The translations under genes were made by a program, and so were the position numbers. Shown piece by piece: positions 1 to 64,000 of a stretch of 64,000 bases of DNA. How positions within the stretch are numbered: the first letter of the stretch is position 1; the number at the start of each line of letters is the position of its first letter. The notes beneath the pieces are model-generated. The model searched no databases, had not been told where the DNA came from, and saw only the letters and a program-made list of their open reading frames with translations. The stretch lies in the NCBI RefSeq assembly GCF_044324785.1, contig NZ_CP172127.1; one strand, given 5' to 3'. This DNA is from Escherichia coli. Its GTDB lineage: Bacteria > Pseudomonadota > Gammaproteobacteria > Enterobacterales > Enterobacteriaceae.

Positions 1-1554
1 AGGAAACATCAACGGACAACAGATTCATGCATTCTGTACTTCCTTTTACCGACAGGTGCACGAGCGTATTACTGAACGTAATCACACGGCCAGTCCAGCA
101 CCACCGGTGGTATTACGCTGGTTGCGGGAACAACATGGAGGAGCAACAATGCGATGCCTGTTGCTGCTCAGCCAGACGAGCATTTGCCATCCACGGGTCA
201 GTGCCACGGTTGATGAAGAATGTTCGCAACGGGTGGATTTATTGCAACAGACATGGCGGGTGATAAGTGCTGACGGACAATGCCGGGTGGAAAGGTGTTT
301 TCAGGCTGCCCGGGGTGATACATCCGGCCAGTATATTGCGTTAAAAACAGTTGCATTGTCTCTGGGGTTACCGGTTGTGACCGGTATTACCCATCGCCCG
401 GTACAGCGCTGTACATTGATTACAGCTCAGTGAACAGCGCTGTTGTGCAGTCAACGAGGTTTTCTGTCTTTTCGTCGGTCATTCAGCATCATTAAACGGG
501 TCTCTGCCTCTTTCTGTTCCTGTGGTGTCACTTCCCCGCACGGCTGACCGTTCAGGTTGTAACGGGCGCCACCTGCTATTAACGCACGGTAATAGCGCGG
601 AGACTGCACATAAGACGCCACTGCTGCATGTAATGTACCAGCGCCAAACGCCAGTTCTCGGATGGCGATATCCTGTATCAGGTCGTCAGGTATCCCCACT
701 TTAAGTGGTTTTGTTTTTTTCCCGGTTGAATGACTCAGGCCAGAGTTCCACAAGACGAATAATGCGCTTACGGTTTTTGCTCTGGCGTTTTGTCATGTCG
801 CCACGGTGTTTTATCAGCAGGTTTCTGTTTATCGTTCAACTGTGGTATCTGGTCACCGGCCTTCATTTTGTATGCTGTGTCCGTTTTATTCTGCAGCGGC
901 GTTGCCGGTGATTTACTGAAAATACCCTGCGGTTTACGGTTAATGGTCAGAGTTACCATCAATTTTGTTACCTCGCGCTGTCAATGGAAGTAGTACCTCA
1001 TCCGATATCTGAAAATGTTTTCCGGTGGATGTTACAGCGAATTTCATGTAAGACATGTTGTTGTCGGTATTGTTCAGTACTGTGCGTTGTGAGCGTATTC
1101 GTTATCAGACAGAGGGGCAGGGAACAAACGTCAGAGGTTAAGGATATCCGGGAACAAATGGCGTAAACGGACATCTCAGTGCCTGAGAAACAGTACAGGT
1201 CAGGCCATCATGGCCTGCAAACAGAGCCCTGGCGACCCCGTGGCCGAAAACGAAACAATAACCCGCGCGCAGTGCGAGGAATCCGGATGTGAAGCAATCA
1301 GCAGGTAATATTAATGGCAGGACCAGCAGGTTCTTTAAACAAACGAACATGCTGTAATTGATATTTTGCTTATTGTATTTTCTTTTTAGTTATTAAATTA
1401 ATTTATTTACGAAAAATTTTCTGCAGATACAGGATGGGAATTCAGGGTGTCATCACGCCTTATGATGACACCCTTCCCCTGGTTGTGGAAAACCGAAGGA
1501 TATATCAGGTTCAGCAACAAAATCAGTGAGCTGAAAGATACCAGTCCCCCAGCT

Positions 1555-2574
1555 TCAGCAGCTTTCACGTAAACATAAACAGGGCTCAATGAATATCTGA
1601 TTGCTCCAGTTACCTTCTTTAATTCGTTCCAGCAAAACATTTCCTGCTTCCAGACCAATTTTCCTGTGAGGAACGGCCATTGTTGTTAATGATGGTTGGC
1701 AAACTTTGCTGACGTCACTGTCACCAAATCCTACTACGGCGAGCTCGTCTGGAACTTTGATCCGTCTTCGTTGACATTCATAGAGAACACCGCAGGCTAA
1801 CTCATCTGACACACATACCAGGGCATCCAGTTCCGGCCATGCGAGCAAAAATTCCGGTAGTTGTGATGCTCCGGTGGAAAAAACAGGTGGCAGAGCAGCG
1901 TTAATAACACGGTTGGGAGACATATGATGGCGTAACATAGCTTTATACCATCCCTGTAAATGCTGCTGAAAGATCCACTGTTCCTGGTTAGCGCATAGCA
2001 AACCGATATTCTGATAACCACGTTGTACCAGCATATCCGTCAGCTCGAACATTGCTGCAACATTATCAATACCAATGTTGATATCTATCGGATCAGTACG
2101 AATGGCACCGATTTCTATAACAGGAATCGAGGCATTTTTGAGCAAGTGACGCACGGTACTATTATGCTCAACACTAAGCAAAATTGCTGCAGCGATATTA
2201 GAAGCCAGCAGGGTTTCCAGCAGTTTTTCTTCTTGTTCCAGACGATGGCGTGACTCAGCCAGGATTATTTGATACCCCGCTGGTTGTAGCACATGTTGCA
2301 GCCCGGCAAACATTTCCGTGCATCCCGCTTCAGCCAGGTTTGGCACGACCATTGCGATCGTGTGTGAAGATGCCGATGCCAGTGCGCTTGCAGTGAGGTT
2401 GGGCATATACCCTAATTCATTAACTGCGGCTTCAATCTTCTCCCTCAATTTATCTGAAACTTGTTCGGGAGTGCGTAACGCTCTGGATACAGTCATTGTG
2501 CCAACTCCCGCGAGTTGCGCGACATCAGCAATAGTGACTTTACCTGTACTACGACGTTTTCGGGTTATTGCCAT
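1555..2574 (-). CDS. LacI-family transcriptional regulator
   Basis: 339-aa ORF; N-terminus KVTIADVAQLAGVGTMTVSRAL is a LacI/GalR-type HTH, followed by a sugar-binding-type core; divergent from the PTS operon with palindromic operator-like sites between them. Confidence 0.85.
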   Translation of the reverse strand: MAITRKRRSTGKVTIADVAQLAGVGTMTVSRALRTPEQVSDKLREKIEAAVNELGYMPNLTASALASASSHTIAMVVPNLAEAGCTEMFAGLQHVLQPAGYQIILAESRHRLEQEEKLLETLLASNIAAAILLSVEHNSTVRHLLKNASIPVIEIGAIRTDPIDINIGIDNVAAMFELTDMLVQRGYQNIGLLCANQEQWIFQQHLQGWYKAMLRHHMSPNRVINAALPPVFSTGASQLPEFLLAWPELDALVCVSDELACGVLYECQRRRIKVPDELAVVGFGDSDVSKVCQPSLTTMAVPHRKIGLEAGNVLLERIKEGNWSNQIFIEPCLCLRESC

Positions 2575-2706
2575 ACAAAATCCTGCTCAGCGACTACATA
2601 TGGAGATCTTTTATTACTTATCATCAACGGCTTCCTGCACTGCCAGTAGCAGAGTATACCTCTTAATATCTGCCATAAGTCTGGATTTAATCAGTGAAAT
2701 CTATTT

Positions 2707-2720
2707 TGATAGCGCTATCA
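2707..2720. promoter_or_regulatory. Putative LacI-type operator, perfect 14-bp palindrome TGATAGCGCTATCA
   Basis: Perfect inverted repeat with central CG, in the divergent intergenic region between the LacI-family gene and the PTS operon. Confidence 0.55.
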
Positions 2721-2740
2721 CAAATTCGAACAATACCTCC

Positions 2741-2754
2741 TGATAGCGCTATCT
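2741..2754. promoter_or_regulatory. Second operator-like site TGATAGCGCTATCT (13/14 match to first)
   Basis: Near-identical copy 34 bp downstream of the first palindrome. Confidence 0.5.
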
Positions 2755-2825
2755 TTGTGATATTGATCGCAGATATACCGTCGTTACTTGAATACATTCT
2801 GGTCATATAAATAAGAAATTAGGGG

Positions 2826-3275
2826 GTGGGAGTGCTTAATATCTGGCTTTCTGATTCAACAATCGCATTACGAAAGAATGCCGCAACCTGGCAGCAGGCA
2901 TTAGATATCTGTGCCAGACCGTTACTGGATGCAGAGATAATTACGACGGATTATCTCAGTGCGATAAAGACACAACATGAAAAACTGGGGCCTTATTATG
3001 TCCTGGCACCCGGGCTGGCCATGCCGCATGCCCGACCAGAAGAAGGGGCAAAAGGATTAGGTTTATCATTATTAAAACTTGAAGAAGGTGTCAGTTTTCA
3101 TACAGAGGAATTTGATCCTGTAGATGTTATCATTTTACTTGCCGCACCAGACAAACACAGTCATATCGAAATGATATCTGCACTGGCTGAGTTATTCTCC
3201 AGCGAAAAAGATTTACATGAATTGCATCAGGCTCGCAATGTGGAGGAAATAAAAAAGATAATTTCACGGTTCTGA
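2826..3275 (+). CDS. PTS EIIA component (ascorbate/mannitol-type IIA)
   Basis: 149-aa ORF with the conserved phosphorylatable His region (LAMPHARPEEG) typical of PTS EIIA-2 domains; first gene of PTS operon; GTG start assumed. Confidence 0.8.
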   Translation: MGVLNIWLSDSTIALRKNAATWQQALDICARPLLDAEIITTDYLSAIKTQHEKLGPYYVLAPGLAMPHARPEEGAKGLGLSLLKLEEGVSFHTEEFDPVDVIILLAAPDKHSHIEMISALAELFSSEKDLHELHQARNVEEIKKIISRF

Positions 3276-3353
3276 TTACATTATAAATTCAGTCTTTTCA
3301 CAACATTGCGCCGTTGCGTGATGGGACTTCTTCAACTTAAAATGGTGAATATA

Positions 3354-3626
3354 ATGAAAATTATGGCTATTTGTGGCTCAGGGCTTGGTAGTAGTTTTAT
3401 GGTCGAAATGAATATTAAAAAAGTTCTGAAAAAAATGGATATAGAGGCGGAAGTGGAACATTCCGATCTCTCATCAGCAACGCCAGGGGCTGCCGATTTA
3501 TTTGTGATGGCCAAAGATATTGCTGCCAGTGCCAGCGTACCGGAAAGTCAGTTGGTGGTTATCAACAACATCATTGATATTAATGAACTCGAAACGCAAC
3601 TGCGTAACTGGTTAGCAAAACAATAA
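3354..3626 (+). CDS. PTS EIIB component (ascorbate family)
   Basis: About 90 aa from internal ATG; N-terminal MKIMAICGSGLGSS matches the IIB active-site Cys loop (compare UlaB/SgcB); the longer track ORF starts at a TTG. Confidence 0.75.
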   Translation: MKIMAICGSGLGSSFMVEMNIKKVLKKMDIEAEVEHSDLSSATPGAADLFVMAKDIAASASVPESQLVVINNIIDINELETQLRNWLAKQ

Positions 3627-3648
3627 CCTTAATTGAAGCGAGGTGGAT

Positions 3649-5037
3649 ATGTTTATCCTTGAAACGCTGAATTTTGTTGTTGATATACTTAAAGTGCCCG
3701 CGATACTGGTCGGCTTGATTGCCTTAATTGGTCTGGTTGCCCAGAAAAAATCTTTTTCAGATGTTGTTAAAGGTACAATTAAAACTATTCTCGGCTTTAT
3801 TGTACTGGGCGGTGGTGCCACTGTTTTGGTTGGTTCGTTAAATCCTCTTGGGAGTATGTTTGAACATGCCTTTAATATTCAGGGCATCATTCCGAATAAT
3901 GAGGCTATTGTTTCTATTGCGCTGGAAAAATATGGCGCATCGACGGCCCTTATTATGGCATTTGGTATGGTGGCGAATATTATTGTTGCCCGCTTTACCC
4001 GCCTTAAATATATCTTCCTGACCGGACACCACACATTTTACATGGCCTGCATGATTGGTGTGATTCTGACAGTGGCTGGTTTTGAAGGTATATCACTGGT
4101 CTTTACCGGTTCTCTTATTCTGGGACTTGTGATGGCATTTTTCCCGGCATTAGCACAACGCTATATGAAGCGTATTACGGGGAATGATGACATTGCTTTT
4201 GGTCACTTTGGCACTCTGGGATATGTACTTTCTGGCTGGATTGGCAGCGTGTGCGGTAAAGGTTCCCGCTCCACCGAAGAGATGAATTTGCCCAAAAATC
4301 TGAGCTTCCTGCGCGACAGTTCCATCTCTATTTCTCTTACGATGATGGTGATTTATCTGATCATGGCGATCAGTGCTGGTCGTGAGTTCGTTGAAAGCCA
4401 GTTCAGTGGTGGTCAAAACTACCTTGTCTACGCCATCATAATGGCCATCACCTTCGCTGCTGGTGTATTTATTATTCTGCAAGGCGTGCGTTTAATCCTT
4501 GCTGAAATAGTTCCGGCATTTACCGGGTTTTCAGAAAAGCTGGTGCCGAATGCCCGTCCGGCCCTCGATTGCCCGGTTGTGTATCCGTATGCGCCAAACG
4601 CAGTGTTAGTTGGTTTCTTGTTTAGCTTTTTTGGCGGTCTGGTAGGGCTATTTTTGTTGGGACAGATGAAACTGGTGTTGATTCTTCCGGGTGTCGTTCC
4701 TCACTTTTTTACCGGGGCGGCTGCTGGCGTATTTGGTAACGCTACGGGGGGACGTCGTGGCGCAATGATTGGTGCTTTTGCGAATGGCTTATTGATTACC
4801 TTCCTGCCAGTACTGTTATTGCCGGTTCTTGGGGCGATAGGCTTTGCTAATACGACCTTTTCCGATGCAGATTTTGGTGCTGTCGGCATCGTCCTCGGAA
4901 ACCTGGCACGTTATCTCTCACCTTTTGCCATCACCGGACTTGTAGTAGCGCTATTTGTGCTGCTGGTTGCCTGGAACATTTTCGCCAGTAACAAAATCGC
5001 TGCCAAAGCGCAGAAGAAGAGTGGAGCCAAATCATGA
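3649..5037 (+). CDS. PTS EIIC permease (ascorbate family, UlaA/SgaT-like)
   Basis: About 460-aa polytopic membrane protein with Gly-rich hydrophobic segments; RBS GAGGTGG upstream; stop overlaps next start (ATGA). Confidence 0.85.
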   Translation: MFILETLNFVVDILKVPAILVGLIALIGLVAQKKSFSDVVKGTIKTILGFIVLGGGATVLVGSLNPLGSMFEHAFNIQGIIPNNEAIVSIALEKYGASTALIMAFGMVANIIVARFTRLKYIFLTGHHTFYMACMIGVILTVAGFEGISLVFTGSLILGLVMAFFPALAQRYMKRITGNDDIAFGHFGTLGYVLSGWIGSVCGKGSRSTEEMNLPKNLSFLRDSSISISLTMMVIYLIMAISAGREFVESQFSGGQNYLVYAIIMAITFAAGVFIILQGVRLILAEIVPAFTGFSEKLVPNARPALDCPVVYPYAPNAVLVGFLFSFFGGLVGLFLLGQMKLVLILPGVVPHFFTGAAAGVFGNATGGRRGAMIGAFANGLLITFLPVLLLPVLGAIGFANTTFSDADFGAVGIVLGNLARYLSPFAITGLVVALFVLLVAWNIFASNKIAAKAQKKSGAKS

Positions 5038-5864
5038 ATGTTAAAGAATTGACTCAATTTGCACGGGATATACGTATCCAGACGCTTAAATCATTAACTC
5101 ATCTCGGCTTCGGTCATTATGGTGGCAGCATGTCGGTTGTGGAAACGCTGGCAGTGCTTTATGGCGCTGTAATGAAAATTGATCCTGCTGCTCCCGACTG
5201 GCCTGAGCGTGACTATTTTATCCTGTCCAAAGGACATGCCGGACCTGCTCTCTACAGTACTCTGGCGCTGAAAGGCTACTTTCCACTGGAAGAATTAAGC
5301 ACCTTAAATCAGAACGGAACCCGCTTACCAAGTCATCCGGATCGGCTAAAAACGTGTGGTGTTGATAGCACCACAGGATCGCTGGGGCAGGGGATATCCA
5401 TTGCCGGAGGGATGGCGCTGTCGCATAAACTGGCGGGGCGCAAGAATCGGGTTTTTTGTATTGTCGGCGATGGCGAACTTAATGAAGGCCAATGTTGGGA
5501 AGCTTTCCAGTTTATCGCGCATCATCGTTTGAATAACCTCACTGTGTTTGTGGACTGGAACAAACAGCAGCTTGATGGTCAACTGGATGAAATTATTAAT
5601 CCATTTGATTTGGAAGGAAAATTCCGGGCTTTCGGTTTTGATGTCGTGACAGTGAAGGGCGATGATATTGAGGGCTTGTTGAATGTAGTTAAACCTGTCC
5701 TGCCAGCTGAGGCCAGACCGAGAGTGGTCATTCTCGATAGCATTAAAGGGCAGGGGGTGCCGTGTCTCGAGCAACTCAGTAATTCTCATCACTTACGCCT
5801 CACAGAAGAGATGAAGGGGACGCTAAACGAAACAATTCGCCAACTGGAGGCTATGCATGATTAA
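5034..5864 (+). CDS. Transketolase, N-terminal (TPP-binding) subunit
   Basis: 276 aa; motifs GHYGGSMSVVE and GSLGQGISIAGGMA are the split-transketolase N-terminal subunit signature; translationally coupled to the PTS IIC gene. Confidence 0.85.
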   Translation: MNVKELTQFARDIRIQTLKSLTHLGFGHYGGSMSVVETLAVLYGAVMKIDPAAPDWPERDYFILSKGHAGPALYSTLALKGYFPLEELSTLNQNGTRLPSHPDRLKTCGVDSTTGSLGQGISIAGGMALSHKLAGRKNRVFCIVGDGELNEGQCWEAFQFIAHHRLNNLTVFVDWNKQQLDGQLDEIINPFDLEGKFRAFGFDVVTVKGDDIEGLLNVVKPVLPAEARPRVVILDSIKGQGVPCLEQLSNSHHLRLTEEMKGTLNETIRQLEAMHD

Positions 5865-6810
5865 TCTCGCACCGGCAGGACAAAAAGACAGCATTGAAAT
5901 GCGCAAAGTTTATGCAGATTTTATCGCGCAACAGAGTAAAAACGTCAGTTCTGTCATTGCTCTTGAGGCTGATTTAATGAGTTCCATGGCAATGGACAGC
6001 GTGGCGCAGGATTATCCAGATCACGTCATTAATTGCGGCATTATGGAAGCCAATGTTATCGGCACAGCTGCAGGGCTGGCCTTAACCGGGCGCAAGCCAT
6101 TCGTGCATACCTTTACCGCATTTGCCAGTCGTCGCTGTTTTGATCAACTCTTTATGTCGCTTGATTACCAGGGCGCTAACGTCAAAGTTATAGCTTCTGA
6201 TGCGGGTGTTGCTGCTTGCCACAATGGCGGAACACATATGTCATTTGAAGATATGGGAATTGTGCGCGGGCTGGCGCATTCGGTGGTGATGGAGATGACA
6301 GATGCCGTAATGTTCAGCGATATCTTGCGTCAACTCGTTGCACTGGAAGGATTTTATTGGATTCGTACCATTCGGAAGCAAGCAGCGAGTATTTACGCAC
6401 CAGGTACAACCTTTACAATTGGCAAAGGGCAGGTATTACGTGAAGGTACGGATGTCACCTTAATTGCTAATGGCATTATGGTGGTGGAAGCCCTGGAGGC
6501 CGCACGTCAACTTGAGCTGGCTGGGGTAAGTGTAGCGGTGATTGATATGTTTACGCTCAAACCCGTTGATCGGATGTTAATTAAAAATTATGCCGAAAAA
6601 ACAGGACGGATCGTAACATGTGAAAACCATAGTATTCATAATGGATTAGGTTCAGCGGTTGCTGAAGTGCTTGTAGAAACTTGTCCTGTGCCCATGCGTC
6701 GGGTGGGGGTTAAAGAGCGGTATGGCCAGGTTGGAGCTCAGGACTTTTTACAGAGAGAGTACGGGTTAACCGCGCAAGATATTGTGGCGGCAGCCAGAGA
6801 GCTATTGTAA
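5857..6810 (+). CDS. Transketolase, C-terminal subunit
   Basis: 317 aa; pyrimidine-binding/C-terminal transketolase domain; overlaps upstream gene by 8 nt. Confidence 0.85.
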   Translation: MINLAPAGQKDSIEMRKVYADFIAQQSKNVSSVIALEADLMSSMAMDSVAQDYPDHVINCGIMEANVIGTAAGLALTGRKPFVHTFTAFASRRCFDQLFMSLDYQGANVKVIASDAGVAACHNGGTHMSFEDMGIVRGLAHSVVMEMTDAVMFSDILRQLVALEGFYWIRTIRKQAASIYAPGTTFTIGKGQVLREGTDVTLIANGIMVVEALEAARQLELAGVSVAVIDMFTLKPVDRMLIKNYAEKTGRIVTCENHSIHNGLGSAVAEVLVETCPVPMRRVGVKERYGQVGAQDFLQREYGLTAQDIVAAARELL

Positions 6811-6928
6811 TTCATGGAGTTTGTTTACCATTCTGTTTTTCTTAAAAGTGAGTGTCTGTGCGGTCACTAAACTCGGTAATAAAGCAGTTCATTGCAGGAT
6901 AAGAAGCGTTTGGTTGTGTCGTTTTACC

Positions 6929-7185
6929 GTAAGAACCGACCGCCGTATGTAGCCATTAAGCCAGTATTGGTAACGTAGGTGCCCACCTTTTCAAACTGGT
7001 GGACGCCTGTTATGGAGCAAAAACATTATCCGCAGAACCCCGCAGATCATTTTCAAATGAGTTAAACTTCAAATGGTTAAACTGGTTTTGCAACCAGGAG
7101 CCTCTGTTGCCCGTATTGCCCGGGAACACGATATCAATGATAACCTCCTGTTCAAATGGCTCAGACTCTGGCAGAACGTAAGGTA
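6929..7185 (+). mobile_element. IS66-family left-end remnant (IR plus frameshifted 5' part of tnpA)
   Basis: Terminal sequence GTAAGAACCGACCGCCGTATGTAGCCAT resembles the IS66 IR at 27504; translated fragment ...INDNLLFKWLRLWQN matches IS66 TnpA at 26994-27419. Confidence 0.6.
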
Positions 7186-8036
7186 AAGGGAGATGAAAAA
7201 GGCAATAGCAGAACTGAGTGACAGTGAAACCATTCTGGCGTACAGGGTTGGATGGTGAAACTGATAAAAAACCCCCTCTGAAATTCTGTCAGAGGGGCTA
7301 GTCAATAAGGGAATAATATTCAACATGAAGATGTCTTCTGGGAATGTTTATATAGCAAATGCTTTCACTCCGGTAATTAATTTCCGTGATTAACTGCTTT
7401 CGATCAATAAAGGAATTGCAAAAGTGTGATCTTGTTCACGACATCGTGGATAATAATATGCCTGATGTCTGAATCCGGAAACAGTGCTCTGGCGGGTTTC
7501 ATGTGAAGTTGACGGATAAAAAATCCGCACGACCAGACAGACGTGCGGTTTACGAAATTCGTAACAAGAGGCTTTTCTACGGATCACGTGGTGCGTGCCA
7601 CGTGAAATTTTTGTAGCGCAAAATGTGTGATGTGTAAATACAAGGAAGGAAAAAAGTTAAATCGGTGGAAGTCCATACCTGCCACGTGTACGTCTGCATT
7701 CCTCGTTTTGAACAGAATTCTCACCAGACATCGTGAATTTCTCATTCAATCATCAGAGATATTAACCAGGATTTTTATTGTTTTGTGATATCAGCAGTGC
7801 AGGTATACAGACATTAAAGTAATCAGGTTTATTATAACCACCTTTACAAAGTTGTATGTGTTTATAATTTAAGGATTTTAATGCCAGTCGTTTTCTGCTG
7901 CTTAAATTGAGGTCGCATATTATACACAATAATATTCCTGGCATTATTAAATTAATAAAAGAGGATTCTTATCACTGTATTTTTGCTCCGCACTACCGTT
8001 CTGGCTGGTGAAGTAATAATACAGGAGAATAACAGA

Positions 8037-9233
<1,197 letters not shown>

Positions 9234-9255
9234 CAGGTCAGGATTTAGATATCTG

Positions 9256-9277
9256 TCCCGGGGGGAGTCCCCCGGGA
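9256..9277. terminator. GC-rich hairpin downstream of the adhesin gene (TCCCGGGGGGAGTCCCCCGGGA)
   Basis: Perfect 10-bp inverted repeat 23 nt after the stop; no clear U-tract, so it may instead be a regulatory hairpin. Confidence 0.4.
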
Positions 9278-9294
9278 TATAATGAGGTACAGAG

Positions 9295-9750
9295 ATGCTG
9301 GATATAATCCTGGCGACGAGAGATATTTATTTTGAAAAAGCCCTGCGAGAGATATTTGGAACCGTAAGCAGTCGAATCAGATATATAGAAGATGCCATAT
9401 CAGACAGAAGAAGGGTGCAGTCAGGCAGGTCATTCAGATATTATTTTGTATTCTGTGATGATGAGTATACAGATATTGTTCGTATTCTTTTTACCGGAGA
9501 GGCCTGCTGTATTCTGAATAAGTCGATGCTGAATCTGAGAGCGGCCGGAGGTGTGTTGACGCTGGAAGAGCGCAGAGCGGTACTGAACCGGTATTACAGA
9601 GGTTTAAGTATTGCGGAGATTACAGAAGAGACGGGGCAGAATGACAAGACGGTATACGGTCATCTTCGTCGTGCACTGCAGCGGTCTGGATTCCGGAAGG
9701 GGCGTTTTATAAAGGGGAGAGAAGCGGCGGGGGATTCAGGTGTTGAATAA
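9295..9750 (+). CDS. Small HTH transcriptional regulator (sigma-70 region-4/LuxR-type HTH at C-terminus)
   Basis: 151 aa; C-terminal LTLEERRAVLNRYYRGLSIAEITEETGQNDKTVYGHLRRAL resembles a region-4-type HTH; immediately downstream of the adhesin. Confidence 0.5.
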   Translation: MLDIILATRDIYFEKALREIFGTVSSRIRYIEDAISDRRRVQSGRSFRYYFVFCDDEYTDIVRILFTGEACCILNKSMLNLRAAGGVLTLEERRAVLNRYYRGLSIAEITEETGQNDKTVYGHLRRALQRSGFRKGRFIKGREAAGDSGVE

Positions 9751-10106
9751 TGTATCTTATATTGTGATATCGGTGCTGCTGCTGTTATTTTTTGTTGTAT
9801 TTGTGACGAATGGTTAAGAATAAAACATGAGCTGGTGATTATCAGGACAGGTTGCTTGTATATGAAGATAACAAAGGTGGCATTTATTTTTGCGCTGTCA
9901 GTGTGGAGTGTTGCTGTGATATGTCTTTTATTATTTGTACTGGTTGTTCTGGGATAGCCATAGTGAAATAAAAAGCTGTCTGAATTAAATTATTTTGCAC
10001 ACATGTTTTAATTCTGCACTGAATTCAGAATGGGTAATCAGTGACCGTCCTGACGGTCACTTTAAAGAAAAGGCATTTACACAGAATTACTGACAGGCTC
10101 TGGCTG

Positions 10107-10445
10107 TCATTCGGCCGATGAACAGTTGCTTAAGACAGGATTATCATTCCCTTCCACCAGATTGGCTTTTTTACCTTTTGTGTACAGTTTATATGAGTAT
10201 CTTTTATTGATGGCTTCGTAATTGGCTCCGGAGGCCATTTTCATTAGCTGCATAGGTATCATCTCATCCATCTGATTAATCACTGCATATGAGTTCCCAG
10301 CAGTGGTGTTGATATAGACCACCTCCATTGTCTTATTTCCATTACAGACATAAGCTGTTTTTGAGATTTCTTTTGTGGCAGCGGAGGATACCATACTGTT
10401 GCTAACAAGAATGAGTGCAAGGACGGGAGAAGAGTATTTTTTCAT
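10107..10445 (-). CDS. MliC/PliC-family lysozyme inhibitor (secreted)
   Basis: 112 aa with signal peptide; two conserved Cys and spacing (YVCNGNK...SYAVINQ...ASGANYEA...NPVLSNC) parallel E. coli MliC. Confidence 0.6.
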   Translation of the reverse strand: MKKYSSPVLALILVSNSMVSSAATKEISKTAYVCNGNKTMEVVYINTTAGNSYAVINQMDEMIPMQLMKMASGANYEAINKRYSYKLYTKGKKANLVEGNDNPVLSNCSSAE

Positions 10446-10895
10446 AATAACTCCTTCTGTAGGTTAAAAAAACAGGTGTTTGATCAGAATTATATTAATA
10501 ATTCATTCATCAGAAAAAAAGGTTTTTGTTATAGCAATAATAATGAGCACAATTGCTTGTGAAACTGGTGCCATTTTACGGTTGCTTAGGAGTGCTGAAA
10601 CTGTGCCTGTTAGGGCACAGCTGGTGTGGTGGTCTCAGTACGGAACAATTTGAAAACCAGAACATCACTTAGGCTTGTGTCCACATTACATGGGGTAGGA
10701 TCAGTATTCCTCTATCAGGGGTAACTCGACCAGGCTGGCTGAGCTCTCGTTTTACTGCGAGTATCTATGCCCATTCAGCCAGTGTCAGCGCGAGAGTGTT
10801 AAATTCCGAGCGATTATCCATGCGCAGCATGACCGGATAACCATGATTTAGCCCCTGCCGAGCTAATCGGGAACTGCATAGCACTCTCAATATGG

Positions 10896-10919
10896 AATAA
10901 GCGATAATTATCGCTTATT
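10896..10919. terminator. Hairpin downstream of nanE-like gene (AATAAGCGATAATTATCGCTTATT)
   Basis: Perfect 12-bp inverted repeat just 3' of the minus-strand operon. Confidence 0.5.
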
Positions 10920-10949
10920 CCCAGCAAAATATCATGCCTCATCGGTGCT

Positions 10950-11639
10950 TTACGAGGCGATCGCTGCAATAAAGCGTGTCGTTATCTGCTGCGGACGAGT
11001 GATTGCCCCCCCAACCACCACGGTATGAGCGCCTAATGTCAGGCAACGTGCGGCGCACTCCGGGGTGTCGACATTCCCTTCCGCCACGACCGGAACGCTG
11101 ACCGCTTTCAGGACCTCACGTAAGAATCCACAGTCATTTTCCGCCAGCACATGCCTGGCAGTTTCTGCGGTATAGCCGTAGAGCGTAGTGCCCACACAGT
11201 CAAAACCCAGACGTTCAGCTGTCACTGCCTCTTCTACTGTTGCTATATCTGCCATCAGAAGTATGGACGGGTAGCGAGCGCGGATCTGCGTGACCAGTTC
11301 TTCCAGCGTCTGACCACCAGGGCGCGGGCGCGCAGTAGCATCCAGGGCAATAATTTCCGGCTCAACGGTCATCAGCTCATCCACTTCCCGGAGAGTGGCC
11401 GTGATAAACACCTCACTGCCAGGGTAATCGCGTTTGATAATCCCTATCATCGGAAGGGAGACAATCTCTTTGATAGCACTAATATCCGCCACGCTGTTGG
11501 CACGGATACCTGCAGCACCACCTTGTGCTGCCGCCAGCGCCATACGTGACATAATAAACGGACTATGTAGAGGCTCATTTTCCAGAGCCTGACAGGAGAC
11601 GATTAATTTACCTTTCAGGGAATCCAGTACAGTTTTCAT
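10950..11639 (-). CDS. nanE: N-acetylmannosamine-6-phosphate 2-epimerase (NanE family)
   Basis: 229 aa; N-terminal [20 protein letters not shown] and overall TIM-barrel NanE-like sequence; start overlaps stop of upstream PTS gene. Confidence 0.85.
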
Positions 11640-13195
11640 TACGATAAAATCTCTTCGACTTCGTTTTTAATGATGGTGACATGAGGGCCATAAATCACCT
11701 GAACGCCGTTGCCGCGAATAATCACGCCACGCGCTCCGGCCACTTTCAGCGCAGCTTCATCTACCTTACTGCTCTCTTTAACCGTCACGCGCAGGCGCGT
11801 GGCGCAACAGTCCACCTCTTCCAGATTCTCTTTGCCTCCCAGCCCGGCAATGACTGCCGCTGCGCGTTCACTCTGAGGCTGGCCGGATTCAACCTGGGTT
11901 ACGTTCTCACGCCCCGGCGTCAGCCAGCCAAAGCGGTTAATCAAATAGCGGAAAGTAAAGTAGTAAAGGAAGAACCACGGTATTCCCACTATGGGGACAT
12001 ACATCCAGTTTGTTTTAGCTTCCCCCTGCAACACGCCGAAGAGAAGGAAATCGATAAGCCCGCCCGAAAAGGTTTGCCCAATAGTGATATGTAAAATATG
12101 GGCGACCATAAACGCCAGACCATCGAAGAAGGCGTGAATTACGTATAATACGGGCGCGACAAACAGGAAGGAGAACTCAACAGGCTCAGTGATTCCCGTC
12201 AGGAAAGAGGTCAGGGCTGCCGACAAAAGTAGTCCGGCGACAACCTTTCTATTCTCCGGCTTTGCAGTATGGTACATTGCCAGACATGCGCCAAGCAGGC
12301 CAAACATCATGGTGATAAAGCGCCCGGACATAAAGCGAGCGGTACCCGCGTAGAACTGCTGCGTATTCGGATCGGCAAGTTGGGCAAAGAAAATCCGCTG
12401 CGTACCTTCAACCAACTGGCCGTTGACGATTTCACTGCCGCCCAGCGCCGTCGTCCAGAACGGCAAATAAAAGATATGGTGTAAACCCAGTGGACCGAGC
12501 ATACGCAGGATGAAGCCGTACAACAGCGTCCCCAGATAGCCCGTCGCATCCACCAGGTCGCCCAGTCCAAAAATGAGTTTCTGGAAATGCGGCCACACCA
12601 CCGTCATAACCGCACCCACTACTATCGCGGCAAGGGAGCTGATAATGGGTACAAAACGAGAACCACTAAAAAAACCGAGAAACTGAGGTAGTGAGACTTT
12701 ATTGAAACGGCTATGTAAAGTGCAGGTGACGAGACCAATCACCACCCCACCAAACACACCAGTTTCCAGTGTCTGAATACCAAGCGTCATCCCCTGGCCA
12801 ACTGAAGCGGGGTTCTTGTGCGCCAGCGTTCCGTTGAGCGTTAATAAGGCGTTGATGGTGGCATTCATCACCAGAAACGCCAGCAATGACGCAAGCCCGG
12901 CAGTGCCTTTATCCGATTTCGCCAGCCCCACGGCGACGCCGACTGCAAAGAGTACCGACAGGTTGGCAAACACAATAGAACCTGCGCTGGTCATGATTGT
13001 GAATATTGCCTGCAACCAGTCGGCATCTAAAAACGGATAAGCCGTCAACGTGTTTGGATTTGACAACGCGCCACCAATCCCTAATAACAGCCCTGCTGCG
13101 GGCAATACCGCAATCGGCAGCATGAAGGATTTTCCGAACCGCTGCGCTTTTTCAAACCATCCCCCCGATGAAGCGCCGCTAAACATTTGCATCAT
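11639..13195 (-). CDS. PTS EIICB component (glucose/maltose/N-acetylglucosamine family)
   Basis: 518 aa; N-terminal EIIC membrane domain with GITEPxEF motif, C-terminal EIIB domain with CATRLR active-site Cys. Confidence 0.85.
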
Positions 13196-13360
13196 TTTAT
13201 CATCTCCTCGATTTTTGATGAAAATTTTTACTATAATTATTCTTATAAATAAAAATCACCATCAAAATCTAAGAAGTCGATCATACTTTTTTAAAATGTC
13301 TGGCATCAATCCCCTCCTTTCCGTCACACTATCAACAGATAAACGCATTAAGGATTTTAC

Positions 13361-14185
13361 ATGTCAGAAAATGAAAACCTGCTGCTGAGATTGCGCCAGA
13401 GCGTTGATGGATATAGCCGAACACAACAGAAGCTGGGAGAGTTTGTACTTAGCGATCCGGCAAAAGTTGTCTACCTGACGATTACCGAACTTGCGCGTGA
13501 AAGCGGCACCAGCGAGGCTAGCGTCACACGTCTGTGCCGAACGCTTGGGTGTAAGGGCTATAACGAATTCAAAATGGCGCTGGCACTCGATCTCCGACAA
13601 GTACAGTTTGTAGAGCACGGCGGTGATGAGATTGACAATGTGGTCAATGAATCCGTGCAAGCAATACAGGACACAGCAAAATTACTCGACAGAGCCTTGC
13701 TGGAAGCAGCCGCGCTTGCACTGCATCAGGCTCAGTCAGTGCAGATTTATGGCGTAGCAGCCAGTGCCATTCTGGGGGAGTATTTACATTATAAACTCCT
13801 GCGTCTGGGGAAACCCGCACAATTGTTCAGCGATATGCATCGTGCTGCCATGAACGCCACAACACTTAGTAAAAACACGTTCGTGGTGGCGATTTCCAGT
13901 TCTGGATCCACGCGCGATCTGCTGCATGTCGTAAAACTAGCGCGTAAGCAAGGTGTGCGTGTACTGGCGCTGAGTAATACACCGCGCAGTCCGTTAGCTT
14001 CGCTGAGTGATATTCAACTGGTCGCGGCCAAACCGGAAGGACCCTTGAGTGCCGGCGCGCTGACTGCCAAAGTGGGAGTGATGCTGTTGGTAGAGCTACT
14101 CACCACATCGCTGATTGCGCTGGATGACCAGTACAGCGAGGTGAGCCAGAAAACAGCCAGCGCGACCCTACCGCTACTGCTTTAA
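13361..14185 (+). CDS. RpiR/MurR-family transcriptional regulator (HTH plus SIS domain)
   Basis: 274 aa; N-terminal HTH (TITELARESGTSEASVTRLCRTLG) and C-terminal SIS sugar-phosphate-binding domain; divergent from the PTS-nanE operon. Confidence 0.85.
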   Translation: MSENENLLLRLRQSVDGYSRTQQKLGEFVLSDPAKVVYLTITELARESGTSEASVTRLCRTLGCKGYNEFKMALALDLRQVQFVEHGGDEIDNVVNESVQAIQDTAKLLDRALLEAAALALHQAQSVQIYGVAASAILGEYLHYKLLRLGKPAQLFSDMHRAAMNATTLSKNTFVVAISSSGSTRDLLHVVKLARKQGVRVLALSNTPRSPLASLSDIQLVAAKPEGPLSAGALTAKVGVMLLVELLTTSLIALDDQYSEVSQKTASATLPLLL

Positions 14186-14276
14186 AGACATAAAAAACCG
14201 CCGAAGCGCTGGGTGCTCCCCATGAATCAGTGATAATAAACCAACATCATATTCTGGTAGGTTCTGGCGAGGTGAT

Positions 14277-14307
14277 TAAAAACGGTGCTCAGCACCGTTC
14301 GTTTTTA
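14277..14307. terminator. Bidirectional rho-independent terminator
   Basis: Hairpin AACGGTGCT/AGCACCGTT flanked by A-tract upstream and T-tract downstream, between convergent genes. Confidence 0.7.
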
Positions 14308-14341
14308 AATTAGCGAGGAGTATCGTAAGATGCTCTTCCCC

Positions 14342-15685
14342 CTACTTCAGAAAATCCTTCACATCCAGTAGAATAAACTCGTTGTCATCCGCCATATTAG
14401 GCCAGCGGCTGGAGGAAAACGGGAAGTTATTATCGTTGCCTACGATGATGTGGTTAGTGTCAACCACATCCACGTTCTCGATGGTGAAGAACGGGAAGGT
14501 CAGCACACCGTCGTTCAGCGGCTTGCGTGCCAGCTTGTTCGGATCCTGAATCTTCATCAGGTCAATATAGCCCAGTTTTTCGACAGGTTTTCCGACGTTA
14601 GTGTCCGAGAAAGCAATTTTATACACCCGTTTGAACCTGGCTACTTGACTGAAGCAGTTGTTGGTCGGCGCGCCGGCGACGCAGGCTTTATCCGCCGTGC
14701 CTTCGCCGTTATCACGCTCGATCACCAGTCCGTGGGTATCATCTATCATATTGAAGTCGCCGATGGCGTTCTGGTTGTCTTCCAGCACGTACTGCCAGCT
14801 GCGACCAGTCCAGGCCTGCTGTTTGGCATCGAACTCCAGCACACGCAGGTAGCGTTTTCCGTCAACGTTCTCGAACTGCTCACCGTCCCACAATGCCCCT
14901 TCCAGCAGCGGATACAGCTTACTGCCGTCCGGCGAGATGGCCATGCCTTCAAAGCCTTTGGAACGCGCCACCTGGAAGTTCAGCTTACCGTCCGGAGCGC
15001 TAGGTAGAGTCAGCGTCGGGTTGTCCGGCGATTTAACCACCTTACCGTCCACTTCTGTGTCGAACACCGCCAGCACCTTGCCGTTCAGGTCGGTCTTGAT
15101 CAGGTAAGGACCGAACTCATCACCGATCCATAAGGCATCGTCGGAAAACTGGAAGCTTTCCGGATCAAAATCGCTGCCGGTCAGATAGCGTAGTTCGGTG
15201 CTCTCGTTGATGATGTGGAACGGCACCTTTTTATCCGGATCATGCAGGAACAGCGTCTTCAGCGGTACTACCGAGCCGTCTTTGAAATCTATCTTGTATT
15301 GGTTGAGGTACAGCATGGCGTCCGGGGAGTTGGCTTTGCTGCCGAAGCCATTGTCAGTCAGCACCCAATAGGTACCGTCGGGCATGTGTTTGATACCTGA
15401 GTGGCCCTGCAACGGCTGACCATTGATCGGCAGGCTGAGTCCTGTCAGGCGTTCTGCGGATTTGCCCGCCACGCTGCCCAGCTCGGTGACGCGTTTGCCG
15501 CTGGTGTATTTGCCGCTCTGTTGCAAATCGCCCGGCGCATCCTTCGGTGTTGAAACAGCGGATTTTGCCGGCAGAATTGCATGCCCGGCCAGCGTTGCCT
15601 GCACCGGCTGCGCTTTGGCCCACAGGTTGGCGCTCAGAGCCATGCAGCCAACCAGTATAGCCAGCCGGATTTTGGAGTTGTGCAT
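14342..15685 (-). CDS. Secreted protein, esterase-like/phytase-like (beta-propeller) family
   Basis: 447 aa with N-terminal signal peptide; repeated motifs (DNGFG, DEFGP) recalled from the phytase-like family; function uncertain. Confidence 0.5.
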   Translation of the reverse strand: MHNSKIRLAILVGCMALSANLWAKAQPVQATLAGHAILPAKSAVSTPKDAPGDLQQSGKYTSGKRVTELGSVAGKSAERLTGLSLPINGQPLQGHSGIKHMPDGTYWVLTDNGFGSKANSPDAMLYLNQYKIDFKDGSVVPLKTLFLHDPDKKVPFHIINESTELRYLTGSDFDPESFQFSDDALWIGDEFGPYLIKTDLNGKVLAVFDTEVDGKVVKSPDNPTLTLPSAPDGKLNFQVARSKGFEGMAISPDGSKLYPLLEGALWDGEQFENVDGKRYLRVLEFDAKQQAWTGRSWQYVLEDNQNAIGDFNMIDDTHGLVIERDNGEGTADKACVAGAPTNNCFSQVARFKRVYKIAFSDTNVGKPVEKLGYIDLMKIQDPNKLARKPLNDGVLTFPFFTIENVDVVDTNHIIVGNDNNFPFSSSRWPNMADDNEFILLDVKDFLK

Positions 15686-16179
15686 GTCATACTCTCCTTT
15701 CGTTGTTATCGCCCAGAAGTAAAACTAACGTCATTGTAGGGAGCAGAAATGACAGAAATATTATGATTACGGTAGGGATAGCCGTTGCCGGCTTCCCCGC
15801 CATGTCAACGCCGGTATTTATGGTTTCTGTTTGCTTTTCTGTAAAAATAAAGGGGAGAGACGACGGTACTATAAACAACCATGATGAATCTCATCTATTC
15901 GGCCCAGATGAAAGACGCGCGTGAGGCTCTTGTTCGTTAAGCGGATACGTATATCCTGTACAATAATCAGATATACCTCACAGGGTCTAACACTTTATCA
16001 TCAACGAGTTGCAGATCAGATAGTCATACGGTTGCTGCGTGCTTTAGCTGGCTGAATACAGCCTGAAATCATCACCGTAATGACATGATGCCCAGCACAG
16101 CCTTACCTTTCTGGCGGCGATGGCCACAACAGCGCGTCAGTATTCTCTGCGTTCAACCAGTGAACAGACCCAACGACTG

Positions 16180-17010
16180 AATGAGTCAGTCCTTTTCTCA
16201 GCACCAATCAGTACTGAACGAGCCCCCTGAACCAGAAGCATTCGCAGATACGAATCACCGGCTTTTGTTATCCTGCCCAGCTTCGACATTCAGCCGCTGC
16301 TGTATTGTGATAGCGTCAGCCCAGCCAGGCTGCCAGTTGCCGTCCCTTTTTAAAATCATGTGCATTACCGATACAGGCAACCAGCGCACAGGCTGTTGTG
16401 GGACCAACTCCTTTTAGCTCCATCAGCTGTTTAATACGGATATCATCCCTTGCAGCCTCATGAAGACGGTGGTCATGAGACGATATGAGTTCATTTTACT
16501 CTGACAGTTCGCACAACAAACGGATGAAGGGTCATTCCACTGCCCCTGGGCAGTATTCCCTGCTGGATTTTACGCACGTGCCTTATCCCCACAGGCAGCA
16601 GCAGACCAAATTCACTCAACAGCCCCCGGATTTCATTACGCAACGCCGTTCGCTCGCGGATGATTCTGGCCCGGACCCGGTATTCTTCCTGTAACGTCTG
16701 CTGGGATTCCGATATGAAAACAACAAATCGCATGCCGGGCCTGCTGACGGCCTCACAGATGGCAGCTGCATTATTAGCGTCGTTTTTGTTACCTTTGAGA
16801 TAAGATTTGACAAGTTTCTACGGAATAATGCGCACGGTAGGCCCCATACGGAATGAGTTCCCGTGCCCAGAATGGGAAGAGCCACAGACTTCGATGCTGA
16901 TGAGGCAGGGAGAAAGCCCGGAGAAAAACGTCATCATGTGGGGAGGGCTCAGCGTTTTTCTCCGTACCACTATTCATTGTGATCAACGCCGTGGATTTGA
17001 AAAACATTTT
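16180..17010 (-). mobile_element. IS110-family transposase remnant (frameshifted)
   Basis: Minus-strand translations ...NKNDANNAAAICEAVSRPGMRFVVFISESQQ...ALRNEIRGLLSEFGL and ...ELKGVGPTTACALVACIGNAHDFKKGRQLAAWLGL match IS110-family motifs, split across frames. Confidence 0.6.
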
Positions 17011-17179
17011 TCGGCAAGATCGAAACCAATACGATTAATATTCATGACTGACTTCTCCACCAGGGAACTGGGTACATCTCAGTCTGGAACGTTGATGCCG
17101 TAAGGAGGAAGATGTCAATCACATCGGCCTACACGCGATGTTAGCTCAGATAGGCGAAACGTATCCGACATTACACTGG

Positions 17180-18496
17180 TTAAGACTTCGTCGATTTCTC
17201 AAAGCGGCGTAGTAACTGATTCCCACGCTCAACGGCGGTATCCAGCGCCTGCTGTGGCGTCTTCTTACCGGTCCACACGCTCTCAAGCTCTTCATCCACA
17301 ATCGCTCTGATCTGCGGCATGTTGCCCAGACGTAGTCCTTTGGTGAACGGTAACGACGGTTTGTTCAGCATCTGACGTGTCGCGATATCCGCCCCTGGGT
17401 TTTTCTCGTAAAAGCCCTGCTCACGGGTCAGGTCATACGCCGCTTTGGTGATTGGCAGATAACCGGTTTTCTGGTGCCACTCGGCAGCATTTTCTGGCTT
17501 CGCGAGGAAGTCGAGGAACTTCGCCACGCCGGTATACGTTTCTTTATCTTTGCCCTGCATCACCCACAGGCTGGCTCCGCCGATAATGGCGTTTTGTGGT
17601 GCATCTTTCGCGTCAGCGTCGTAAGGCATCATGCCTACGCCGTAGTTGAATTTGGCGTACTCGCGAATGCTGGCAAGAGAACCAGAAGAGGCAGTCGTCA
17701 TTGCGCAATCACCGTTATAGAACTTCTCGGTGGATTCATCCTTACGCCCGACGTAGCTGAAATCGCCTTTCTTGTTCATCTCTTCGAGCATGGCGATGTG
17801 TTTCACCTGCTCCGGCTTGTTGAACTCCAGCACCGCATCTGTGCCGTCAAAGCCGTTGTTTTTGCTGGCAAACGGCAGACCGTTCCAGGCGCTAAAGTTT
17901 TCCAGTTGGATCCAGCCCTGCCAGCCGCTGGAGTAGCCGCACTTCATACCGGAGGCTTTCAGTTTCGCGGCATAGTCCGCCAGATCCTGCCAGGTTTTCG
18001 GCGGCTGTTCCGGGTCTAATCCTGCTTTCTTGAAAGCATCTTTGTTGTAATAGAGAACAGGAGTCGAGCTGTTGAACGGCTGGGAGAGTAAGTGTCCGGT
18101 TTTACTGTCGGAGTAGTAGCCTGAAACCGTCGGCACAAACTGCGACTCATCAAAGTTAATCCCCGCCTCTTTAAACACGTCATACACCGGTTTAATGGCT
18201 TTCGACGCCATCATGGTGGCGGTGCCAACTTCATAAACCTGCAAAATAGCCGGAGCGTTACCGGTACGAAATGCTGCGATCCCCGCACTTAAACTCTCTT
18301 CGTAGTTGCCTTTATAAGTCGGTATAATTTTGTAATCCGGGTTTTCGGCGTTAAAACGTTGGACCAGAGAATTCACCTCTTTACCCAGTTCCCCTTCCAT
18401 AGAGTGCCAGAACGGAATGGTCGTCACTGCCTGTGCATTCCCCATTAACGTCAGTCCGAGCACTAGTGCTGAAGCTGTATAATGTAACGGTTTCAT
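17180..18496 (-). CDS. ugpB: sn-glycerol-3-phosphate ABC transporter periplasmic binding protein UgpB (orphan copy)
   Basis: 438 aa with signal peptide; sequence matches my recollection of E. coli UgpB along its length; no ugpAEC downstream, IS remnants on both sides. Confidence 0.8.
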
Positions 18497-18633
18497 CGTT
18501 TATCTCTCTTGCTTGTTGTACCTGATGAGCGAATTCACACGTTTCATGCTCGTGGGATTAAATATCATGCCCGAATTGCAGAAAAATAACTTTTTTATTA
18601 CATGTGTTAGACAGTAAAGTGTTAGAAAGATGA

Positions 18634-18969
18634 CAGAGCAGTGACGGCACAGGTGAGACGTGGTGGATTGAATTTGATCCTGCTGTTGACAGTGAAATCC
18701 GCAAGACATGTCCGGCAGTGATCGTGAGCAATGACGCAGCAAACAGGAACCTCGCTCGAGTAGTCGTCGTTCCTCTGACCAGTAACACAGAGCGAGTGTA
18801 TCCAAGTGAGGCTGTTGTGACCGTAGGTGTCAGAGCAGCAAAGCGATTGTAGAGCAGATTATGGCGGCGGATAAGTCCTGTCTCAAAACACATATTGGCT
18901 CGTTGTCCAAAGCAGATATGTTGTCTGTTGAGGACGCAATCAAGATCCATCTTGGTTTACTGCGGTAAC
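18634..18969 (+). pseudogene. MazF/PemK-family toxin pseudogene (no in-frame start, internal frameshift)
   Basis: Translation ...GETWWIEFDPAVDSEIRKTCPAVIVSNDAANRNLARVVVVPLTSNTERVYPSEAVV aligns with the PemK/MazF core; C-terminal part is in another frame; no antitoxin ORF upstream. Confidence 0.5.
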
Positions 18970-19559
18970 GCCATGTGAATCTGTCGGCTACCGCCATTAG
19001 TGACGGAATTTTCTGTGGGGCAGCGTACCAATGGCATTCGGTTAAGTTCTTGCTGGAGCATCAAAAGAGTTCCAGCGCGTTCTGGGCCGTACATATTTTC
19101 GTGGGTAACACCTCCCTGGCCTTACTCGCTGAGTCATACAACTGCGATCGATTCAGATGCCATTTTGCAATCAGCCTCTCAGAAAGAGCGCAACAGAATG
19201 ATTTTAAATGTTTTCCTGTTACCCGAATCAGTAAAGACAAGTACCTCACTACGAGAAACAAGCAGTTTTTGAAATTAAAATTTTGTTTATTTCTACTACT
19301 ACCGATGAAAACGTTATTATCTTAATAATTAATGTCATTTCAGGATATCCATGTAAGGTTAAGTAATAATATATGAGCCTGTATTTTTATTTTACATCTT
19401 TCTCACTCTGTGAATGAAAATCTTCAATAGAAAATTTGATTTGAATAATTTATATAACTCTTCTATATTACATCAATGCCGATAGAAATCGTAAAAAGCT
19501 TCGTTTTCATAAAAATCTCTTTCAATAATATTTGTAGCTGGACCAGCCCCTTGAAACGC

Positions 19560-20720
19560 CAGATAGTGGATGTATCTTAAAATAAGAGACAGGCTTGGAT
19601 ATATGTCTGACACTGGTTCTAATTTTGAGATGACTGGAACTTTGCCGGGGCTGGAGCTTCGTAAACGTAAAACTCCTCAGGAAAAAATTGGCATTATTCA
19701 GCAGACAATGGAGCCTGGCATGGCGGTGTCACATGTGGCGCGTTTGCGTTGTATTCAGCCCTGCCTGTTGTTTAAGTGGAAAAACAATCTCTGGAAGGAA
19801 GTCTCACTGCTGTTGCTTCAGGAGAGGGTGTCGTTCCTGCCTCAGAACTGCCTGCCGCTATAAAACAAATAAAAGAGTTACAGCTCTTGCTGGGTAAAAA
19901 ACCATGGAAGTTTAGATCCTCAAAGAAGTGGGTGGTGGAGTATGCGCAATCGCGAAAATGGATAGCGCATGTGCCCTTGTTACCTTCGGACAAGGAATAG
20001 CCCCGGTAAGCCGTGTTCTGGGCGATACTCAGGCGGCAGTCCCTAAATGAAGGACTACCGTTAGTGAATGCAAAGCGCGTTTACCGGATAATGAGCGAAA
20101 ATATCCTGTTGTTACATGACAAACCATCACGACTGCAGCGGGAACATAAAGGCCGAATATCGGTAAGGAAAGCGACCAGCGTTGATGTTCTGATGGCTTT
20201 GAGTTCGGTTGCGATGATGGCGAAAAAGTCCGGGTTACGTTCGCCCTGGACTGTTGCGATCGTGAAGCTATCGACTGGGCATCCAATACGGGAGGTTACA
20301 ATAAAGCGACAGTGCAGGATGTGATGTTAGGAGCGATAGAAAAACTCTTTGGCGATAAAGTACCGGAACAGTCCATCCGGTGGTTGACAGATAACGGTTC
20401 AGCGTATAGAGCGCATGAAACACGGCAGTTCGCCAGAGAGTTGGATCTGGAGCCCTGCACAACGGCAATCAGCAGCTCTCAGAGTAATGGAATGGCAGAA
20501 AGGTTAGTGAAAACGATGAAGGAAGACTACATTGCGTTCATACCGAAACCGAATGTAATAACGGCATTGCATAACCTTGCATAGGCGTTCGAGAATTACA
20601 ATGAGAACCACCCGCATAGTGCGTTAGGTTATCTCTCACCACGGGAATATCGATGTCAGCGGATAACGTCACCTTAGATGTAGCAGTTGCCAAACAGTGA
20701 CTCAAGGGCAGGCTTACCGC
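19560..20720 (+). mobile_element. IS2-like (IS3-family) element remnant with degraded orfA/orfB
   Basis: Fragments RKRKTPQEKIGIIQQTMEPGMAVSHVARL...[28 protein letters not shown] (InsC-like) and ...NAKRVYRIM...[14 protein letters not shown]...[25 protein letters not shown] (InsD-like), broken by stops and frameshifts. Confidence 0.7.
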
Positions 20721-20794
20721 ATACGCTGACACTTAGCTGATCGACAGAATATTATTAACAGTTCATCACTGAACGCTACATAATCAGAGTTGCA

Positions 20795-20820
20795 TAAATA
20801 AAATGTTATGTTATAACATT
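20795..20820. promoter_or_regulatory. Possible Fur-box-like AT-rich hexamer repeats upstream of the TonB-dependent receptor
   Basis: ATAAATAAAATGTTATGTTATAACATT contains partially palindromic NATWAT-like hexamers; weak match. Confidence 0.25.
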
Positions 20821-20843
20821 TTAATACCAACATATGTTTTCGA

Positions 20844-22814
20844 ATGTATATGAATGTAATCAGAACTGTCATTTGTACATTAATTATAGTCCCGGTGGGA
20901 CTACAGGCAGCGACCAGTCATTCTTCTATGGCTAAAGATACAATCACCATTGTCGCGACAGGAAATCAGAACACGGTATTTGAAACGCCGTCGATGGTCA
21001 GTGTCGTCACGAATGACACACCGTGGAGTCAGAATGCGGTTACATCGGCCGGCATGCTGAAAGGTGTTGCCGGTCTCAGCCAGACTGGTGCAGGACGGAC
21101 CAATGGGCAGACCTTTAATCTACGCGGCTATGACAAAAGCGGGGTACTTGTTCTTGTTGACGGCGTCCGCCAACTCAGTGACATGGCAAAAAGCAGTGGC
21201 ACTTATCTGGATCCGGCTCTTGTCAAACGTATCGAAGTTGTCCGCGGGCCAAACTCCAGTCTGTACGGCAGTGGCGGGCTGGGAGGTGTAGTGGACTTCA
21301 GAACTGCCGATGCAGCAGATTTCCTTCCCCCCGGAGAGACAAACGGTTTAAGTCTGTGGGGAAATATTGCCAGTGGTGACCACAGCACAGGCTCGGGGCT
21401 CACCTGGTTCGGTAAAACCGGAAAAACAGATGCGCTCCTTTCTGTCATTATGCGTAAAAGAGGTAATATCTATCAAAGTGATGGTGAGCGCGCACCTAAC
21501 AAGGAAAAACCTGCAGCCCTGTTTGCGAAAGGCTCTGTCGGTATAACAGACAGTAACAAAGCAGGTGCCAGCTTGCGTCTCTACCGGAATAACACCACTG
21601 AACCGGGCAATCCCACTCAGACACATGGTGACAGCGGCCTGCGTGACAGAAAAACAGTACAAAATGACGTACAGTTCTGGTACCAGTACGCTCCTGTGGA
21701 TAACAGCCTCATCAATGTAAAGTCAACGTTATATCTCAGTGATATCACTATCAAGACAAACGGTCACAACAAAACGGCAGAATGGAGAAACAACAGAACC
21801 TCCGGTGTTAATGTTGTCAACAGGAGTCATACTCTGATTTTTCCGGGAGCCCATCAGTTAAGTTATGGCGCTGAATATTACCGTCAGCAGCAGAAGCCAG
21901 AAGGCTCTGCCACACTATATCCGGAAGGAAATATTGACTTTACATCGTTGTATTTCCAGGATGAAATGACAATGAAAAGCTACCCTGTTAACATTATCGT
22001 CGGTTCCCGCTATGACCGGTACAAGAGCTTCAATCCCCGTGCCGGAGAACTGAAAGCCGAACGCCTGTCCCCAAGGGCGGCGATTTCAGTCTCACCGACA
22101 GACTGGCTGATGATGTACGGCTCCATATCCTCTGCATTCCGAGCGCCCACAATGGCAGAAATGTACAGGGATGATGTACATTTTTACCGCAAGGGTAAAC
22201 CCAATTACTGGGTTCCTAACCTTAATCTGAAACCAGAAAATAACATCACCCGTGAGATTGGCGCAGGTATTCAACTGGATGGCCTGCTTACAGACAATGA
22301 CCGGCTGCAGTTAAAAGGCGGATATTTCGGAACGGATGCCAGAAACTATATTGCCACACGCGTGGATATGAAACGGATGCGTTCTTATTCTTATAATGTA
22401 TCCCGGGCCCGTATCTGGGGATGGGATATGCAGGGAAATTACCAGTCTGATTATGTTGACTGGGTGCTTTCTTATAACCGGACGGAAAGTATGGATGCCA
22501 GCAGCAGGGAATGGCTGGGCTCCGGCAATCCTGACACACTTATCAGTGACATCAGCATACCTGTTGGTCATAGAGGCGTTTATGCCGGATGGCGTGCTGA
22601 ACTTTCAGCATCAGCCACGCATGTGAAAAAAGGCGACTCCTATCAGGCTGGCTATGCCATACATTCCTTTTCACTGTCTTATAAGCCTGTAAGTGTTAAA
22701 GGCTTTGAGGCGTCAGTAACTCTGGATAATGCCTTCAACAAGCTTGCCATGAATGGCAAAGGTGTGCCGCTTTCAGGCCGAACTGTCAGTCTTTATACCC
22801 GTTATCAGTGGTAA
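20844..22814 (+). CDS. TonB-dependent outer-membrane heme/hemoglobin receptor (ChuA/ShuA/HmuR family)
   Basis: 656 aa; signal peptide, TonB box DTITIVATG, plug and barrel motifs (GRTNGQTFNLRGYD, LVLVDGVRQ), C-terminal YQW; collinear with ChuA but clearly divergent. Confidence 0.85.
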   Translation: MYMNVIRTVICTLIIVPVGLQAATSHSSMAKDTITIVATGNQNTVFETPSMVSVVTNDTPWSQNAVTSAGMLKGVAGLSQTGAGRTNGQTFNLRGYDKSGVLVLVDGVRQLSDMAKSSGTYLDPALVKRIEVVRGPNSSLYGSGGLGGVVDFRTADAADFLPPGETNGLSLWGNIASGDHSTGSGLTWFGKTGKTDALLSVIMRKRGNIYQSDGERAPNKEKPAALFAKGSVGITDSNKAGASLRLYRNNTTEPGNPTQTHGDSGLRDRKTVQNDVQFWYQYAPVDNSLINVKSTLYLSDITIKTNGHNKTAEWRNNRTSGVNVVNRSHTLIFPGAHQLSYGAEYYRQQQKPEGSATLYPEGNIDFTSLYFQDEMTMKSYPVNIIVGSRYDRYKSFNPRAGELKAERLSPRAAISVSPTDWLMMYGSISSAFRAPTMAEMYRDDVHFYRKGKPNYWVPNLNLKPENNITREIGAGIQLDGLLTDNDRLQLKGGYFGTDARNYIATRVDMKRMRSYSYNVSRARIWGWDMQGNYQSDYVDWVLSYNRTESMDASSREWLGSGNPDTLISDISIPVGHRGVYAGWRAELSASATHVKKGDSYQAGYAIHSFSLSYKPVSVKGFEASVTLDNAFNKLAMNGKGVPLSGRTVSLYTRYQW

Positions 22815-22832
22815 CCTCTCAGGAAATAAATC

Positions 22833-23624
22833 ATGATGAAAAATACAGGCTATATCTTAGCTCTTTGTCTGACAGCATCGGGGCATGTCCTGGCCCATGA
22901 TGTCTGGATTACCGGCAAACAGGCAGAGAACAACGTTATCGCAGAGATTGGTTATGGTCATAATTTCCCCTCAAAGGGCACGATTCCTGACAGAAGGGAT
23001 TTCTTTGAAACTCCCCGGCTTTATAACGGGAAAGAGACAATAACGCTGAAGCCAACATCCACGGATTATGTCTATAAAATTGAGTCTGCAGGCAACGGTA
23101 ATAGCTACGTTCTGTCAACGAAAATGAAACCGGGATACTGGTCGAGAACCTCGTCAGGATGGAAGCCTGTCAGCCGGGAGGGCAGAAATGATGTGGCATA
23201 CTGTGAGTTTGTGACTAAATATGCAAAATCTTTTATTCCTGGTGAACAGCAGATGCCAGCACAACTCTATCAGTATCCAATAGGGGATGAGCTTGAAATC
23301 ATTCCGTTATCCGATATCAGTCGTTTCGGTGAAGATGTGAAGCTGAAAGTTCTGTATAAAACTTCCCCGCTTGCCGGAGCCACTCTGGAGCTTGACTCTG
23401 TCAGTTATCTGAAATCATCCCGCCATACTCATGCGGCAGAGCATAAACATTCGGCTCATAAAGCAGAACTTACCTTTGTAAGTAATGAGGACGGTATCAT
23501 CACTGTACCCTCCCTTCATGTCGGGCAATGGCTAGCTAAAGTCAAAAATAAGAAAGTATTTCAGGACAAAAACCTGTGTGATGAAACTGTCGATGTGGCA
23601 ACCTTAAGCTTCTCCCGAAATTAA
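22833..23624 (+). CDS. Periplasmic DUF4198-like protein co-transcribed with the TonB-dependent receptor
   Basis: 263 aa; signal peptide then HDVWI start of the mature protein, as in DUF4198 proteins; 18 bp after the receptor gene. Confidence 0.5.
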   Translation: MMKNTGYILALCLTASGHVLAHDVWITGKQAENNVIAEIGYGHNFPSKGTIPDRRDFFETPRLYNGKETITLKPTSTDYVYKIESAGNGNSYVLSTKMKPGYWSRTSSGWKPVSREGRNDVAYCEFVTKYAKSFIPGEQQMPAQLYQYPIGDELEIIPLSDISRFGEDVKLKVLYKTSPLAGATLELDSVSYLKSSRHTHAAEHKHSAHKAELTFVSNEDGIITVPSLHVGQWLAKVKNKKVFQDKNLCDETVDVATLSFSRN

Positions 23625-24038
23625 TAATACTATTCCTGCCCTGTAATTTACGGGCAGGGTATATCAACCGGAAATAGCCTACTGACATCCATGTATAAAG
23701 CCACATAATTATTTTGTTGATGTATCTTACCTAATACGTAAGCGTAAAGCCAATGCCGTCTGTAACTCCTGATCCTTGCAGACTAAATGTAAGCGCTCCT
23801 TCTGTGCCGTCTTGTGGTGGTTGTCCTGTCTGGCAACAATCGCGTCCATCTATTGATGGACACGAATGATGAATTCTCAGACAACAAAAGATATCACCGG
23901 CTTTCGCTCTTATTTTCCAGATGTATTGCGACTAATATTCGAAGAGCAATTATCTGTTCGGGCTATCGCACTGGAGCAGTTAGGCCTCAGTCATTCCACC
24001 GTTCATAATATCTTTCAACGGTTTAATGCCTCTGGCAT

Positions 24039-24111
24039 GTAAGCGTAAACCGACCGTTGTATTGACGCTTATTTATAGGGGAGAACTACGTTCCATGGCA
24101 GGAGTTCGTCA
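24039..24111 (-). mobile_element. IS66-family terminal fragment (duplicate of the 24994-25066 tip)
   Basis: GTAAGCGTAAACCGACCG... plus about 55 bp identical or near-identical to the end of the IS66 copy at 24994. Confidence 0.55.
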
Positions 24112-24182
24112 GTAAGCGTACAGCCTGAACCGTCTGGTCAGAATCTGACGCATTAGACAAAGTGGTGTCCACAAAATAAGTA

Positions 24183-24584
24183 GTGGGAACCAAAGTGTCA
24201 GATATGCAGAAAAATGTGACTCCCGGCAGGCGAAAAGGCTGCCCTAATTATCCTCCCGAATTTAAACAGCTGCTCGTTGCTGCCTCCTGTGAACCCGGGA
24301 TATCCATCTCAAAACTTGCTCTTGAAAATGGCATTAACGCCAATCTGTTGTTCAAATGGCGACAACAATGGCGCGAGGGAAAGCTGCTATTACCTTCTTC
24401 AGAGAGCCCCCAGCTACTTCCTGTGACTCTCGATGCAGCTGCCGAACAGCCAGAATCGCTCGCAGAGGACCCGGAAACCCTCAGTATCAGCTGTGAGGTA
24501 ACGTTCCGGCACGGGACGCTCCGCTTCAATGGCAATGTCAGCGAAAAGCTCCTGACTCTGCTGATACAGGAACTGAAACGATGA
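24183..24584 (+). CDS. tnpA: IS66-family accessory protein TnpA (orfA)
   Basis: 133 aa; ...ISKLALENGINANLLFKWRQQW motif; preceded by IS66 IR GTAAGCGTACAGCC at 24112. Confidence 0.8.
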   Translation: MGTKVSDMQKNVTPGRRKGCPNYPPEFKQLLVAASCEPGISISKLALENGINANLLFKWRQQWREGKLLLPSSESPQLLPVTLDAAAEQPESLAEDPETLSISCEVTFRHGTLRFNGNVSEKLLTLLIQELKR

Positions 24585-24928
24585 TCCCGTTACCTTCCGG
24601 GACCAAAATTTGGCTGGTTGCCGGTATCACCGATATGAGAAATGGCTTCAACGGCCTGGCTGCGAAAGTACAGACGGCGCTGAAAGACGATCCCATATCC
24701 GGCCATGTTTTCATTTTCCGGGGCCGCAGCGGCAGTCAGGTTAAACTGCTGTGGTCCACCGGTGACGGGCTGTGCCTCCTGACCAAGCGGCTGGAGCGTG
24801 GGCGCTTCGCCTGGCCGTCAGCCCGTGATGGCAAAGTGTTCCTTACGCAGGCGCAGCTGGCGATGCTGCTGGAAGGTATCGACTGGCGACAGCCTAAGCG
24901 GCTGCTGACCTCCCTGACCATGCTGTAA
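24581..24928 (+). CDS. tnpB: IS66-family TnpB (orfB)
   Basis: 115 aa; MIPLPSGTKIWLVAGITDMRNGFNGLAAKV typical of IS66 orfB; the transposase orfC is missing. Confidence 0.8.
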   Translation: MIPLPSGTKIWLVAGITDMRNGFNGLAAKVQTALKDDPISGHVFIFRGRSGSQVKLLWSTGDGLCLLTKRLERGRFAWPSARDGKVFLTQAQLAMLLEGIDWRQPKRLLTSLTML

Positions 24929-25023
24929 ATCTCTTTATCCTGGTTGTCACAGAATAAGCCCGGTAAAATACGGGCTTATGAACGACATCTCTTGTAAGCG
25001 TCAACGGAGCACCGTATTGACGC

Positions 25024-26616
25024 TTATTTATTGGTGAGTACTACGTTCCATGGCAGGAGTTCGTCAACACAGTTGGAGGGCCATTCCGGCAGTACGCTCA
25101 GAATATGGCGCAGATACGCTTCCGGATCGATACCGTTCAGACGGCAGGTGCCGATCAGCCCGTACAGCAGTGCTCCACGCTCGCCGCCGTGATCGCTACC
25201 GAAGAACACGTAATTTTTCTTTCCGAGACAGACTGCACGAAGCGCTCTTTCCGCTGTGTTATTGTCCGCTTCTGCCAAACCATCATCACTGTAATAACAG
25301 AGGGCGTCCCACTGATTCAGTACATAGCTGAACGCTTCGCCCAGTCTGGATTTTTTCGACAGCGTGCCATTCTTCTCCACCATCCATTCATGCAGCGACG
25401 TCAGTAACGCTTTGCTTCGCTGCTGCCTGGCTGCAAGACGCTCTGACTCTGGTAATCCCCGTATTTCATCCTCGATGGCGTACAGTTCACTGATTCACTT
25501 CAGGGCTTCTTCTGCCGTCGCACTTTTGCTGCTGATGTATACATCGTGGATTTTTCGCCGGGCATGGGCCCAGCACGCAACTTCTGTCAGTGCACCACCT
25601 TCACGTTCTGCACTGAACAACCTGTCGTAACCTGTGAACGCATCCGCCTGCAGGATACCCCGGAAGGGGCGAAGGTGTTGCTCCGGGTGTTTCCCCTGCC
25701 GGTTCGGCGAGTACGCGAACCAGACCGCTGGAGGAGATGACGAACCCACATTGCGATCATCCCGGACATACGTCCAGATACGCCCTGTTTTCGCCTTTTT
25801 CTGACCCGGTGCCAGTACCTTTACCGGTGTGTCATCAGTGTGAACCTTGCGGGTGTTCATTACATAACGGTACAGGGCATCATTCACCGGTGTCATTAAC
25901 TGGCAGCACGCGTCAACCCAGTTGGAGAGTAAGGCCCGGCTCAGTTCGACACCCTGGCGGGCAAAGATTTCACTCTGACGATACAGTGGCAGATGTTCGC
26001 AGTATTTTCCCGTTAACACGCGGGCAAGTAATCCGGGGCCCGCGATACCACGCTCTATCGGGCGGGACGGCGCCGGTGCTTCAACAATACAGTCACATTT
26101 TGTACAGGCTTTTTTTACCCGTTCTGTGCGGATCACTTTCAGGGCACTGCTCACCAGTTCCAGCTGTTCAGCGCTGACTTCCCCCAGATAATCCAGCTCA
26201 CCGCCACACTCCGGGCAACAGCTTTCTTCTGGCTCCAGGCGGTGTATTTCACGGGGAAGGTGTGCCGGTAACGGACGACGATGGCGCGACTGTCGCAACT
26301 GGCGGGGAACCTGAGGATCGTCTTCCCGCCCACTGTAACGATCGCTGTCCTGTTCACGTTGTTTCAGCAGAGCCTCAGCCAGTTCAACTTCACGACGCAG
26401 TTTTTCAGAACGGGTACCGAACAGCATCCGGTGCAGTTTTTCTATCTGAGCCCGCAGATGTTCTATTTCCCGTTCATCTTCTTCGATCTTTTCTTCGGCA
26501 CGTGCCAGTGCAGAGCGCAGGAAGGCCTCCGTCTCTTCAACCAGACTCAGTTGCTGGTCTTTCTGACGGAGCTGGCTTTCCAGTTCTGCAATGCGAATGA
26601 GGTATTTCTGACTCAT
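25024..26616 (-). pseudogene. tnpC: IS66-family transposase orfC, split into two ORFs
   Basis: 373-aa N-terminal and 119-aa C-terminal ORFs in different frames, both with IS66 transposase sequence (coiled-coil N-terminus, CxxC zinc motifs, DDE region). Confidence 0.7.
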
Positions 26617-26646
26617 GGCCGTTTTTATAATGCGGCCAGGCGTTTT

Positions 26647-26997
26647 TTACAACATTGTCAGTGCGTTAAGGCGGAATGTTTTTGGCTGACGCCAGTCCAG
26701 CTTATCGAGGAGCATTGCCAGTTGCGAGCGGGTAATGGATACCTTGCCGTCACGTACCGCAGGCCAGATAAACTGGCCTTCCTCCAGGCGTTTGGTGAAC
26801 AGGCACAGACCATCAGCATCAGCCCAAAGAATTTTGACGGTGTCACCCCGTCGGCCACGGAAGATAAACAGGTGACCGGAGAAGGGATTATCATTCAGCA
26901 CATGTTGTACCTGTTCTCCCAGTCCGTTGAAGGATTTACGCATATCGGTAACGCCGGCAACGAGCCAGATACGGGTACCTGATGGGAGTGAGATCAT
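26647..26997 (-). CDS. tnpB: IS66-family TnpB (orfB)
   Basis: 115 aa; paralog of 24581-24928 (MISLPSGTRIWLVAGVTDMRKSFNGL). Confidence 0.8.
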   Translation of the reverse strand: MISLPSGTRIWLVAGVTDMRKSFNGLGEQVQHVLNDNPFSGHLFIFRGRRGDTVKILWADADGLCLFTKRLEEGQFIWPAVRDGKVSITRSQLAMLLDKLDWRQPKTFRLNALTML

Positions 26998-27419
26998 CTT
27001 CCCCTCCCGGTCAGTTCACGGATCAACACTGTGAGCAGCTCTGGCGATGGATTTTCCAGCGTCATGTTACCGTGACGGAATTCCACCTTGCAGGAACTGG
27101 CACTGACTCTGGTCTGAGTGGAAGTGGATAAAGACGGCGCAATGGCCGCCACAGGTTCTTTCTGCTCATCCGGCGTTATTTCTACAGGTAATAATTCAAC
27201 GCCAGTGTCAGAAGAGGTCGTTACCGGAAGACGCCGCGAAACACGCCCTTCGTTCTGCCAGAGCCTGAGCCATTTGAAAATAACATTATCATTGACGCCA
27301 TTTTCACGTGCAATCTGTGCAACACAAGCTCCAGGTTGTGATGCCAGTTCCACCATACGAAGTTTGAATTCATTCGAATAGTTTTTACGAGGTTCTTTTC
27401 GCCAGTCCTGTAATTCCAT
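26994..27419 (-). CDS. tnpA: IS66-family TnpA (orfA)
   Basis: 141 aa; ...FKLRMVELASQPGACVAQIARENGVNDNVIFKWLRLWQNEGR. Confidence 0.8.
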   Translation of the reverse strand: MELQDWRKEPRKNYSNEFKLRMVELASQPGACVAQIARENGVNDNVIFKWLRLWQNEGRVSRRLPVTTSSDTGVELLPVEITPDEQKEPVAAIAPSLSTSTQTRVSASSCKVEFRHGNMTLENPSPELLTVLIRELTGRGR

Positions 27420-27504
27420 ACTTAGATGTCCGTCTATATCAGATGGGCGTCTAAGTTACCAATTCTCGTCTGATGGCTACATACGGCGGTCAGTTTACGC
27501 TTAC

Positions 27505-28740
27505 CTTTATCCCGACAGACGACGTATATTTACCAGTAAGGCCAACCCGGTTGCGCCCTTTGAACCAGAAGTCAAACGTCAGGCTGTCATGGCACTCTGT
27601 ACACGACAAGTATCAGCCAGTGAAATCGCCAGGCGTATTGGTGTCAGTCGTGCGGTATTGTATAAATGGAAAGATAAAATTATCGGCAACAGTGCTTACC
27701 AGACTATGCGTAAACATAACGAACCTTCCCTGGAGGCAGAACGCGATGCGTTGCGGGAGGAAGTCGCCCGACTGAATCAGGAAATACGCCGCCGGCAGAT
27801 GGAGCTGGATATTCTGAAAAAGGCGGAGGAAATCATAAAAAAAGACCCGGGCATCAGTATCAGTCACCTGAACAACAGAGAGAAAACGAAGATCGCTGAT
27901 GCCCTGAGACAAACATATCCCCTGACAGAATTACTGCATGTTCTGGGCCTTGCCCGTAGCAGTTATTTTTATCACCGGGCTGCACTGAAAGCCGGTGATA
28001 AATACGCCACGATACGTACGATGCTGACAGATATATTTAACAGTAATTACCAGTGTTATGGCTATCGTCGCCTGCATGCGATGCTCAGGCATGAGGGGGG
28101 GCGGCTATCAGAAAAGGTTGTACGCAGACTTATGGTGGAAGAACAGCTTGTCGTCAGCCGTAACCGTCGTCGCCGCTACAGCTCATATTGCGGAGAAATC
28201 GGACCGGCTCCGGATAACCTTATCGCCAGAGATTTTAAGGCGGAGCAACCTAATCAGAAATGGCTGACAGATATCACGGAGTTCCACCTCCCTGCAGGTA
28301 AAGTCTGGCTATCATCGGTGGTGGACTGCTTCGATGGAAAAGTTGTGAGCTGGTCTCTCAGTACACGCCCCGATGCTGAACTGGTCAACACTATGCTGGA
28401 TAGCGCTGTCGAAACGTTAAATGCTGGCGAACGACCGGTGATACACAGTGACAGAGGTGGGCATTATCGCTGGTCAGGCTGGCTGGAAAGAGTGAATGCA
28501 GAAGGTCTTATTCGCTCAATGTCCCGCAAAGGATGTTCACCTGATAATGCGGCATGCGAAGGCTTTTTCGGCAGACTGAAAACGGAAATGTATCATGGGC
28601 GTAAATGGTCGGGCATCACGCCAGAAAAGTTCATGCAGCAAGTGGATACTTACATCAGATGGTATAACGAGCGGCGTATAAAATTATCGCCGGGTGCAGT
28701 CAGCCCCAAAATGTACCGCCAACAATGCGGGCTGGAATGA
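27505..28740 (+). mobile_element. IS3-family transposase gene, 5'-truncated by the IS66 insertion
   Basis: Reading frame opens right at the IS66 end without the usual N-terminal HTH start; contains a DDE integrase core (WLTDITEF, HSDRGGHYRW, CSPDNAACEGFFGRLKTE); longest Met-initiated ORF 27589-28740. Confidence 0.7.
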
Positions 28741-29047
28741 TAAAGCAGTCCAGGAAATCGTCCGCATCCCCAGAACGGTCAAACATCGTGGCGTTGACAA
28801 CGGGTTCCTGAGTCCGGTGAAGCGCCGGTTACTGGAAAATGTTGTGTACGTCATAACAGAAACGGAGAGAAAAACGGCGATGCAAATCAGGCGGAGAAGG
28901 GTGTATCAGCGGTTACTGAAGGTTGACCCGCTGAAGTGCATCCTGTGCGGAGGTCAGATGCGGTTTACGGGGCTGAAGCGGGGCTACCGTCTGGCAGAGC
29001 TGGTCATGATGCATGAGCCACTGGCACGACAGCGGGTATACAGCTGA
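28694..29047 (+). other. Possible transposase C-terminal fragment (CxxC zinc motif), family uncertain
   Basis: 117-aa ORF ...CILCGGQMRF... lying among IS debris; no confident family assignment. Confidence 0.25.
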
Positions 29048-29631
29048 GAGCCGCAGAGGGGAAGTTGCGTCCATTTTTTGAGGAATGGAGCAAAAAATCA
29101 TCACAGATATAAAAAATCAATCAATGAAAGCCATTTAATTGCCGGTGCATTGTGGATGCAGTCCTCATGGTACGTAACCAGAGTTGAATAAACATCCATT
29201 TTTTTGTGTTTTTTTAACCTCCCCGGGTTTTTAATTCCTGTCGATTAAAAGTGTTAGATTATTTGGTTAAGAGTTCTCTCGTCCTATTTATTCAGGCGTT
29301 ATCACGGATATGCAGATCGCTAAGTCAGTTGTAAGAAAACCAGACAGTGCACATCATTATACCTAGGTCTTCTCTGGAAAAATACTTAGGAATAATTTAT
29401 GTAAAACAGGTTGTCGTCTTCATGATTTAAACGCAGTACATATATATACTCTATAATAAATACAGGGAGTATCACGAGACGTCTGGATAAGAGGAATAAC
29501 CAGAATAAATTGGTAAGGAATAAAGACACTTATTTCTATTGAGAAAAAACATTCATCCTGATGTGATTAGTATCAATGAAATAATGTGCTTGTATGGTTG
29601 ATAAAAAATGCATCACTAAAGAAAAAACAGT

Positions 29632-32600
29632 ATGAATAAGAATATACGAATTTTACAATTTCTGGTCAGTATACTTTATTCTGTGCAGTCTCATTTTTCT
29701 GGTGCGCAAACAATACAACTGAATGGTAATGGTATACCTGAAAGTATAACCAGGAGTATTACAGGTGTTGATGGAAACGCGGCGCTTAATATCAGCGTGC
29801 CGTATAAAACAAGTTATACTCAAAATATACTATCTGTTGAAAGCAGTATTAACATCAAAGGAGGAACAAGCAATACATCAATCGGTGGTGCAGGTGTCTA
29901 CGGTGAAAACTTTACGCTAAATAATAATGGTAGTGTTTGGGGAGGAGATGGATATAATGGTGGAATTGCTGTTAGTGGCAACAAAATATCTATAAACAAT
30001 TACAGAAATGTATATGGGGGTAATGGTCTTGGTGGCTCAGGAAGTAGCGGAGGTGCAGGGTTAAGCGGGGATGATATTATAGTTGATAATTACAGAAGTA
30101 TATACGGAGGTGATGATGTAGGTGGGACAGGTGGTTCCGGTGTAACCGGTAGCAATATTACAGTGCATAATTCCGGAGGAATATTGGGCGGTAATGGCGT
30201 AAACGGTGGTGATGGTATTAATGGTAGTAATCTTTTCATTACTAACGACAACATGATATCTGGAGGATATGGAATAAAACAAGGGGGAGATGCTATTTCT
30301 GGAAATCAAATCACTTTGAATAATAACGGTATTGTTCAGGGGGGATATGGCCCCGACGGTGGTTGCTCTGTTTATGGAGAAGATATCCATATTAATAATC
30401 ATGGTAATCTTTCAGGATTATATAATAGCCAAAAAGATGCTTATAATACATCAATAATTTTTTCTGGCGGGTATAATTCATTAGATATTTATTCAGATTC
30501 TGTGATTAATGGTGATATTAAACTAGCTAGTATACCTGTTAATGGTACAAATGAATTAATTATTAAAAACATCAATAACGCAACAGCAATTAATGGTGGG
30601 CTAATGATTGGGAATGGCTCATCTGTTTATCTGTCAGGCAAGAACTCCATTTTTAACGGAAATATAAGTATTGATGAAGACGCATCTATGAACCTGTCTG
30701 TAGGAAATGCTAATGTTCACGCAAATACTATTACATTAAAAAGTGATTCATGGCTTAATATAGACACATCAATTAAGAACTGGACTCAGGACTATTACAC
30801 ATTATTGTCGTCAGACACAGGTATCTCGATCGCTGATAATAGTCACATTGTACAATACAATGTATTACTGACAGAAGGTGCTGAAAGTTATGTTTATACG
30901 TCTTTAAATGACGACGATAACAAACTGATATCCATGCTGAGATGGAATAATACAAAAGGGATGGGATATGGAACCTTTAATATAGAAAAAGATGCCACTC
31001 TGAACATAGGCGTTTCTCTTTCCGATAATCTTTCACCTTTATTATATGATGGCTGGGACGGCAAAAGTCTGACAAAATCAGGTAATGGTACTCTTATACT
31101 TTCTGCAACAAACAATTATACAGGAAATACAGAGGTTAAATCTGGCGTATTAATTCTTGCTGCACCTGATGCTCTTGGTCGGACTGAGTATTTATATTTA
31201 TCCCGTGGCGCAGAACTGGATATGAATGGGTATCCTCAGACAATAAGCAAACTACTGACGGCTGCAGGCTCTGTGCTGAACATTCATGGCGGAAGTCTGA
31301 TACTGAATAATGGAGGAGAATCTGCAGGTACTATTGCAGGGGATGGTTCTCTGAACATAAATGGGGGAATGCTTGATATAACGGGTAATAATCGTAATTT
31401 TTCCGGTGTTTTTACCGTGAATAAGGGGGCTCATTTGGCTGTATCCACGGCTGATAATCTGGGGACAGCCTTTGTTGATAACTATGGCACATTAACTCTG
31501 AACAGTACATCAGCATGGCAGCTTACCAACAATATCAGTGGTTATGGTAATGTTCGCAAGACGGGAGCAGGTGCACTGAACATTAGCGATAACGCAAAAT
31601 GGACCGGGATGACAGATATTATTCAGGGGACAGTGATACTGGGGAACGCAGATTCACCGGTGATGCTCGGCAGTAACCAGGTCATTGTTGAAGAGCAGGG
31701 CAAACTCTCCGGGTTTGGGGGCGTTGCAGGAAATCTGAGCAATAGTGGTATAGTCGATCTCACTACATATATGCCGGGTAATATACTGACTGTCGGAGGG
31801 AATTACACTGGCAGAAATGGACTTATTCTCCTCCAGACAGAAACAGGTGGTGACAATTCGAAAACAGATCGTCTGGTGATTAAAGGTAATGCCAGTGGCC
31901 GTACCCGTGTCGCTGTTACTCAGGCCGGTGGTACTGGTGCAGAGACACTTAATGGGATTGAAGTGATTCACGTCAGTGGCAATGCTGATAATGCTGAATT
32001 CATTCAGACGGAACGTATTACAGCCGGAGCTTATGATTACATACTGAAACGTGGTCAGGGGATTAACAGCACTAACTGGTATCTGATTAGCAGAAAAGAC
32101 ATTCCTGTACCACAACCTGAAGCTGTACCGGAAAGCCATGATAATAATTTGCGTCCTGAGGCAGGTAGCTATGTTGCCAGTATTGCTGCTGCAAATAATC
32201 TGTTTGTAACGAATCTGTATGAACGACAGGGACAGGAGTTGTATATCAGCCACATGACAGGAGAAGAAAATGAAGCAGGTATCTGGATGTATAATAAAGG
32301 AAAACATAATCGCTGGCGTGACAACAGTAGTCAGCTGAGAACCCGGGGGAATAGCTACGTTGTGTTAATAGGGGGAGATATAGCTCAGTGGAGCCTGAAT
32401 GGTACCGATCGCTGGCATACAGGTATGATGGCTGGCTATGGTCATAATAATAACAGTACGAATGCCCTGAGCACCGGATACCATTCGGAAGGAAGAATGA
32501 ATGGATACACAGCGGGTCTTTATGCAACATGGTATGCCAATGATGAAACACACAATGGTTCTTATCTTGATAGCTGGCTGCAATACAGCTGGTTTGATAA

Positions 32601-33129
32601 TCATATAAATGGAGAACGGCTGCCTGCTGAGTCATGGAAGTCAAAAGGGTTTACGGTATCTCTGGAAGCAGGATATTCATGGAAGGCTGGAGAGTTTACC
32701 GACAATTACAAGGGAAGTCATGAATGGTATGTTCAGCCGCAGCTTCAGGTTGTCCGGATGAATGTAAAATCAGACAAATATCATGAAAGTAACGGAACCA
32801 GTATTGAAAATACCGGTAACGGAAATATTCTCACCCGCCTGGGAGCAAGAACATGGCTTACCAGCAAAAACGGTAAAAATACGCGGTATGCGGTTCCGTT
32901 CAGACCATTTGTGGAGGCACACTGGTTGCACAATAGTCGTGTTTTCGGCACCAGTATGAATGGTGTAAGTATATACCAGGATGGTGCGCGTGATATCGGA
33001 GAAATAAATGGTGGTGTTGTGGGAATGATAACACCAGAAGTAGCATTCCGGGCTGATGCAGGCATTCAACTTGGAGAACATGGATACCATAATACATCTG
33101 CCATGTTGAGTGTGGAATATCGTTTCTGA
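29632..33129 (+). CDS. Classical (type Va) autotransporter, AIDA-I-like passenger with Gly-rich beta-helix repeats
   Basis: 1165 aa; N-terminal leader, long passenger with repeated GG(x)G(x)G beta-strand repeats, C-terminal beta-barrel translocator ending ...SVEYRF; gene and upstream region visibly AT-rich. Confidence 0.85.
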   Translation: MNKNIRILQFLVSILYSVQSHFSGAQTIQLNGNGIPESITRSITGVDGNAALNISVPYKTSYTQNILSVESSINIKGGTSNTSIGGAGVYGENFTLNNNGSVWGGDGYNGGIAVSGNKISINNYRNVYGGNGLGGSGSSGGAGLSGDDIIVDNYRSIYGGDDVGGTGGSGVTGSNITVHNSGGILGGNGVNGGDGINGSNLFITNDNMISGGYGIKQGGDAISGNQITLNNNGIVQGGYGPDGGCSVYGEDIHINNHGNLSGLYNSQKDAYNTSIIFSGGYNSLDIYSDSVINGDIKLASIPVNGTNELIIKNINNATAINGGLMIGNGSSVYLSGKNSIFNGNISIDEDASMNLSVGNANVHANTITLKSDSWLNIDTSIKNWTQDYYTLLSSDTGISIADNSHIVQYNVLLTEGAESYVYTSLNDDDNKLISMLRWNNTKGMGYGTFNIEKDATLNIGVSLSDNLSPLLYDGWDGKSLTKSGNGTLILSATNNYTGNTEVKSGVLILAAPDALGRTEYLYLSRGAELDMNGYPQTISKLLTAAGSVLNIHGGSLILNNGGESAGTIAGDGSLNINGGMLDITGNNRNFSGVFTVNKGAHLAVSTADNLGTAFVDNYGTLTLNSTSAWQLTNNISGYGNVRKTGAGALNISDNAKWTGMTDIIQGTVILGNADSPVMLGSNQVIVEEQGKLSGFGGVAGNLSNSGIVDLTTYMPGNILTVGGNYTGRNGLILLQTETGGDNSKTDRLVIKGNASGRTRVAVTQAGGTGAETLNGIEVIHVSGNADNAEFIQTERITAGAYDYILKRGQGINSTNWYLISRKDIPVPQPEAVPESHDNNLRPEAGSYVASIAAANNLFVTNLYERQGQELYISHMTGEENEAGIWMYNKGKHNRWRDNSSQLRTRGNSYVVLIGGDIAQWSLNGTDRWHTGMMAGYGHNNNSTNALSTGYHSEGRMNGYTAGLYATWYANDETHNGSYLDSWLQYSWFDNHINGERLPAESWKSKGFTVSLEAGYSWKAGEFTDNYKGSHEWYVQPQLQVVRMNVKSDKYHESNGTSIENTGNGNILTRLGARTWLTSKNGKNTRYAVPFRPFVEAHWLHNSRVFGTSMNGVSIYQDGARDIGEINGGVVGMITPEVAFRADAGIQLGEHGYHNTSAMLSVEYRF

Positions 33130-33150
33130 TGTGTCGGTAATGACTCCAAC

Positions 33151-33654
33151 TTATTGATAGTGTTTTATGTTCAGATAATGCCCGATGACTTTGTCATGCA
33201 GCTCCACCGATTTTGAGAACGACAGCGACTTCCGTCCCAGCCGTGCCAGGTGCTGCCTCAGATTCAGGTTATGCCGCTCAATTCGCTGCGTATATCGCTT
33301 GCTGATTACGTGCAGCTTTCCCTTCAGGCGGGATTCATACAGCGGCCAGCCATCCGTCATCCATATCACCACGTCAAAGGGTGACAGCAGGCTCATAAGA
33401 CGCCCCAGCGTCGCCATAGTGCGTTCACCGAATACGTGCGCAACAACCGTCTTCCGGAGCCTGTCATACGCGTAAAACAGCCAGCGCTGGCGCGATTTAG
33501 CCCCGACATAGCCCCACTGTTCGTCCATTTCCGCGCAGACGATGACGTCACTGCCCGGCTGTATGCGCGAGGTTACCGACTGCGGCCTGAGTTTTTTAAG
33601 TGACGTAAAATCGTGTTGAGGCCAACGCCCATAATGCGGGCTGTTGCCCGGCAT
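33151..33654 (-). CDS. insB: IS1 InsB (made as InsAB by frameshift)
   Basis: 167-aa ORF with IS1 InsB sequence; overlaps insA as in IS1. Confidence 0.85.
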
Positions 33655-33848
33655 CCAACGCCATTCATGGCCATATCAATGATTTTCTGGTGCGTACCGG
33701 GTTGAGAAGCGGTGTAAGTGAACTGCAGTTGCCATGTTTTACGGCAGTGAGAGCAGAGATAGCGCTGATGTCCGGCGGTGCTTTTGCCGTTACGCACCAC
33801 CCCGTCAGTAGCTGAACAGGAGGGACAGCTGATAGAAACAGAAGCCAC
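33573..33848 (-). CDS. insA: IS1 InsA
   Basis: 91 aa [43 protein letters not shown]... Confidence 0.9.
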
Positions 33849-34320
33849 TGGAGCACCTCAAAAACACCATCATACACTAAATCAGTAAGTTGGCAGCATC
33901 ACCCGTTCATTTTCTGAGCCTGTAAAACATGTGGTGATATAGTCTGAGAGCATAAAAGTTGAGATTCTGTGTATCAAGTCCTGTCTTGGCACCGAATGAA
34001 TATTGCTTACGAAGCCCCTTCATGCTTTCCTTGAGAACAATAATTTTATCTTTATGTGAATCTCATTTTTTATAATGATGTCAGATGATTGAAATGCTAA
34101 ATTATATCTGAATCAACTTTTCCTTTGCTAAAGGTATAGAAATAACTGCAAGGCTGTATTTTGTAATTGCCAATTTAAAAATGTCAATTTGTTTTTAATT
34201 ATGTTTTTGTAATAAGTTTGAAGACACAAAAAATAATATAATAACAAAAATCCTCCAGCCTTGTAGGCCAGAGGATAAAATACTTAATTGAGGAAAACAT
34301 CAGGGAAAAGTATTTCTGAC

Positions 34321-35505
34321 TTAACTTTCCCGGCTGGAGAGTGAATCAATGTAATCAGCGTACCATTGCATCATTTCACGGCGGCCATCGAGATACAGGG
34401 CATGATTATAGGTACCCCTGATGGAATTTTTATCCACATGAGCTAACTGCATTTCAATCCAGGCAGAATTAAAGCCCTGTTCGTGCAGAATGGTACTCAT
34501 GGTGTGACGAAAACCATGACCGGTTGCCCTGCCATCGTAACCGATACGTTTGAGCACCATATTGATGCTGGCTTCGCTCATTGGCTTGTTGATATCACAA
34601 CGTCCCGGAAAAACCAGCCGGTATTGCCCGGAGAAAGTTTTGAGCTGCAGCAGAATGTCAGTGGCCTGTCGTGACAGTGGTACGACATGTTTACGTCGCA
34701 TTTTCATGCGGCTTTCAGGGATTGTCCACAGTGCATTATCAAAATCAATTTCTGACCATTCAGCGGACCGTAGCTCAATGGTTCTGAGACCTGTCAGAAG
34801 CAGCAGATTTGTCGCCATGCGGGTAACAGGACTGCCATGATACTCAGCGAGCTTCCGGAGAAAAACAGGGAGCTCATCTGCTCTCAGGTGGGGGAAATGT
34901 GCAGCTTTTGGCGCCGCCAGCGTACTGGTCAGTTCAGATGCCGGATTGACAGTGGCTCGTCCGGTGGCGATGGCATAACGAAAAATCTGATTACAGTATT
35001 GACGCACCTTACGAAGTTTTTCCAGCGAGCCACGTTTTTCTATGCGGCGCAGAATTTCCAGCATTTCCAGCGGGAGGATATCCGTAACGCTTCGTTTGCC
35101 CAGATACGGGAAAATATCTTTATCCAGCGCTTCCAGTACGCTTCTGGCGTAACTTTCAGACCATGACAAAGATTTATGCTGGTGCCATTCCGTAGCGAGG
35201 GCATGGAACGTATTGGTGGCAGAGATTTTCTGAGTGAGTTTTTCCTTTCGCTTCTTTTCGCCCGGGTCACCACCTTCGGAGATGATTTTTCGGGCATCGT
35301 CGCGTTTGATTCTGGCCTCAGCAAGGGAGACGTCGGGATAGACGCCGAGGGCCAGTTTTTTCTCTTTTCCTGCTATCCGGTATTTAAGCCGCCAGTAGCG
35401 GGCACCCGTGGTTTTTACCAGCAGATATAAACCACGTTCGTCAGAGAGTTTATAGTCTTTTTCTTTAGGTCTGGCTGTTTCGACCTGTCTGGCTGTAAGT
35501 GCCAT
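34321..35505 (-). CDS. int: P4-type tyrosine integrase
   Basis: About 394 aa from MALTARQVETARPKEKDYKLSDERGLYLLVK (P4-int N-terminus); C-terminal catalytic region with GHGFRHT and Tyr; next to the tRNA-Phe 3' fragment. Confidence 0.9.
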   Translation of the reverse strand: MALTARQVETARPKEKDYKLSDERGLYLLVKTTGARYWRLKYRIAGKEKKLALGVYPDVSLAEARIKRDDARKIISEGGDPGEKKRKEKLTQKISATNTFHALATEWHQHKSLSWSESYARSVLEALDKDIFPYLGKRSVTDILPLEMLEILRRIEKRGSLEKLRKVRQYCNQIFRYAIATGRATVNPASELTSTLAAPKAAHFPHLRADELPVFLRKLAEYHGSPVTRMATNLLLLTGLRTIELRSAEWSEIDFDNALWTIPESRMKMRRKHVVPLSRQATDILLQLKTFSGQYRLVFPGRCDINKPMSEASINMVLKRIGYDGRATGHGFRHTMSTILHEQGFNSAWIEMQLAHVDKNSIRGTYNHALYLDGRREMMQWYADYIDSLSSRES

Positions 35506-35680
35506 ATGGGGGCTCCTGAAACTGACTGAACACAATGAGCCCCCACCGGGGCCCCCAATGAACGCTTGATTGAGAGAGAGTTCAGTAGAGTCTGGTGGAG
35601 TTCAGAATGTTCAGATTGCTTGTAACGATGTGATTATACTTGAGTTTCGTGGAGTTCGGGAGATGAATCTGGAAGTGAAA

Positions 35681-35730
35681 GTGGTGCCCGGACTCGGAAT
35701 CGAACCAAGGACACGGGGATTTTCAATCCC
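35681..35730 (-). other. Partial tRNA-Phe gene, 3' 50 nt only (displaced attachment-site copy)
   Basis: Minus-strand sequence equals the 3' 50 nt of E. coli tRNA-Phe (as I recall it) including anticodon loop and CCA; identity stops where the 5' half should be. Confidence 0.8.
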
Positions 35731-35782
35731 CGTGCCATAATTGGCTGTGTCAGTTGGTTACACACCATTGAGGTGTGTACTA

Positions 35783-36661
35783 ATGAAAATACTGCCCGTT
35801 GTCTCCACAAAAGGTGGCGAAGGTAAATCAACACAATCCGCAAACCTGGCTGGTTTTCTCGCCGATGCAGGTATCCGTACCCTGCTGATTGACGGAGATC
35901 ATGCTCAGCCCACGGCAAGCAACATCTTTCCGCTGACATATGAAGCGTCAGCCGGTCTTTTTGAGTTGCTGATGCGCACGGCTGACCTCAGTCATCCCGA
36001 TAACATCATTTCCCGCACGGCTATCGACGGACTCGATCTGATAGTCTCCAATGACCCTCATGAGCAGTTAAAAACTGCGATGCTTCACGCCCCGGATGGT
36101 CGTCTGCGCCTCCGGAATGTCCTGCAGCATCCGCTTTTTCTGAACAACTACGATGTCATTGTAGTTGATTCTCAGGGAGCACGTTCTGTCATGCTCGAAA
36201 TGATTATGCTGTCGGCCACTGATTCGGTTGTCGGGATGGTCAATCCGGTACTCCCTGATGTGCGCGAGTTTATTCGGGGCACTGTCAATGTTATGGAGAA
36301 CCTGCTGCCTTACCGGGAGCTGGGGATACCCCTGCCGAAAGTACGCACGCTGGTTAACTGCATGGATTATACGGCACTGGCCAGGAAGACGCTGGATGAG
36401 CTGGCCGGAATTATTCAGACCGGTCGTTACAGCAGACAGTTACCTGAAGGTGCGGTTTCCCTTCTTTCCACACAGATTTACGACCTGAATATTTACAAGC
36501 AGGGGCATGCGGCTGGTCAACCCGTACATCGTCTCGAAAAAGAATCCACACGTCGCAGTGATTCCGCGCTTGTCACGATGCACAGCCTGGCCTGTGAACT
36601 CTTTCCTGAGTGGAAACAGGCGTTTGACGGGCTGCTGGCGAACGGGGGAATACGTCAGTGA
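35783..36661 (+). CDS. parA: ParA/Soj-family partition ATPase
   Basis: MKILPVVSTKGGEGKSTQSANLA deviant Walker A; first gene inside the ICE boundary. Confidence 0.9.
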   Translation: MKILPVVSTKGGEGKSTQSANLAGFLADAGIRTLLIDGDHAQPTASNIFPLTYEASAGLFELLMRTADLSHPDNIISRTAIDGLDLIVSNDPHEQLKTAMLHAPDGRLRLRNVLQHPLFLNNYDVIVVDSQGARSVMLEMIMLSATDSVVGMVNPVLPDVREFIRGTVNVMENLLPYRELGIPLPKVRTLVNCMDYTALARKTLDELAGIIQTGRYSRQLPEGAVSLLSTQIYDLNIYKQGHAAGQPVHRLEKESTRRSDSALVTMHSLACELFPEWKQAFDGLLANGGIRQ

Positions 36662-36749
36662 TTCAGGTTAAGCGAGAACCATGCAGCTCCGTTACCCTGG
36701 CTTATGGACGTTATCAATACCGGACAATATGACGAGAAGGATTAACCCT

Positions 36750-37244
36750 ATGAATAACAGCAGCAATACCACAACCCGTAATACGCTTTCACCCGTTGAG
36801 TCAGCCTGTCATGCCTTACTGGATTTTATTGCCCGGGAAGTTTTTGAGAATAAAGCACCGGAAGAGGACGTCAGGGAACGTTGCAAAGTATTTACAGCGC
36901 TGCTTAACGAAGGATTTAAAGCCCTGCTTGATGAGGCAGGGCTGAATCTGTCAAACCTTCGTAAACAGTGTGAGGAACTGGAATCTCAGATAACCAGACT
37001 TGATTCTCAGTCCGATGCTATTTGTCGCAGAGGTGCTCAAATTGAACGCTTCATTGGTCACCATTTACCTTTTTTCGATTTGAACAAAGTTTTTGATACT
37101 GCCAGTCAGTCATGTGAACCAGCGCCTTCTCCGGCTCAGTCGGCTGTGTCCAGTAGTCAGCCCAGTAATCTGTCAGAGCAAGGGACATCTCAGCGGGTGT
37201 CATCTGTTCAACCGTTGCAGGGAGCCAGTGATGTTGATGAATAA
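36750..37244 (+). CDS. Hypothetical ICE protein (coiled-coil)
   Basis: ORF with RBS GAAGGA before ATG 36750; 3' third overlaps a convergent ORF and may be over-extended. Confidence 0.45.
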   Translation: MNNSSNTTTRNTLSPVESACHALLDFIAREVFENKAPEEDVRERCKVFTALLNEGFKALLDEAGLNLSNLRKQCEELESQITRLDSQSDAICRRGAQIERFIGHHLPFFDLNKVFDTASQSCEPAPSPAQSAVSSSQPSNLSEQGTSQRVSSVQPLQGASDVDE

Positions 37245-37527
37245 GAGCAAACTTAACGGCTTGTTGAACGCTGATACTGTTATCGTCCAGAAAAAACCAG
37301 CGGCGGCTGTTAATCAGCCAGTGTCCGAGCCAGCAAAGTCGGTAAGCGAGCTTCCGGTCAGCTCCGGGAAAGATTTCTGTTCCCTGGTCAAAGAAGGTTT
37401 TGCACCGTTCCACATCGTCGGTGCTCATACCTCCGACTTTCCAGTTTTCATAATATTTTGCCATGTTGCCATCCTCATCATGGTTGTTATCAATGCCGGA
37501 CGGCAGTTGCTGATGATTTGTGTTCAT
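37051..37527 (-). CDS. Hypothetical protein (Trp-rich), antisense to the ICE operon direction
   Basis: About 158-aa ORF with protein-like composition (YWADYW, HQHHW); overlaps the 3' end of 36750-37244. Confidence 0.4.
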   Translation of the reverse strand: MNTNHQQLPSGIDNNHDEDGNMAKYYENWKVGGMSTDDVERCKTFFDQGTEIFPGADRKLAYRLCWLGHWLINSRRWFFLDDNSISVQQAVKFALIHQHHWLPATVEQMTPAEMSLALTDYWADYWTQPTEPEKALVHMTDWQYQKLCSNRKKVNGDQ

Positions 37528-37735
37528 AAGGTATTTCTCTTCGTAAACATGTTGATTATGAGCGCAAATATGCTGTACGTACCTTCTGACCGGGGTCGGC
37601 AAACTTACCGGTCGGAAAATGTACAGACAGTTATGGGCCTTTTATGCCCTGCAACTGTTCGTCCGGCACCCGTTTTCGTTTTTTTGCATGGTGGGTTTGC
37701 TGTGAAACAGGCTCCGTTTGCCCGGGAGGTGGCGT

Positions 37736-39124
37736 ATGTCTGAACGCTATATTCCACGCTCCGTTGATGCAGAGCAGGCCGTGCTGGGCGGCCTGATGCT
37801 CGATAATGAACGCTGGGATGAGGTGGTACTGATGCTCCGGGGGGAGGATTTTTCTCTGGCCGCACACCGGGTGATATTCCGCACCATGTCAGAGCTGGCA
37901 ACCAGCGGTCAGCCGTTCGACCTCATCACGCTGAGTGAGCATATTGAGAAAACAAACAATATTGAGGCACTGGGTGGTTTCGCTTATCTGGCTGAACTCA
38001 GCAAAAATACGCCTTCTGCAGCCAATATTATCGCTTATGCCCGTATTGTTGCTGAAAAGAGCATGCTGCGTCAGTTGCAGGAGACGGGGAATGCGCTGAT
38101 TACGGATGTGGCCGCACCGGATGCGACACCACGCACTGTTCTTGAATCCGCTGAACGTCGGCTCTTTTCACTTTCACAGACTGGCATGTTGCATGAGCGA
38201 TGTGAAGTCAGTCTCACCTCGGCTATGGAGCTGGCGCTGCGTCAACTGGAAGAGGGACTGAACGCCGGCGGGATGACGGGCACGCCCACGGGATTTGATG
38301 AACTGGATAAGATGACCTGTGGTCTGCAGCCCGGCGACCTCATTCTTCTGGCTGCACGCCCGTCTATGGGGAAAACAGCGCTGGGCCTTACCTTCTGTCT
38401 TAATGCCCTGTGTAACCGGACCGATGAAACGGTATTTCTTTTCAGTATCGAAATGTCCCGGGAGCAGCTGATTCTGCGTGTCCTGTCAATGCTCTCCAGG
38501 GTGGAGCTGACACGTCTTCGCAGCAGCATGATGAATGATGAAGAGTGGGCGAGAGTCACGGCAACCATGGGACGCTTCATGAATGAAGCGTCATTCATCG
38601 GAGATGGAAACCGCCTGATAATTGATGACACCTCCTTCCAGACGCCGTCATCGCTGCGTGCCAGCGCCCGTCGTTATGTCCGTCTGTATGGCAGACCTTC
38701 CCTGATAATGGTTGATTACCTCCAGCTGATTCGTTCTCCGGACCAGGAGAACCGAACGCAGGAAATTGCGGAAATATCCCGCGCCCTTAAGGCGTTAGGT
38801 AAAGAGCTGGGATGCCCGGTACTGGCACTGTCTCAGCTTAACCGTCAGGTGGAGCAGCGGGCGGATAAGCGCCCCAATAACGGTGACCTGCGTGATTCCG
38901 GGGCGCTGGAGCAGGATGCTGACCTCATTATGTTTATTTACCGTGATGAGGTTTATAACTCTGGCACGCTGGATAAGGGCGTTGCTGAAATCATTGTGAG
39001 CAAACAGCGGCAGGGGCCAACCGGAACGATACGGGTGAACTTCGACGGCCGCTACACCCTGTTTTCACCGTTTGAACGTGGATGGAATTTTGACCGTGCC
39101 GGAGGAAATGCGTATGTCAATTAA
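37736..39124 (+). CDS. DnaB-like replicative helicase (ICE-encoded)
   Basis: N-terminal DnaB domain (EQAVLGGLMLDNERWDEV), Walker A ARPSMGKTALGL, C-terminal RecA-like motifs; RBS GGAGG. Confidence 0.9.
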   Translation: MSERYIPRSVDAEQAVLGGLMLDNERWDEVVLMLRGEDFSLAAHRVIFRTMSELATSGQPFDLITLSEHIEKTNNIEALGGFAYLAELSKNTPSAANIIAYARIVAEKSMLRQLQETGNALITDVAAPDATPRTVLESAERRLFSLSQTGMLHERCEVSLTSAMELALRQLEEGLNAGGMTGTPTGFDELDKMTCGLQPGDLILLAARPSMGKTALGLTFCLNALCNRTDETVFLFSIEMSREQLILRVLSMLSRVELTRLRSSMMNDEEWARVTATMGRFMNEASFIGDGNRLIIDDTSFQTPSSLRASARRYVRLYGRPSLIMVDYLQLIRSPDQENRTQEIAEISRALKALGKELGCPVLALSQLNRQVEQRADKRPNNGDLRDSGALEQDADLIMFIYRDEVYNSGTLDKGVAEIIVSKQRQGPTGTIRVNFDGRYTLFSPFERGWNFDRAGGNAYVN

Positions 39125-40766
39125 ACGAAATCATTCCGTTGATCTGGGAGCTGCCATCATGCAACCGGGCCGTCAGGCCAGCACGACGGGTAACGTGGTG
39201 GCGCTGGGGGAAACACCGATGATTCTGACGCTGGATCAACTGCGCCCCAACCCGGATAACCCGAGGACCACGCGTAATCCCCGGTACGACGATATTAAAA
39301 GTTCAATTTTCTCCCGTGGACTGGATACGGTGCCCAAAGTCACCCGGATACCTGAGAGTGAGCCGGATATCTATATTTTCAGCGATGGTGGTAACACGCG
39401 ATATCAGATCCTGAAAGAGCTGTGGGAGGAGACCGGCGATCAGCGTTTCTATCGTATTCATGTGCTTTTCAAGCCATGGCCGGGACGGCTTCAGTGCGTC
39501 ATTGGTCACCTGGCTGAGAATGAAGTCAGGGGCGAACTGACGTTTATTGAAAAGGCCCGGGGTATCCATAACGCCCGGATGATTTATGAGGAGTCGATGC
39601 AGCGAACCGTGACGATCAGGGAACTGGCGTCACTGCTGACGGATGAAGGACTTCCGGTAAGCCACTCATCTGTCAGCAGGATGGAGCATACTCTGAAATA
39701 TCTGTATCCGTGGATCCCCGATCTTCTGGAATCAGGATTAGGAAGACCGCAGATCAATTCACTGTTGTCTCTCCGGCAGGATGCGGAACGCATCTGGGGA
39801 CAGTTTGCGGTGGCAACAGAGAACGGGGCGGATTTTGACCGCGTGTTTGGTGAATGCTGCAGCAAATTCAATTCACCGGAGCTCTGGTCACTGGAGATGT
39901 TCCGGGATGAGCTGATTGGTGATCTGCTGAAAGCGTTACCACATCCGGTGCTGGATTATGACCGCTGGTTGCTTGAACTGGATCCGCGGGAGCGTAACCG
40001 ACGTCACCATTTTGGCGAACCTGAGCCGGTGCTCATTCCCGCAGACAGTGATGCGATGCCAGAGCCTGCGACTGACGGTGTGTCGGCAGTGACGGCGGAG
40101 AAGAACAGCGGAAGGGAGCAGTCTGTGATTTCCGCACCGGCTGACCATGACACCGTCATGAATACGGAGCAATCCCCGGCTGGAAAGGCGGAGAGTTCAG
40201 TTATCGAACAACGCGAAGAACGCCGTAGAAAGGAAGTCCAGCCGGATATGTATGGTGGTGAAGAAACATACAGCGGCGATTACGAAGAGGATGGCGATAC
40301 CCGTGATGCTGCGGATCTGCCGGTAACGTCACCGGAAGAGGGGGCTCAGCAGAGCAGCGGTGAAATATTCAGTGAGCCGGTATTCAGTGTTGGTGAACTG
40401 GATGATATCGAATATCTGCAGAATGAGGCATTTCACCTGGCATGGGAGCTGGCGTCACACACAGGCTGTGTCGATGAGCTGGCTATGGACAGGGAAAGCG
40501 AACTGTCTGCGGGATTCGGCGCGGCAGAGGCGAATTGTTCTCCGGTCATGGCATTTCTTGTCAGACTGACCGGTGAGGAGGTTCTGCGGGTCAATCCGGT
40601 TTCCCTTGATGCACTGCTGATAGGCGGCAGTACTGAAGAAGACCTGCCGTTGCTTGATGATGAACATGCAGGAAAGTTGCTTCGCCTGCTGGGTGTGTTG
40701 CGTCGTCTGCGGGGGCTGCAGCGTATGGTGGAAGACGAGAGTGAGGAAGGGCGCGATGAATGCTGA
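39114..40766 (+). CDS. ParB-like nuclease-domain protein (ICE ParB family)
   Basis: N-terminal ParB/Srx-like domain followed by a long acidic low-complexity C-terminal region. Confidence 0.75.
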   Translation: MSIKRNHSVDLGAAIMQPGRQASTTGNVVALGETPMILTLDQLRPNPDNPRTTRNPRYDDIKSSIFSRGLDTVPKVTRIPESEPDIYIFSDGGNTRYQILKELWEETGDQRFYRIHVLFKPWPGRLQCVIGHLAENEVRGELTFIEKARGIHNARMIYEESMQRTVTIRELASLLTDEGLPVSHSSVSRMEHTLKYLYPWIPDLLESGLGRPQINSLLSLRQDAERIWGQFAVATENGADFDRVFGECCSKFNSPELWSLEMFRDELIGDLLKALPHPVLDYDRWLLELDPRERNRRHHFGEPEPVLIPADSDAMPEPATDGVSAVTAEKNSGREQSVISAPADHDTVMNTEQSPAGKAESSVIEQREERRRKEVQPDMYGGEETYSGDYEEDGDTRDAADLPVTSPEEGAQQSSGEIFSEPVFSVGELDDIEYLQNEAFHLAWELASHTGCVDELAMDRESELSAGFGAAEANCSPVMAFLVRLTGEEVLRVNPVSLDALLIGGSTEEDLPLLDDEHAGKLLRLLGVLRRLRGLQRMVEDESEEGRDEC

Positions 40767-41487
40767 TGCCGCACGTCAGGATCAACTGATTAAACGGATA
40801 AGAAAACTGCTGGCGCTGAGCCGGAATAACAGTAACCCCCATGAGGCAGGCCAGGCACTTTCCCGTGCTCAGGCGCTGATGCGCAAGCACGGTATCACTG
40901 AACTGGATACTGATATTTCGGTGATAAAGACCTCGTCATCAAAGGGGGCCCCGTCAGAAGCGGAAAAAGTTCCGGTATGGATGGGGCGCCTTATGCATGT
41001 TGTTGCAGAGGCATTCGGATGCCATACATACCTGGACTGGCGTATCACAACCGGAAGGTACTGGCGGCGGGTTGTCATATTTTATGGCTTTGGGGAGCGC
41101 CCGGTTGTGGCGGCGTATGCCTTTGATGTTCTCTGCCGGCAGATGCAAAAGGCAACAAAGGCGTATCTTTCAACCCAGAGCCGGACATTAAAATTGTCAA
41201 CCCGAAGGGCAAGAGCAGCCATGTTTCGTGACGGCTGGGTTTATGGGGTGCGTGATGTGGTGGATGCATTCCCGCTCACGGAAGATGAGACGCGTGTAAT
41301 GAAGACGTGGCTGAAGAGACAGCAATTTGAGGGAATGGCTGCCTTCCGGAATGTTAAGGACTGTAATGGTGGTGATCGTGCACGCTGGCAGGGATACAAC
41401 GAGGGGAAAAAGGCAACGCTGAATCACGGTGTTGGTTCCCGGGATCTGAGACCGGAAAGCCTGATATCGGGCGGAGGTGAGGTATGA
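40756..41487 (+). CDS. Conserved ICE hypothetical protein (DUF2786-like N-terminus)
   Basis: N-terminal LIKRIRKLLALSRNNSNPHEAGQALSRAQALMRKHGI resembles the DUF2786 motif; overlaps parB-like stop. Confidence 0.5.
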   Translation: MNADAARQDQLIKRIRKLLALSRNNSNPHEAGQALSRAQALMRKHGITELDTDISVIKTSSSKGAPSEAEKVPVWMGRLMHVVAEAFGCHTYLDWRITTGRYWRRVVIFYGFGERPVVAAYAFDVLCRQMQKATKAYLSTQSRTLKLSTRRARAAMFRDGWVYGVRDVVDAFPLTEDETRVMKTWLKRQQFEGMAAFRNVKDCNGGDRARWQGYNEGKKATLNHGVGSRDLRPESLISGGGEV

Positions 41488-42062
41488 GTAACAACTTATC
41501 ACAGGCCACCAACGGGCTGTTGATGCAACTGGTGATGGATCTCAAGAGTGGCTATCTGCGGCGATGTGAAGCGCTGGGGCTTTCCCGGGAAGAAATGCAG
41601 ATGCTGCAGGGGCTGAGCATTGAAGAAATTCACTATCTGTCAAATTCAGAAGTGTCGGTGCTGCGGCTGGATATTAACCACAACAATCTTGTGCGCATGT
41701 TGCAGCAGGCGCGGACTGAACAGAAACGTCTGCAGCGAATCGATCGCGCTCTGGCGCTGGGTGGGTCTATCGAACTCATGGCGTTTTATTTTGGTCTTTC
41801 CAGCGTGGATGTGGCTGCGCGGCGTCGTATCTCCGGTATTGATGTTCGTCCCGGAAGGGGGATCACCCTGAGTGACGATGAGAATTCTGAACTCTGGCGG
41901 TTGTGGCAGAAAGCCGGGATCAATGATGTGGAGAGTGTGGATGGGCTGGATGTCATGATGCTTTGTGCTGAACAGATGAACATTCCACTGACGGCCATCT
42001 GGCATGCCGTCAGAGGGTGGCATACAACCGGAAATCCGGATCAGGTAAGGAGTGCGTCATGA
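41484..42062 (+). CDS. Hypothetical ICE protein
   Basis: 192-aa ORF translationally coupled to flanking genes. Confidence 0.5.
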   Translation: MSNNLSQATNGLLMQLVMDLKSGYLRRCEALGLSREEMQMLQGLSIEEIHYLSNSEVSVLRLDINHNNLVRMLQQARTEQKRLQRIDRALALGGSIELMAFYFGLSSVDVAARRRISGIDVRPGRGITLSDDENSELWRLWQKAGINDVESVDGLDVMMLCAEQMNIPLTAIWHAVRGWHTTGNPDQVRSAS

Positions 42063-42307
42063 AGATGACAGAACTGGTTCCCGGAGTGCTGACAAGTCCG
42101 GGCGTCCCTCCCACCAGTCAGCGTAAGGCGGTTGAACTGGTCAATCGCTTCCGTCGTGGAGAGCGGAATTATCATGAACTGAAGGAAAGGGGATTTGGTT
42201 ATTTCAAGATTGATGTTGGTCCTGGCTGGCGGTTACTGAGCCGGAATAAAGGGCTGACCTGGGCCCTGTTGAGTCATGAACGATACAACAACATGAGACT
42301 GAAGTGA
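42059..42307 (+). CDS. Small hypothetical protein (82 aa)
   Basis: RBS AAGGAG before ATG; start overlaps upstream stop. Confidence 0.5.
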   Translation: MKMTELVPGVLTSPGVPPTSQRKAVELVNRFRRGERNYHELKERGFGYFKIDVGPGWRLLSRNKGLTWALLSHERYNNMRLK

Positions 42308-42316
42308 GGTGGAAAG

Positions 42317-42574
42317 ATGAGTAATGCAGCAAGACTCCAGCTGGGTTTTTCTCCGTTTTCAAAAACTATCGTGCTGGCAAAAATGCGTAATCTTGACGAC
42401 GGAACCAGTCTTCGTGTCGGTAATGATCCCGGTCGCGATGTAACCAATGAGGCGGCTCAGCTTGTCTGGCATCTGGTCATGGCAGAAGGTGGTGAAATTA
42501 TGTGGGAAATGGACGATGGCTCCCGCATGGTGCTGAAGGCTGAAAGTCAGGAGGCAACCAGTGAGCAAGATTAA
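42317..42574 (+). CDS. Small hypothetical protein (85 aa)
   Basis: RBS GAGGTGG; operon context. Confidence 0.5.
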   Translation: MSNAARLQLGFSPFSKTIVLAKMRNLDDGTSLRVGNDPGRDVTNEAAQLVWHLVMAEGGEIMWEMDDGSRMVLKAESQEATSEQD

Positions 42575-42776
42575 CTACCAGGCACTGCGTGAGGCGGCAG
42601 AGAAAGCACCGTGGGGAGACTGGGACTCATATAAACCGCACCGTGGCGCACGAGGTTATGAGGTCCGACTAAGTAAGACGAGTGAGGTTGACGGGGTGTT
42701 GCGGGGTGATGGGGCACAGTTGTTGCAAAAAGCCCAGCGCGGCGCAAAACCGCTGGAAAAACCACTTGCGCACTAA
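42561..42776 (+). CDS. Small hypothetical protein (71 aa)
   Basis: Overlapping start-stop with upstream ORF. Confidence 0.45.
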   Translation: MSKINYQALREAAEKAPWGDWDSYKPHRGARGYEVRLSKTSEVDGVLRGDGAQLLQKAQRGAKPLEKPLAH

Positions 42777-42787
42777 AGGAGATTGAT

Positions 42788-43153
42788 ATGGCACTGACGA
42801 AAAAACAACGTGCAGAACTGCGCATGAAGTTCGGCGGTCGCTGCGCTTATTGCGGCTGCGAGCTTGGCGAAAAGTGGCATGCAGACCATGTAAAACCGGT
42901 CATTCGTTTTGCTGGAAATATGCTTCACCAGGACCGTGACGATATATCCAACATGGTTCCGGCATGCCACCCATGCAATCTGCACAAGCATTGCAGTAGC
43001 CTGGAAGATTATCGGCGAATTATCAGTGATGGTCGTCGTGAATTCCTTGCGTCCGGGAAAGGCAAGGCGCTGGTTCGTATGGGATTGGTTGAAATGAAAT
43101 CTGACCCGGTTGTGTTCTGGTTTGAAAAATATCAAGAAGGGGCTACGGCATGA
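42788..43153 (+). CDS. HNH endonuclease (small, stand-alone)
   Basis: 121 aa; CAYCGC...HADHVKP...N...ACHPCNLHKH is an HNH motif with zinc-binding Cys pairs; RBS AAGGAG. Confidence 0.8.
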   Translation: MALTKKQRAELRMKFGGRCAYCGCELGEKWHADHVKPVIRFAGNMLHQDRDDISNMVPACHPCNLHKHCSSLEDYRRIISDGRREFLASGKGKALVRMGLVEMKSDPVVFWFEKYQEGATA

Positions 43154-43536
43154 CCACTATTACCAAAGAGCGACTGCTGACAATCAAACAGTGGCGCGAA
43201 ACATACGGACCGGGTAGCAACGTTGTCCTTCCAGCAGAAGAAGCGGAAGAACTGGCACGAATTGCTCTGGCATCGCTGGAAGCAAAACCAATAGGTGCAT
43301 TCCACATTGCAGAACAGCAAGTTGACGGCACAAGTGACTACCTCAAGGATGGAGAATGGCCTATTGATAATGGAATTATTGAGGTCTACGCCGCTCCCCC
43401 CGTTCCAGTAGTACCGGAAGAAAAACCAATGCCTAATCCTCTTAGCATGTACGCGGTCGATGCTGTTGCCGCTATTGCAGAGGTGAGAGGCTGGAACGCC
43501 TGTCGTGCCGCCATGCTTCATGGTAAAGGAGAGTGA
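43150..43536 (+). CDS. Hypothetical protein, paralog of 43744-44250 (N-terminal half)
   Basis: Starts MTTITKERLL and contains ARIALASLEAKP; the downstream paralog starts MTTITRENAE and contains FRIALASLEAEP. Confidence 0.5.
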   Translation: MTTITKERLLTIKQWRETYGPGSNVVLPAEEAEELARIALASLEAKPIGAFHIAEQQVDGTSDYLKDGEWPIDNGIIEVYAAPPVPVVPEEKPMPNPLSMYAVDAVAAIAEVRGWNACRAAMLHGKGE

Positions 43537-43537
43537 T

Positions 43538-51769: not shown

Positions 51770-52714
51770 GTGAGTGAAAAAGTTAACAAAATCACTATGA
51801 TTCATGACGGGGCGTTAAAGAAGACGCTTGAAGATCCCGCAGCAGTAAGGGACTTTCTTGAACAGGTCTTGACACACGATCAGATATCCCGCTGTAATCT
51901 TGATACAATAGAAGTTGAAAAGAATTCGTTCGTGACGGAAAGTTTGCGTCAGCATGCCTGTGATGTTTTGATCAGCATGAAGACAAACGACGGCAGGGAC
52001 GGATACATTTATACCTTAATCGAGCACCAGAGTTCGCCGGATAAATTCATCCCGCTGCGTATGATGCGATATATCCTGGCTGTAATGGAGCAACATGTTG
52101 AAAAGCATAAGTGTGCACCTGTGGTGATCCCCGTGCTGTTTTATCATGGTGCAGTGCGGCCATATCCGTATCCGCTGAACTGGGTGGATTGTCTGGATGA
52201 CCCGGAGTACGGACGTGAGATTTATGGCGAGTCAAAGCCATTCAGTCTGGTGGATGTCAGTACGCTTGATGATGATGAAATTGAGCAGTATCGCCGGATG
52301 GCGGCGCTGATGTACACCATGAAGTCCGGAACTCAGGGTGATTTGATTGAGCTGATTGGTAAATCGATCACACTGACGGATAAGTATGGCAGCAGCGTTC
52401 ACCTGAATACGGTGCTTACTTATCTGATGGAACTTTACCAGATGGATGTTGCTGAACTTTTTGAAGCAATATCCACACACTATCCCAGCCACAAGGGGGT
52501 GATTATGACGATAGCGGAACAACTGGAAGAGAAAGGCCTTGAGAAAGGCCGTGCTGAAGGTCTTGCTGAAGGCCGTGCTGAAGAGCGTCAAAAAGCGCTT
52601 GCAGAAACCTATGCATCTGTCCGTCGCATGAGTGATATGGGGATGTCAACAGAAGTTATTAAGCAAGCTCTTCAGCTTTCTGATGAACAGATTCAGGAAG
52701 CGCTTAATAATTAA
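51770..52714 (+). CDS. Rpn-family recombination-promoting nuclease (YhgA-like, PD-(D/E)xK)
   Basis: About 315 aa from GTG after RBS GGAGG; motifs IHDGALKKTL, DVLISMKTNDGRDGYIYTLIEHQSSPDKFIPLRMMRY, VIPVLFYHG are collinear with E. coli YhgA-like proteins. Confidence 0.75.
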   Translation: MSEKVNKITMIHDGALKKTLEDPAAVRDFLEQVLTHDQISRCNLDTIEVEKNSFVTESLRQHACDVLISMKTNDGRDGYIYTLIEHQSSPDKFIPLRMMRYILAVMEQHVEKHKCAPVVIPVLFYHGAVRPYPYPLNWVDCLDDPEYGREIYGESKPFSLVDVSTLDDDEIEQYRRMAALMYTMKSGTQGDLIELIGKSITLTDKYGSSVHLNTVLTYLMELYQMDVAELFEAISTHYPSHKGVIMTIAEQLEEKGLEKGRAEGLAEGRAEERQKALAETYASVRRMSDMGMSTEVIKQALQLSDEQIQEALNN

Positions 52715-52781
52715 CCTCACATCGTAATGATGTGGCAGAGCGCGACTGATGCGTCAGAATGCGTGATGCCCTGTGAACACA

Positions 52782-52810
52782 GCGCCTGCCATTGTGCAGG
52801 CGTTTTTTTT
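52782..52810. terminator. Strong rho-independent terminator after the Rpn gene
   Basis: CGCCTGC-CATTGT-GCAGGCG followed by T8. Confidence 0.75.
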
Positions 52811-52904
52811 GTCAACCGGAAATCAGTTGTTCATTGAGCCTCCCCTCACTTCTTCTGCAAATTGACCTCTGACTTTATCACTTCACTGCAGAGGTAATTC
52901 CCTG

Positions 52905-53483
52905 ATGAAAATATCCCTTCTTTTTTCCGCGCTGTCTGCCTGTGTGTTGCTGGCGGGGTGCCAGAGTCCGCAAAAACTGCAGCAGAGGGCGGCTGCCGTC
53001 CCGGTACCGTCGGTGACAGTCAGCAACAATGTCCGTCCGGCAAATCCGGATGTGTACGCCGGTGCGGCGACACCGGAGGTGGTGCGTTATGACCGCTATC
53101 TGCTGGTTAACACGGCACCGGATACGGTACAGCGTGACCCGCTTTCCCAGGTGATTGACATCCGCATTCCGGCATCACTGAAGCCGACGGTGGCGGATGC
53201 GATGCGTTATGCCCTGAAACAGTCCGGCTACACACTCTGCGCCACGGGGCCTGCCAACGGTGTGCTCTACCGTCAGCCGCTACCGGCCGTGCAGTACCAG
53301 ACCGGGCCGGTCAGACTGCGGAGCGCGCTGCAGATGATGGCGGGGCCGGCATGGCAGCTTGAGGTGGATGATGTGCAGCGCGTGGTCTGTCACAGTCTGC
53401 GTGAGGGTTATCAGTTACCGGCACGCCAGCTGGCGCCGGTACCGGCGGTGGTGAAGGTATCCGGTGCGGAGCAGAAAAAATGA
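52905..53483 (+). CDS. pilL: PilL-like lipoprotein (first gene of the GI-type T4SS module)
   Basis: 192 aa; lipoprotein signal with lipobox LLAGC; position and size match the PilL-like gene of PAPI-1/SPI-7-type elements. Confidence 0.6.
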   Translation: MKISLLFSALSACVLLAGCQSPQKLQQRAAAVPVPSVTVSNNVRPANPDVYAGAATPEVVRYDRYLLVNTAPDTVQRDPLSQVIDIRIPASLKPTVADAMRYALKQSGYTLCATGPANGVLYRQPLPAVQYQTGPVRLRSALQMMAGPAWQLEVDDVQRVVCHSLREGYQLPARQLAPVPAVVKVSGAEQKK

Positions 53484-54259
53484 GTGAAAAGCAACAGGAG
53501 ATATCAGCCGCTGCAGGTGGTTCAGGTGGCACCACACCGTCAGGAAGGGCGAAACGGCGTCCCTCTCCCGGTCTGTTCGCAGGGCTGGTGACGGTGGTGA
53601 TGATGGCGATCGCGGTTGCCGGTCTGGTTCGTTATACGGGAGAGCAGGACAGGCGAATGACTGCGCTGGCGGTGCAGATGAAGGCGTATTCTGATGCGCT
53701 CGCCTTGTCCGGAACGGAACTGGTACCACTGAGGGAGAGGCTGGCTGAGACCGAAAAACAGCTGAAGAGTGTGGCGGAACGTATTTCTCAGCTGGAAAAG
53801 CGTCCTGCACTGACGGAGGAAGAGCATGCGCGTACGGGAGAGATGGCCGCCAGCCTGGCATCACTGCAGACCTCACTGGCGCAACAGGGAGAAACGCTTC
53901 GCACGTATGAGCAGCGACTGGAGAAGGTGGAGAAGACTTCAGTCACCCCGGTATCACCGTCATCTGCGAAAGGCGCGGGCGGGACGATGAAGGGCACAGC
54001 GGCGGTTGCGCCACAGAAGAAACGAATGTCTGCCGGCGTGCCGGTGGTCAGTCGTACCGCGCCGTTTGTTCTGACCGGGACAGAGCAGCGGGGAGGCCGT
54101 ACGTATGCGGCAGTGGCCCCCCGTGGATTCAGCAGTCTTGCTGATGTGACGTTACTGGGTGAAGGGGAGAGCACGACAGGCTGGGTGCTTGAGCGTGCAG
54201 GACGTGGCGAGGCCACGTTCCGGGTGAATGGTCGTCAGGTCCGGGTCATGGTGGAGTGA
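53480..54259 (+). CDS. Conserved ICE T4SS-region protein (coiled-coil, one TM segment)
   Basis: 259 aa; TM helix LFAGLVTVVMMAIAVAGLV then coiled-coil; translationally coupled. Confidence 0.5.
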   Translation: MSEKQQEISAAAGGSGGTTPSGRAKRRPSPGLFAGLVTVVMMAIAVAGLVRYTGEQDRRMTALAVQMKAYSDALALSGTELVPLRERLAETEKQLKSVAERISQLEKRPALTEEEHARTGEMAASLASLQTSLAQQGETLRTYEQRLEKVEKTSVTPVSPSSAKGAGGTMKGTAAVAPQKKRMSAGVPVVSRTAPFVLTGTEQRGGRTYAAVAPRGFSSLADVTLLGEGESTTGWVLERAGRGEATFRVNGRQVRVMVE

Positions 54260-54263
54260 GAAA

Positions 54264-54983
54264 ATGAAGCTGAAAAGTCTGTCACTGGCGCTCATGCTGC
54301 TGTCCCTGCAGGCGATGGCCGCCGTACAGGAGAGTACGCAGCAGGGAACGCGCACCTCCTCATCCTCTCAGGTCAGTACCACCACACAGGAACTGCAGCA
54401 GCAGGCCGGGCAGTGGGGACTCAGTGAGGAAGATTACCGGCGTTACCGTACCCTGATGGAAGGTCCCCGCGGTATTCAGTCTCCGGGGCTGGACCCGCTG
54501 ACGGTACTGGGGATTGAAGCGCGGACGGATGCAGAGCGCAGGGTGCTGGCCGAAAAATGGGTTAAAGCTGAGTATGAACGCACTGAGAAGGAACTGGCTT
54601 TCCAGCGTGAAGTGAATGCCGCCTGGAAACGGTTGTATCCGGGGGTGATGCCGGTCAGCCTGGGGAATTCTGCCGGCATCGCCCGTGACACCGGGGGACG
54701 TCTTGCCCTGTTTGTCAGGTCGAAAGACTGCAGTACCTGTGATGCGCGGCTGGCCGCCGTGCTTTCATCCGGTCGTCAGGTGGATATTTACCTGGTCGAC
54801 AGTCAGGGAAATGATGAAAAGCTGAGGCAGTGGGCCCGGGAGCACAGTATCCCGGCAGACCGTGTGCGCAGTCGCCACATCACGCTGAACCATGACGGCG
54901 GTCGCTGGCTGCGGTTTGGGGAGGGGAGAATGCCGGTGGTACTTCAGCAGGGGGCTGACGGATGGCGCGTGGCAGCCTTCTGA
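54264..54983 (+). CDS. Conserved ICE periplasmic protein (signal peptide; CxxC thioredoxin-like motif)
   Basis: Signal peptide MKLKSLSLALMLLSLQAMAA; CSTC motif; RBS GGAGTG. Confidence 0.5.
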   Translation: MKLKSLSLALMLLSLQAMAAVQESTQQGTRTSSSSQVSTTTQELQQQAGQWGLSEEDYRRYRTLMEGPRGIQSPGLDPLTVLGIEARTDAERRVLAEKWVKAEYERTEKELAFQREVNAAWKRLYPGVMPVSLGNSAGIARDTGGRLALFVRSKDCSTCDARLAAVLSSGRQVDIYLVDSQGNDEKLRQWAREHSIPADRVRSRHITLNHDGGRWLRFGEGRMPVVLQQGADGWRVAAF

Positions 54984-55618
54984 TGTCGCTGCTGCTGATG
55001 GCAGTCAGCATTCCGGCGGGGGCGGCGCTGCATGATATCCCGGAGGGATACGTGCGTGTGGCGGAACAGCATGGTGTTCCGGCAGAAGTACTCTATGCCG
55101 TCTCGCTGACCGAGACGGCCATGGTCCCCTCCGCCATTGGTGCTGTAATGAAAAAACGGAATGAGGATTACAGGGTACCAGCAGTGGCACGTCCCTGGCC
55201 CTGGACCATCAATGTGGCGGGCCGGGGATACCGCTATGCCAGTCGACTGGAGGCCTGGCAGGCCCTCCAGGTTTTTCTGAAACGATATCCGGCCCGACGG
55301 ATTGATGTGGGGATAGCCCAGGTCAATCTGGGCTGGAACGGGCACCGTTTTGCGTCCACATGGGCGGCATTTGACCCGTACACCAGTCTGAACACGGCGG
55401 CGGTCATCCTGAGAGAATGTCGCCGTCGCCATCCTGACAGCTGGCTGCAGGCTGCCGGCTGTTATCACCATCCGGCAGGCGGCGCACCCGCAGTACGCTA
55501 CATCGCGCTGGTGAGGCGGCATATTGACCGCCTCCACCGTGATGCGGTCAGTACGTCAGGTGTGACTGCCATGAATCCCCGTTATATCCGGACAGAACCC
55601 CGGGAGTTAACCCCATGA
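54962..55618 (+). CDS. Lytic transglycosylase (SLT domain, VirB1-like)
   Basis: 218 aa with signal peptide; SLT-type motifs (EVLYAVSLTETAM, PWPWTINV, IAQVNLGW). Confidence 0.7.
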   Translation: MARGSLLMSLLLMAVSIPAGAALHDIPEGYVRVAEQHGVPAEVLYAVSLTETAMVPSAIGAVMKKRNEDYRVPAVARPWPWTINVAGRGYRYASRLEAWQALQVFLKRYPARRIDVGIAQVNLGWNGHRFASTWAAFDPYTSLNTAAVILRECRRRHPDSWLQAAGCYHHPAGGAPAVRYIALVRRHIDRLHRDAVSTSGVTAMNPRYIRTEPRELTP

Positions 55619-56142
55619 AACGATTTAAACGATATGTCATGACGACCGCAACGGGTCTGTTGCTGTGCGCGGCTCAGGCCGGCGCGGAGCTCAGGGTGAT
55701 TGCTGACCTTGGTGGCAGTGATGCCGGCAGGTTTTATGAAGCAATAAACCGCCAGGCGGACAGCGGAACGTCGTCGCCTGTCACGGCGCTGCTGCCGCAG
55801 GGGGAGAGTGCGATGCTGCCTGTTTCCACGCCGGAAATGTCTCCCGGAGAGGTGACGCCGAGGCCACTGCAGTTACCGGGGCTGGGGGCACTGTTCCTCG
55901 TGGGGGATGATGCACTCTCCCGTCAGTGGCTGCAGGCGAATGCGGCCGCGCTGCTTGAAAGGAAGGCTGCCGGTATGGTGGTGAGCGTGACGAATGAGAG
56001 CGGTCTGCAGGCGCTGCGGGCGCTGGCTCCCGGTGTGATGATGGTACCGGCTTCCGGTTCAGCACTGGCCCGCCGTCTGCAGCTTGACCACTGGCCGGTG
56101 CTGATAACGGACAGTGGTATCAGCAGTGTGGTGATGCCGTGA
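55615..56142 (+). CDS. Conserved ICE secreted protein
   Basis: 175 aa with signal peptide (LLLCAAQAGA); operon context. Confidence 0.5.
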   Translation: MKRFKRYVMTTATGLLLCAAQAGAELRVIADLGGSDAGRFYEAINRQADSGTSSPVTALLPQGESAMLPVSTPEMSPGEVTPRPLQLPGLGALFLVGDDALSRQWLQANAAALLERKAAGMVVSVTNESGLQALRALAPGVMMVPASGSALARRLQLDHWPVLITDSGISSVVMP

Positions 56143-56732
56143 TGCAGAGACAACTGACGGACCTGTTACAGGAAGGCGCGTGGCACGGCATTCTGCTGTG
56201 CGTTCTGGTCGTGCTGTTTCTGTTTTTTCCGCGCCTGTGGGGGCGATGCAGGCATCGTGAACGCGCCAGTGAGCGTCGTCACCGCCGTTACCGCGCTGCG
56301 GCTGAACGTGTGCTGACAAAGCTGCCGGAAGGTGGGGCGGGTGTGAAATACCTGCGAAAAATTAACCCGTATGTGTTTGAAGAACTGCTGCTTCTGGCGT
56401 TTGAACGCAGGGGGATGGCGGTCATCCGTAACACACGTTACAGCGGAGATGGTGGCCTGGATGGTCAGGTGCTGATTGACGGCGAGCGGTGGCTGATTCA
56501 GGCCAAACGTTACGGACGGACCATCCGTCCGTCGCATATTGATGATTTTGGTGACCTGCTGCGCCGTGAAGGCTGCCGTGGATTTTTTATTCACACCGGT
56601 CGTACGGGACCTGCCAGCCGGGCACGGCTGGCGCTGTGGCCGGATATTGAGCTGGTCAGCGGGCAGCGTCTGCTGAAACTGCTGAACGGGGCATTGCTGC
56701 CGGATGAACTTACCAGAGGAGCGCGGAGATGA
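56139..56732 (+). CDS. Membrane-anchored restriction-endonuclease-like (Mrr-cat, PD-(D/E)xK) protein
   Basis: 197 aa; N-terminal TM helix (ILLCVLVVLFLFF), then Mrr-catalytic-like motifs YVFEELLLLAFERRGM, SGDGGLDGQVL, LIQAKRY. Confidence 0.6.
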   Translation: MMQRQLTDLLQEGAWHGILLCVLVVLFLFFPRLWGRCRHRERASERRHRRYRAAAERVLTKLPEGGAGVKYLRKINPYVFEELLLLAFERRGMAVIRNTRYSGDGGLDGQVLIDGERWLIQAKRYGRTIRPSHIDDFGDLLRREGCRGFFIHTGRTGPASRARLALWPDIELVSGQRLLKLLNGALLPDELTRGARR

Positions 56733-57241
56733 TGACGGTAAAACGGATGTTTATGTTTTTATTCAGAATAACGATTGTCTGGCCATCCGTGCTGACAGGA
56801 TGCGTGATGATGCTGTATTTCGCGAAGGTCGCCGGCGGTGGTGTGGCGGGACTGGAGCAGCGTTACGGGGTGGAATCCGCCCGCTGGCGTGATGCGCCGG
56901 AAGGGATGGTGATGACAGTGCAGTGCCCGTCGCGTCCCTTTATGGCGTCTGTGAGCACCGGGGAGTGGCGTGCACTGGCTGCATCTGATGATGAATGCAG
57001 CCAGGTTTCGCGCTCTTTCAGAGAAGCTGCAGAGGGCGATGCGCAGTCGCTGCGCAGAGTGGCAGTGACACTGCTGCTGGCATCCGTGGTTCTGGAAGCG
57101 TTTTCAGCCTGCATTCTGCGCCGGGTAACGGCATCCGTCCGGGTATCACCACACTGTGGATATGGCTGCGGACGTGGTGCGGTGGCGCACTGGCCAGAGA
57201 GCAGCGTTCACACTGCACCGGAGAAAGGAGAGCGGGTGTGA
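56729..57241 (+). CDS. Conserved ICE lipoprotein
   Basis: 170 aa; signal peptide with lipobox-like LTGC. Confidence 0.5.
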   Translation: MMTVKRMFMFLFRITIVWPSVLTGCVMMLYFAKVAGGGVAGLEQRYGVESARWRDAPEGMVMTVQCPSRPFMASVSTGEWRALAASDDECSQVSRSFREAAEGDAQSLRRVAVTLLLASVVLEAFSACILRRVTASVRVSPHCGYGCGRGAVAHWPESSVHTAPEKGERV

Positions 57242-58023
57242 ACGTTTCATTTACTGAACAGGTGCAGAGGGATATGCCGCAATGGGCGAATGACCCGTTA
57301 CTGGCATGGGATGCCACCGCGTTTGCGGCAATGTCGGATTTTATTACAGAGCACTACTGGACGGGACAGGGCAGCATCAATGTGTTCCGCATTGTGGGAA
57401 CTGACCATCCACAGTATGCCGGAATGACCTGGCTGGAGCTGCTGGAGCGCGGTAACCGTATGGACATCAATATCCCGTTACTGGAAAAAAATCCGGGATA
57501 CTACACGCAGGCAGAGCAACAGCATGCCGGGATGAGTTTTGTCAGCACGGATGGCGTTGACTGGTATGTCAGTGCAGACGGCAATCACCGCAGTTGCCTG
57601 GCACGCTTTCTGTTTCACCTGCAGGGGGAGGAGCGCACACAGCTTCACAACGTGGCACAGAGTATTTATCACACAGACCGGGCGTTCTGGTCTGCCTGCC
57701 GGGAAATCCACAACCTGACTGACGCGCTGTCCCGGCATGGTGTGTATATCCGTCTGCAGACCCGACGGCAGTGTGTTGCCCGCGAAGACCTGGCCTGCTG
57801 GAAAGTGGACCGTTTCAGCACAGAGGCGCAGCTGACAGTGGATGACGTGCGTGCCGGCGGACATGATATGCCTGCGGTGTATAAGACGTTGCTGCTGAAT
57901 GCAGCAGACGCATGGCGTGAGGTGATGGTATTACAGCGCAGACTGGAGGCGCTGTCTGCATCACCGGGGAACGATTTGCCACGCACATGGTGGCGACGTC
58001 TTTTACGGAAGGGGGACATGTAA
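57238..58023 (+). CDS. Conserved ICE T4SS-region protein
   Basis: About 261 aa from GTG overlapping upstream stop; RBS AGGAGA. Confidence 0.5.
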   Translation: MNVSFTEQVQRDMPQWANDPLLAWDATAFAAMSDFITEHYWTGQGSINVFRIVGTDHPQYAGMTWLELLERGNRMDINIPLLEKNPGYYTQAEQQHAGMSFVSTDGVDWYVSADGNHRSCLARFLFHLQGEERTQLHNVAQSIYHTDRAFWSACREIHNLTDALSRHGVYIRLQTRRQCVAREDLACWKVDRFSTEAQLTVDDVRAGGHDMPAVYKTLLLNAADAWREVMVLQRRLEALSASPGNDLPRTWWRRLLRKGDM

Positions 58024-60140
58024 TGAGCAACCGCTATGTCATTGAGGCATTGCTGAGACCGGCTGTGGAGTTCAATACGGCAGTGGTGGCAGCAACAGCA
58101 GCATGTATCTGTGTGACAGCCCCCTGGGCGGTGGCGCTGGCACCCACCGTCAGTTACGCCACTGCCGGTGGATTTGCCCTGCTGGCCGTGGTGCGTTTCC
58201 GGCAGGGGATGAACATCATCCGGTATCGCCGTAATCTGCGCCGGCTGCCCCGCTATGTGATGAGTACACGGCAGATCCCGCTCAGCCGTCAGCGGCTGTT
58301 TCTGGGGCGGGGATTTCGCTGGACCCAGAAGCATACCCAGCGTCTCCAGGATACGCTGCGACCGGAGGTGGCACACTATCTGCAGCCGGGCGGACTTTAC
58401 CGGCTGGCGCGCTGGCTGGAAATGAAAACGGAACACCGTCTGCCCGCGCTGGGGAAACTGCTCCGGCATGAGTCGTCGCTGAATCCTGTGCGTCCTCTGC
58501 CGCCGGTGGGGGGAAATCCCGCCCTGCATGGTATTGAGCCGGATGAACAGGATGTGACGCTGGCTCTGGGGGAGCGTGTGGGGCATACCATTGTCTACGG
58601 CACCACCCGTGTCGGTAAAACCCGCCTGGCAGAACTGCTGGTCACTCAGGATATCCGCAGGGGAGAGGTGACCATTGTGTTTGATCCCAAAGGTGATGCT
58701 GATCTGCTGCTGCGTGTCTGGGCGGAAGCACACCGTGCCGGGCGGGGTGATGAACTGTATATTTTCCATCTGGGATGGCCGGAAATTTCGGCCCGATATA
58801 ATGCGGTGGGACGCTTCGGGCGTGTTTCGGAAGTGGCTTCCCGTGTGGCCGGTCAGTTGTCCGGTGAAGGGAACTCGGCGGCTTTCCGCGAGTTCGCCTG
58901 GCGGTTCGTCAACATCATTTCCCGCGCCCTGGTGGCACTCGGTGAGCGCCCGGACTACCTGCTGATTGTGCGGTATGTGAACAACATAGCCGATCTCTAT
59001 ATCCGCTATGCCGGAAAGGTGATCCGCGAGCGCATGCCGGAACTGGAGCAGGCGATTGCGAATAACCAGAATGTGATCAGCGAGGAGGATGTTCCCCGCA
59101 CCATGCAGAACCAGCCGGATGCGGTACGTATCTGGTCCATCGAGATGGCCCTGAGCAGTGAGGAGGGTAAAAAAATTTACGATCCGATCCTGGACGGGCT
59201 TCGCAGTGCGGTCCGCTATGACCGTACCTATTTTGACAAAATCGTGGCGTCCCTGCTGCCGCTGCTGGAAAAACTCACCACGGGCAGGATCGCAGAGCTG
59301 CTGGCACCGGACTATCTGGACATGAACGATGCGCGACCGATTTTTGACTGGGAACAGGTGATCCGTAAAAAGGCGGTGGTCTATATCGGCCTGGATGCAC
59401 TCAGCGACAGTGTGGTAGCCAGTGCTGTGGGGAATTCGATGTTTGCGGACCTGGTGAGCGTGGCGGGGCATATCTACAAGCACGGCATGCATGCCGGTCT
59501 GCCCGGTAAGGGGGAAGGCAAAAATGTGGTGAACCTGCACTGCGATGAGTTTAACGAACTGATGGGGGATGAGTTTATTCCGCTCATTAACAAGGGGGGC
59601 GGTGCCGGTATGCAGGTCACCGCGTACACCCAGACATCGTCAGATATTGAAGCGCGTATCGGTAATGCAGCCAAAACGGCGCAGGTTCAGGGAAACTTCA
59701 ACAACATGATCATGCTGCGTGTCAGGGAGAACAGGACGGCAGAGCTGCTGACCACACAACTGCCTCAGGTGGAGATCTACACCAAGACGCTGGTCTCCGG
59801 TCACCAGGATACGGCGGACGTGTCTGCCGGTCAGGATTTCACGTCCAGCACCCAGGATCGTGTCGGCACGGTGAAGGTACCTCTGCTGGAGCCGTCAGAT
59901 ATTGTCACCCTGCCCAAGGGACAGGCGTTTGCCCTGCTGGAAGGGGGGCAGTTGTGGAAAATCCGGATGCCGCTGCCGGCAGGGGATACGGATGACGTGC
60001 TGATGCCGGAGAACATTGCCCGGGTGGCAGAGGCGATGAGACAGAACTATCACACCGGTGAAGGATGGTGGAATGAGCCGCCGTCAGCGCAGGCCGCCGG
60101 AACAGATGAAGGAGGCGGATATGGCGGAAGCGCGTCGTGA
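58023..60140 (+). CDS. traD: Conjugative coupling protein TraD (VirD4-like, PAPI-1/PFGI-1 class)
   Basis: About 705 aa; N-terminal TM segments, Walker A GTTRVGKT, large cytoplasmic ATPase domain; ATG overlaps upstream stop (TAATG). Confidence 0.85.
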   Translation: MSNRYVIEALLRPAVEFNTAVVAATAACICVTAPWAVALAPTVSYATAGGFALLAVVRFRQGMNIIRYRRNLRRLPRYVMSTRQIPLSRQRLFLGRGFRWTQKHTQRLQDTLRPEVAHYLQPGGLYRLARWLEMKTEHRLPALGKLLRHESSLNPVRPLPPVGGNPALHGIEPDEQDVTLALGERVGHTIVYGTTRVGKTRLAELLVTQDIRRGEVTIVFDPKGDADLLLRVWAEAHRAGRGDELYIFHLGWPEISARYNAVGRFGRVSEVASRVAGQLSGEGNSAAFREFAWRFVNIISRALVALGERPDYLLIVRYVNNIADLYIRYAGKVIRERMPELEQAIANNQNVISEEDVPRTMQNQPDAVRIWSIEMALSSEEGKKIYDPILDGLRSAVRYDRTYFDKIVASLLPLLEKLTTGRIAELLAPDYLDMNDARPIFDWEQVIRKKAVVYIGLDALSDSVVASAVGNSMFADLVSVAGHIYKHGMHAGLPGKGEGKNVVNLHCDEFNELMGDEFIPLINKGGGAGMQVTAYTQTSSDIEARIGNAAKTAQVQGNFNNMIMLRVRENRTAELLTTQLPQVEIYTKTLVSGHQDTADVSAGQDFTSSTQDRVGTVKVPLLEPSDIVTLPKGQAFALLEGGQLWKIRMPLPAGDTDDVLMPENIARVAEAMRQNYHTGEGWWNEPPSAQAAGTDEGGGYGGSAS

Positions 60141-60882
60141 TGCGGAACGCAGCCCGCAGTCCCGGGCGCCCCGTCAGCATGGTCTGCTGTACAATCTGGT
60201 GTGGGGCTGGCCGTGGGCACTGGTGGGGCTGATTTTATCCTCCCTGCTGCTGAGTCTGTTGATTGAGTATGCCGGTATGACGTTTTTCTGGAGTGAGGAG
60301 GGGGCGGCGCACAGCCGCGCTGTCATGAACACGGAGCTGGGCTGGCTGTCAACGGAGTTCACCCGCAGTCTGCTGCTTTCCGCGCCGGCAGAAACGGTGC
60401 CGGCGTGGATTTCCGCCGCGTATCAGTGGCTGTTTGTGGACAGTGGCATGCAGACATGGCTGCATGCACAGCAGGCGGGGACGGCGGCAGGCAGAAGCGT
60501 GTCTGAATTCAGCAGTGAGCTGAGTCAGTGGCTGGCTTATCATCTTCATGACTACCTGCTGGCGACGGTGTATGTGACGGTGGTGACGATGGTCAGGGTG
60601 GTTATTCTCGTCCTGTCCGTTCCGTTGTTTGTGATGGTGGTTCTGGTGGCCGTTGTGGAGGGGCTGGGGCGCCGTGATTTGCGGCGTTACGGCGCGGCTT
60701 ATGAGTCCAGCTTTGTCTATCATCATGCAAAAAAATCAGTCAGACCGGCGATTTATGTCCCCTGCATTATTTACCTTTCCTGGCCCGGCGCGGTATATCC
60801 GAACCTGCTGATATGGCCGGCGGCCATGCTGCTGGGACTGGCGGTTACCGTGACTGTGGCATCGTTCAAAAAATATCTCTGA
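60121..60882 (+). CDS. Conserved ICE integral membrane protein
   Basis: About 253 aa; RBS GGAGG; several TM helices (WPWALVGLILSSLLLSLLIEYAG..., VVILVLSVPLFVMVVLVAVV). Confidence 0.6.
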   Translation: MAEARRDAERSPQSRAPRQHGLLYNLVWGWPWALVGLILSSLLLSLLIEYAGMTFFWSEEGAAHSRAVMNTELGWLSTEFTRSLLLSAPAETVPAWISAAYQWLFVDSGMQTWLHAQQAGTAAGRSVSEFSSELSQWLAYHLHDYLLATVYVTVVTMVRVVILVLSVPLFVMVVLVAVVEGLGRRDLRRYGAAYESSFVYHHAKKSVRPAIYVPCIIYLSWPGAVYPNLLIWPAAMLLGLAVTVTVASFKKYL

Positions 60883-60965
60883 TTCATGCGCCGGACACCC
60901 CGGTGCAAAACGTGTTTTGTGGCGGGGTGTCGGCAGACAAGCCACGTACTGACTGTCACAGCGCG

Positions 60966-61157
60966 TCAGCGTAAGAGCACCGGCAGCAAGGGAATGACAA
61001 CAATGGTGATGACGATGATGAGCAGGTTGATGCCCCTGATGACGTCATATAACCAGACAGGGCACTGTGGCTCTTCCCTGACGATATATAACACAACAAA
61101 AAACCAGGTAAGACTGAACAGGGCCCGGTACGGAAGGGCGGTGAGGAGAAATTCCAT
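60966..61157 (-). CDS. Possible small two-TM membrane protein, antisense to the T4SS operon
   Basis: 63-aa ORF with two hydrophobic helices in the gap between operon genes; no clear RBS. Confidence 0.2.
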   Translation of the reverse strand: MEFLLTALPYRALFSLTWFFVVLYIVREEPQCPVWLYDVIRGINLLIIVITIVVIPLLPVLLR

Positions 61158-61400
61158 GCTGATGTTTCCTCTTTACGGGGGGTCATTAGCGGGAAACTGT
61201 AGTGATGACCTGTTTCAGTAAACAGAAAAAATCATTAAAGATGGAATAAAATTGCGCCCCGGCGCGGGGATATGTTCCGGCATTCAGCCATGTCCGTTTT
61301 CCCTTAAAAATTTTCAGTTTTACAAATAGAGTTTATCGCTGACCGGCACACCTGCCTTCTTCATGCTGTACGCACCCACAGATTCTTAACGGAGGTGCGT

Positions 61401-61742
61401 ATGTTTTCTCTTCCCGCATTTCCCCGGCGTGCCGCTGCCCTGGCAGGTACTACCGGGATGATGCTTCTTGCCATTGTGGCTGTGCCGGTTCAGGCCGCCG
61501 AAAAGGATGAGCTGGCAACGGCCATGCGCCAGCTTGACCAGGTACGGGCGGCGCTTGACCGTGCCAGAACGGCATCCCTTCAGGCCACGCCTCATGACGG
61601 GCGTTATTTCTTCGACTACCCGCGCGCACAGGCTGACATTCAGACCATGCAGGCGGGTATTGACCGTTATCTCACGCCGTCCCGTGCCCAGCCCCGAAAC
61701 GGCAGTGCCGTGACCGGTGAATACCGGCGGGAGCGTCCCTGA
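61401..61742 (+). CDS. ICE protein, RAQPRD family
   Basis: Signal peptide then motif SRAQPRN near the C-terminus matching the RAQPRD signature; RBS GGAGG. Confidence 0.7.
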   Translation: MFSLPAFPRRAAALAGTTGMMLLAIVAVPVQAAEKDELATAMRQLDQVRAALDRARTASLQATPHDGRYFFDYPRAQADIQTMQAGIDRYLTPSRAQPRNGSAVTGEYRRERP

Positions 61743-61984
61743 TGGCGCTGACGTCGGCACAGATCACGGCCTTTAAGGTGGCATCCGGTGATGTGGATCT
61801 GAATGTGGTGCATCTGACATCGGTGGGAATGCTGGTTGCCGTTCTCTTTCTCTGGGCCGCCTGGGGACTGTCGGATGCATGGTCCGGGTGGCGTAACGGT
61901 GACGTCAGGGAATCTGCGTTTATCTGGTTTACCGTCCGTACCGCACTGCTGCTTGTCAGCAGTATCTGGATGTTTGCGGGCTGA
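61742..61984 (+). CDS. Small ICE membrane protein
   Basis: 80 aa, two hydrophobic helices; start overlaps upstream stop (TGATG). Confidence 0.55.
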   Translation: MALTSAQITAFKVASGDVDLNVVHLTSVGMLVAVLFLWAAWGLSDAWSGWRNGDVRESAFIWFTVRTALLLVSSIWMFAG

Positions 61985-62011
61985 TTTTCCGTTTTCTTTA
62001 AGGAGACATAT

Positions 62012-62377
62012 ATGTTTAAAAACGCTTTTACTTTCCGTCACCTGCGTCTGGCGGGAATGGGGCTGATTGCTTTTCTGCTGGGCAGTCTGACCCCGGCACT
62101 GGCCGATTTGCCCAAAATTGAGCCGCCATCATCCGGTGGGGGTGGTGGTTTTTTTAATCAACTCAAAGGCTATATCCAGGATGGCATTGTGCTGTTTGGT
62201 CTGGTAGTTGCAGCGGCGGCCTTTGTGAAGGTGGCGGAGGCTGCCGTTACCACTTTTTCTGAGGTGCGTGACGGCAAGACGGGCTGGGGACAGTTCGGGG
62301 CCATTATCGTGGTCGGGGTGGTGCTGCTGGTTGCGGTTATCTGGCTGCTCGGCAAATCCGCGAACATCATCCTGTAA
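62012..62377 (+). CDS. Conjugative pilin-like membrane protein (VirB2-like)
   Basis: 121 aa; signal peptide, Gly-rich linker, two hydrophobic helices; RBS AAGGAG. Confidence 0.55.
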   Translation: MFKNAFTFRHLRLAGMGLIAFLLGSLTPALADLPKIEPPSSGGGGGFFNQLKGYIQDGIVLFGLVVAAAAFVKVAEAAVTTFSEVRDGKTGWGQFGAIIVVGVVLLVAVIWLLGKSANIIL

Positions 62378-62396
62378 TCCACCAGGAGGGCTGTTT

Positions 62397-62762
62397 ATGG
62401 AAACCATTCGTTTTCTGCCCGATCGTCTGAATGCCGAACCGACGGTGTTCCGGGGATTCACCACGCCAGAGCTGGGTCTGGCCGCACTGAGCGGTGTCTT
62501 TCTCGGTCTTCTCTGGACACTGCCACTGATACCGCTGTTCGGCTGGGTGATTATTCCCACCGGTGCCCTGCTCACTCCACTGCTTCTGGTCTGGACCGGC
62601 GGCGTGTGGATCACCCGGCTGAAACGGGGCAAACCGGATAACTGGCTCTGGCAGCGTATTGAAGAGAAAAAAGCGGCGCTGGGTGTGGGGCGCCCTGCAT
62701 TTATCAGGGAAGCACAGGGCTGGTCCCTGCGTCGTTCCCGCGTCAGGGGAGGAAAAGGATGA
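62397..62762 (+). CDS. Small T4SS membrane protein (VirB3-like)
   Basis: 121 aa; RBS AGGAGG; two TM helices. Confidence 0.55.
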   Translation: METIRFLPDRLNAEPTVFRGFTTPELGLAALSGVFLGLLWTLPLIPLFGWVIIPTGALLTPLLLVWTGGVWITRLKRGKPDNWLWQRIEEKKAALGVGRPAFIREAQGWSLRRSRVRGGKG

Positions 62763-63406
62763 GTCGTTTTCGTCATGCCCTGCAGGATCGTGACCAGCAT
62801 ATTCTGACGCTTCGTGTGTTCAGTGGTGTGCTGGCGGGGCTGCTTCTGATGGTCACCCTCGGCTGGATGTCTGCACCTGACCGGCTGACCATCCATAATC
62901 CACCTGATTTACGTTCCGGCAGTACCCGTCCGTGGTGGGAGGTTCCGCCTTCCACTGTCTATTCCTTTGCGTATTACATTTTCCAGCAACTGAATGCCTG
63001 GCCGAAAAACGGTGAGGTGGATTATCCGGCAAAAATTCATGCCCTGTCGGCCTATCTGACACCGTCGTGCCGGGAAATCCTTGAAACGGATGCACGACGC
63101 CGTAAGGACGCGGGGGAACTGCTGGATCGTGTTCGTGTGGTGTATGAGATCCCTGAGCACGGTTACGGCGGACGTTACAACCGTAATCCGGTCACGGTGG
63201 AAGGCCGGGACAACTGGCAGGTTCGTCTCGACCTGGTGGTGGATGAGTATTTTCATGCTGAGCCGGTCAAACGGGCGCTGGTCCGCTATCCGATGAAGGT
63301 GGTGCGTATGGAGGGCGATCCGGAACTTAATCCGTTTGCTCTGGCGCTGGACTGTTACAGCTCCACGCCGCAGCGTCTGGAAGCCGTGAAGGGAGGTGGT
63401 GAATGA
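62759..63406 (+). CDS. Conserved ICE T4SS protein (N-terminal TM anchor)
   Basis: 215 aa; translationally coupled. Confidence 0.55.
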   Translation: MSRFRHALQDRDQHILTLRVFSGVLAGLLLMVTLGWMSAPDRLTIHNPPDLRSGSTRPWWEVPPSTVYSFAYYIFQQLNAWPKNGEVDYPAKIHALSAYLTPSCREILETDARRRKDAGELLDRVRVVYEIPEHGYGGRYNRNPVTVEGRDNWQVRLDLVVDEYFHAEPVKRALVRYPMKVVRMEGDPELNPFALALDCYSSTPQRLEAVKGGGE

Positions 63407-64000
63407 GAACCTGTGTACTGCGCAACCTGCTGCGTCCTGCCGCTGTGATGTTGTCGCTGTCAGTGATGTCCCTGACGGCGCAGGCAGATGAACTGATGAA
63501 GTGGGAGCGTATTCCGCTGGATGTCCCGCTGATGGTGGGGCAGGAGCGGGTCATTTTTGCCGATAAAAACGTGAGGGTGGGCTTTCCGCCGGCACTGAAC
63601 GGCAGGCTGCGGGTGCAGAGCACCGGCGGTGCCGTTTACCTGAAAGCGGACAGCGCGTTTCCGAAAACGCGGATCCAGCTGCAGGATGTGGAAAGCGGGG
63701 AGATGATCCTGCTGGATGTGACGGCCGCAGAAAAGGGGCCCACTGAGCCTGTCCGGATTGTGTATGACGGGGAGGTGAACACGGTGAGCCGTGCCGGCGG
63801 CAGCGCTCCGGAGAGCGCGAAGGCGGGCAGCAGTGACGGACGTCCCGGGAAAGTCGGTGCGGATGACGGCACGCAGGCCCGCCGGACCGCCCCCCGTTAT
63901 GACGAGCCCTTGCCGGTTCTGCTGACCCGGTATGCGGCACAGTCCCTGTATGCTCCGCTGCGCACCCTTGAACCGGTTGCGGGGATCAGACCGGTGGTGC
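63403..64000 (+). CDS. Conserved ICE T4SS periplasmic protein (partial; runs off window)
   Basis: RBS GGGAGGTGG before ATG 63403; signal peptide; frame stays open to the window end. Confidence 0.55.
   Translation, partial: MRTCVLRNLLRPAAVMLSLSVMSLTAQADELMKWERIPLDVPLMVGQERVIFADKNVRVGFPPALNGRLRVQSTGGAVYLKADSAFPKTRIQLQDVESGEMILLDVTAAEKGPTEPVRIVYDGEVNTVSRAGGSAPESAKAGSSDGRPGKVGADDGTQARRTAPRYDEPLPVLLTRYAAQSLYAPLRTLEPVAGIRPVV

Follow-up and report, generated by a model that had tools for sequence, protein, structure and literature searches.

Are the IS remnants piled up in an Escherichia coli genomic island dead, or can they still act as mobile units? The 64-kb stretch of DNA analysed here (the window) raises this question at positions 23738-27504, where IS66-family elements are nested, with a TonB-receptor gene and a DUF4198 gene lying just upstream. 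The native flank stops at 23737, the last position matching strain CFT073, which holds a cobW-family gene where the block starts. There are no non-transposition genes inside the block, and the pile-up itself is ordinary mobile-DNA debris. Five IS66-type termini face left (23738, 23789, 24039, 24112 and 24994) and a single one faces right (27504). All five occurrences of the motif GTAAGCGT in the 64 kb fall within the block, against 1.4 expected by chance. The termini compared all begin with GTAAGCG (positions 1-7) and share CCGT at 19-22, except that the tip called Y below has TTGT there. The serial insertion of IS66-family elements proposed in a preliminary description of the locus is real. 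Instead of the IS66 copies named there, however, sequence comparison distinguishes at least five different family members: an ISEc43-like element, an unnamed member, an ISEc23-group tip, ISEc8 and a variant of ISEc23.

The two leftmost fragments, 23738-23788 and 23789-24037, were overlooked in the preliminary description. The former (W; plus strand, 51 bp) is the tip of the left end (IRL) of an ISEc43-like member of the IS66 family; E. coli 042 has an ISEc43-family element whose IRL matches it at 49 of 52 positions. The latter (X; plus strand, 249 bp) takes in the IRL (GTAAGCGC...) and a 5′ portion of the tnpA gene of an IS66 member whose TnpA is ~225 aa long. X is 91% (nucleotide) and 84% (amino acid) identical to an IS66 member on pE1246_1 that encodes TnpA and TnpB; against the TnpA of ISCro1, amino acid identity is 42%. 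It carries a 58-aa HTH ORF (23866-24042), the end of which falls inside the next fragment; the Pfam HTH matches of this ORF are weak and PGAP labels it a truncated HTH protein. The next fragment (Y; 24038-24111, minus strand, 73/74 nt) is an orphan right-end tip of the ISEc23 group, consisting of the terminal repeat and the final tnpC codons. In E. coli genomes, other IS66 elements have right ends that match Y at 89% at best, and no closer parent for Y or X, above 89-91%, was found among E. coli genomes or PLSDB plasmids. In exact-pattern scans, the X/Y junction had no match in species-representative genomes and matched five metagenome contigs, all with the same chromosomal context.

One IS66 tip had been described as occurring twice. 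A 74-nt direct repeat is indeed present (24038-24111 and 24993-25066), but the copies are not exact duplicates, as only 65 of the 74 positions (88%) match on alignment. Therefore, the two tips derive from different elements. The second is the right tip of the ISEc23 variant. The first had been taken for the end of a plus-oriented IS66 element, which it is not: assignment to the ISEc8 IRL was ruled out because ISEc8 homology begins at 24112, and the tip is the orphan right end Y.

From 24112 to 24993 (plus strand), the block corresponds to positions 1-882 of ISEc8, the reference for which is the 2442-bp copy of O157:H7 strain 1130 (L002, 2502-4943). This segment contains the IRL, tnpA (24204-24584), tnpB (24581-24928), the spacer hairpin and the first 16 nt of tnpC (from 24978). 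Only the left 36% of ISEc8 is thus present, rather than the full 2442 bp with both ends and tnpC. The preliminary description of plus-strand tnpA and tnpB without tnpC between the tips agrees with this structure, apart from the 16 nt. It does not hold that the two tnpA/tnpB pairs of the block come from the same element, as the aligned proteins are only 38% (TnpA) and 66% (TnpB) identical. In other strains, a complete ISEc8 fills this exact place, and an earlier state, with the W, X and Y tips followed by complete ISEc8, was found in complete genomes (CP182365.1 and others). No target duplication was found for ISEc8 in this older stack. The metagenome contig L019 departs after ISEc8 and appears to run past position 882; chimeric assembly was suspected at first, and the full-ISEc8 state was then confirmed in complete genomes, with a right flank unlike that of L019.

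The minus-strand IS66-family element noted earlier after the second tip is present and complete. It spans 2511 bp (24994-27504), with IRR at 24994 and IRL at 27504, and follows the IS66-family gene order of tnpA (26994-27419), tnpB (26647-26997) and tnpC (25024-26616). Pfam domains were HTH_Tnp_1 in TnpA, TnpB_IS66 in TnpB, and LZ_Tnp_IS66, zf-IS66, DDE_Tnp_IS66 and DDE_Tnp_IS66_C in TnpC. The terminal inverted repeats (GTAAGCGTCAACGG... at 24994 and GTAAGCGTAAACTG... on the reverse strand at 27504) are imperfect, as is typical of IS66, and begin with GTAAGCG. The ends of the element are fixed by a stand-alone copy elsewhere that has an 8-bp duplication, AGAATAAG. The element is 92% identical to an ISEc43-family copy and 97.6% identical over 2512 nt to copies named ISEc23 family by PGAP, with one 21-bp in-frame gap near the tnpC start. 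By the ISfinder convention, copies of one and the same IS share about 95% nucleotide identity or more; the full-length identity of 97.6% places the element within ISEc23.

The tnpC gene of this variant had been described as frameshifted. Full-frame translation revealed instead that its two ORFs (25024-25383 and 25495-26616) share one reading frame and are parted by a single TGA (25495-25497, minus strand; CGA to TGA), a nonsense codon that truncates the 530-residue TnpC at residue 373. The change is G to A at 25497 relative to strain CLSC36 (L001), in which the 530-aa TnpC is intact; the intact allele scored 452 bits against NCBIfam transpos_IS66 (cut-off 180). Every other copy examined has G at 25497 and an intact tnpC, and the stop is private to the window. 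The window copy is therefore probably mobile only with transposase supplied by another copy. Between 23500 and 29300, CLSC36 and the window differ at four positions, all inside the ISEc23 variant.

On its right side, the ISEc23 variant abuts an IS3-family element (27505-28772, plus strand), which retains positions 338-1605 of about 1605 bp and is 97.4% identical to a copy in MS20645. This remnant lacks the left 337 bp, including the left end, and keeps the right terminal repeat. Its 383-aa ORF (27589-28740) contains rve, rve_2 and HTH_21 domains and scored 379 bits against NCBIfam transpos_IS3 (cut-off 160), consistent with the family assignment. The truncation of this element on the side of the ISEc23 variant, proposed previously, is real, as the same IS3 runs without a break across the site of the 27504/27505 junction in strain E89. 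The IS3-family element in turn interrupts a 3′ fragment of a probable IS91-family element (28773-29248, plus strand; right limit approximate), which was recognized by PGAP and DNA similarity. This fragment matches annotated elements at 85-91%, with the 85% matches ending near 29248. The family is marked by an HUH/Y2 rolling-circle transposase; the ORF of the fragment is an 81-aa C-terminal remnant with no NCBIfam match, and the IS91 assignment therefore rests on DNA similarity.

Across a wide range of laboratories and hosts, 108 complete E. coli genomes share the identical 5.8-kb layout, which also occurs in metagenome contigs. Therefore, the layout is not an assembly artefact, and the possibility raised in the preliminary description, that assembly had created the duplication, is excluded by these genomes and contigs. 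An origin of the tip and the odd junctions in mis-joined reads of repeated IS66 elements is also contradicted by the secondary insertions that carry clean duplications within the block in other strains. We regard such an origin as extremely improbable, even though IS66 elements are multi-copy repeats, all four CLSC36 differences lie in the ISEc23 variant, and contig L019 continues differently past ISEc8.

In other strains with the block, at least 16 further independent IS insertions were found within 23.2-29.3 kb. The idea that the region is a hot spot for cargo turnover therefore holds, and its cargo varies among strains, as with the cobW-family gene of CFT073. For the related ISCro1, nine independent insertions fall within a span of 1.2 kb.

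Two longer segments of the block were found as units elsewhere. U1 (24112-27504; 3393 bp) runs from the ISEc8 IRL on the left to the IRL of the ISEc23 variant on the right. U2 (23738-27504; 3767 bp) has the same right end and the W tip as its outer left end, and its plasmid copies begin exactly at 23738. We examined four duplication-flanked insertions, two chromosomal and two on IncF plasmids; none of them begins at the X or Y terminus. U1 lies at the 5′ end of Ag43 in CP067307.1 and in a PTS IIA region in CDDKXM010000002.1, flanked by the perfect 8-bp duplications TGTTCAGA and GATATTGC, respectively, and other genomes have the two sites empty. U2 lies on the IncF plasmid p14EC020b, with the perfect 8-bp duplication CTTAATTA, and on the IncF plasmid pMS1679-1, where it interrupts traR, with the perfect 8-bp duplication TGTTTATC; the two sites occur empty, at 100% identity, in thousands of IncF plasmids. 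The copies have identical internal junctions and are 99.7-99.9% alike in sequence. Both U1 and U2 thus have the IS66 termini and the 8-bp duplication of an IS66-type unit. Therefore, the nested left ends pair with one right end to form chimeric transposable units.

Scans for the U1 junction in viral contigs and species-representative genomes gave no match. A strong target consensus was considered and dropped, as the 84 target flanks of ISEc8 and ISEc23 showed no more than an A/T-rich centre bordered by G/C at the outermost positions. Octamers containing TTTATC occurred three times against 0.28 expected (p about 0.003, in a post hoc test). The preliminary description had overlooked the main point of the locus, namely that parts of the nest are active transposable units.

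Its view was essentially that of a static IS graveyard, in which sequential insertions were trimmed by deletions and the block is no longer mobile. Such a history would fit the window copy, which lacks a target duplication at any level and has a stop in tnpC, the truncation of four of the five IS66 members, and the presence of the ancestral nest at the same locus. It leaves unexplained why 3393-bp and 3767-bp blocks with exact IS66 termini and perfect 8-bp repeats lie at four unrelated sites, the uninterrupted targets of which exist in other genomes or plasmids, and every other copy examined has an unbroken tnpC; we consider it improbable. It is less probable still that the blocks moved otherwise, by homologous recombination with resident IS66 copies or inside a larger transposon. 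Target duplications of 8 bp are not made by recombination, and they differ among the four sites; moreover, IS66 elements are missing from these positions in thousands of relatives with an empty site, and the shared DNA stops exactly at the IS66 termini. Recombination between IS66 copies is nevertheless clear at this locus, where left or right flanks have been swapped (L023, L028, L030 and L031), and the alleles at 25855, 26836 and 27030 suggest gene conversion.

The locus is thus very likely a nest of IS66-family ISs whose single right end works with alternative left ends as transposable units. An earlier state, the W, X and Y tips with complete ISEc8 behind them, survives in some strains. The ISEc23 variant probably then inserted into ISEc8 at position 875-882 in inverted orientation, which left its IRL pointing away from every older left end. 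An ISEc23 variant inside a full ISEc8 (IRL, then CATCTCTT and the remainder of ISEc8) was absent from all loci retrieved. IS66-type transposition has since paired the right end at 27504 with one or another left end and moved units of 2511 bp (the ISEc23 variant alone), 3393 bp (U1) or 3767 bp (U2, the entire stack), each event generating the 8-bp target duplication typical of the family. TnpA, TnpB and TnpC of the ISEc23 variant itself probably served as the transposase, recognizing GTAAGCG...CCGT on foreign ends. Alternatively, an enzyme of the ISEc8 or ISEc43 type, provided from another site, may have moved U1 and U2.

Under this model of alternative left ends, the window holds the donor-type chromosomal copy, the right end of which is joined to an internal position of the IS3-family element. 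Its right flank, CTTTATCC, does not duplicate the left flank at the level of U2 (CCTAATAC), U1 (GTTCGTCA) or the ISEc23 variant (CATCTCTT). As the ISEc23 variant does have an 8-bp duplication elsewhere, this absence reflects later rearrangement, in which deletion or recombination joined the copy to IS3. An adjacent deletion, or recombination between two copies, may have replaced the original right flank. No intermediates of the IS3 junction were found among 5,426 complete genomes, and searches with synthetic junctions (U2 with the native cobW side, and the left part of IS3 with the U2 left end) gave no full-length match.

Nested IS remnants are usually dismissed as dead; here they supply working ends. 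The units occur on conjugative IncF plasmids, in one case in traR, and in the Ag43 adhesin gene, and are therefore a live source of mutation. Chimeric units of this kind can provide both mutation and homology for the rearrangement of islands and plasmids in avian and extraintestinal E. coli. Gene-by-gene annotation, with labels such as "IS66 accessory protein", conceals the real mobile unit. The sequences also offer natural evidence for interchangeable ends in the IS66 family, the mechanism of which is still poorly known. A wider proposal is that IS66-family transposases accept the ends of other members, so that a stack of truncated elements serves as a choice of left ends, each making a new and longer chimeric IS (here giving units of 2511, 3393 and 3767 bp), and that ISCro1 is drawn to clusters of termini; this is tentative, and we lean somewhat against it. 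If true, IS debris would generally be recycled into new mobile units, which could capture neighbouring DNA. The scope is narrow and includes neither a new protein family nor a new class of mechanism.

Among known systems, ISEc8, an element of E. coli O157:H7 and of many plasmids, shares its IRL, tnpA, tnpB and spacer with 24112-24993, which is 99% identical to its positions 1-882; in U1, by contrast, the partner of the ISEc8 IRL is the end of another IS. ISEc23 and ISEc43 (about 2.53 kb) have the same three genes and ends as 24994-27504. The window variant differs from ISEc23 by the 21-bp gap and by patchy divergence in two segments, which gives it a mosaic look. In the "inside-out" transposition of IS10/Tn10 and IS50/Tn5, the transposase pairs any correctly oriented ends, and several unit lengths result per locus. 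Our locus shares with these compound transposons the alternative ends that give units of differing length. Unlike a classical compound transposon, however, it has one complete IS, the other ends being short tips of non-identical members (fragments of 51 to 882 bp), and no cargo. In the literature consulted, we found no description of chimeras like U1 and U2 and no report of alternative-end transposition in the IS66 family. The 8-bp duplication is reported as the hallmark of IS66, and mismatched flanks are an accepted sign of recombination between IS66 copies (PMC6778807). In Agrobacterium, recombination between two identical IS66 copies gave rise to a deletion on the At plasmid, and a single element with unmatched 8-bp flanks is read as the footprint of such an event (PMC6778807). 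The window copy shows this pattern of flanks, but its partner copy is presumed.

Native DNA extends up to position 23737, to which E. coli CFT073 matches before continuing into a cobW-family gene that is absent in the window lineage. Three IS66-family end fragments follow: W (23738-23788), the leftmost 51 bp of an ISEc43-like element (49 of 52 positions shared with the left end in E. coli 042); X (23789-24037), the left end and first 57 tnpA codons of an IS66 member with a TnpA of about 225 aa (91% DNA and 84% protein identity to the copy on plasmid pE1246_1, and 42% identity to ISCro1 TnpA); and Y (24038-24111), an orphan right tip of ISEc23-group origin, whose best matches elsewhere reach just 89%. 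Next come positions 1-882 of ISEc8 (24112-24993; 99% identity, reference length 2442 bp) and a complete 2511-bp ISEc23 variant on the minus strand (24994-27504), which is 97.6% identical to ISEc23, with a 21-bp in-frame gap near the tnpC start and two divergent patches. Both the variant and the ISEc8 fragment passed the membership tests made of them, and all components of the nest belong to known families. Beyond it, an IS3-family element about 1605 bp long is represented by its positions 338-1605 (27505-28772), and a probable IS91-family remnant follows (28773 to about 29248).

The right end at 27504 is used with at least three left ends, at 24994, 24112 and 23738. Two IncF plasmids also contain the stack's left junction (23738-24111). 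One of them, p14EC020b, shares precisely 23738-27504 with the window (3767 bp, unit U2), a segment located downstream of the IncFII repA and bordered on both sides by CTTAATTA. In pMS1679-1, the same 3767-bp unit lies between traV and traC, interrupting traR, with TGTTTATC on both sides. The two empty sites, rebuilt with one copy of the octamer, each have perfect (100%) matches in thousands of IncF plasmids. A look-up with the TnpB sequence of the ISEc8 remnant revealed further contexts, for the shorter unit U1 (3393 bp, exactly 24112-27504): the 5′ end of an Ag43 gene in CP067307.1, flanked by TGTTCAGA, and a PTS IIA region in CDDKXM010000002.1, flanked by GATATTGC. Both sites are uninterrupted in other genomes. 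In CP095820.1, the 2511-bp ISEc23 variant stands alone with the duplication AGAATAAG. The internal junctions are all identical between copies, indicating that ISEc23 entered ISEc8 once and that the longer units descend from one nest.

The preliminary description of the physical arrangement was largely right. It reported an IS66 tip present twice, and a repeat finder run on the window returned a 74-nt direct repeat at both places (24038-24111 and 24993-25066); the copies are identical at 65 of 74 positions (88%) and are therefore related, yet not duplicates. Plus-strand IS66-type tnpA and tnpB do lie between the tips, with tnpC reduced to its start codon (24978) and 13 further bases. However, the first tip is not part of this element as proposed, since ISEc8 homology spans 24112-24993 and the tip is a separate ISEc23-group piece. 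Minus-strand tnpC, tnpB and tnpA were confirmed downstream of the second tip, followed by a 383-aa IS3-type ORF. The two tnpA/tnpB pairs had been read as copies of each other, a reading at odds with their alignment (38% protein identity for TnpA and 66% for TnpB; about 67% DNA identity for tnpB). The IS3-family element is indeed truncated where it meets the IS66 element, the same IS3 being continuous across the site in strain E89. An assembly artefact can be dismissed, as 108 complete E. coli genomes of poultry, human, pet and water origin contain the 5.8-kb stretch 23500-29300 full length at 99.9% identity. Five copies of the motif GTAAGCGT were counted in the 64-kb window (1.4 expected), every one of them inside the IS block.

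The tnpC of the ISEc23 variant had been considered frameshifted. This was rejected: the ORFs at 25495-26616 and 25024-25383 share one frame, and translation of all 1593 nt meets just one stop, TGA at 25495-25497. In strain CLSC36, which is collinear with this part of the window, the codon is CGA and TnpC is annotated at 530 aa; every other copy examined, including the plasmid copies and canonical ISEc23, also carries G at 25497. The defect is thus one nonsense substitution private to the window sequence. At 25855, 26836 and 27030, the window has G, G and T, typical of canonical ISEc23, where the other copies of the chimeric units all have A, A and C and strain 64.1 is intermediate. The four differences from CLSC36 within 23500-29300 all fall inside the ISEc23 variant. 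Together, these sequence patterns suggest gene conversion between ISEc23-type copies.

The island and its W, X and Y tips are shared by CP182365.1 and other complete genomes, in which a full-length ISEc8 comes next and the ISEc23 variant is missing; this arrangement is the older state. In a metagenome contig (OMEX01000080.1, locus L019, 3784-3885), CAATAAAT follows the ISEc8 right end instead of the AACTCAGC of complete genomes with full ISEc8 here, which represents either a further arrangement or a chimeric assembly. The ISEc23 variant would have inserted at ISEc8 positions 875-882; the intermediate that this predicts, in which the variant is followed by a second CATCTCTT and then by the remaining part of ISEc8, was seen in none of the fetched loci.

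IS66 generates 8-bp target duplications (PMC6778807). Comparison of the flanks in the window showed no such duplication around the ISEc23 variant (left CATCTCTT, right CTTTATCC), the ISEc8 part (left GTTCGTCA; no right end and hence no right flank) or the whole stack (left CCTAATAC, right CTTTATCC). The duplication is the one tested signature that the window copy lacks, and later rearrangement explains its absence. CTTTATCC belongs to the native IS3, which in E89 is uninterrupted across the site, so the right junction is an IS66 end joined to an IS3 interior. It would require one extra step after nest formation, either a deletion beside the element, its end having attacked IS3, or recombination of the nest with a second copy previously inserted in IS3 at CTTTATCC. 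Synthetic-junction searches of 5,426 genomes found no intermediate. The complementary junction is present in an IMG/VR contig, where IS3 positions 1-345, with CTTTATCC as their last bases, are joined to an ISEc8 left end. This agrees with the recombination route, but could also reflect a separate insertion at a preferred site. CTTTATCC serves as junction or target three times: at 27505-27512 in the window, where the end of the ISEc23 variant meets IS3; at 24933-24940 in strain 64.1, where ISEc8 is inserted in the ISEc8 spacer; and at 5292-5299 of the IMG/VR contig (L054), where ISEc8 meets the left half of the same IS3. TGTTTATC, TTTTTATC and ACTTTATC are likewise used as targets. Across 84 flanks, only a general preference for an A/T-rich core was seen.

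The "hot spot" reading is borne out by further insertions with clean duplications in other strains having the block: ISCro1 at 23207, 23423, 23887, 23969, 24021, 24153, 24209, 24341 and 24397, IS100 at 24100, ISEc8 at 24933, an IS110-family element at 25212, IS3-family elements at 25335 and 27929, ISKpn26 at 27421 and ISEc22 near 29265. Block variants with swapped left or right flanks also exist. The nine independent ISCro1 (2699 bp) sites, mapped in loci L008, L009, L012-L014, L023, L025, L138 and L139, are in both orientations and fall within 1.2 kb (23207-24404) around the cluster of IS66 left ends, with none seen in the other approximately 5 kb of the IS block. ISCro1 may be directed to related termini, or the pattern may stem from sampling. 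Within the ISEc8 tnpB-tnpC spacer, a perfect hairpin (24953-24978; ATAAGCCCG GTAAAATA CGGGCTTAT) reaches to the tnpC start codon and is bracketed by two independent IS66-family insertions (24933-24940 and 24993/24994). In MS20645 (L004, 1100-1163), the reference IS3-family copy sits within an ISEc8 tnpA gene, another IS-in-IS nesting of the same two families.

The window is collinear with CLSC36 over 14.5-34.5 kb with five substitutions. In CLSC36, the region lies inside an island adjoining tRNA-Sec, with a TonB-dependent receptor/DUF4198 pair on one side and an AIDA-type autotransporter on the other, a context shared by metagenome contigs; no tRNA gene was found within the 64-kb window. In CFT073 (L007, 7099-8448; compare window 23625-23737), a TonB-dependent haem-type receptor and DUF4198 precede the cobW-family GTPase gene, in place of which the nest begins 113 bp past DUF4198 in the window lineage. 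The module at 27505-33654 (IS3 fragment, IS91 fragment, 1165-aa AIDA-type autotransporter and IS1) is also found on several plasmids and, in E89 (L017), between two IS1 copies within an MFS transporter gene, and has thus travelled apart from the nest. To the right of the island, 34321-60140 is a putative integrative conjugative element encoding a tyrosine integrase, ParA, a DnaB-type helicase, DUF2786/DUF7168, topoisomerase III, a YhgA-like transposase and a TraD/TraG coupling protein. The 5,426 complete E. coli genomes cease to match the window at about 34,525, within the integrase gene.

GTAAGCG at positions 1-7 and CCGT at 19-22 recur in the terminal sequences of W, ISEc8, ISCro1 and the ISEc23 variant, except that one ISCro1 end reads GTAACCG at 1-7. 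Y keeps GTAAGCG with TTGT at 19-22, X keeps it with CCGT one base earlier, and 21 of 27 positions agree between W and the ISEc23-variant left end. Most probably, TnpA/B/C of the ISEc23 variant, encoded by genes that all examined mobile copies have intact, bind any such end that faces correctly. Alternatively, the units might have been moved by a helper enzyme supplied in trans by other ISEc8 or ISEc43 copies. The underlying region is ordinary mobile-element debris. Literature searches (ISfinder being outside their scope) returned no description of IS66 tips acting in this way; to our knowledge, the use of tips of different IS66 members as alternative ends, giving chimeric units that have reached conjugative plasmids, is undescribed.

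Follow-up and report, generated by a model that had tools for sequence, protein, structure and literature searches.

An IS1A element joins the adhesin gene aatA to the integrase end of a mosaic, tRNA-linked island in Escherichia coli

Introduction

APEC autotransporter adhesin A (AatA) is a well-studied adhesin of poultry-pathogenic Escherichia coli, known from the chromosomal island PAI I5155 of strain IMT5155 and from plasmid pAPEC-O1-ColBM (Li et al. 2010; Dai et al. 2010, PMC2944236). In IMT5155 the gene is a 3,498-bp open reading frame specifying a 124-kDa product; 99 bp 5' of the ATG are enough for expression, and both the transcript and the protein have been detected (PMC2944236). AatA helps the bacteria adhere to chicken DF-1 fibroblasts, a modest effect (1.9-fold, with slight inhibition by antibody), and plays a part in virulence (PMC2944236). 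Transcription is activated directly by FNR, for which a binding site has been described together with mobility-shift data (PMC5481319). In BL21, by contrast, AatA is undetectable by western blot although the reading frame is intact, and for the promoter of this strain Dai et al. reported 70% identity (PMC2944236). The same authors typed three variants of the aatA flanks, named after fecI, ykgN and eitD, and an IS1 in the 3' flank was described for IMT5155 (PMC2944236). Among autotransporters, AatA and Shigella IcsA (VirG) were both placed in 'Group 8' of a classification published in 2022 (PMC9289746).

Here we describe an aatA locus within a 64,000-nucleotide stretch of E. coli DNA (contig NZ_CP172127.1; hereafter the window), in which an IS1 element stands between the adhesin gene and an integrase module.

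Results and Discussion

The initial annotation had pointed out a 1165-aa autotransporter gene with an IS1 6 bp after its stop codon and no target duplication. This description proved accurate, and a comparison with known E. coli autotransporters, which it had proposed, identifies the gene by sequence as the published aatA, a match that had gone unrecognised. The features of the gene and its predicted product are as follows.

29051-29631, plus strand: AT-rich upstream and promoter region of aatA, 34.6% GC
29632-33129, plus strand: aatA coding sequence, 3,498 bp with stop codon, 1165 aa; APEC autotransporter adhesin A
29632-29706, plus strand: putative Sec signal peptide, aa 1-25, MNKNIRILQFLVSILYSVQSHFSGA followed by QT (read from the translation)
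29809-30441, plus strand: Gly-rich passenger repeats, about aa 60-270 (Gly content and motif scan)
30760-31155, plus strand: IcsA-like central passenger with VID (aa 377-434) and the first PATR repeat (aa 480-508) (Pfam)
31780-32046, plus strand: Type 1 autochaperone, pertactin-like C-terminal end of the passenger, aa 717-805 (Pfam, PDB)
32281-33126, plus strand: translocator β-barrel, aa 884-1165, ending in EYRF (Pfam, TIGR01414, 4MEE)

The length of the reading frame equals that reported for IMT5155, and 1164 of 1165 residues are identical to the experimentally characterised AatA of that strain, S199G being the sole change. Three residues differ from the BL21 protein and none from that of CLSC36. 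Taken by themselves, aatA and an IS1 beside it are thus ordinary, already known features.

AatA is predicted to be a classical autotransporter with an intact translocator, as had been proposed. By eye, its putative signal peptide has a basic n-region that leads into a hydrophobic core, with small residues at positions -3 and -1, and a SignalP prediction has been published for the near-identical IMT5155 protein (PMC2944236). The Pfam Autotransporter domain (PF03797) covers aa 884-1143 and model positions 1-254 of 255 (E = 9.6e-35), TIGR01414 covers aa 716-1165 and model positions 5-432 of 432 (E = 3.6e-96), and the alignment with the AIDA-I transport unit 4MEE (E = 1.4e-73) reaches the terminal phenylalanine of AatA. 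The preceding autochaperone segment is matched by Pfam AC_1 (E = 6.1e-24), by Pertactin (E = 7.9e-07) and by the IcsA autochaperone structure 3ML3 (E = 2.8e-24).

The passenger, which had been portrayed as built of Gly-rich β-helix repeats, fits that description only in its N-terminal roughly 210 residues; its middle is IcsA-like, with VID, PATR and autochaperone segments. Glycine makes up 24% of aa 26-270 and 9-16% of the remaining passenger, and a motif scan resolved the Gly-rich region into about seven units, each 25-30 aa long, with the pattern h-x-h-x-N-x-G-x-h-x-GG-x-G-x-x-GG. A single-sequence AlphaFold model (overall mean pLDDT 57.9) renders this stretch as all-β with regular short strands (pLDDT 60-82). 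A fold search with the model returned nothing at E <= 0.001, the best weak matches being β-helices; a β-helical fold of the Gly-rich N-terminus may be suspected but is not confirmed by the model or the search. Support for the central passenger comes from Pfam (VID, E = 6.6e-07; PATR, E = 8.7e-08) and from the IcsA passenger fragment 5KE1, found with E = 2.5e-56 using full-length AatA and 2.5e-32 using the passenger only.

Among named proteins, IcsA comes closest to the passenger (35% identity over aa 201-549; tblastn against plasmids). The two proteins share the VID, PATR and autochaperone segments (5KE1, 3ML3) and the Gly-rich N-terminal repeats, but the likeness is low and partial: AatA is an extracellular ExPEC adhesin, whereas IcsA is encoded on pINV and serves intracellular spread, and nothing found here indicates N-WASP binding, polar targeting or actin-based motility for AatA. 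The autochaperone, linker and barrel are also homologous to those of the AIDA-I family (AIDA-I, MisL, ShdA, YfaL/EhaC and the ECSE_1600 family), and NCBIfam matches cover aa 582-1165. All equivalog scores lie far under the cut-offs, however (for example 493 versus 2335 and 357 versus 1297); AatA is not orthologous to any member of this family, and its N-terminal passenger is unrelated.

Judging from type Va autotransporter biology and the work on IMT5155, the 25-aa signal peptide would direct AatA to the periplasm and the C-terminal barrel would insert into the outer membrane. The passenger would leave through or beside the barrel and fold from the autochaperone toward its N-terminus into a β-solenoid, so that the IcsA-like middle and the Gly-rich repeats would become exposed at the cell surface.

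The AT-richness noted initially was borne out by windowed GC content. Against a window mean of about 50.4-50.5% (500-bp windows, sd 6.3), aatA has 41.4% GC and its upstream region less still, with 48.2% to the left of the aatA region and 54.5% to the right of the integrase. The low GC is distributed unevenly along the gene, from 36.4% in the 5' half up to 45.4% in the 3' half. The longest run below 40% in the window (29001-31400) falls here; shorter ones occur at about 3.1, 7.4, 9.7, 19.0 and 33.7 kb, and the lowest value of all (31.6%, at 19201) lies outside aatA. The foreign origin read from this composition agrees with what comparison revealed: the AT-rich segment is a portable module, consisting of IS3 and IS91 remnants, the AT-rich promoter and aatA, copies of which, more than 99% identical, sit on plasmids as well as in several islands of the chromosome. 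Positions 27505-33135 are 99.84% identical to plasmid pLH10-b-1-A, and positions 23889-33903 are 99.74% identical to IMT5155. The surroundings of aatA are listed below.

27505-29050, plus strand: remnants of IS3-family and IS91-family transposase genes, upstream part of the aatA module (annotation, alignments)
33130-33135, no strand assigned: surviving native aatA 3' flank, 6 bp, TGTGTC (homology to IS1-free loci ends here)
33136-33903, minus strand: IS1 of the IS1A type, 768 bp (ends, flanks, comparison with K-12 IS1A)
33573-33848, minus strand: insA (ORF), convergent with aatA
33151-33654, minus strand: insB (ORF), convergent with aatA
33904-34320, minus strand: start of a truncated TPR-protein gene, and spacer (comparison with the selC and pheU islands L004 and L012)
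34321-35505, minus strand: P4-type tyrosine integrase, Phe-type allele (ORF, blastn)
35682-35731, minus strand: 3' 50 nt of tRNA-Phe, attachment-site remnant (exact match to the tRNA-Phe 3' end)

The IS1, the only copy in the window, is identical to K-12 IS1A at 767 of 768 positions and ends in the inverted repeats GGTAATGACTCCAACTTATTGATAG and GGTGATGCTGCCAACTTACTGATTT. For every IS1-free aatA locus, homology to the window breaks off precisely at position 33135. In the IS1-free relatives examined, the BL21 chromosome and a plasmid copy, the sixth nucleotide after the aatA stop codon is followed by TTTACATTATAAATATCC..., which is absent from the window, and not by CGTTCATTTTCTGAG.... On the other side, IS1 abuts what is left of a TPR-protein gene, its initial 7 nt (33904-33910, reading ATGAACG on the minus strand), and the remainder of this gene is missing from the window; in a selC island and a pheU island the same right-flank sequence runs into the intact gene. 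The spacer up to the integrase has 31% GC and no mismatch to that of CLSC36. IS1 therefore bridges two unrelated loci, the aatA module and a TPR gene from the integrase-proximal part of tRNA-linked islands, a situation not explained by simple insertion. The initial suggestion that an IS1-mediated rearrangement had removed the original downstream sequence is upheld: the flank kept in BL21 and on plasmids is gone, and DNA starting at nucleotide 7 of the TPR gene has taken its place.

That IS1 simply entered the native 3' flank of aatA, its 9-bp duplication having been lost or mutated later, would accord with the preference of IS1 for AT-rich targets, since the DNA is AT-rich on both sides. The 9-mers beside the element, TGATGTGTC and CGTTCATTT, contain no 8-9 bp direct repeat and match at 2 of 9 positions, which leaves no trace of a degraded duplication. 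Given moreover that the right flank, the TPR-gene start with the integrase spacer, occurs in islands without aatA and that the native downstream DNA is missing, we regard this explanation as effectively ruled out.

Beyond the spacer, the integrase is 99.5% identical to that of the TPR-int-tRNA-Phe (pheU) arrangement in TUM1880 and 99.1% identical to the CM2 integrase (blastn). Similarity to the selC-type island fades from 34304 and the alignment ends at 34524, where the Phe-type integrase takes over. The island thus adjoins a Phe-type integrase, a tRNA-Phe remnant and an SPI-7-type ICE rather than selC; ARAGORN and Rfam found no complete tRNA in the window, and the tRNA-Phe remnant stands at the border where the aatA island gives way to the ICE on its right. 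The exact succession of aatA, IS1, Phe-type integrase and ICE was present in no complete genome searched, and it may be an assembly join, but the gradual loss of selC-type similarity ahead of the Phe-type integrase looks like natural recombination.

Related loci differ from the window mainly in what lies to the right of aatA. IMT5155 has the same IS3 and IS91 remnants upstream and an IS1 joined at the same point, 6 bp behind the stop codon, but there an IS1A/IS1F chimera leads into ykiE-fecIRABCDE instead of the truncated TPR gene, spacer, Phe-type integrase and SPI-7-type ICE. 'Variant 2' of aatA in E. coli B (BL21/REL606) and the plasmid copies differ by 3-4 aa and have the same 6 bp after the stop codon, but they keep the native 3' flank and carry no IS1 at this point; the BL21 promoter region resembles that of the window only to about -246. 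The arrangement in the window corresponds to none of the three variants of Dai et al. An IS1 bridging unrelated DNA without target duplication is also found at the IS1F-flanked fec locus of K-12. The IMT5155 junction reuses this K-12 flank itself; in the window an IS1A-type element is paired with an island integrase module in place of fec.

A single left junction, aatA+6|IS1, is accordingly combined with three right partners, namely the selC-type integrase, the Phe-type integrase in the window and the fec operon in IMT5155. In IMT5155 the mechanism can be read: positions 1-613 of its IS1 are of the IS1A (window) type and positions 642-768 of the IS1F type, and the 120 bp to the right of the element match K-12 IS1F-ykiE-fecI without a difference. 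This clean chimera shows that homologous recombination between IS1 copies occurs at the aatA site. The window IS1, being IS1A throughout, shows no crossover.

IS1 also generates adjacent deletions. An IS1 anchored at one junction could have attacked the other by intramolecular replicative transposition, the interval being lost as a circle and a single IS1 without duplication remaining. CLSC36 and M25631H, which carry both window junctions and a single IS1 place genome-wide, look as expected after such a deletion, and BHD6, which retains IS1|TPR-nt7 but has another left flank (window position 29080, with aatA inverted), would fit an IS1 that stayed anchored on the integrase side and was active more than once. 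Recombination between two direct IS1 copies would yield the identical deletion product, however, and is the only mechanism readable at this IS1, in IMT5155. Counts across 5,426 complete E. coli genomes bear on the same question. The aatA+6|IS1 junction is present in 245 of them, IS1|TPR-nt7 in about 151 and both in 134; by difference, about 111 genomes have only the former and about 17 only the latter, a pattern easily explained by IS1 recombination. Transposition is a possible but tentative reading; both mechanisms give the same product in the window and are indistinguishable there. A simple IS1 insertion with target duplication, the ancestral state, was found in none of the genomes at either site, so the order of events is deduced rather than read. 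The gene itself is widespread: its 5' half occurs in 674 of the 5,426 genomes (483 places on chromosomes and 236 on plasmids), and 223 plasmids in PLSDB carry at least 80% of the AatA passenger.

Expression of the window allele is to be expected from its similarity to that of IMT5155. The 600 bp upstream of aatA show no mismatch to IMT5155; the published FNR site is conserved at 29539-29552 (ATGTTTTTTCTCAA on the opposite strand), and a further palindrome of FNR/CRP-like type, GTGAT-TAGT-ATCAA, lies at 29563-29576. From the work on IMT5155, transcription would start within about 100 bp 5' of the ATG and be activated directly by FNR. The low GC content of the promoter is typical of targets of xenogeneic silencing, and this, the undetectable AatA of BL21 and the loss of the native 3' flank would be in line with aatA being a silent or decaying island passenger, for instance one silenced by H-NS or deprived of 3' signals by IS1. 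We consider this improbable, given the intact reading frame one residue away from the IMT5155 allele and the identical upstream region and aatA+6|IS1 junction. Because IMT5155 makes AatA with the same junction, IS1 does not prevent expression; nor did it obviously remove a terminator, the native 3' flank having shown no intrinsic one.

Conclusions

Taken together, the locus is very probably best explained as the known adhesin gene aatA on a portable AT-rich module, set in a mosaic tRNA-linked island and joined to its present right-hand neighbours through IS1. We propose that an IS1-mediated event removed the native 3' flank of aatA together with the body of the TPR gene, and that the cargo carrying aatA was thereby fused to the spacer and integrase at the end of the island. 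Either two IS1 copies recombined by homology, or one IS1 produced an adjacent deletion by transposition. The IS1 six nucleotides behind aatA would now act as a portable stretch of homology.

Identity and composition of the aatA locus

The long open reading frame next to IS1 encodes a protein nearly identical to APEC autotransporter adhesin A and, judged by this near-identity, the gene is aatA and its predicted product a member of the AatA family. Comparison of translated loci showed that 1164 of 1165 residues are shared with AatA of the APEC strain IMT5155, the sole change being S199G; three residues differ from the BL21 chromosomal copy (1162/1165) and four from the copy on the poultry plasmid pLH10-b-1-A (1161/1165). 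Over the 600 bp preceding the ATG, the window and IMT5155 are identical. Under the name 'APEC autotransporter adhesin A', a 3,498-bp ORF encoding a 124-kDa protein was reported from IMT5155, pAPEC-O1-ColBM and E. coli B (Dai et al. 2010, PMC2944236); aatA is thus a published APEC virulence-associated adhesin gene and already known.

Features of the aatA region (window coordinates)
29632..33129, + strand: aatA, 3,498 bp including the stop, 1165 aa, a single long ORF
33136..33903, insA/insB on the - strand: IS1, 768 bp, 767/768 identical to K-12 IS1A
33151-33654, - strand: insB, ORF in IS1
33573-33848, - strand: insA, ORF in IS1, overlapping insB
35682-35731, - strand: tRNA-Phe remnant (3' 50 nt), after the integrase gene
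35682-64000, running past the right end: SPI-7-type integrative conjugative element (ICE), beginning right after the tRNA-Phe remnant

The initial annotation had described the gene and its upstream region as unusually AT-rich, and windowed composition agrees. GC content is 34.6% in the 581 bp upstream (29051-29631) and 41.4% across aatA, where it is split between a 5' half of 36.4% and a 3' half of 45.4%; it amounts to 48.2% left of the tract, 54.5% beyond the integrase and 50.4% on average over the window (sd 6.3, 500-bp windows). Nowhere else in the window does GC content stay below 40% for as long as over 29001-31400, and several shorter such stretches occur elsewhere in the island. The aatA tract is a strong, not a unique, example of the mosaic composition of this island.

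The GC minimum of the window, 31.6% at 19201-19700, lies below any part of the aatA tract; the region around it (19001-19800) has a ugpB-like gene on one side and PemK/MazF toxin remnants on the other.

Architecture and relatives of AatA

By all testable features of its predicted sequence AatA classifies as a type Va autotransporter of the AIDA-I type, with the order of signal peptide, passenger, autochaperone and barrel intact. A putative N-terminal Sec signal peptide is recognizable by inspection (MNKNIR, a hydrophobic core, and SGA followed by Q), and a SignalP-predicted signal peptide has been published for AatA of IMT5155, which differs by 1 aa (PMC2944236). The autochaperone is covered by the Pfam profiles AC_1 (aa 717-805, E = 6.1e-24) and Pertactin (aa 729-818, E = 7.9e-07) and matches the IcsA autochaperone structure 3ML3 (E = 2.8e-24). 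The translocator, which had been thought to look intact, proved to be so: the Pfam beta-domain PF03797 is complete (E = 9.6e-35; aa 884-1143 on model positions 1-254 of 255), the NCBIfam autotransporter barrel model TIGR01414 reaches 322.8 bits (cut-off 16), and an end-to-end alignment of the last 455 aa with the AIDA-I transport unit 4MEE (E = 1.4e-73) extends to the final residue, the Phe of the C-terminus ...EYRF.

The description of the passenger as built of Gly-rich beta-helix repeats holds in part, and a beta-helical fold of the Gly-rich part is tentative. Gly-rich repeats are confined to about aa 60-270 (24% Gly, some seven units of 25-30 residues), whereas the passenger outside this part is IcsA-like, with 35% identity to Shigella plasmid icsA over aa 201-549. 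Pfam detects two PATR repeats and a VirG insertion domain (aa 377-434) in the passenger. The mid-passenger aligns with the IcsA fragment 5KE1 (E = 2.5e-56), and this homology to a beta-helical structure takes in the C-terminal passenger as well. For aa 26-480, single-sequence AlphaFold modelling gave an all-beta structure of low confidence (mean pLDDT 57.9) in which short strands recur periodically. Foldseek gave no match to this low-confidence model at E <= 0.001 in the PDB; the top matches, all weak and above E 0.001, were the beta-helices of pertactin, tailspikes, IcsA and UpaB. From the general biology of type Va proteins, AatA would be exported by Sec, its barrel inserted with the assistance of BAM, and the passenger folded from the C- to the N-terminus with the autochaperone as nucleus.

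Closer affiliation with a named adhesin was considered and rejected. All matches to named NCBIfam adhesins (the ECSE_1600 family, MisL, AIDA-I, ShdA, YfaL) are below threshold, and scores for the AIDA-I, MisL, ShdA and YfaL equivalogs are so far below the cut-offs that AatA is not an ortholog of any of them. Membership in the IcsA/VirG family is contradicted by the restriction of the 35% identity to a single segment, and in the plasmid comparison the N-terminal 200 aa of AatA had no icsA match. Moreover, IcsA is encoded on pINV, whereas aatA resides in a chromosomal island or a ColV-type plasmid context. Hence, AatA is a relative of IcsA outside that family. A 2022 classification lists AatA with IcsA, MisL, ShdA, YfaL, EhaA and others in 'Group 8', the outer-membrane-anchored adhesins (PMC9289746).

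Expression and function

Surface display, adhesion to DF-1 cells and a role in virulence are known for AatA from published work on IMT5155 and APEC O1 (PMC2944236; Li et al. 2010, cited at second hand). The protein was detected by antibody in both strains, an aatA clone with just 99 bp of upstream DNA increased adhesion of fim-negative K-12 to DF-1 chicken fibroblasts 1.9-fold, and anti-AatA slightly lowered adhesion of IMT5155 (PMC2944236). The aatA promoter region of the window is that of the expressing strain IMT5155.

FNR binds and activates the aatA promoter, the predicted site being ATGTTTTTTCTCAA at -79 (PMC5481319). The window carries this site in reverse-complement orientation at 29539-29552. 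A second palindrome, GTGAT-TAGT-ATCAA (29563-29576, + strand, 56-69 bp ahead of the aatA start codon), fits the FNR consensus TTGAT-N4-ATCAA at 9/10 positions, better than the published predicted site, and may itself be the true FNR box (or one of CRP-like type). Scans for consensus promoters and terminators around aatA returned nothing above shuffled expectation, and a terminator scan of the native aatA 3' flank of BL21 found none.

IS1 bridges two unrelated loci

The aatA stop codon ends at 33129 and IS1 starts at 33136, 6 bp further on, as had been reported together with the lack of a target duplication. The element is uniformly of the IS1A type and its ends carry the canonical terminal inverted repeats of about 23 bp. 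No 8-9 bp target-site duplication is present, the flanking nonamers TGATGTGTC and CGTTCATTT being unrelated; this absence leaves its membership in IS1 intact.

The two flanks have separate histories. On the left, the 3' end of aatA is common to many chromosomes and plasmids, and similarity ends exactly at the sixth base pair past the stop (aatA+6); the IS1-free loci of the BL21 chromosome and of pLH10-b-1-A continue from there as TTTACATTATAAATATCC... into IS256-like remnants. On the right, the flank adjoins integrases in islands devoid of aatA, where it runs leftward into an intact gene for a TPR protein, and the sequence CGTTCAT next to IS1 is the reverse complement of the first seven bases of that gene, ATGAACG. 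A synthetic IS1-less junction with 500 bp per side showed the two flanks to be contiguous in no genome, and the window contains neither a second IS1 nor the remaining TPR gene nor the native aatA 3' flank. As the flanks stem from two unrelated loci, the present IS1 copy results from a rearrangement rather than from a simple insertion. Judged by these comparisons, IS1 bridges two loci, with loss of the native aatA 3' flank and of the body of the TPR gene. The rearrangement that the initial annotation had inferred from the missing duplication is thereby borne out, with hybrid flanks and both native continuations gone from the window.

Simple insertion was also evaluated directly. An ancestral insertion after aatA, represented by a construct of the IS1 right end, TGATGTGTC and the BL21-type flank, was matched in one piece by none of the 5,426 complete genomes, and the same holds for an insertion with a 9-bp duplication in the TPR gene, where three multi-piece matches reflect IS1 located elsewhere in that gene. 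If the join arose by exchange, the reciprocal junctions would read ...CATAATCTATCGTTCATTT followed by IS1 for the rest of the TPR gene, and IS1 followed by (TGATGTGTC)TTTACATTATAAATATCC for the native aatA flank. The rearrangement itself may have occurred by recombination of one IS1 with another or by transpositional adjacent deletion; as both mechanisms leave the same product and the element is uniformly IS1A, they are indistinguishable here.

Junctions in other genomes

Among the 5,426 complete genomes the 5' half of aatA is found in 674, at 483 chromosomal and 236 plasmid places. The junction of aatA+6 with IS1 occurs in 245 genomes, that of IS1 with nucleotide 7 of the TPR-protein gene (TPR-nt7) in about 151, and both together in 134. 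The excess of the single-junction counts over the joint count means that each junction also has other partners, and the aatA+6 junction indeed has at least three different right-hand ones.

One of these partners is seen in IMT5155, which keeps the left junction and continues behind IS1 (12601-13368 of the IMT5155 locus) with ykiE-fecIRABCDE. Alignment of this IS1 with those of the window and of K-12 IS1F identified it as an IS1A/IS1F chimera. Positions 1-613 are of the window/IS1A type, with 56 differences from IS1F and one, at position 275, from the window copy, whereas positions 642-768 are IS1F-like at 16 of the 17 sites that differ from the window, the exception (position 652) being private to IMT5155. 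The 120 bp beyond the element are identical to the K-12 IS1F-fec flank (ykiE-fecI). This is a clean homologous crossover inside IS1, between positions 613 and 642, that linked aatA to the fec operon; it proves that the aatA-attached IS1 underwent at least one recombination with a different IS1 copy.

Strain BHD6 represents another independent IS1-bounded layout. It keeps the junction of IS1 with TPR-nt7 and integrase, the left flank of that IS1 corresponding to window position 29080, and carries aatA inverted relative to the window, with 126 bp of native 3' flank followed by a second IS1. The retained native flank points to a BL21-like origin and led us to discard the possibility that this IS1-aatA-IS1 arrangement is an inversion derivative of the window.

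In BHD6 (chromosomal locus 3284-9000) the selC 'island' is minimal and consists of IS1, the 126 bp of native flank, aatA, IS1, integrase and little else. Its outer IS1 cuts setC, and the layout resembles a composite transposon with inverted IS1 copies.

The island and its integrase

The left 34.3 kb of the window is nearly identical to the selC island of the comparison strain CLSC36 (99.95% over 25.4 kb), which harbours a YadA-like gene, genes for PTS components, transketolase and a TonB-dependent receptor, IS66 copies, and ireA, which in CLSC36 maps immediately upstream of the stretch corresponding to the window; much of this CLSC36-like island is also common to PAI I5155, the island of IMT5155. 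The YadA-like trimeric autotransporter gene (7983-9233, + strand) differs in length from its CLSC36 counterpart: an array of 7.7 CTCAGG hexamers (tandem repeat 8107-8152) makes it about 18 nt longer, and past the array it is about 297 nt shorter. Repeat number thus seems to vary in a second adhesin of the aatA island. Between 24500 and 28800 there are nested and inverted IS66-family copies, with tnpA/tnpB remnants broken by a complete inverted IS66; a truncated IS3-family element comes next. A rearranged version of the segment 25214-27505 is also present on the aatA plasmid pLH10-b-1-A.

To the right of IS1, the spacer 33904-34303 agrees with selC-type islands at every position; from 34304 on mismatches build up, and similarity ends near 34520. 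The body of the integrase gene is a Phe-type allele, 99.5% identical to that of the TPR-int-pheU arrangement in TUM1880 and 99.1% to that of CM2 (blastn over 34340-35760). Assignment to the selC islands, whose integrase lies beside tRNA-Sec in some 134 complete genomes, is therefore rejected: the window contains no tRNA-Sec, the selC similarity stops within the 3' end of the integrase gene, and beyond that gene lie a tRNA-Phe remnant and the ICE. The aatA island and the ICE, which encodes ParA, a DnaB-PI helicase, ParB, DUF2786/DUF2857 proteins, an STY4528-family protein, topoisomerase III and ssb, lie in tandem at a tRNA-Phe site. The exact join of the two was present in no complete E. coli genome searched, and it may be an assembly join; selC-type similarity fades gradually over the 3' end of the integrase gene, which suggests that homologous island ends recombined naturally. 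On the latter reading, the alignments suggest that cargo was swapped between selC- and Phe-linked islands via the shared TPR-spacer-integrase 3' end.

STAXI motifs typically lie beside the ssb/topoisomerase region. Two adjacent STAXI RNAs (Rfam RF01728, gathering score 40.5; 49955-50261, + strand), with scores of 61.6 and 66.3 bits, are located inside the ICE, beside its ssb/topoisomerase region.

Significance

Both the presence of IS1 in the aatA 3' flank and the spread of aatA by flanking IS elements have been published, as has a flanking PCR that distinguished three variants (fecI, ykgN and eitD) and left more than half of the aatA-positive strains of the original survey untypable (Dai et al. 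2010, PMC2944236). The context of aatA in the window differs from all three. Our additions are incremental: the explanation of the missing duplication by hybrid flanks, the junction counts, the IS1A/IS1F chimera of IMT5155, and a flanking context outside the typed variants. The hybrid flanks, a common junction (245/5,426) with at least three right-hand partners and the IMT5155 crossover together explain why so many of the surveyed strains escaped typing.

It is tempting to speculate, at slightly less than even chances in our estimation, that IS1A at aatA+6 serves as a reusable recombination handle that moves aatA cargo among selC, pheU, the fec-bearing PAI I5155 and plasmids, that the window is an uncatalogued flanking variant (aatA-IS1-TPR'-int(Phe)) with a tandem SPI-7-type ICE, and that the chimera of IMT5155 is a footprint of this process. 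If so, the SPI-7-type ICE could co-mobilise aatA. With a virulence gene that is already known and an island scrambled by IS elements in an ordinary way, the locus matters little for discovery; its use lies in the epidemiological typing of aatA contexts rather than in new biology. It also shows how virulence modules can move among islands and plasmids by way of IS copies.

Follow-up and report, generated by a model that had tools for sequence, protein, structure and literature searches.

Two elements on either side of a tRNA-Phe remnant

The window, that is the whole 64-kb stretch of Escherichia coli DNA that was analysed, holds two mobile elements separated by a short piece of tRNA-Phe (Table 1). 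To the left lies an IS-rich island headed by a P4-type integrase, and to the right begins an ICE of the SPI-7/PFGI-1/PAPI-1 type. The piece between them matches the 3' end of canonical E. coli tRNA-Phe (GGGGATTGAAAATCCCCGTGTCCTTGGTTCGATTCCGAGTCCGGGCACCA) at 50 of 50 positions, a match that was absent from all of 100 shuffled sequences. The initial annotation had identified these 50 nt and their strand correctly, but its coordinates, 35681-35730, were one base off. ARAGORN found zero tRNA across the whole window, the Rfam tRNA model scored the fragment at 22.6 bits against a gathering score of 29, aligning model positions 9-63 only and without the acceptor stem, and no match to the tRNA 5' half was found in the 26 nt upstream. 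A complete tRNA at this place is ruled out by ARAGORN and the Rfam score, and the question whether the match belongs to a complete gene is answered in the negative. With its cloverleaf incomplete, the fragment is a stranded att copy and not a functional tRNA-Phe gene, just as had been proposed. The 64-kb window lacks a second copy, even when only the last 23 nt are sought with up to 3 mismatches.

The integrase resembles P4 Int over its full length (42% identity, 405 aligned positions, E 1e-107) and has the Pfam domains Arm-DNA-bind_3 (PF13356), Phage_int_M (PF22022) and Phage_integrase (PF00589); this similarity and the position of its ORF bear out the claim that a P4-type integrase heads the island. 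Read on the minus strand, the fragment (35731 to 35682) comes first and the integrase (35505 to 34321) follows, so that the integrase lies 3' of the tRNA-Phe end and is co-oriented with it. The spacer between the two carries repeated GAGTTC(A/G)G-type motifs (repeats D1, D3 and D4), which are candidate arm-type sites. A distal direct repeat of 19-23 bp for this island was not found in the window (up to 3 mismatches), and the island runs past the left end of the window.

On the other side of the fragment the ICE starts with parA, as had been claimed, its ATG at 35783 lying 51 bp from the fragment. In the collection, 524 blocks list exactly this ParA protein. A consensus scan of 35400-35900 gave no sigma-70-like promoter, which is weak evidence. 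The assignment to the PAPI-1/SPI-7 family stands on a series of marker proteins with NCBIfam matches above curated cut-offs, and the ICE is 99.2-100% identical to those of strains CM2 and APEC E19035.

Table 1. Coordinates of the features of the window
Feature	Position	Strand	Remarks
IS-rich cargo, collinear with the selC island of strain CH4793	1-33135	.	99.5-99.97% collinear with L004/L005
aatA-like autotransporter, 3,498 bp	29632-33129		
IS1, 768 bp	33136-33903	-	border of native phe-type island head and cargo
Non-coding segment 3' of integrase	33904-34320	.	common to phe-type islands and selC island
P4-type tyrosine integrase, 394 aa	34321-35505	-	intP4 type of GI-pheV/pheU; P4 Int similarity; Pfam; NF007246 match
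Spacer (P4-type island arm), 176 bp	35506-35681	-	tRNA end to integrase start; identical in ICE-less pheV/pheU loci
tRNA-Phe 3' 50 nt, anticodon stem to CCA	35682-35731	-	exact match; no gene by ARAGORN; Rfam sub-threshold
Perfect dyad CACGGGGATT-TTC-AATCCCCGTG (inverted repeat I2)	35712-35734	.	putative ICE-integrase core site and overlap region
ICE arm, att core to parA	35732-35782	+	8-bp inverted repeat TACACACC/GGTGTGTA at 35759-35779; D-arm-like mimic
SPI-7/PFGI-1/PAPI-1-type ICE, first 28.3 kb	35732-64000	+	NCBIfam matches above curated cut-offs
parA (soj-like), first ICE gene	35783-36661	+	ParA-family matches; annotated ParA in CM2, E19035
dnaB-PI (SPI-7-type DnaB)	37736-39124		in ICE; NCBIfam 683.9, cut-off 655
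parB (PFGI-1 ParB)	39114-40766		in ICE; NCBIfam above cut-off
STY4528 family	44729-45994		in ICE; NCBIfam above cut-off
PFL_4669 family	46935-47645		in ICE; NCBIfam above cut-off
Topoisomerase III	47658-49676		in ICE
STY4534 family	50386-50850		in ICE; NCBIfam above cut-off
ssb	51166-51723		in ICE
pilL	52905-53483		in ICE
TIGR03759	54228-54983		in ICE; NCBIfam above cut-off
traD (TIGR03754)	57987-60140		in ICE; NCBIfam 1086.7, cut-off 647.6
TIGR03746	62759-63406		in ICE; NCBIfam above cut-off

ICE boundaries and the site of crossover

The predicted ICE integrase and its tRNA would lie about 50-57 kb past the end of the window, and the far end was read from relatives. The closest complete genomes are those of strains CM2 (pheV) and APEC E19035 (pheU), in which the same ICE measures 78-86 kb. 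The intact tRNA-Phe, ICE integrase and relaxase that had been expected at the far end are all present in these two relatives: the tRNA is accompanied by an identical ICE arm, a 366-aa integrase, the TraI relaxase, UvrD and type IV pilus genes. This far-end junction is common to eight complete genomes at an identity of at least 99.5%.

At the parA end, ICE homology ends exactly at 35731/35732 in 16 other, independent loci bounded by the same fragment. The sequence past CCA depends on the context, and is the P4-type island arm, the native pheV terminator with kps, or the native pheU terminator with cadC. The same ICE (99-100% identical) occurs at pheV or pheU with differing neighbours. A comparison with isolates that have one of the two elements, as had been suggested, recovered both kinds: island-only loci, in which a full canonical tRNA-Phe (pheV or pheU) is followed by the same spacer and then the identical integrase, and ICE-only loci, such as pheU-ICE-fragment-cadC, in which the ICE occurs without this integrase. 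The fragment has a double role: it is the attR of the ICE and at the same time the P4-type island's attL. For annotation it provides the exact ICE boundary.

The intact tRNA-Phe beside the ICE integrase in CM2 and E19035 has a variant T-stem, GGTGG/CCGCC, with compensatory changes, whereas the T-arm of the stranded fragment is canonical. The two 50-nt att copies, attL of the relatives and attR, accordingly differ at 4 T-stem positions. In light of this pattern, it was concluded that the anticodon stem-loop is where the crossover occurred, and that the 3' part of the fragment is the displaced end of the old tRNA, which agrees with the earlier view of an old 3' end stranded between the elements. 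The exact crossover position probably falls inside the anticodon loop: the dyad I2 corresponds to the anticodon stem, lengthened to 8 bp by ICE-side bases, around the 7-nt loop TTGAAAA. The comparison provides an in-silico map of the integration crossover, with a core at the anticodon loop (the att copies are identical over the first 22 nt only) and a tRNA that is a hybrid, its T-stem changes being compensatory.

Integration would proceed by recombination between a 50-nt tRNA-Phe-like attP and the chromosomal tRNA, carried out by the ICE tyrosine recombinase encoded beyond the window, with strand exchange in the anticodon stem-loop, where the loop is placed between inverted 8-bp arms. With a T-arm and a 3' acceptor strand newly brought in by the ICE, the tRNA-Phe beside the ICE integrase would be a hybrid but intact, and the old 3' part of the tRNA, with whatever followed it, would be displaced to the parA end of the ICE. 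Here the displaced follower would be the head of a resident island, its 176-bp arm and then its integrase. Excision of the ICE would rejoin the canonical tRNA-Phe to the island, and the attP of the circular ICE is predicted to consist of the ICE integrase arm, GGGGATTGAAAATCCCCGTGTC, a variant or canonical T-arm and the parA arm. This copy of the ICE is presumably still mobile.

Very probably, then, the window contains the internal junction of a two-element tandem array at tRNA-Phe (pheV or pheU). The middle att copy of such an array lies in the window and the tRNA-proximal copy is seen in the relatives; no distal copy was found in the window.

Order of arrival and the unusual cargo join

The integrase-fragment-parA junction is present in 7 of 5426 complete genomes, and its recurrence could be taken to mean that the P4-type integrase is a second recombination module of the ICE, the whole moving as one unit. 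Among the examples checked, the cargo to the left of the integrase varies, with LeoA in CM2, raffinose genes in VTB96937v and the aatA type in the window, and this fits the idea. Yet the same integrase and the same spacer follow an intact tRNA-Phe without any ICE, and the same ICE is found without this integrase; on these two grounds the integrase was rejected as the ICE's own recombinase. Moreover, the far end of the ICE encodes an integrase of its own that is unrelated to the P4-type one (22% identity over 131 aa), and ICE homology halts exactly at the att core, making a composite element extremely improbable.

As regards the order in which the two separate elements arrived, sequence alone fits both entry of the ICE into an occupied tRNA and entry of the island into the attR fragment of the ICE. 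In the latter case, the ICE would have integrated into a free tRNA-Phe, and the P4-type island would later have used the T-loop/3'-end core of the fragment. The 23-nt core on which GI-pheV integrases act is complete and canonical in the fragment, whereas the hybrid tRNA beside the ICE integrase departs from it by 2 mismatches, a difference that would make the fragment the favoured target. ICE-only states such as the pheU example above do exist, and a tandem of ICEPm1 and ICEPm3 formed via integration into attR has been reported (PMC11278526). This order is nevertheless unlikely: the ICE lies between the tRNA and neighbours of very different kinds, one of them the kps region, which has no integrase, and its near identity across unrelated contexts at both phe loci suggests that the ICE is the recent, mobile partner. 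Furthermore, the collection has this exact integrase in 452 blocks and, among the places listed, 10 of 10 with the identical protein have it beside pheV or pheU with the ICE absent, against the few genomes with the tandem junction. We infer that the island came first and the ICE second, which is the parsimonious order and which favours the original reading of an ICE integrated into a tRNA-Phe that already held the integrase-bearing island.

The island itself has a mixed make-up. Only 33904-35731 is demonstrably native to a phe-type island, and the IS-rich cargo beyond IS1 is of the kind otherwise carried by selC islands. Among its contents are LacI/PTS/transketolase genes, a YadA-like gene, a TonB-dependent receptor and IS66, IS3 and IS91 elements. 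The part tested (window 24000-34520) is carried at a coverage of at least 80% by 110 complete genomes, at selC where checked. Identity of the cargo with AGI-3 of BEN2908 was considered and discarded, the AGI-3 cargo being different. The join of selC-type cargo to a phe-type integrase is in no other complete E. coli genome; a search with its pattern matched the window alone, with 0 matches in GTDB representatives, JGI metagenomes and IMG/VR, and the join is also missing from the genomic contexts examined for the autotransporter and parA. Because a selC-type cargo sits on this integrase through a unique join, the left-hand element may be a recombinant instead of a simply integrated island. The recombination zone, 34385-34464, lies just within the 3' end of the integrase, and this 80-bp crossover interval is perfectly identical to both putative parents. 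Import of the selC integrase 3' end from a phe-type integrase was rejected, since other selC integrases match there too, and for this reason a direction of transfer cannot be read from the region.

Could the join have been made in silico, the assembly passing from selC-island cargo to a phe-type integrase via the shared integrase 3' end? The perfectly shared interval and the absence of the join from every other sequence searched are in keeping with such a chimera, and both parental structures do occur together in single genomes, e.g. FDAARGOS_1287. However, the window passes several multicopy IS elements, implying long-read contiguity, and a mosaic integrase 3' end occurs naturally, as in a pheV integrase with selC-type SNPs (L014), so that a chimera is very unlikely. 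The fragment junction, for its part, was seen independently in the 7 complete genomes, and the finding of a tandem junction therefore does not depend on the left-hand join.

For this type of ICE, conjugative transfer has been reported, and Hfr-like chromosomal transfer from the integrated oriT has been shown (PMC13127887). One may imagine, although it is quite unlikely, that the array acts as one mobilisation unit in which the ICE exports the adhesin island, either Hfr-like from the integrated oriT or by composite excision, with the selC/phe join as a footprint of ICE-driven recombination; if this were true, the join would illustrate the reshuffling of island cargo from one tRNA locus to another. 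In any event, the immediate proximity of an aatA-type adhesin island to a conjugative element that is known for mobilising chromosomal DNA is a flag for virulence gene mobility.

Relationship to known elements

For ICEs of the ICEEc2 type, pheV and pheU are both known hotspots (PMC11537424; PMC13127887). ICEEc2 of E. coli BEN374 belongs to the pKLC102/PAGI-2 (= PAPI-1/SPI-7) family, according to Roche et al. 2010 as cited in PMC11537424, PMC6761156 and PMC13127887. Compared by published description, the window ICE comes close to the ICEEc2 type: the two are alike in being E. coli ICEs 3' of a phe tRNA gene, pheV or pheU, and in their PAPI-1/SPI-7-type core genes; the relatives of the window ICE, which come mostly from poultry, also share the type IV pilus genes and, at the tRNA end, the trio of integrase, relaxase and helicase. 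The window ICE differs in its tandem arrangement with a P4-type-integrase island.

Similarity to SPI-7 of Salmonella Typhi is evident in the SPI-7-named NCBIfam markers (SPI-7-type DnaB, STY4528, STY4534) above cut-offs, but there is no Vi or SopE-type cargo in the 28 kb of ICE in the window. Integration into the 3' ~50 nt of tRNA-Phe is shared with SPI-7 and with ICEPm1/2/3 of Proteus mirabilis. The ICEPm elements use pheV or pheU, form tandems and have repeats of 52 bp (PMC11278526), as against 50 nt for the window-type ICE, whose attL and attR disagree at 4 T-stem positions; the tandem partner in the window is a non-conjugative P4-type island and not a second ICE. PAPI-1 of Pseudomonas aeruginosa is likewise bounded by soj/parA on one side and, next to the tRNA, by its integrase on the other, and can use two tRNA loci (PMC11278526). 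In the reconstructed circle, parA would, as in PAPI-1, lie directly 3' of attP, co-oriented with the integrase operon. The target of PAPI-1 is, however, tRNA-Lys (PMC6761156), rather than tRNA-Phe.

The island head is like GI-pheV and GI-pheU with intP4 (PMC11537424) in having a P4-type integrase directly after a tRNA-Phe 3' end and a modular, IS-rich, mosaic cargo. Unlike in those islands, the integrase adjoins only a 50-nt tRNA remnant, a 19/23-bp attR is absent from the window, and the cargo beyond IS1 is the usual cargo of selC. Two directly oriented elements with a common att site at the same target are also found where ICEs accrete in tandem with cis-mobilizable elements, as in the ICESt1/CIME and SXT-R391 arrays, in so far as these are cited in PMC11278526, but the partners in the window use different integrases and different crossover sites in the tRNA (anticodon loop versus T-loop/3' end).

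ICEEc2/SPI-7-family ICEs at pheV/pheU, P4-type islands at these loci and tandem arrays at tRNA genes have all been described already, and the junction is a textbook tandem-island junction, not a new one. In related genomes, PGAP (NCBI) wrongly labels the same fragment tRNA-Ser or tRNA-OTHER, and the 'tRNA-Ser' calls in related RefSeq records consist of this fragment together with the D-arm-like stretch of the ICE arm.

The tandem junction at tRNA-Phe

The initial annotation read this region as a tandem junction of a P4-integrase island and an integrative conjugative element (ICE) at tRNA-Phe, and both flanks and the relatives support that reading. Tandem island junctions of this kind are already known, and the structure is an ordinary example. 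In E. coli, both tRNA-Phe loci, pheV and pheU, have been described as hotspots for ICEs of the ICEEc2 type (PMC11537424; PMC6761156), and such ICEs transfer and also drive Hfr-like chromosomal transfer (PMC13127887); the window ICE resembles ICEEc2 by published descriptions of type and locus. The related ICEPm family uses either phe locus, forms tandems and carries tRNA-Phe repeats of 52 bp, compared with the 50 nt of tRNA-Phe found here (PMC11278526), and the GI-pheV islands, which have intP4 and 19/23-bp repeats, have been thoroughly characterised (PMC11537424). The one unusual feature is on the island side, where cargo and integrase meet in a unique join; this does not make it a new type of system.

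The fragment separating the two elements, GGGGATTGAAAATCCCCGTGTCCTTGGTTCGATTCCGAGTCCGGGCACCA on the minus strand, matches E. coli tRNA-Phe at 50/50 positions, from the anticodon stem (5' side) through to the CCA (0/100 shuffles matched). Its identity had been recognised correctly, with coordinates (35681-35730) one base off. It is, as also proposed, a displaced attachment-site copy and not a gene: unrelated sequence replaces the 26 nt expected upstream for the acceptor 5' strand and D-arm, ARAGORN finds no tRNA gene in the whole window, and the Rfam tRNA model gives 22.6 bits, below the gathering score of 29, in an alignment that takes in D-arm-like sequence belonging to the neighbouring element and is without the acceptor stem. 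Because of this D-arm-like mimic, RefSeq (PGAP) labels the fragment and adjacent ICE arm 'tRNA-Ser' or 'tRNA-OTHER' in related genomes; these calls were rejected, as ARAGORN detects no tRNA there. The fragment keeps the 23-nt core that GI-pheV integrases use (PMC11537424), so that it serves the ICE as attR and the island as attL at once.

On the island side, the assignment of the integrase as P4-type is borne out by full-length identity of 42% to phage P4 Int (E 1e-107) and a matching domain order (Arm-DNA-bind_3, Phage_int_M, Phage_integrase). The exact protein is listed for 452 assembly-collection blocks; all 10 of the places shown have it directly after intact pheV (yqgA side) or pheU (cutA-dsbD-yjdC side), with no ICE. 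Window 33904-35731 matches contiguously in 9 of these 10 loci (98.6-99.5%), where a full canonical tRNA-Phe is followed by the same spacer as in the window. A native phe-type island head is demonstrable only over 33904-35731.

The right-side element is an ICE of SPI-7/PAPI-1/PFGI-1 type beginning with parA, as first described; its first 28.3 kb lie in the window. After parA come SPI-7-type DnaB, PFGI-1-type ParB, the STY4528, PFL_4669 and STY4534 families, TIGR03759, TraD (TIGR03754) and TIGR03746, all exceeding curated NCBIfam cut-offs. In the reconstructed circular ICE, parA would sit downstream of the ICE integrase operon; soj of PAPI-1 reportedly lies downstream of the integrase operon in the circular form. 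No sigma-70-like promoter was found between integrase and parA. A perfect inverted repeat lies just before parA, and a 36-bp tandem array occurs between the STY4528- and PFL_4669-family genes, every unit containing the near-palindrome GGTGCC-ACT-GGCACC. A minus-strand ORF of the array yields a 12-aa repeat, and its CM2 counterpart, different in length, is annotated hypothetical; the array could be coding, or iteron-like or centromere-like.

Features of the junction, the neighbouring elements and related loci
Feature	Coordinates	Strand	Description
YadA-like ORF	7983-9233		CAGGCT hexanucleotide run near 5' end, 8108-8152
Autotransporter ORF	29632-33129		3,498 bp, 1165 aa; IS91 remnant upstream, IS1 downstream
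IS1	33136-33903		
Integrase	35505 to 34321	minus	P4-type, 394 aa
Spacer		minus	176 bp, between fragment and integrase
tRNA-Phe fragment	35682-35731	minus	50 nt
Inverted repeat	35759-35779		8 bp, TACACACC/GGTGTGTA; 4 bp upstream of parA start
parA	start 35783		first ICE gene, 51 bp from fragment
Tandem array	46012-46832		22.8 copies, 91% matches
PGAP-mislabelled fragment copies	L002 13362-13439; L018 7007-7084; H13 (E24377A)		
CM2 ICE	pheV		~86 kb; yqgA, tRNA-Phe, 366-aa tyrosine recombinase, TraI-domain relaxase, UvrD helicase, type IV pilus genes ... parA, fragment
E19035 ICE	pheU		~78 kb; same ICE and integrase protein as CM2, after cutA-dsbD-dicD
Hybrid tRNA-Phe, variant T-stem	L003 21850-21925 (CM2 pheV); L029 21417-21492 (E19035 pheU)		
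E19035 pheU, fragment end	L016 5541-7050		fragment, native pheU terminator, different 420-aa P4-like integrase
GIsul2-like element, CH4793	L005 16171-32541		16.4 kb

The far end of the ICE and the probable site of exchange

An intact tRNA-Phe, ICE integrase and relaxase had been predicted at the far end, and the prediction holds in the nearest relatives, since all three are present in the complete genomes with the closest ICE copies, CM2 (99.2-99.6% identical) and APEC E19035 (99.9-100%). The tRNA/ICE-integrase junction is common to 8 complete genomes at identities of at least 99.5%; beyond the catalytic fold, the integrase of the ICE has no relationship to the P4-type enzyme. In E19035 a terminator precedes the 420-aa integrase, so its island does not adjoin the tRNA 3' end in the way islands usually do.

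The intact tRNA beside the ICE integrase in CM2 and E19035 has the T-stem GGTGG...CCGCC, versus canonical CTTGG...CCGAG, two compensatory changes that leave both altered base pairs complementary, and in both strains an identical ICE arm comes next; in ICE-bearing genomes this T-stem is supplied by the ICE. Every parA-end fragment, at 16 loci besides the window, has the canonical T-arm; the ICE arm precedes all of them, and former tRNA-downstream sequence follows: a P4-island arm, the native pheV terminator and kps capsule cluster, or the native pheU terminator and cadC. Complete identity between attL and attR is thus confined to their first 22 nt, GGGGATTGAAAATCCCCGTGTC. At the ICE end, ICE bases lengthen the anticodon stem into a perfect dyad, CACGGGGA-TTGAAAA-TCCCCGTG. 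These comparisons are best read as a tyrosine-recombinase crossover within the anticodon loop, wherein the ICE would donate a new T-arm and 3' acceptor strand to the tRNA and the resident's old 3' part would be displaced to the parA end. The earlier proposal of a stranded old 3' end thus stands for the fragment's last 28 nt, which are the displaced resident end; the first ~22 nt fall within the exchange region and could have come from the ICE.

Order of arrival

Integration of the ICE second, into an occupied tRNA, is favoured over insertion of the island into the ICE's attR, two orders that sequence alone does not separate. The ICE is tRNA-proximal beside very different residents, including the integrase-less kps region, and is nearly identical across contexts and both phe loci. 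Moreover, the exact integrase is widespread (452 blocks) and ICE-less in the 10 places shown, and the integrase-fragment-parA junction is rare (7/5426 complete genomes).

The cargo and its join to the integrase

Window 1-34518 is collinear with the selC island (another tRNA site) of CH4793 at 99.5-99.97%, apart from one insert. This GIsul2-like element, absent from the window, holds an integrase, repA/repC, trbJKL, ars genes and ISCR2-sul2; at its insertion point the window has ~465 bp of the YadA-like gene (8121-8585), in which the CAGGCT run may vary in length. The cargo part tested (24000-34520) occurs in 110 complete genomes, at selC where checked, and the selC-type integrase ahead of it shares with the phe-type gene no more than its final ~200 bp and the spacer downstream. 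SNP mapping makes the window identical to the selC type up to 34464, and from 34385 to the phe-type integrase beside the ICE in VTB96937v and GCA_045884455.1; this sets an 80-bp crossover interval (34385-34464), inside the integrase 3' end.

The join, which lies in 33904-34524 and links cargo 1-33135 to the phe-type integrase, was not found in the 5426 complete genomes (best coverage 90%) and had 0 matches in GTDB representatives, JGI metagenomes and IMG/VR. As direct repeats ~0.8 Mb apart, pheV and selC could not undergo a simple intrachromosomal crossover without loss of the DNA between them, where essential genes are expected. The join could have arisen by gene conversion, by recombination linked to horizontal transfer, or as an assembly chimera. 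Mosaicism is common at the integrase 3' end and the window crosses several multicopy IS elements, which inclines the balance towards a real recombinant rather than a chimera. The tandem-junction finding is unaffected by this origin. Within the cargo, the autotransporter ORF, with its IS91 remnant upstream and IS1 downstream, is a candidate for the APEC adhesin gene aatA, whose published account it fits (PMC2944236).

Follow-up and report, generated by a model that had tools for sequence, protein, structure and literature searches.

Integrative conjugative elements (ICEs) of the pKLC102/PAPI family are represented in Escherichia coli by ICEEc2 of strain BEN374 (Roche et al. 2010), which lies at a phe-tRNA gene, its sites in this species being pheU and pheV. 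A gene cluster from ParA to TopB is conserved at the borders of ICEs, and PAPI-1 is lost upon deletion of soj (PMC4489591). Further relatives are the SPI-7 family, including SPI-7 of Salmonella Typhi (Seth-Smith et al. 2012), and the Pseudomonas elements PFGI-1, pKLC102, PAPI-1, and ICEclc (MPF_G). By sequence comparison, positions 35732–64000 of the window analyzed here, a stretch of 64,000 nucleotides of E. coli DNA (contig NZ_CP172127.1), are confirmed as the parA-proximal part of an ICE of the SPI-7/PAPI-1/PFGI-1 class with a GI-type T4SS, as a sequence-only reading had proposed: 19 ORFs exceed the curated NCBIfam cut-offs for this class (table 1), and TraD, the RAQPRD protein, and the small membrane proteins do so in families of GI-type (MPF_G) ICEs. 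The assignment draws directly on the families to which the genes belong, the gene order shared with relatives, the att fragment, and the existence of a nearly identical, complete, annotated element.

Table 1. Features of the ICE and its left border (positions in the window).
Feature	Position	Strand	Basis or remark
P4-type integrase of older island	34321-35535	-	now faces displaced tRNA 3' half
Displaced native tRNA-Phe 3' end, last 50 nt	35682..35731	-	exact match to E. coli tRNA-Phe 3' part
ParA/Soj-type partition ATPase	35783..36661	+	weak generic ParA/MinD matches in NCBIfam; E19035 protein annotated "ParA family protein"
SPI-7-type island replicative helicase DnaB	37736..39124	+	NF040583, 684 bits vs cut-off 655
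ICE ParB, KorB/Noc/Spo0J fold	39114..40766	+	TIGR03764, 378 bits vs 144
Small accessory genes: DUF2786, DUF2857, ParE-like, DUF7446, ead/Ea22-like remnant, HNH endonuclease, hypotheticals	40756..44467	+	annotation of near-identical copy
STY4528-family "pathogenicity island replication protein" (putative initiator)	44729..45994	+	NF040582, 387 bits vs 130
36-bp x 22.8 repeat array, proposed centromere	46012..46832	.	17-bp parS-like palindrome TGGTGCCA-C-TGGCACCA and A-tract per unit
PFL_4669-family, AcaB-like (ex-DUF1845) ribbon-helix-helix-type regulator homologue	46965..47645	+	TIGR03761, 234 bits
DNA topoisomerase III TopB	47658..49676	+	TIGR01056, 813 bits
STAXI motif, two tandem copies (61-bp repeats)	49955..50261	+	Rfam RF01728, 66 and 62 bits vs gathering score 40.5
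STY4534-family ICE replication protein (DUF3577), then small ORF	50386-50850 (with Ssb, 50386..51723)	+	NF040584, 198 bits vs 160
Ssb	51166-51723	+	TIGR00621, 171 bits
Rpn-family PD-(D/E)XK nuclease / putative transposase	51770..52714	+	TIGR01784, 120 bits vs 52
PilL-like lipoprotein	52905-53483	+	first of block 52905..56142
Coiled-coil protein	within 52905..56142	+	between PilL-like and TIGR03759 genes
TIGR03759 protein	54264-54983	+	NCBIfam profile
SLT-type transglycosylase	54962-55618	+	weak Pfam match, E 8e-4
PFL_4695-family protein	55615-56142	+	NCBIfam profile
Membrane-anchored Mrr_cat protein	56142-56732	+	Pfam Mrr_cat 2.4e-19
Two hypothetical genes upstream of traD, after Mrr_cat gene	up to 58023 (block 56142..58023)	+	
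TraD type IV coupling protein, PFGI-1/TOL class	58023..60140	+	TIGR03754, 1087 bits vs 648
MPF_G T4SS genes TIGR03747, RAQPRD, TIGR03758, TIGR03745, TIGR03750, TIGR03746, TIGR03749	60121..64000	+	NCBIfam profiles

A near-identical relative is the annotated ~78-kb element at pheU in E. coli APEC E19035 (NZ_CP126926), which shows 99.8% identity across 28.3 kb and agrees in gene order and array type; close copies occur in several avian-pathogenic strains. Because of this identity, measured to the E19035 copy, the element is of an ordinary, already known, ICEEc2-like type. It differs from the E19035 copy in standing in tandem with a different neighboring island and in having 22.8 instead of 21.8 array copies. 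The E19035 element extends over tRNA-Phe, integrase, TraI (TIGR03760), a UvrD-like helicase, the pil operon, the T4SS, and parA; beyond the part matched here it carries a type IVB pilus cluster as well as genes for a VirB4-like ATPase, for a relaxase of the PFGI-1 class (TIGR03760, 193 bits vs cut-off 161), and for an integrase (a tyrosine recombinase) adjoining tRNA-Phe, and it has a TIGR03744 ATPase. The relaxase and integrase that the sequence-only reading looked for are thus carried by the E19035 element, whereas the window ends before either. In the present copy these two genes, the VirB4-like ATPase, and the second att are out of sight because the window stops at 64000, and, given that stop, this copy could be truncated.

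The 50-nt tRNA-Phe fragment is intact and unique within the window; it is the att repeat that borders the ICE on its parA side, where the ICE joins the neighboring island. The element's start as previously given, position 35731, is the end of this fragment. What lies to its left runs on into an intact tRNA-Phe in other genomes of E. coli. The phe-tRNA gene holds the ICE and an older island in tandem, and the start codon (ATG) of parA is only about 50 bp away from the att repeat. The description of the region as visibly GC-rich is true mainly of the T4SS part (0.56–0.62 at 53–64 kb), the GC content being 0.50–0.55 at 35–53 kb and 0.36–0.48 at 29–35 kb.

Profile matches follow the same-strand order from parA, dnaB-like, and parB-like genes to traD and RAQPRD that had been read from the sequence, and this order matches that of the reference locus tags (STY4528 before STY4534; PFL_4669 before PFL_4695 before PFL_4703) and is collinear with a Salmonella SPI-7-like locus and a Serratia plasmid. 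It should be noted that the region is the "leading" 28 kb only in the sense of a first part, not of a transfer direction from oriT. With the SPI-7 family it shares the tRNA-Phe site and, above cut-off, the SPI-7-type DnaB, STY4528, and STY4534 families. The Salmonella order is ParA-DnaB-ParB-DUF2786-DUF2857-ParE-like-STY4528-repeats-AcaB-TopB-DUF3577-Ssb-Rpn-like, directly followed by a type IVB pil operon, whereas here the PilL-like gene and then the T4SS genes follow, and the pil operon of the E19035 copy lies near the integrase. The Salmonella array (63 bp x 9, half-sites TGCTGAGC) also differs from the 36-bp array. The Pseudomonas elements have the same T4SS and TraD families (TIGR03743–03759, RAQPRD, PFL_4669, PFL_4695, PFL_4703) and likewise carry ParA/Soj at the border, but occupy tRNA-Lys or tRNA-Gly; compared with PFGI-1, the ssb/topB order is inverted here. 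Among the accessory genes the HNH matches are weak, and the stretch at 42.5–44.5 kb varies among relatives. The STAXI region (TRF 61 bp x 2.9), between topB and the STY4534-family gene, occupies the same slot in relatives.

The Rpn nuclease, the Mrr-like protein, and the array had been regarded as noncanonical, yet they are conserved features of the lineage rather than odd insertions. An Rpn homologue with 36% identity sits in the matching slot, after ssb, of a Salmonella element (L089), the Mrr-like slot before traD is also filled in Serratia plasmid pE36_1, and homologues of the Mrr_cat protein occur on more than 2600 plasmids; the array slot is the "putative oriV" of the family, positioned as in PFGI-1, where repeats bearing inverted repeats (four of 46 bp, vs 23 x 36 bp here) directly precede the PFL_4669 homologue (PMC2647930). 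By analogy to ICEclc (PMC10018362), the TIGR03745 protein is a candidate VirB2-like pilin (IceB2-like), TIGR03750 a two-TM inner-membrane protein, and TIGR03746 IceB8-like; the TIGR03749 gene (IceB9-like) is cut by the window end at 64000. The resemblance expressed by "VirB3-like" is limited to size and topology; for the ICEclc homologue, neither sequence nor structure proved similar to VirB3 (PMC10018362).

Arrays bound by ParB-family proteins are well known as centromeres, for example sopC with SopB in F, the KorB operators of RK2, and chromosomal parS (TGTTNCACGTGAAACA). As in plasmid centromere arrays, each tandem repeat here bears a palindrome, and a ParB-fold helix-turn-helix protein is encoded together with ParA. 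The array holds 23 palindrome sites, and none was found elsewhere in the ICE part at up to 2 mismatches; palindromes of the form TGnTGnnn-n-nnnCAnCA lie in the interval between the STY4528-family and AcaB-like genes at 55 of 67 loci. Canonical parS and many relatives share an outer TGTT...AACA (e.g., TGTTTCCA-C-TGGAAACA in Proteus and Providencia), but canonical parS has 16 bp, in contrast to a putative 17-bp site with a central base here, and the E. coli variant reads TGGTG. No Pfam model recognizes the element's ParB; its model (pLDDT 85) matches KorB, Noc, Spo0J, and ParB-parS folds in the PDB, each with probability 1.00, and its helix-turn-helix spans aa 168–197 (window about 39594–39695), with the recognition helix starting at His184 (39663–39665).

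A novel by-product of our analysis suggests that the array serves the island as a centromere and is read by the ParB that the island itself encodes. Among 36 nonredundant Enterobacterales elements, half-site base 3 covaries with the residue that opens the recognition helix of ParB and shows no covariation with the STY4528 "initiator." When every column of ParB (41–300), the AcaB-like protein, and STY4528 was scanned without bias, ParB residue 184 was the best predictor of this base, leaving 0.09 of 1.70 bits of entropy, and the next-best column left 0.40. The rule A-Gln, G-His, C-Asn/Asp, and T-Ala/Phe/Tyr/Ser/Ile, a code derived from the same data that it describes and, at many non-E. coli loci, from half-sites based on 1–3 palindromes, holds for 20 of the 21 unique pairings of a half-site with a recognition helix, the exception being L014 (His with T). 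Base 3 switched independently between C and T at least three times, and an out-of-sample Salmonella locus agrees with the rule. The covariation points to tandem parS-like palindromes that would be bound by ParB through its helix-turn-helix, His184 reading half-site base 3.

The array had been paired with the putative initiator, and it may seem a replication origin (oriV) of the iteron type, with the STY4528-family protein as its reader: it starts 18 bp past that gene, the family is named a replication protein in NCBIfam, homologous repeats upstream of PFL_4669 are called putative oriV in PFGI-1, pKLC102, and ICEHin1056, and the A-tract and TG.TG unit positions are conserved between array types, so that an invariant protein could read them. 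Array specificity nevertheless follows ParB rather than STY4528. Elements with units that differ at 14 of 36 positions, palindrome included, have STY4528 proteins of 98% identity, array type is independent of STY4528 clade in an E. coli 2x2 comparison, every STY4528 column predicts base 3 less well than ParB residue 184, and PFGI-1 is described as encoding no Rep protein (PMC2647930). We regard an origin read by STY4528 as doubtful, although one array can serve as both and this one may be both centromere and oriV.

In the E. coli 2x2 comparison, two backbones show a joint exchange of three segments, namely the ParB helix-turn-helix patch, the array with the AcaB-like gene, and the STAXI region, so that the AcaB-like gene and STAXI region may share or own the array's specificity. 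That the AcaB-like protein rather than ParB is the specific reader, activating the downstream topB-ssb-T4SS genes, would fit its gene lying directly downstream and swapping with the array as one block (55% nucleotide identity, against 97–99% in the flanks), its full-length homology to AcaB (Pfam 2.6e-74; sole significant PDB fold match 6n8a), and the role of IncC-plasmid AcaB as a DNA-binding activator. We find this rather unlikely: physical adjacency alone explains the coinheritance, the AcaB-like beta-strand segments are identical in Xenorhabdus elements whether the sites are TGCTG or TGTTG, and even the best AcaB column fails to account for 0.40 bits, compared with 0.09 for ParB. Two elements with different inner palindrome positions (L001 and L087) have identical AcaB-like proteins, which also counts against an AcaB-like reader; their ParB is identical as well, which limits the centromere model. 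Just 28 kb are visible, relatives carry IS insertions (e.g., IS66 in the Rpn gene of YZLc1-3), and partial copies occur, the query being matched over just a part in many E. coli genomes; a truncated or immobilized remnant is still quite improbable, as every backbone ORF in the window is intact and 99.8% identical to that of the complete element, and the att fragment is intact.

We consider it highly probable that the whole is best explained as a phe-tRNA ICE with the life cycle of its family and, from the covariation, a putative ParABS centromere array. As in the family, a tyrosine recombinase encoded outside the window would excise the element as a circle, which would be replicated and maintained by the ParA-DnaB-ParB...STY4528-array-AcaB-like-TopB-STY4534-Ssb module, and single-stranded DNA would be transferred by a MOBH relaxase, TraD, and the GI-type T4SS, the first genes of which lie at 52.9–64 kb. 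ParB, the array, and ParA would form the partition system of the excised circle, and the ParB helix-turn-helix patch, the array with the AcaB-like gene, and the STAXI region would behave as a single specificity set, withstanding recombination between elements that are homogenized elsewhere.

An unbroken series of ORFs runs along the plus strand from 35.7 to 64 kb, and 19 of them score above the curated cut-offs of PFGI-1/SPI-7-class integrative conjugative element (ICE) families in an NCBIfam scan. The matches are arranged as the locus tags of the reference elements are numbered, from STY4528 to STY4534 and from PFL_4669 through PFL_4695 to PFL_4703, which bears out the GI-type backbone order proposed in the sequence-only reading; by profile HMM, TraD, the RAQPRD protein and the small membrane proteins fall within MPF_G ICE families, above their cut-offs, and the family scores together with collinear relatives show the assignment to the PAPI-1/pKLC102/SPI-7 family to be right. 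The MPF_G-specific T4SS set (TIGR03745, 03746, 03747, 03749, 03750, 03758, 03759, RAQPRD, PFL_4695 and PilL) is present in family order, and the markers of the SPI-7 subfamily, NF040583, NF040582 and NF040584, are found above cut-off together with a tRNA-Phe fragment. The maintenance cluster ParA-DnaB-ParB-DUF2857-DUF1845(AcaB)-TopB-Ssb lies at the ICE border, and the ParA-to-TopB cluster is conserved at ICE borders (PMC3334931; PMC3739013). The element had also been described as GC-rich relative to the neighbouring island, and this held mainly for the T4SS part (0.56-0.62), the stretch up to ~53 kb having 0.50-0.55 and the adjoining 29-35 kb 0.36-0.48.

In ICEclc, the TIGR03745 counterpart is the candidate pilin IceB2, TIGR03746 and TIGR03749 correspond to IceB8 and IceB9, the TIGR03750/DUF3487 protein has two TM segments, is essential and lacks any detectable similarity to VirB3, and the RAQPRD gene is dispensable (PMC10018362). 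A PDB sequence search with the TIGR03745 pilin candidate of the window returned zero matches, and PADLOC matched Rpn, Mrr and HNH only weakly and assigned no defence system.

Features of the element and its borders. Positions are those of the window unless a relative is named; L-numbers denote loci of relatives.
Feature	Position	Strand	Evidence or content
Neighbouring island	14001-35535		cargo includes autotransporter, TonB-dependent receptor, IS66
P4-type integrase	34321-35535
tRNA-Phe, last 50 nt (att repeat)	35682-35731	-	canonical E. coli sequence
ParA ATPase	35783-36661	+	generic P-loop matches only in NCBIfam; RefSeq label ParA in near-identical copy
SPI-7-type DnaB		+	NF040583, 684 bits (cut-off 655)
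ICE ParB	39114-40766	+	TIGR03764, above NCBIfam cut-off
Phage-like genes	42561-44467		ead/Ea22-like remnant, HNH endonuclease, small ORFs
STY4528-family replication protein	44729-45994	+	NF040582, above cut-off
Two 278-aa ORFs through array	46005-46846	-	different frames
Repeat array	46012-46832		36-bp unit
PFL_4669 (AcaB-like)	46965-47645	+	above NCBIfam cut-off
TopB		+	above NCBIfam cut-off
STAXI, two copies	49955-50261		Rfam, 66 and 62 bits
STY4534 family		+	NF040584, above cut-off
Ssb; Rpn; PilL2-type lipoprotein		+	each above NCBIfam cut-off
SLT domain			weak Pfam match, E 8e-4
TIGR03759; PFL_4695		+	above NCBIfam cut-offs
Mrr-like protein	56142-56732	+	clear Mrr_cat domain, Pfam 2.4e-19
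TraD		+	TIGR03754, 1087 bits (cut-off 648); TIGR03743, 881 bits (cut-off 366)
TIGR03747; RAQPRD; TIGR03758; TIGR03745; TIGR03750; TIGR03746		+	above NCBIfam cut-offs
TIGR03749		+	above NCBIfam cut-off; gene interrupted by window end
STAXI, one strong match each	L001 26310-26463; L083 11966-12117		134-139 bits
STAXI, L084 (two weak tandem matches, as in window)	L084 14973-15279		62-70 bits
STAXI, Salmonella element	L089 13252-13426
tRNA-Phe beside ICE integrase, APEC E19035	L003 14417-14492		variant T-arm
RefSeq 78-nt 'tRNA-Ser'	L001 11858-11935; L087 1-35
ISCro1 (IS66 family), E. coli YZLc1-3	L087 16527-20175		splits Rpn gene

The window is E. coli DNA. Positions 35676-64000 align end to end, at 99.8% identity, with an element of ~78 kb in the avian pathogenic strain APEC E19035, which reads in order dicD and tRNA-Phe (pheU), integrase, TraI domain (TIGR03760, MOBH), UvrD-like helicase, type IVB pil operon with shufflon, cargo including a type III R-M system and ArdA, T4SS including the TIGR03744 ATPase, maintenance module and parA. 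The VirB4-like ATPase (TIGR03744, 1401 bits against a cut-off of 521) and the relaxase (TIGR03760, 193 against 161) of E19035 both lie outside the range covered by the window, and the integrase and intact tRNA-Phe were likewise observed in this relative, the window holding one att repeat and ending at 64000. Variant forms of the element occur in further E. coli genomes; the phage-like genes upstream of the STY4528-family gene differ among otherwise near-identical E. coli elements, pointing to a local hotspot of gene turnover. The order from ParA to Ssb is the same in a SPI-7-like locus of Salmonella, as is the ssb-to-T4SS stretch in the Serratia plasmid pE36_1. In the Salmonella locus TcpQ-PilM-PilN-PilO follow the ssb region, whereas the window has the PilL-like gene alone and then T4SS genes; the SPI-7 feature of a type IVB pil operon immediately after the ssb region was not found in the window, and E19035 carries its pil operon close to the integrase instead. 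In papers citing it, ICEEc2 is described as a pKLC102/PAPI-family ICE that occupies E. coli phe-tRNA genes, and the present element is of this ICEEc2-like type, a known element with annotated copies in public genomes.

The att repeat, located by eye and by pattern search, occurs once in the window, and ARAGORN found no complete tRNA within it. The sequence flanking the ICE on its left, which carries the P4-type integrase, continues into an intact tRNA-Phe in other E. coli genomes, the match ending at 35735, so the ICE entered a phe-tRNA gene already holding an island and pushed aside the native 3' half of that tRNA. Beside the ICE integrase of E19035, the functional tRNA-Phe has a variant T-arm, GTCGGTGGTTCGATTCCGCCTC, relative to the canonical sequence; its 3' half thus comes from the ICE attP. 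In two relatives RefSeq names the displaced 3' fragment plus ICE sequence a 'tRNA-Ser', probably a false annotation of the att junction. The parA ATG lies ~50 bp from the att repeat, which fits the rise in soj expression on excision of PAPI-1 (PMC4489591). An island located at selC (tRNA-Sec) in FDAARGOS_1287 and other strains matches the neighbouring island's cargo at 99.9% identity, and in the window this selC-type cargo is joined to a phe-tRNA-type P4 integrase. Over its whole length the latter shares 64% identity with the selC integrase, the last ~68 residues being identical, and it looks like a hybrid from recombination inside the integrase gene.

Rpn, the Mrr-like protein and the repeat array had been taken as non-canonical content, a view that did not survive comparison, as the same slots are filled in relatives and the three are features of the lineage. 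Rpn is present in every E. coli relative examined and absent from Serratia pE36_1, and a 36% identical homologue follows ssb in the Salmonella element. An Mrr_cat gene sits between the PFL_4695 homologue and traD in pE36_1, and the small, membrane-anchored Mrr_cat protein has homologues on >2600 plasmids; most of these are conjugative, and the IncL/M (pOXA-48-like) backbone is among them. The array lies directly upstream of the PFL_4669 homologue, as do the inverted-repeat-containing repeats of the 'putative oriV' in PFGI-1 (PMC2647930); comparable repeats are cited for pKLC102, SPI-7, PAPI and ICEHin1056. The slot of the STAXI RNA/ssDNA motif between topB and the STY4534-family gene is also shared by the relatives; folded as single-stranded DNA, the STAXI region had no stability excess over shuffled sequence (z = -1.4).

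In the array a 36-bp unit, TGGTGCCACTGGCACCA CGGTACAAAAAATAAGCGA, is repeated 22.8 times, and a 17-bp palindrome (TGGTGCCA-C-TGGCACCA) and an A-tract make up each unit. No sigma-70-like promoter was found around it, and the many 'terminator-like' matches at the array are the repeat palindromes themselves, each unit scoring as a minus-strand hairpin. Long ORFs run through the array, and RefSeq annotates 'hypothetical proteins' across it in relatives on either strand; these are almost certainly repeat artefacts. E. coli 5CRE51 has an array of the same period with 24 copies, palindrome TGTTGGCA-G-TGCCAACA and 22/36 unit positions in common with the window; the STY4528 proteins of the two are 98% identical, the PFL_4669 proteins only 48%. 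With each species represented by one genome, a wider scan gave 77 Enterobacterales loci, and palindromes of the form TGnTGnnn-n-nnnCAnCA beside A-tracts occupy the STY4528-to-AcaB-like interval in 55 of the 67 loci holding both genes, often recurring every 36 bp or every 106-118 bp. Copy numbers are 6-26 in E. coli and 1-9 outside it; those from incomplete genomes are probably underestimates, since assemblies appear to break in arrays, and in many draft genomes (L008, L029, L062, L063, L071, L080-L082) the contig stops either at the AcaB-like gene or shortly before it. The canonical parS is TGTTNCACGTGAAACA, and the palindromes of many relatives resemble it. The PFGI-1 repeat also has TG(T/G)TG...CA.CA (PMC2647930).

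Eight E. coli elements form a natural two-by-two combination of two backbone clades, defined by STY4528 and topB (~80-85% identical between clades), with two array/AcaB types. Irrespective of backbone, array units are identical at 31-36/36 positions within a type and at 21-27/36 between types. Elements of different type within one backbone share 96-100% nucleotide identity except in three discrete segments shared by the two backbones: a patch of ~250 bp within parB, the array with the AcaB-like gene, and the topB-to-STY4534 intergenic STAXI region, where type 1 has two weak matches and type 2 one strong match; the backbone-A pair has a few more diverged bins, not diverged in backbone B. The patch in parB encodes the helix-turn-helix and differs by type, reading either ESMQRTVTIRELASLLTDEGLPVSHSSVSRMEH or EQLSKSVSMRELSSLLTEQGLPVDASSISRMEN. 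No Pfam model recognised ParB, but its confident structural model (pLDDT 85) has matches of probability 1.00 to structures of KorB, Noc, Spo0J and ParB-parS, and a ParABS component is thus present in the form of a ParB-fold HTH protein encoded with a ParA ATPase.

The recognition helix is predicted from the model to begin at residue 184, and this residue covaries with the third base of the palindrome half-site: A goes with Gln, G with His, C with Asn or Asp, and T with Ala, Phe, Tyr, Ser or Ile. Among 41 loci with 21 unique combinations the rule, whose test set largely overlaps the loci it was drawn from, has one exception and spans at least three independent C/T switches, with many half-sites resting on few palindromes and draft assemblies often breaking at arrays. 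A Salmonella locus outside this set obeys it (TGCTG with Asn).

The AcaB-like protein was the initial idea for the reader of the array. It is a full-length homologue of AcaB (ex-DUF1845, PF08900; Pfam 2.6e-74, model positions 2-215/215), a ribbon-helix-helix-like activator of IncC plasmids; AcaB (6n8a) was the sole significant PDB match to its fold (Foldseek E 2.8e-5, TM 0.57-0.66), PDB sequence and profile searches giving chance matches only. This idea is weakened by counter-examples in Xenorhabdus and by a scan of every alignment column of ParB(41-300), the AcaB-like protein and STY4528 over 36 non-redundant loci, in which ParB residue 184 ranks first, leaving 0.09 of 1.70 bits unexplained against 0.40 for the next best column. 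Palindrome distance correlates weakly overall with both AcaB-like and STY4528 identity and is uninformative, and inner palindrome positions differ between two relatives (L001 and L087) with identical ParB and AcaB-like proteins. The AcaB-like protein may still have a role at the array, and the array, placed like the 'putative oriV' of PFGI-1, may serve as an origin. The covariation, the column scan, the co-swapped segments and the resemblance to parS lead us to take the array as a centromere, in which the tandem parS-like sites would serve the ICE ParAB system.

Extended to the family, we give an even chance to the reading, drawn from sequence comparison, that the 'oriV-like' arrays of SPI-7/PAPI-1-family ICEs are centromeres of parS-like palindromes read by the ICE ParB through a residue 184/base 3 switch. 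Specificity types, here 'TGGTG/His', would then be marked by three co-adapted segments kept distinct while recombination homogenises the backbone, possibly as incompatibility or compatibility determinants, and the E. coli arrays would be unusually large centromeres.

As annotation, these results place a known ICE type at a phe-tRNA hotspot of an extraintestinal or avian-type E. coli. The family is very widespread, and such ICEs carry virulence and resistance cargo. When sited at pheV/pheU they can mobilise large parts of the chromosome in an Hfr-like manner and give rise to hybrid clones (PMC13127887), and the partition of excised ICEs of the PAPI-1 family is 'not well understood' (PMC4489591). 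The proposed centromere and its predicted specificity residue are directly testable, could matter more than the annotation, and also offer a way to type such ICEs; if the reading is true, the three-segment types may let related ICEs coexist or exclude each other.

Follow-up and report, generated by a model that had tools for sequence, protein, structure and literature searches.

Two ORFs that converge near the start of an ICE in Escherichia coli, and that share their 3' ends, raise the question of whether both can be genes and, if so, which of the two is served by the shared DNA. The locus lies in a 64,000-nt stretch of contig NZ_CP172127.1 (assembly GCF_044324785.1), referred to here as the window, and all coordinates are those of the window. 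The original prediction placed a plus-strand coiled-coil ORF (here A) and a minus-strand Trp-rich ORF (here B) at positions 36750-37527 with an overlap of about 190 bp at their 3' ends, and left it at two options: either one of them is mis-called, or the antisense organization is real. These coordinates proved exact, and the overlap measures 194 nt when both stop codons are counted. We consider it probable that both A and B are genuine genes that encode proteins and truly lie tail to tail, that the shared stretch is under the coding constraint of B, so that the last 64 residues of A are overprinted and mostly disordered, and that interference between the two is a likely consequence.

The pair is located between parA and a SPI-7-type dnaB (Table 1). 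RefSeq gives the gene order as integrase, tRNA, ParA, dnaB-PI and ParB, and the helicase scores 683.8 bits against NCBIfam NF040583, for which the cut-off is 655. By its island DnaB and the parA/dnaB/parB order beside a tRNA-linked tyrosine integrase, the element is assigned to the SPI-7/pKLC102-type ICEs. The partial tRNA at the boundary scores 22.6 bits against Rfam, below the gathering score, and covers model positions 9-63; ARAGORN found no intact tRNA, and related genomes have a tRNA-Ser or tRNA-OTHER annotated at this place. Almost all long ORFs of the ICE are carried on the plus strand, so that B is indeed antisense to its surroundings, as had been predicted. About 40 complete E. coli genomes, most of them from avian pathogenic strains, share the region at 99-100% identity, and a search of a plasmid collection returned no copy of the A/B region.

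Table 1. Features of the parA-dnaB interval and its flanks in the window.
Feature	Coordinates	Strand	Basis
Tyrosine integrase	34321-35535	-	ORF in window
Partial tRNA, likely att-site remnant at the ICE boundary	35693-35746	-	Rfam tRNA match
parA (ParA/Soj-type ATPase), first ICE gene, upstream of A	35783-36661	+	Pfam AAA_31, CbiA, ParA; RefSeq ParA family protein
ORF A, 164 aa, coiled coil	36750-37244	+	RefSeq CDS WP_001066088.1
A/B tail-to-tail overlap, 194 nt	37051-37244		ORF coordinates
ORF B, 158 aa, Trp-rich, all-helical	37527-37051	-	RefSeq CDS WP_001354423.1, WP_071889143.1 in some genomes
ORF C, hypothetical protein in RefSeq	37231-37743	+	WP_064733473.1, WP_000928920.1
Conserved structured module at the start of B	37494-37671	-	covariation, covariance model
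Long-range helix of the module	37652-37668 paired with 37494-37509 (B codons 6-11)	-	covariation
Hairpin hp2 of the module	37573-37630	-	covariation
Hairpin hp1 of the module	about 37631-37658; counted inner stem 37634-37651	-	covariation
dnaB-PI, SPI-7-type island replicative helicase, divergent from B	37736-39124	+	NCBIfam NF040583; RefSeq

B reads from an ATG at 37527 to a stop codon at 37053-37051 and is preceded by a Shine-Dalgarno motif, while an alternative TTG further upstream (37602) would give a protein of 183 aa. Tryptophan makes up 8 of its 158 residues (5.1%), which bears out its description as Trp-rich. Homologues at 74% and at 52-54% identity were recovered by a word-based search, and a profile search over 1.8 billion cluster representatives gathered 20 proteins of the B family, 10 of them at E <= 1e-10. 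The distant members are 131-149 aa long and only 26-39% identical to B, and they have in common the motifs YRLxWLGxWL, ALxFALIxxHxWxP and LTPxEMSLALTDYW. In all readable contexts (the loci L011, L012, L014, L015, L017 and L020) the homologue adjoins parA, dnaB or parB and is encoded on the opposite strand; most of these loci have no homologue of A, and in that case parA or another gene lies convergent to B across a gap of 67-297 nt. Strains E24377A and RM11911 carry an additional minus-strand B paralogue of 142 aa. Scanning representative genomes for peptide patterns of B, which were too specific, gave a single degenerate fragment in Citrobacter braakii. Comparisons of B with Pfam, NCBIfam, PHROG and PADLOC returned no match above threshold and no structural relative was found; its AF2 model has a mean pLDDT of 74, rising to about 90 in the core.

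The substitution pattern points the same way. Among the six frames, that of B has the lowest omega, about 0.25 in the core of the gene that lies outside the overlap, and the cross-clade differences over 72 B codons fall 40 times at the third position (B3), against 22 at B1 and 21 at B2. Judged from conservation and selection, B is a real gene of an uncharacterized small-protein family, antisense to the parA/dnaB module in SPI-7/pKLC102-type ICEs. The length of B stays within 150-163 aa across the three clades that also bear A.

Those three clades, all enterobacterial, contain every homologue of A. The first is the window type; the second (L003/L007/L008/L009 type) is 53-58% identical to the A of the window; and the third, the Salmonella/E. 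coli type (L004, L005, L018, L020 and P0034-P0039), is 29-33% identical. In every clade that bears A, its stop falls at the same place (GASDxxE followed by the stop codon) and the junction is the same, with an overlap of 170 nt in L003, 179 nt in L004 and 194 nt in L020, and all indels within the overlap are multiples of 3. Orthologues of similar length thus keep the overlap, and each gene is under purifying selection outside it. From these comparisons we take it that the overlap physically exists and dates back to the ancestor of the A family.

Which of the two frames the shared DNA serves can be read from the substitutions within it. The overlap encodes residues 101-164 of A and residues 95-158 of B, and the frames are phased such that A1 lies opposite B1, A2 opposite B3, and A3 opposite B2. 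Between the window and the L003 clade, 9 substitutions fall at A1/B1, 21 at A2/B3 and only 5 at A3/B2. In the sub-zone opposite the most conserved motif of B, 12-14 of the 33 sites are changed at B3, compared with 1-2 of 33 at B1 and likewise at B2. By the Nei-Gojobori method (NG86) for dN/dS, the same comparison of the window with the L003 clade gives an omega of 0.08 for the B frame and of 5-11 for the A frame, the latter reflecting 1-2 synonymous against 30 non-synonymous changes. Inside the overlap, the selection signature is by this measure carried only by the B frame. Conservation of one frame only, which had been named beforehand as the outcome that would speak against the prediction, does not hold for the ORFs as a whole, since both remain open and, beyond the shared stretch, conserved; it is within the 194 nt that the B frame stands alone.

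The most serious alternative is true dual coding, in which the C-terminal 64 residues of A would be functional and selected in addition to the C-terminus of B. Several observations could be read in this way. The A frame is free of stops up to the same end codon in all three clades; its motifs DIASxSC and GASDxxE are conserved; and within the second clade the overlap is less diverged than the zone that belongs to A only. In the deepest comparison, that of the window with L020, the synonymous divergence (pS) of B is 0.50 in the overlap as opposed to 0.81 in its core and 0.72 in dnaB, and this could reflect some constraint from the A tail. Against this, A3 is the least and A2 the most variable position in the overlap, which is the reverse of a coding signature for A, and the two A motifs lie exactly opposite the B motifs HHWLP and MTDWQYQ, so that their conservation comes for free. 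With dnaB and the A-only zone as background, the synonymous rate of B is also unsuppressed between the window and the L003 clade: its dS in the overlap is 1.0-1.2, compared with 1.09 for dnaB and 1.2-1.3 for the A-only zone, and the A tail thus imposes no visible extra constraint. The tail is, moreover, predicted to be disordered. The signature expected of dual coding, namely constraint on both frames or a suppressed synonymous rate in the overlap, was accordingly not obtained. Two features of the phase should be borne in mind. Because nearly every change that is silent in B replaces a residue of A, a biased codon choice in B can look like weak constraint on A, and for the same reason a clean test of dual coding needs many more lineages.

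To assess the open A frame itself, the B protein was recoded with synonymous codons and the A frame was checked for stops. Given the B protein, the A frame stays free of stops with a chance of 0.16 (window), 0.32 (L003 clade) and 0.47 (L004 clade), and no single lineage is remarkable in this respect. Multiplying these values as though the three lineages were independent of one another, which is true only in part, gives about 0.02. The homologues and the selection tests, for their part, place the existence of the two genes far outside what chance would produce. Taken together, we regard dual coding as unlikely, and residues 101-164 of A look like a largely disordered passenger tail written by the codons of B. 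With the shared stretch under the coding constraint of B, the last 64 residues of A would represent an overprinted tail that the B codons dictate.

A second alternative holds that only B is a gene, and that A is a spurious ORF that gene callers prolong across the non-coding DNA from parA to B. In some genomes RefSeq does not list A, A matches no family and has few homologues, and it is deleted in strain G8. This is nevertheless very unlikely in view of the part of A that lies outside the overlap. In the A-only zone none of the other five frames has as low an omega as the A frame (0.23, with dS 1.2), and in two independent clade comparisons the substitutions there rank position 3 > 1 > 2. The Shine-Dalgarno sequence AAGGA, 8 nt 5' of the ATG at 36750, is conserved among relatives together with the start, and the ORF, which ends in a TAA at 37242-37244, is intact at 164-176 aa in all three clades, even where identity has fallen to 29-33%. 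An alternative upstream ATG at 36681 would extend A to 187 aa. The AF2 model predicts helices at residues 15-33 and 38-105, the latter a single long helix with pLDDT >90 that agrees with the coiled coil proposed at the outset; confidence exceeds 90 over about residues 20-100 and drops below 50 for residues 128-159, which are predicted to be disordered, and the tail is biased in composition, being rich in Ser, Pro and Gln. A also stays intact in lineages where B is broken. Low omega, the position 3 > 1 > 2 order, the conserved Shine-Dalgarno sequence, the predicted helices and the intact ORF in three clades together lead us to regard A as a genuine, lineage-restricted coiled-coil gene, the N-terminal 100 residues of which, its folded part, are under purifying selection. 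A had no match above threshold in Pfam, NCBIfam, PHROGs or PADLOC, and no structural relative was found. A 178-aa protein in the same slot of L014 and other neighboring small ORFs were considered as homologues of A; no homology was found, and the idea of non-overlapping A homologues was dropped for this reason.

Public annotation takes a different course again. A and B are never annotated together by RefSeq: one pattern has A with C (CM2, E19035, SF-088), the other has B alone (APEC 102026, GF4). C is an ORF of 170 open codons that is codon-aligned antisense to B, with C3 opposite B1 and C2 opposite B2. That A and C are the genes and B a shadow is hardly credible, even though A with C is the PGAP call in most of the near-identical genomes and C would fit a co-directional operon with an 8-nt overlap of the dnaB start, because the omega of C is about 1 (0.96-1.15) as opposed to 0.25-0.45 for B, the third-position excess is at B3 with none at C3, distant B homologues occur in conserved synteny with no gene called antisense to them, and the C-terminal half of C is the translation of a non-coding structured module upstream of B that is also found where there is no C-like ORF and that carries indels that are not multiples of 3. 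We conclude from these patterns that C is a shadow ORF of B and not a gene. Of the two options left by the original prediction, the real antisense organization is thus the one that holds, given that the B family is always antisense, that A is selected and foldable and that the overlap recurs in three clades; there is a mis-call at the locus as well, and it is C, neither A nor B. The no-long-overlap habit of automatic annotation has in this case led to a wrong forced choice, in which the conserved B was swapped for its shadow C in many complete E. coli genomes, and the B family is invisible to readers of records annotated with A and C.

The module that underlies the C-terminal half of C spans about 175 nt and comprises the region 5' of B, the ribosome-binding site, the AUG and B codons 1-12. 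Its gap-free core of 102 nt (37570-37671, minus strand) was aligned in 21 distinct copies from 15 loci, including loci where B is only 26-35% identical, and the covariance model finds the core once in the window with 106.9 bits. In two counts, 83% and 89% of the cells in the hairpins are paired, compared with 23-44% when partners are slid, and 11 and 14 pairs covary, a number that none of 500 shuffles reached. The long-range helix has 15 pairs, of which 5 are compensatory, with 93% paired, and both hairpins lie within it, as do the Shine-Dalgarno sequence and the AUG. For L011 and L017, the base that compensates is part of the coding sequence of B and by eye replaces Gly with Asp, and in L011 also Leu with His. 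The helix accounts for the conservation of the N-terminus of B, MNTNxQLPSGID, at the nucleotide level among homologues that have otherwise diverged. Parts of the module helices are mutually exclusive. As to the strand of folding, 83.2% of cells are paired on the B strand and 78.8% on the plus strand, with similar minimum free energies. A search of Rfam over 35400-38000 returned no match at E <= 1 other than the partial tRNA. Upstream of dnaB or of inserted genes the module is also retained in copies without the remainder of B, with up to three copies per locus, all in one orientation; the persistence of the module with the first 12 codons of B, where the rest of B is deleted, suggests an RNA- or DNA-level function of its own.

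The relation between the partners also varies between lineages. In strain G8 (L010) the DNA corresponding to 36662-37096 of the window is lost, and with it the N-terminal 115 codons of A and the last 15 codons of B, while B is kept at 93% identity over residues 1-144. Since G8 has B without the N-terminus of A, and distant ICEs have B without A, B is independent of A. B itself is interrupted by nonsense codons in L018/L019 and in L005, is truncated in L006 and has suffered an in-frame deletion in L004, and it is therefore dispensable in at least some, possibly decaying, elements. The region is a mosaic, with G8 combining a window-type B with L008-type flanks, and between the window and L003 the pS is 0.33 in the core of B and 0.55-0.62 in the flanks.

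The arrangement has likely consequences for transcription. No intrinsic terminator was predicted on either strand in 36500-37900, and a simple consensus scan gave no sigma-70 promoter for B. An RNA polymerase coming from the parA-A side would have to cross B in antisense to reach dnaB, and transcripts of B would run into A and parA. Convergent transcription over a 3' region that is fully complementary would be expected to disturb both sides, and with no terminator between A and B, such interference of B with the plus-strand module and of the module with B, at the level of transcription or through antisense RNA, is the likeliest functional consequence of this layout. The anatomy, the conservation and the patterns of selection are observed, and expression of A with its tail and of B, as well as any regulatory role for B, is inferred. 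On this reading B is the older of the partners, a small and probably all-helical protein transcribed from a structured leader against the parA-dnaB-parB replication/partition module. We can offer one tentative and rather doubtful extension of this picture, in which B, together with the covarying leader of about 175 nt, makes up an antisense cassette that is autonomous and lies head-on to parA-A and back-to-back with dnaB: the helix over the ribosome-binding site and AUG would compete with the two hairpins and so gate the translation of B or the fate of its RNA, making the cassette a switch for the replication/partition module, or alternatively an establishment function that is expressed from the incoming single strand. 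A literature search yielded no relevant report of an antisense gene or RNA at the junction of parA and dnaB in SPI-7-type ICEs.

Overprinting, the origin of a coding sequence de novo in an alternative frame of an existing gene, is known mostly from viruses. The tail of A shares with such sequences that it is lineage-restricted, compositionally biased, predicted to be disordered and dictated by an older frame, although here only a C-terminal extension is overprinted, and on the opposite strand. Shadow ORFs, i.e., codon-aligned antisense frames that are open opposite real genes, provide another comparison. C is exactly of this kind, whereas the A tail has a different antisense phase (1-1, 2-3, 3-2) and forms part of a genuine gene.

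Among prokaryotic gene pairs, the convergent orientation is the only one where overlaps of more than 60 bp may be real, with 54 candidates reported from 338 genomes (Palleja, Harrington and Bork, 2008; PMC2478687). A/B is likewise convergent, overlaps by more than 60 bp and has orthologues of matching length on each side, and it adds an overlap traced frame by frame through three clades, to which A contributes a passenger tail only. It is thus a well-supported, one-sided member of the class of long convergent overlaps. The same authors also describe 3'-end extensions that result from recent frameshifts (PMC2478687), whereas the extension of A is ancestral to the whole A family.

In ICEclc, a parA-shi-parB arrangement is found at the attL end, where shi is a co-directional ORF of 258 bp that shares a few bases with each of its neighbors parA and parB (Takano et al., 2019; PMC6812849); the passages drawn on here describe no B-like antisense gene. 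Like the shi presented there, A is a small gene directly after parA at the end of an element of the same broad ICE family, but with 495 bp it is longer, no similarity was detected, and it faces an antisense gene. A was considered as an analogue of Shi on these terms and not retained, the resemblance being positional only. An 86-aa ORF that follows parA in L003-type loci is closer to shi, as given in that account, in both position and size.

For the module, the nearest comparison is with the Frpo single-stranded DNA promoters in the leading regions of plasmids, in which an extended hairpin presents -35/-10 hexamers and an UP element in its stem (Samuel et al., 2024; PMC11541004). The module is likewise conserved, extensively self-pairing and immediately 5' of a small ORF, with same-orientation copies repeated within a locus. 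Its pairing, however, continues into the B coding sequence and closes around the ribosome-binding site and the AUG, which makes it look more like an mRNA leader. An Frpo-like promoter function is not supported, as neither a consensus scan nor inspection of the stems and the hp2 arms revealed convincing -35/-10 hexamers.

The A/B pair represents a clean, frame-resolved case of a long convergent overlap, real in physical terms and one-sided in function, and in this capacity it helps to calibrate claims of antisense overlap. The overlap is in itself only modestly interesting, and it is B with its leader that merits experimental work. Located at the parA/dnaB junction, an antisense B gene with a structured leader would be a plausible control point for the maintenance or transfer of clinically widespread ICEs, the relatives of SPI-7, pKLC102/PAPI-1 and ICEclc.

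The 5' end of B, the minus-strand Trp-rich ORF, carries a structured module comprising a long-range helix and two hairpins for which covariation was seen. The helix pairs 37652-37668 with 37494-37509 (B codons 6-11) and is predicted to surround the ribosome-binding site and AUG of B. No match was found for the module in Rfam; it is kept even among B proteins with only 26-35% identity, and related ICEs retain shortened copies, with the rest of B absent, that lie either upstream of dnaB or ahead of genes that have been inserted (see table).

Features of the A/B region in the window and in related loci (L numbers)
Feature	Locus	Position	Strand	Remarks
Structured module	window	37494-37671	-	covarying, conserved; 5' end of B
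Shadow ORF C	window	37231-37743	+	RefSeq/PGAP hypothetical protein WP_064733473.1, WP_000928920.1
E. coli G8 variant	L010 (NZ_CP060057)	2488-2928		B kept; A N-terminus and last 15 B codons missing
Gene between B and dnaB	L003	1871-2773		300 aa
	L008	3431-4333		300 aa
	L010	3156-4058		300 aa
	L016	2815-3717		300 aa
	L007	3773-4510		245 aa
Cys-rich ORF	L003	3885-4145		86 aa
	L007	1779-2039		86 aa
	L009	1417-1677		86 aa
	L015	4289-4636		related protein, 115 aa
Gene between module and dnaB	L011	2875-3276
	L006	963-1532
	L018	3994-4431

Synonymous divergence was computed for the window against the L003 clade, one group of relatives that bear both B and the coiled-coil ORF A. The non-overlapping core of B (window 37245-37458) gave a pS of 0.33, lower than the A/B overlap (0.55-0.60), dnaB (0.58) and A (0.62). 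Recombination or mosaicism seems the likely cause of this low value; additional constraint at the nucleotide level could possibly account for it. Apart from the G8 variant, natural lesions of B include premature stops in L005 and in Salmonella Muenchen (L018 and L019, two independent assemblies), an in-frame deletion in L004 and a truncation in Citrobacter braakii (L006).

Public annotation of the region is inconsistent: in many E. coli genomes RefSeq/PGAP calls the shadow ORF C, antisense to B, and leaves out the real gene B, and identical sequence is annotated as B alone or as A plus C depending on the genome.

Elsewhere in the window, at 46012-46832, a 36-bp unit (ATGGTGCCACTGGCACCACGGTACAAAAAATAAGCG) is repeated in tandem 22.8 times with 91% matches, and every unit contains the palindrome GGTGCCAnTGGCACC. 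Mechanically called ORFs cross the array on both strands; possibly it serves the ICE as iterons or as a centromere-like element.

Gene content around the locus varies between lineages. The L003-type loci have a Cys-rich ORF (CxxC...CxxC) overlapping the end of parA, absent from the window, which resembles in size and position shi, the small gene directly after parA in ICEclc. In some lineages the interval separating the module from dnaB holds a gene of 133-189 aa, which reads in the same direction as dnaB and extends 8 nt past the dnaB start; this gene is likewise absent from the window, and by eye its L011 and L006 products appear homologous. In some E. coli ICE variants, a further gene lies between B and dnaB with duplicated copies of the module on both of its flanks, which suggests that the structured module is a hotspot for recombination or insertion.
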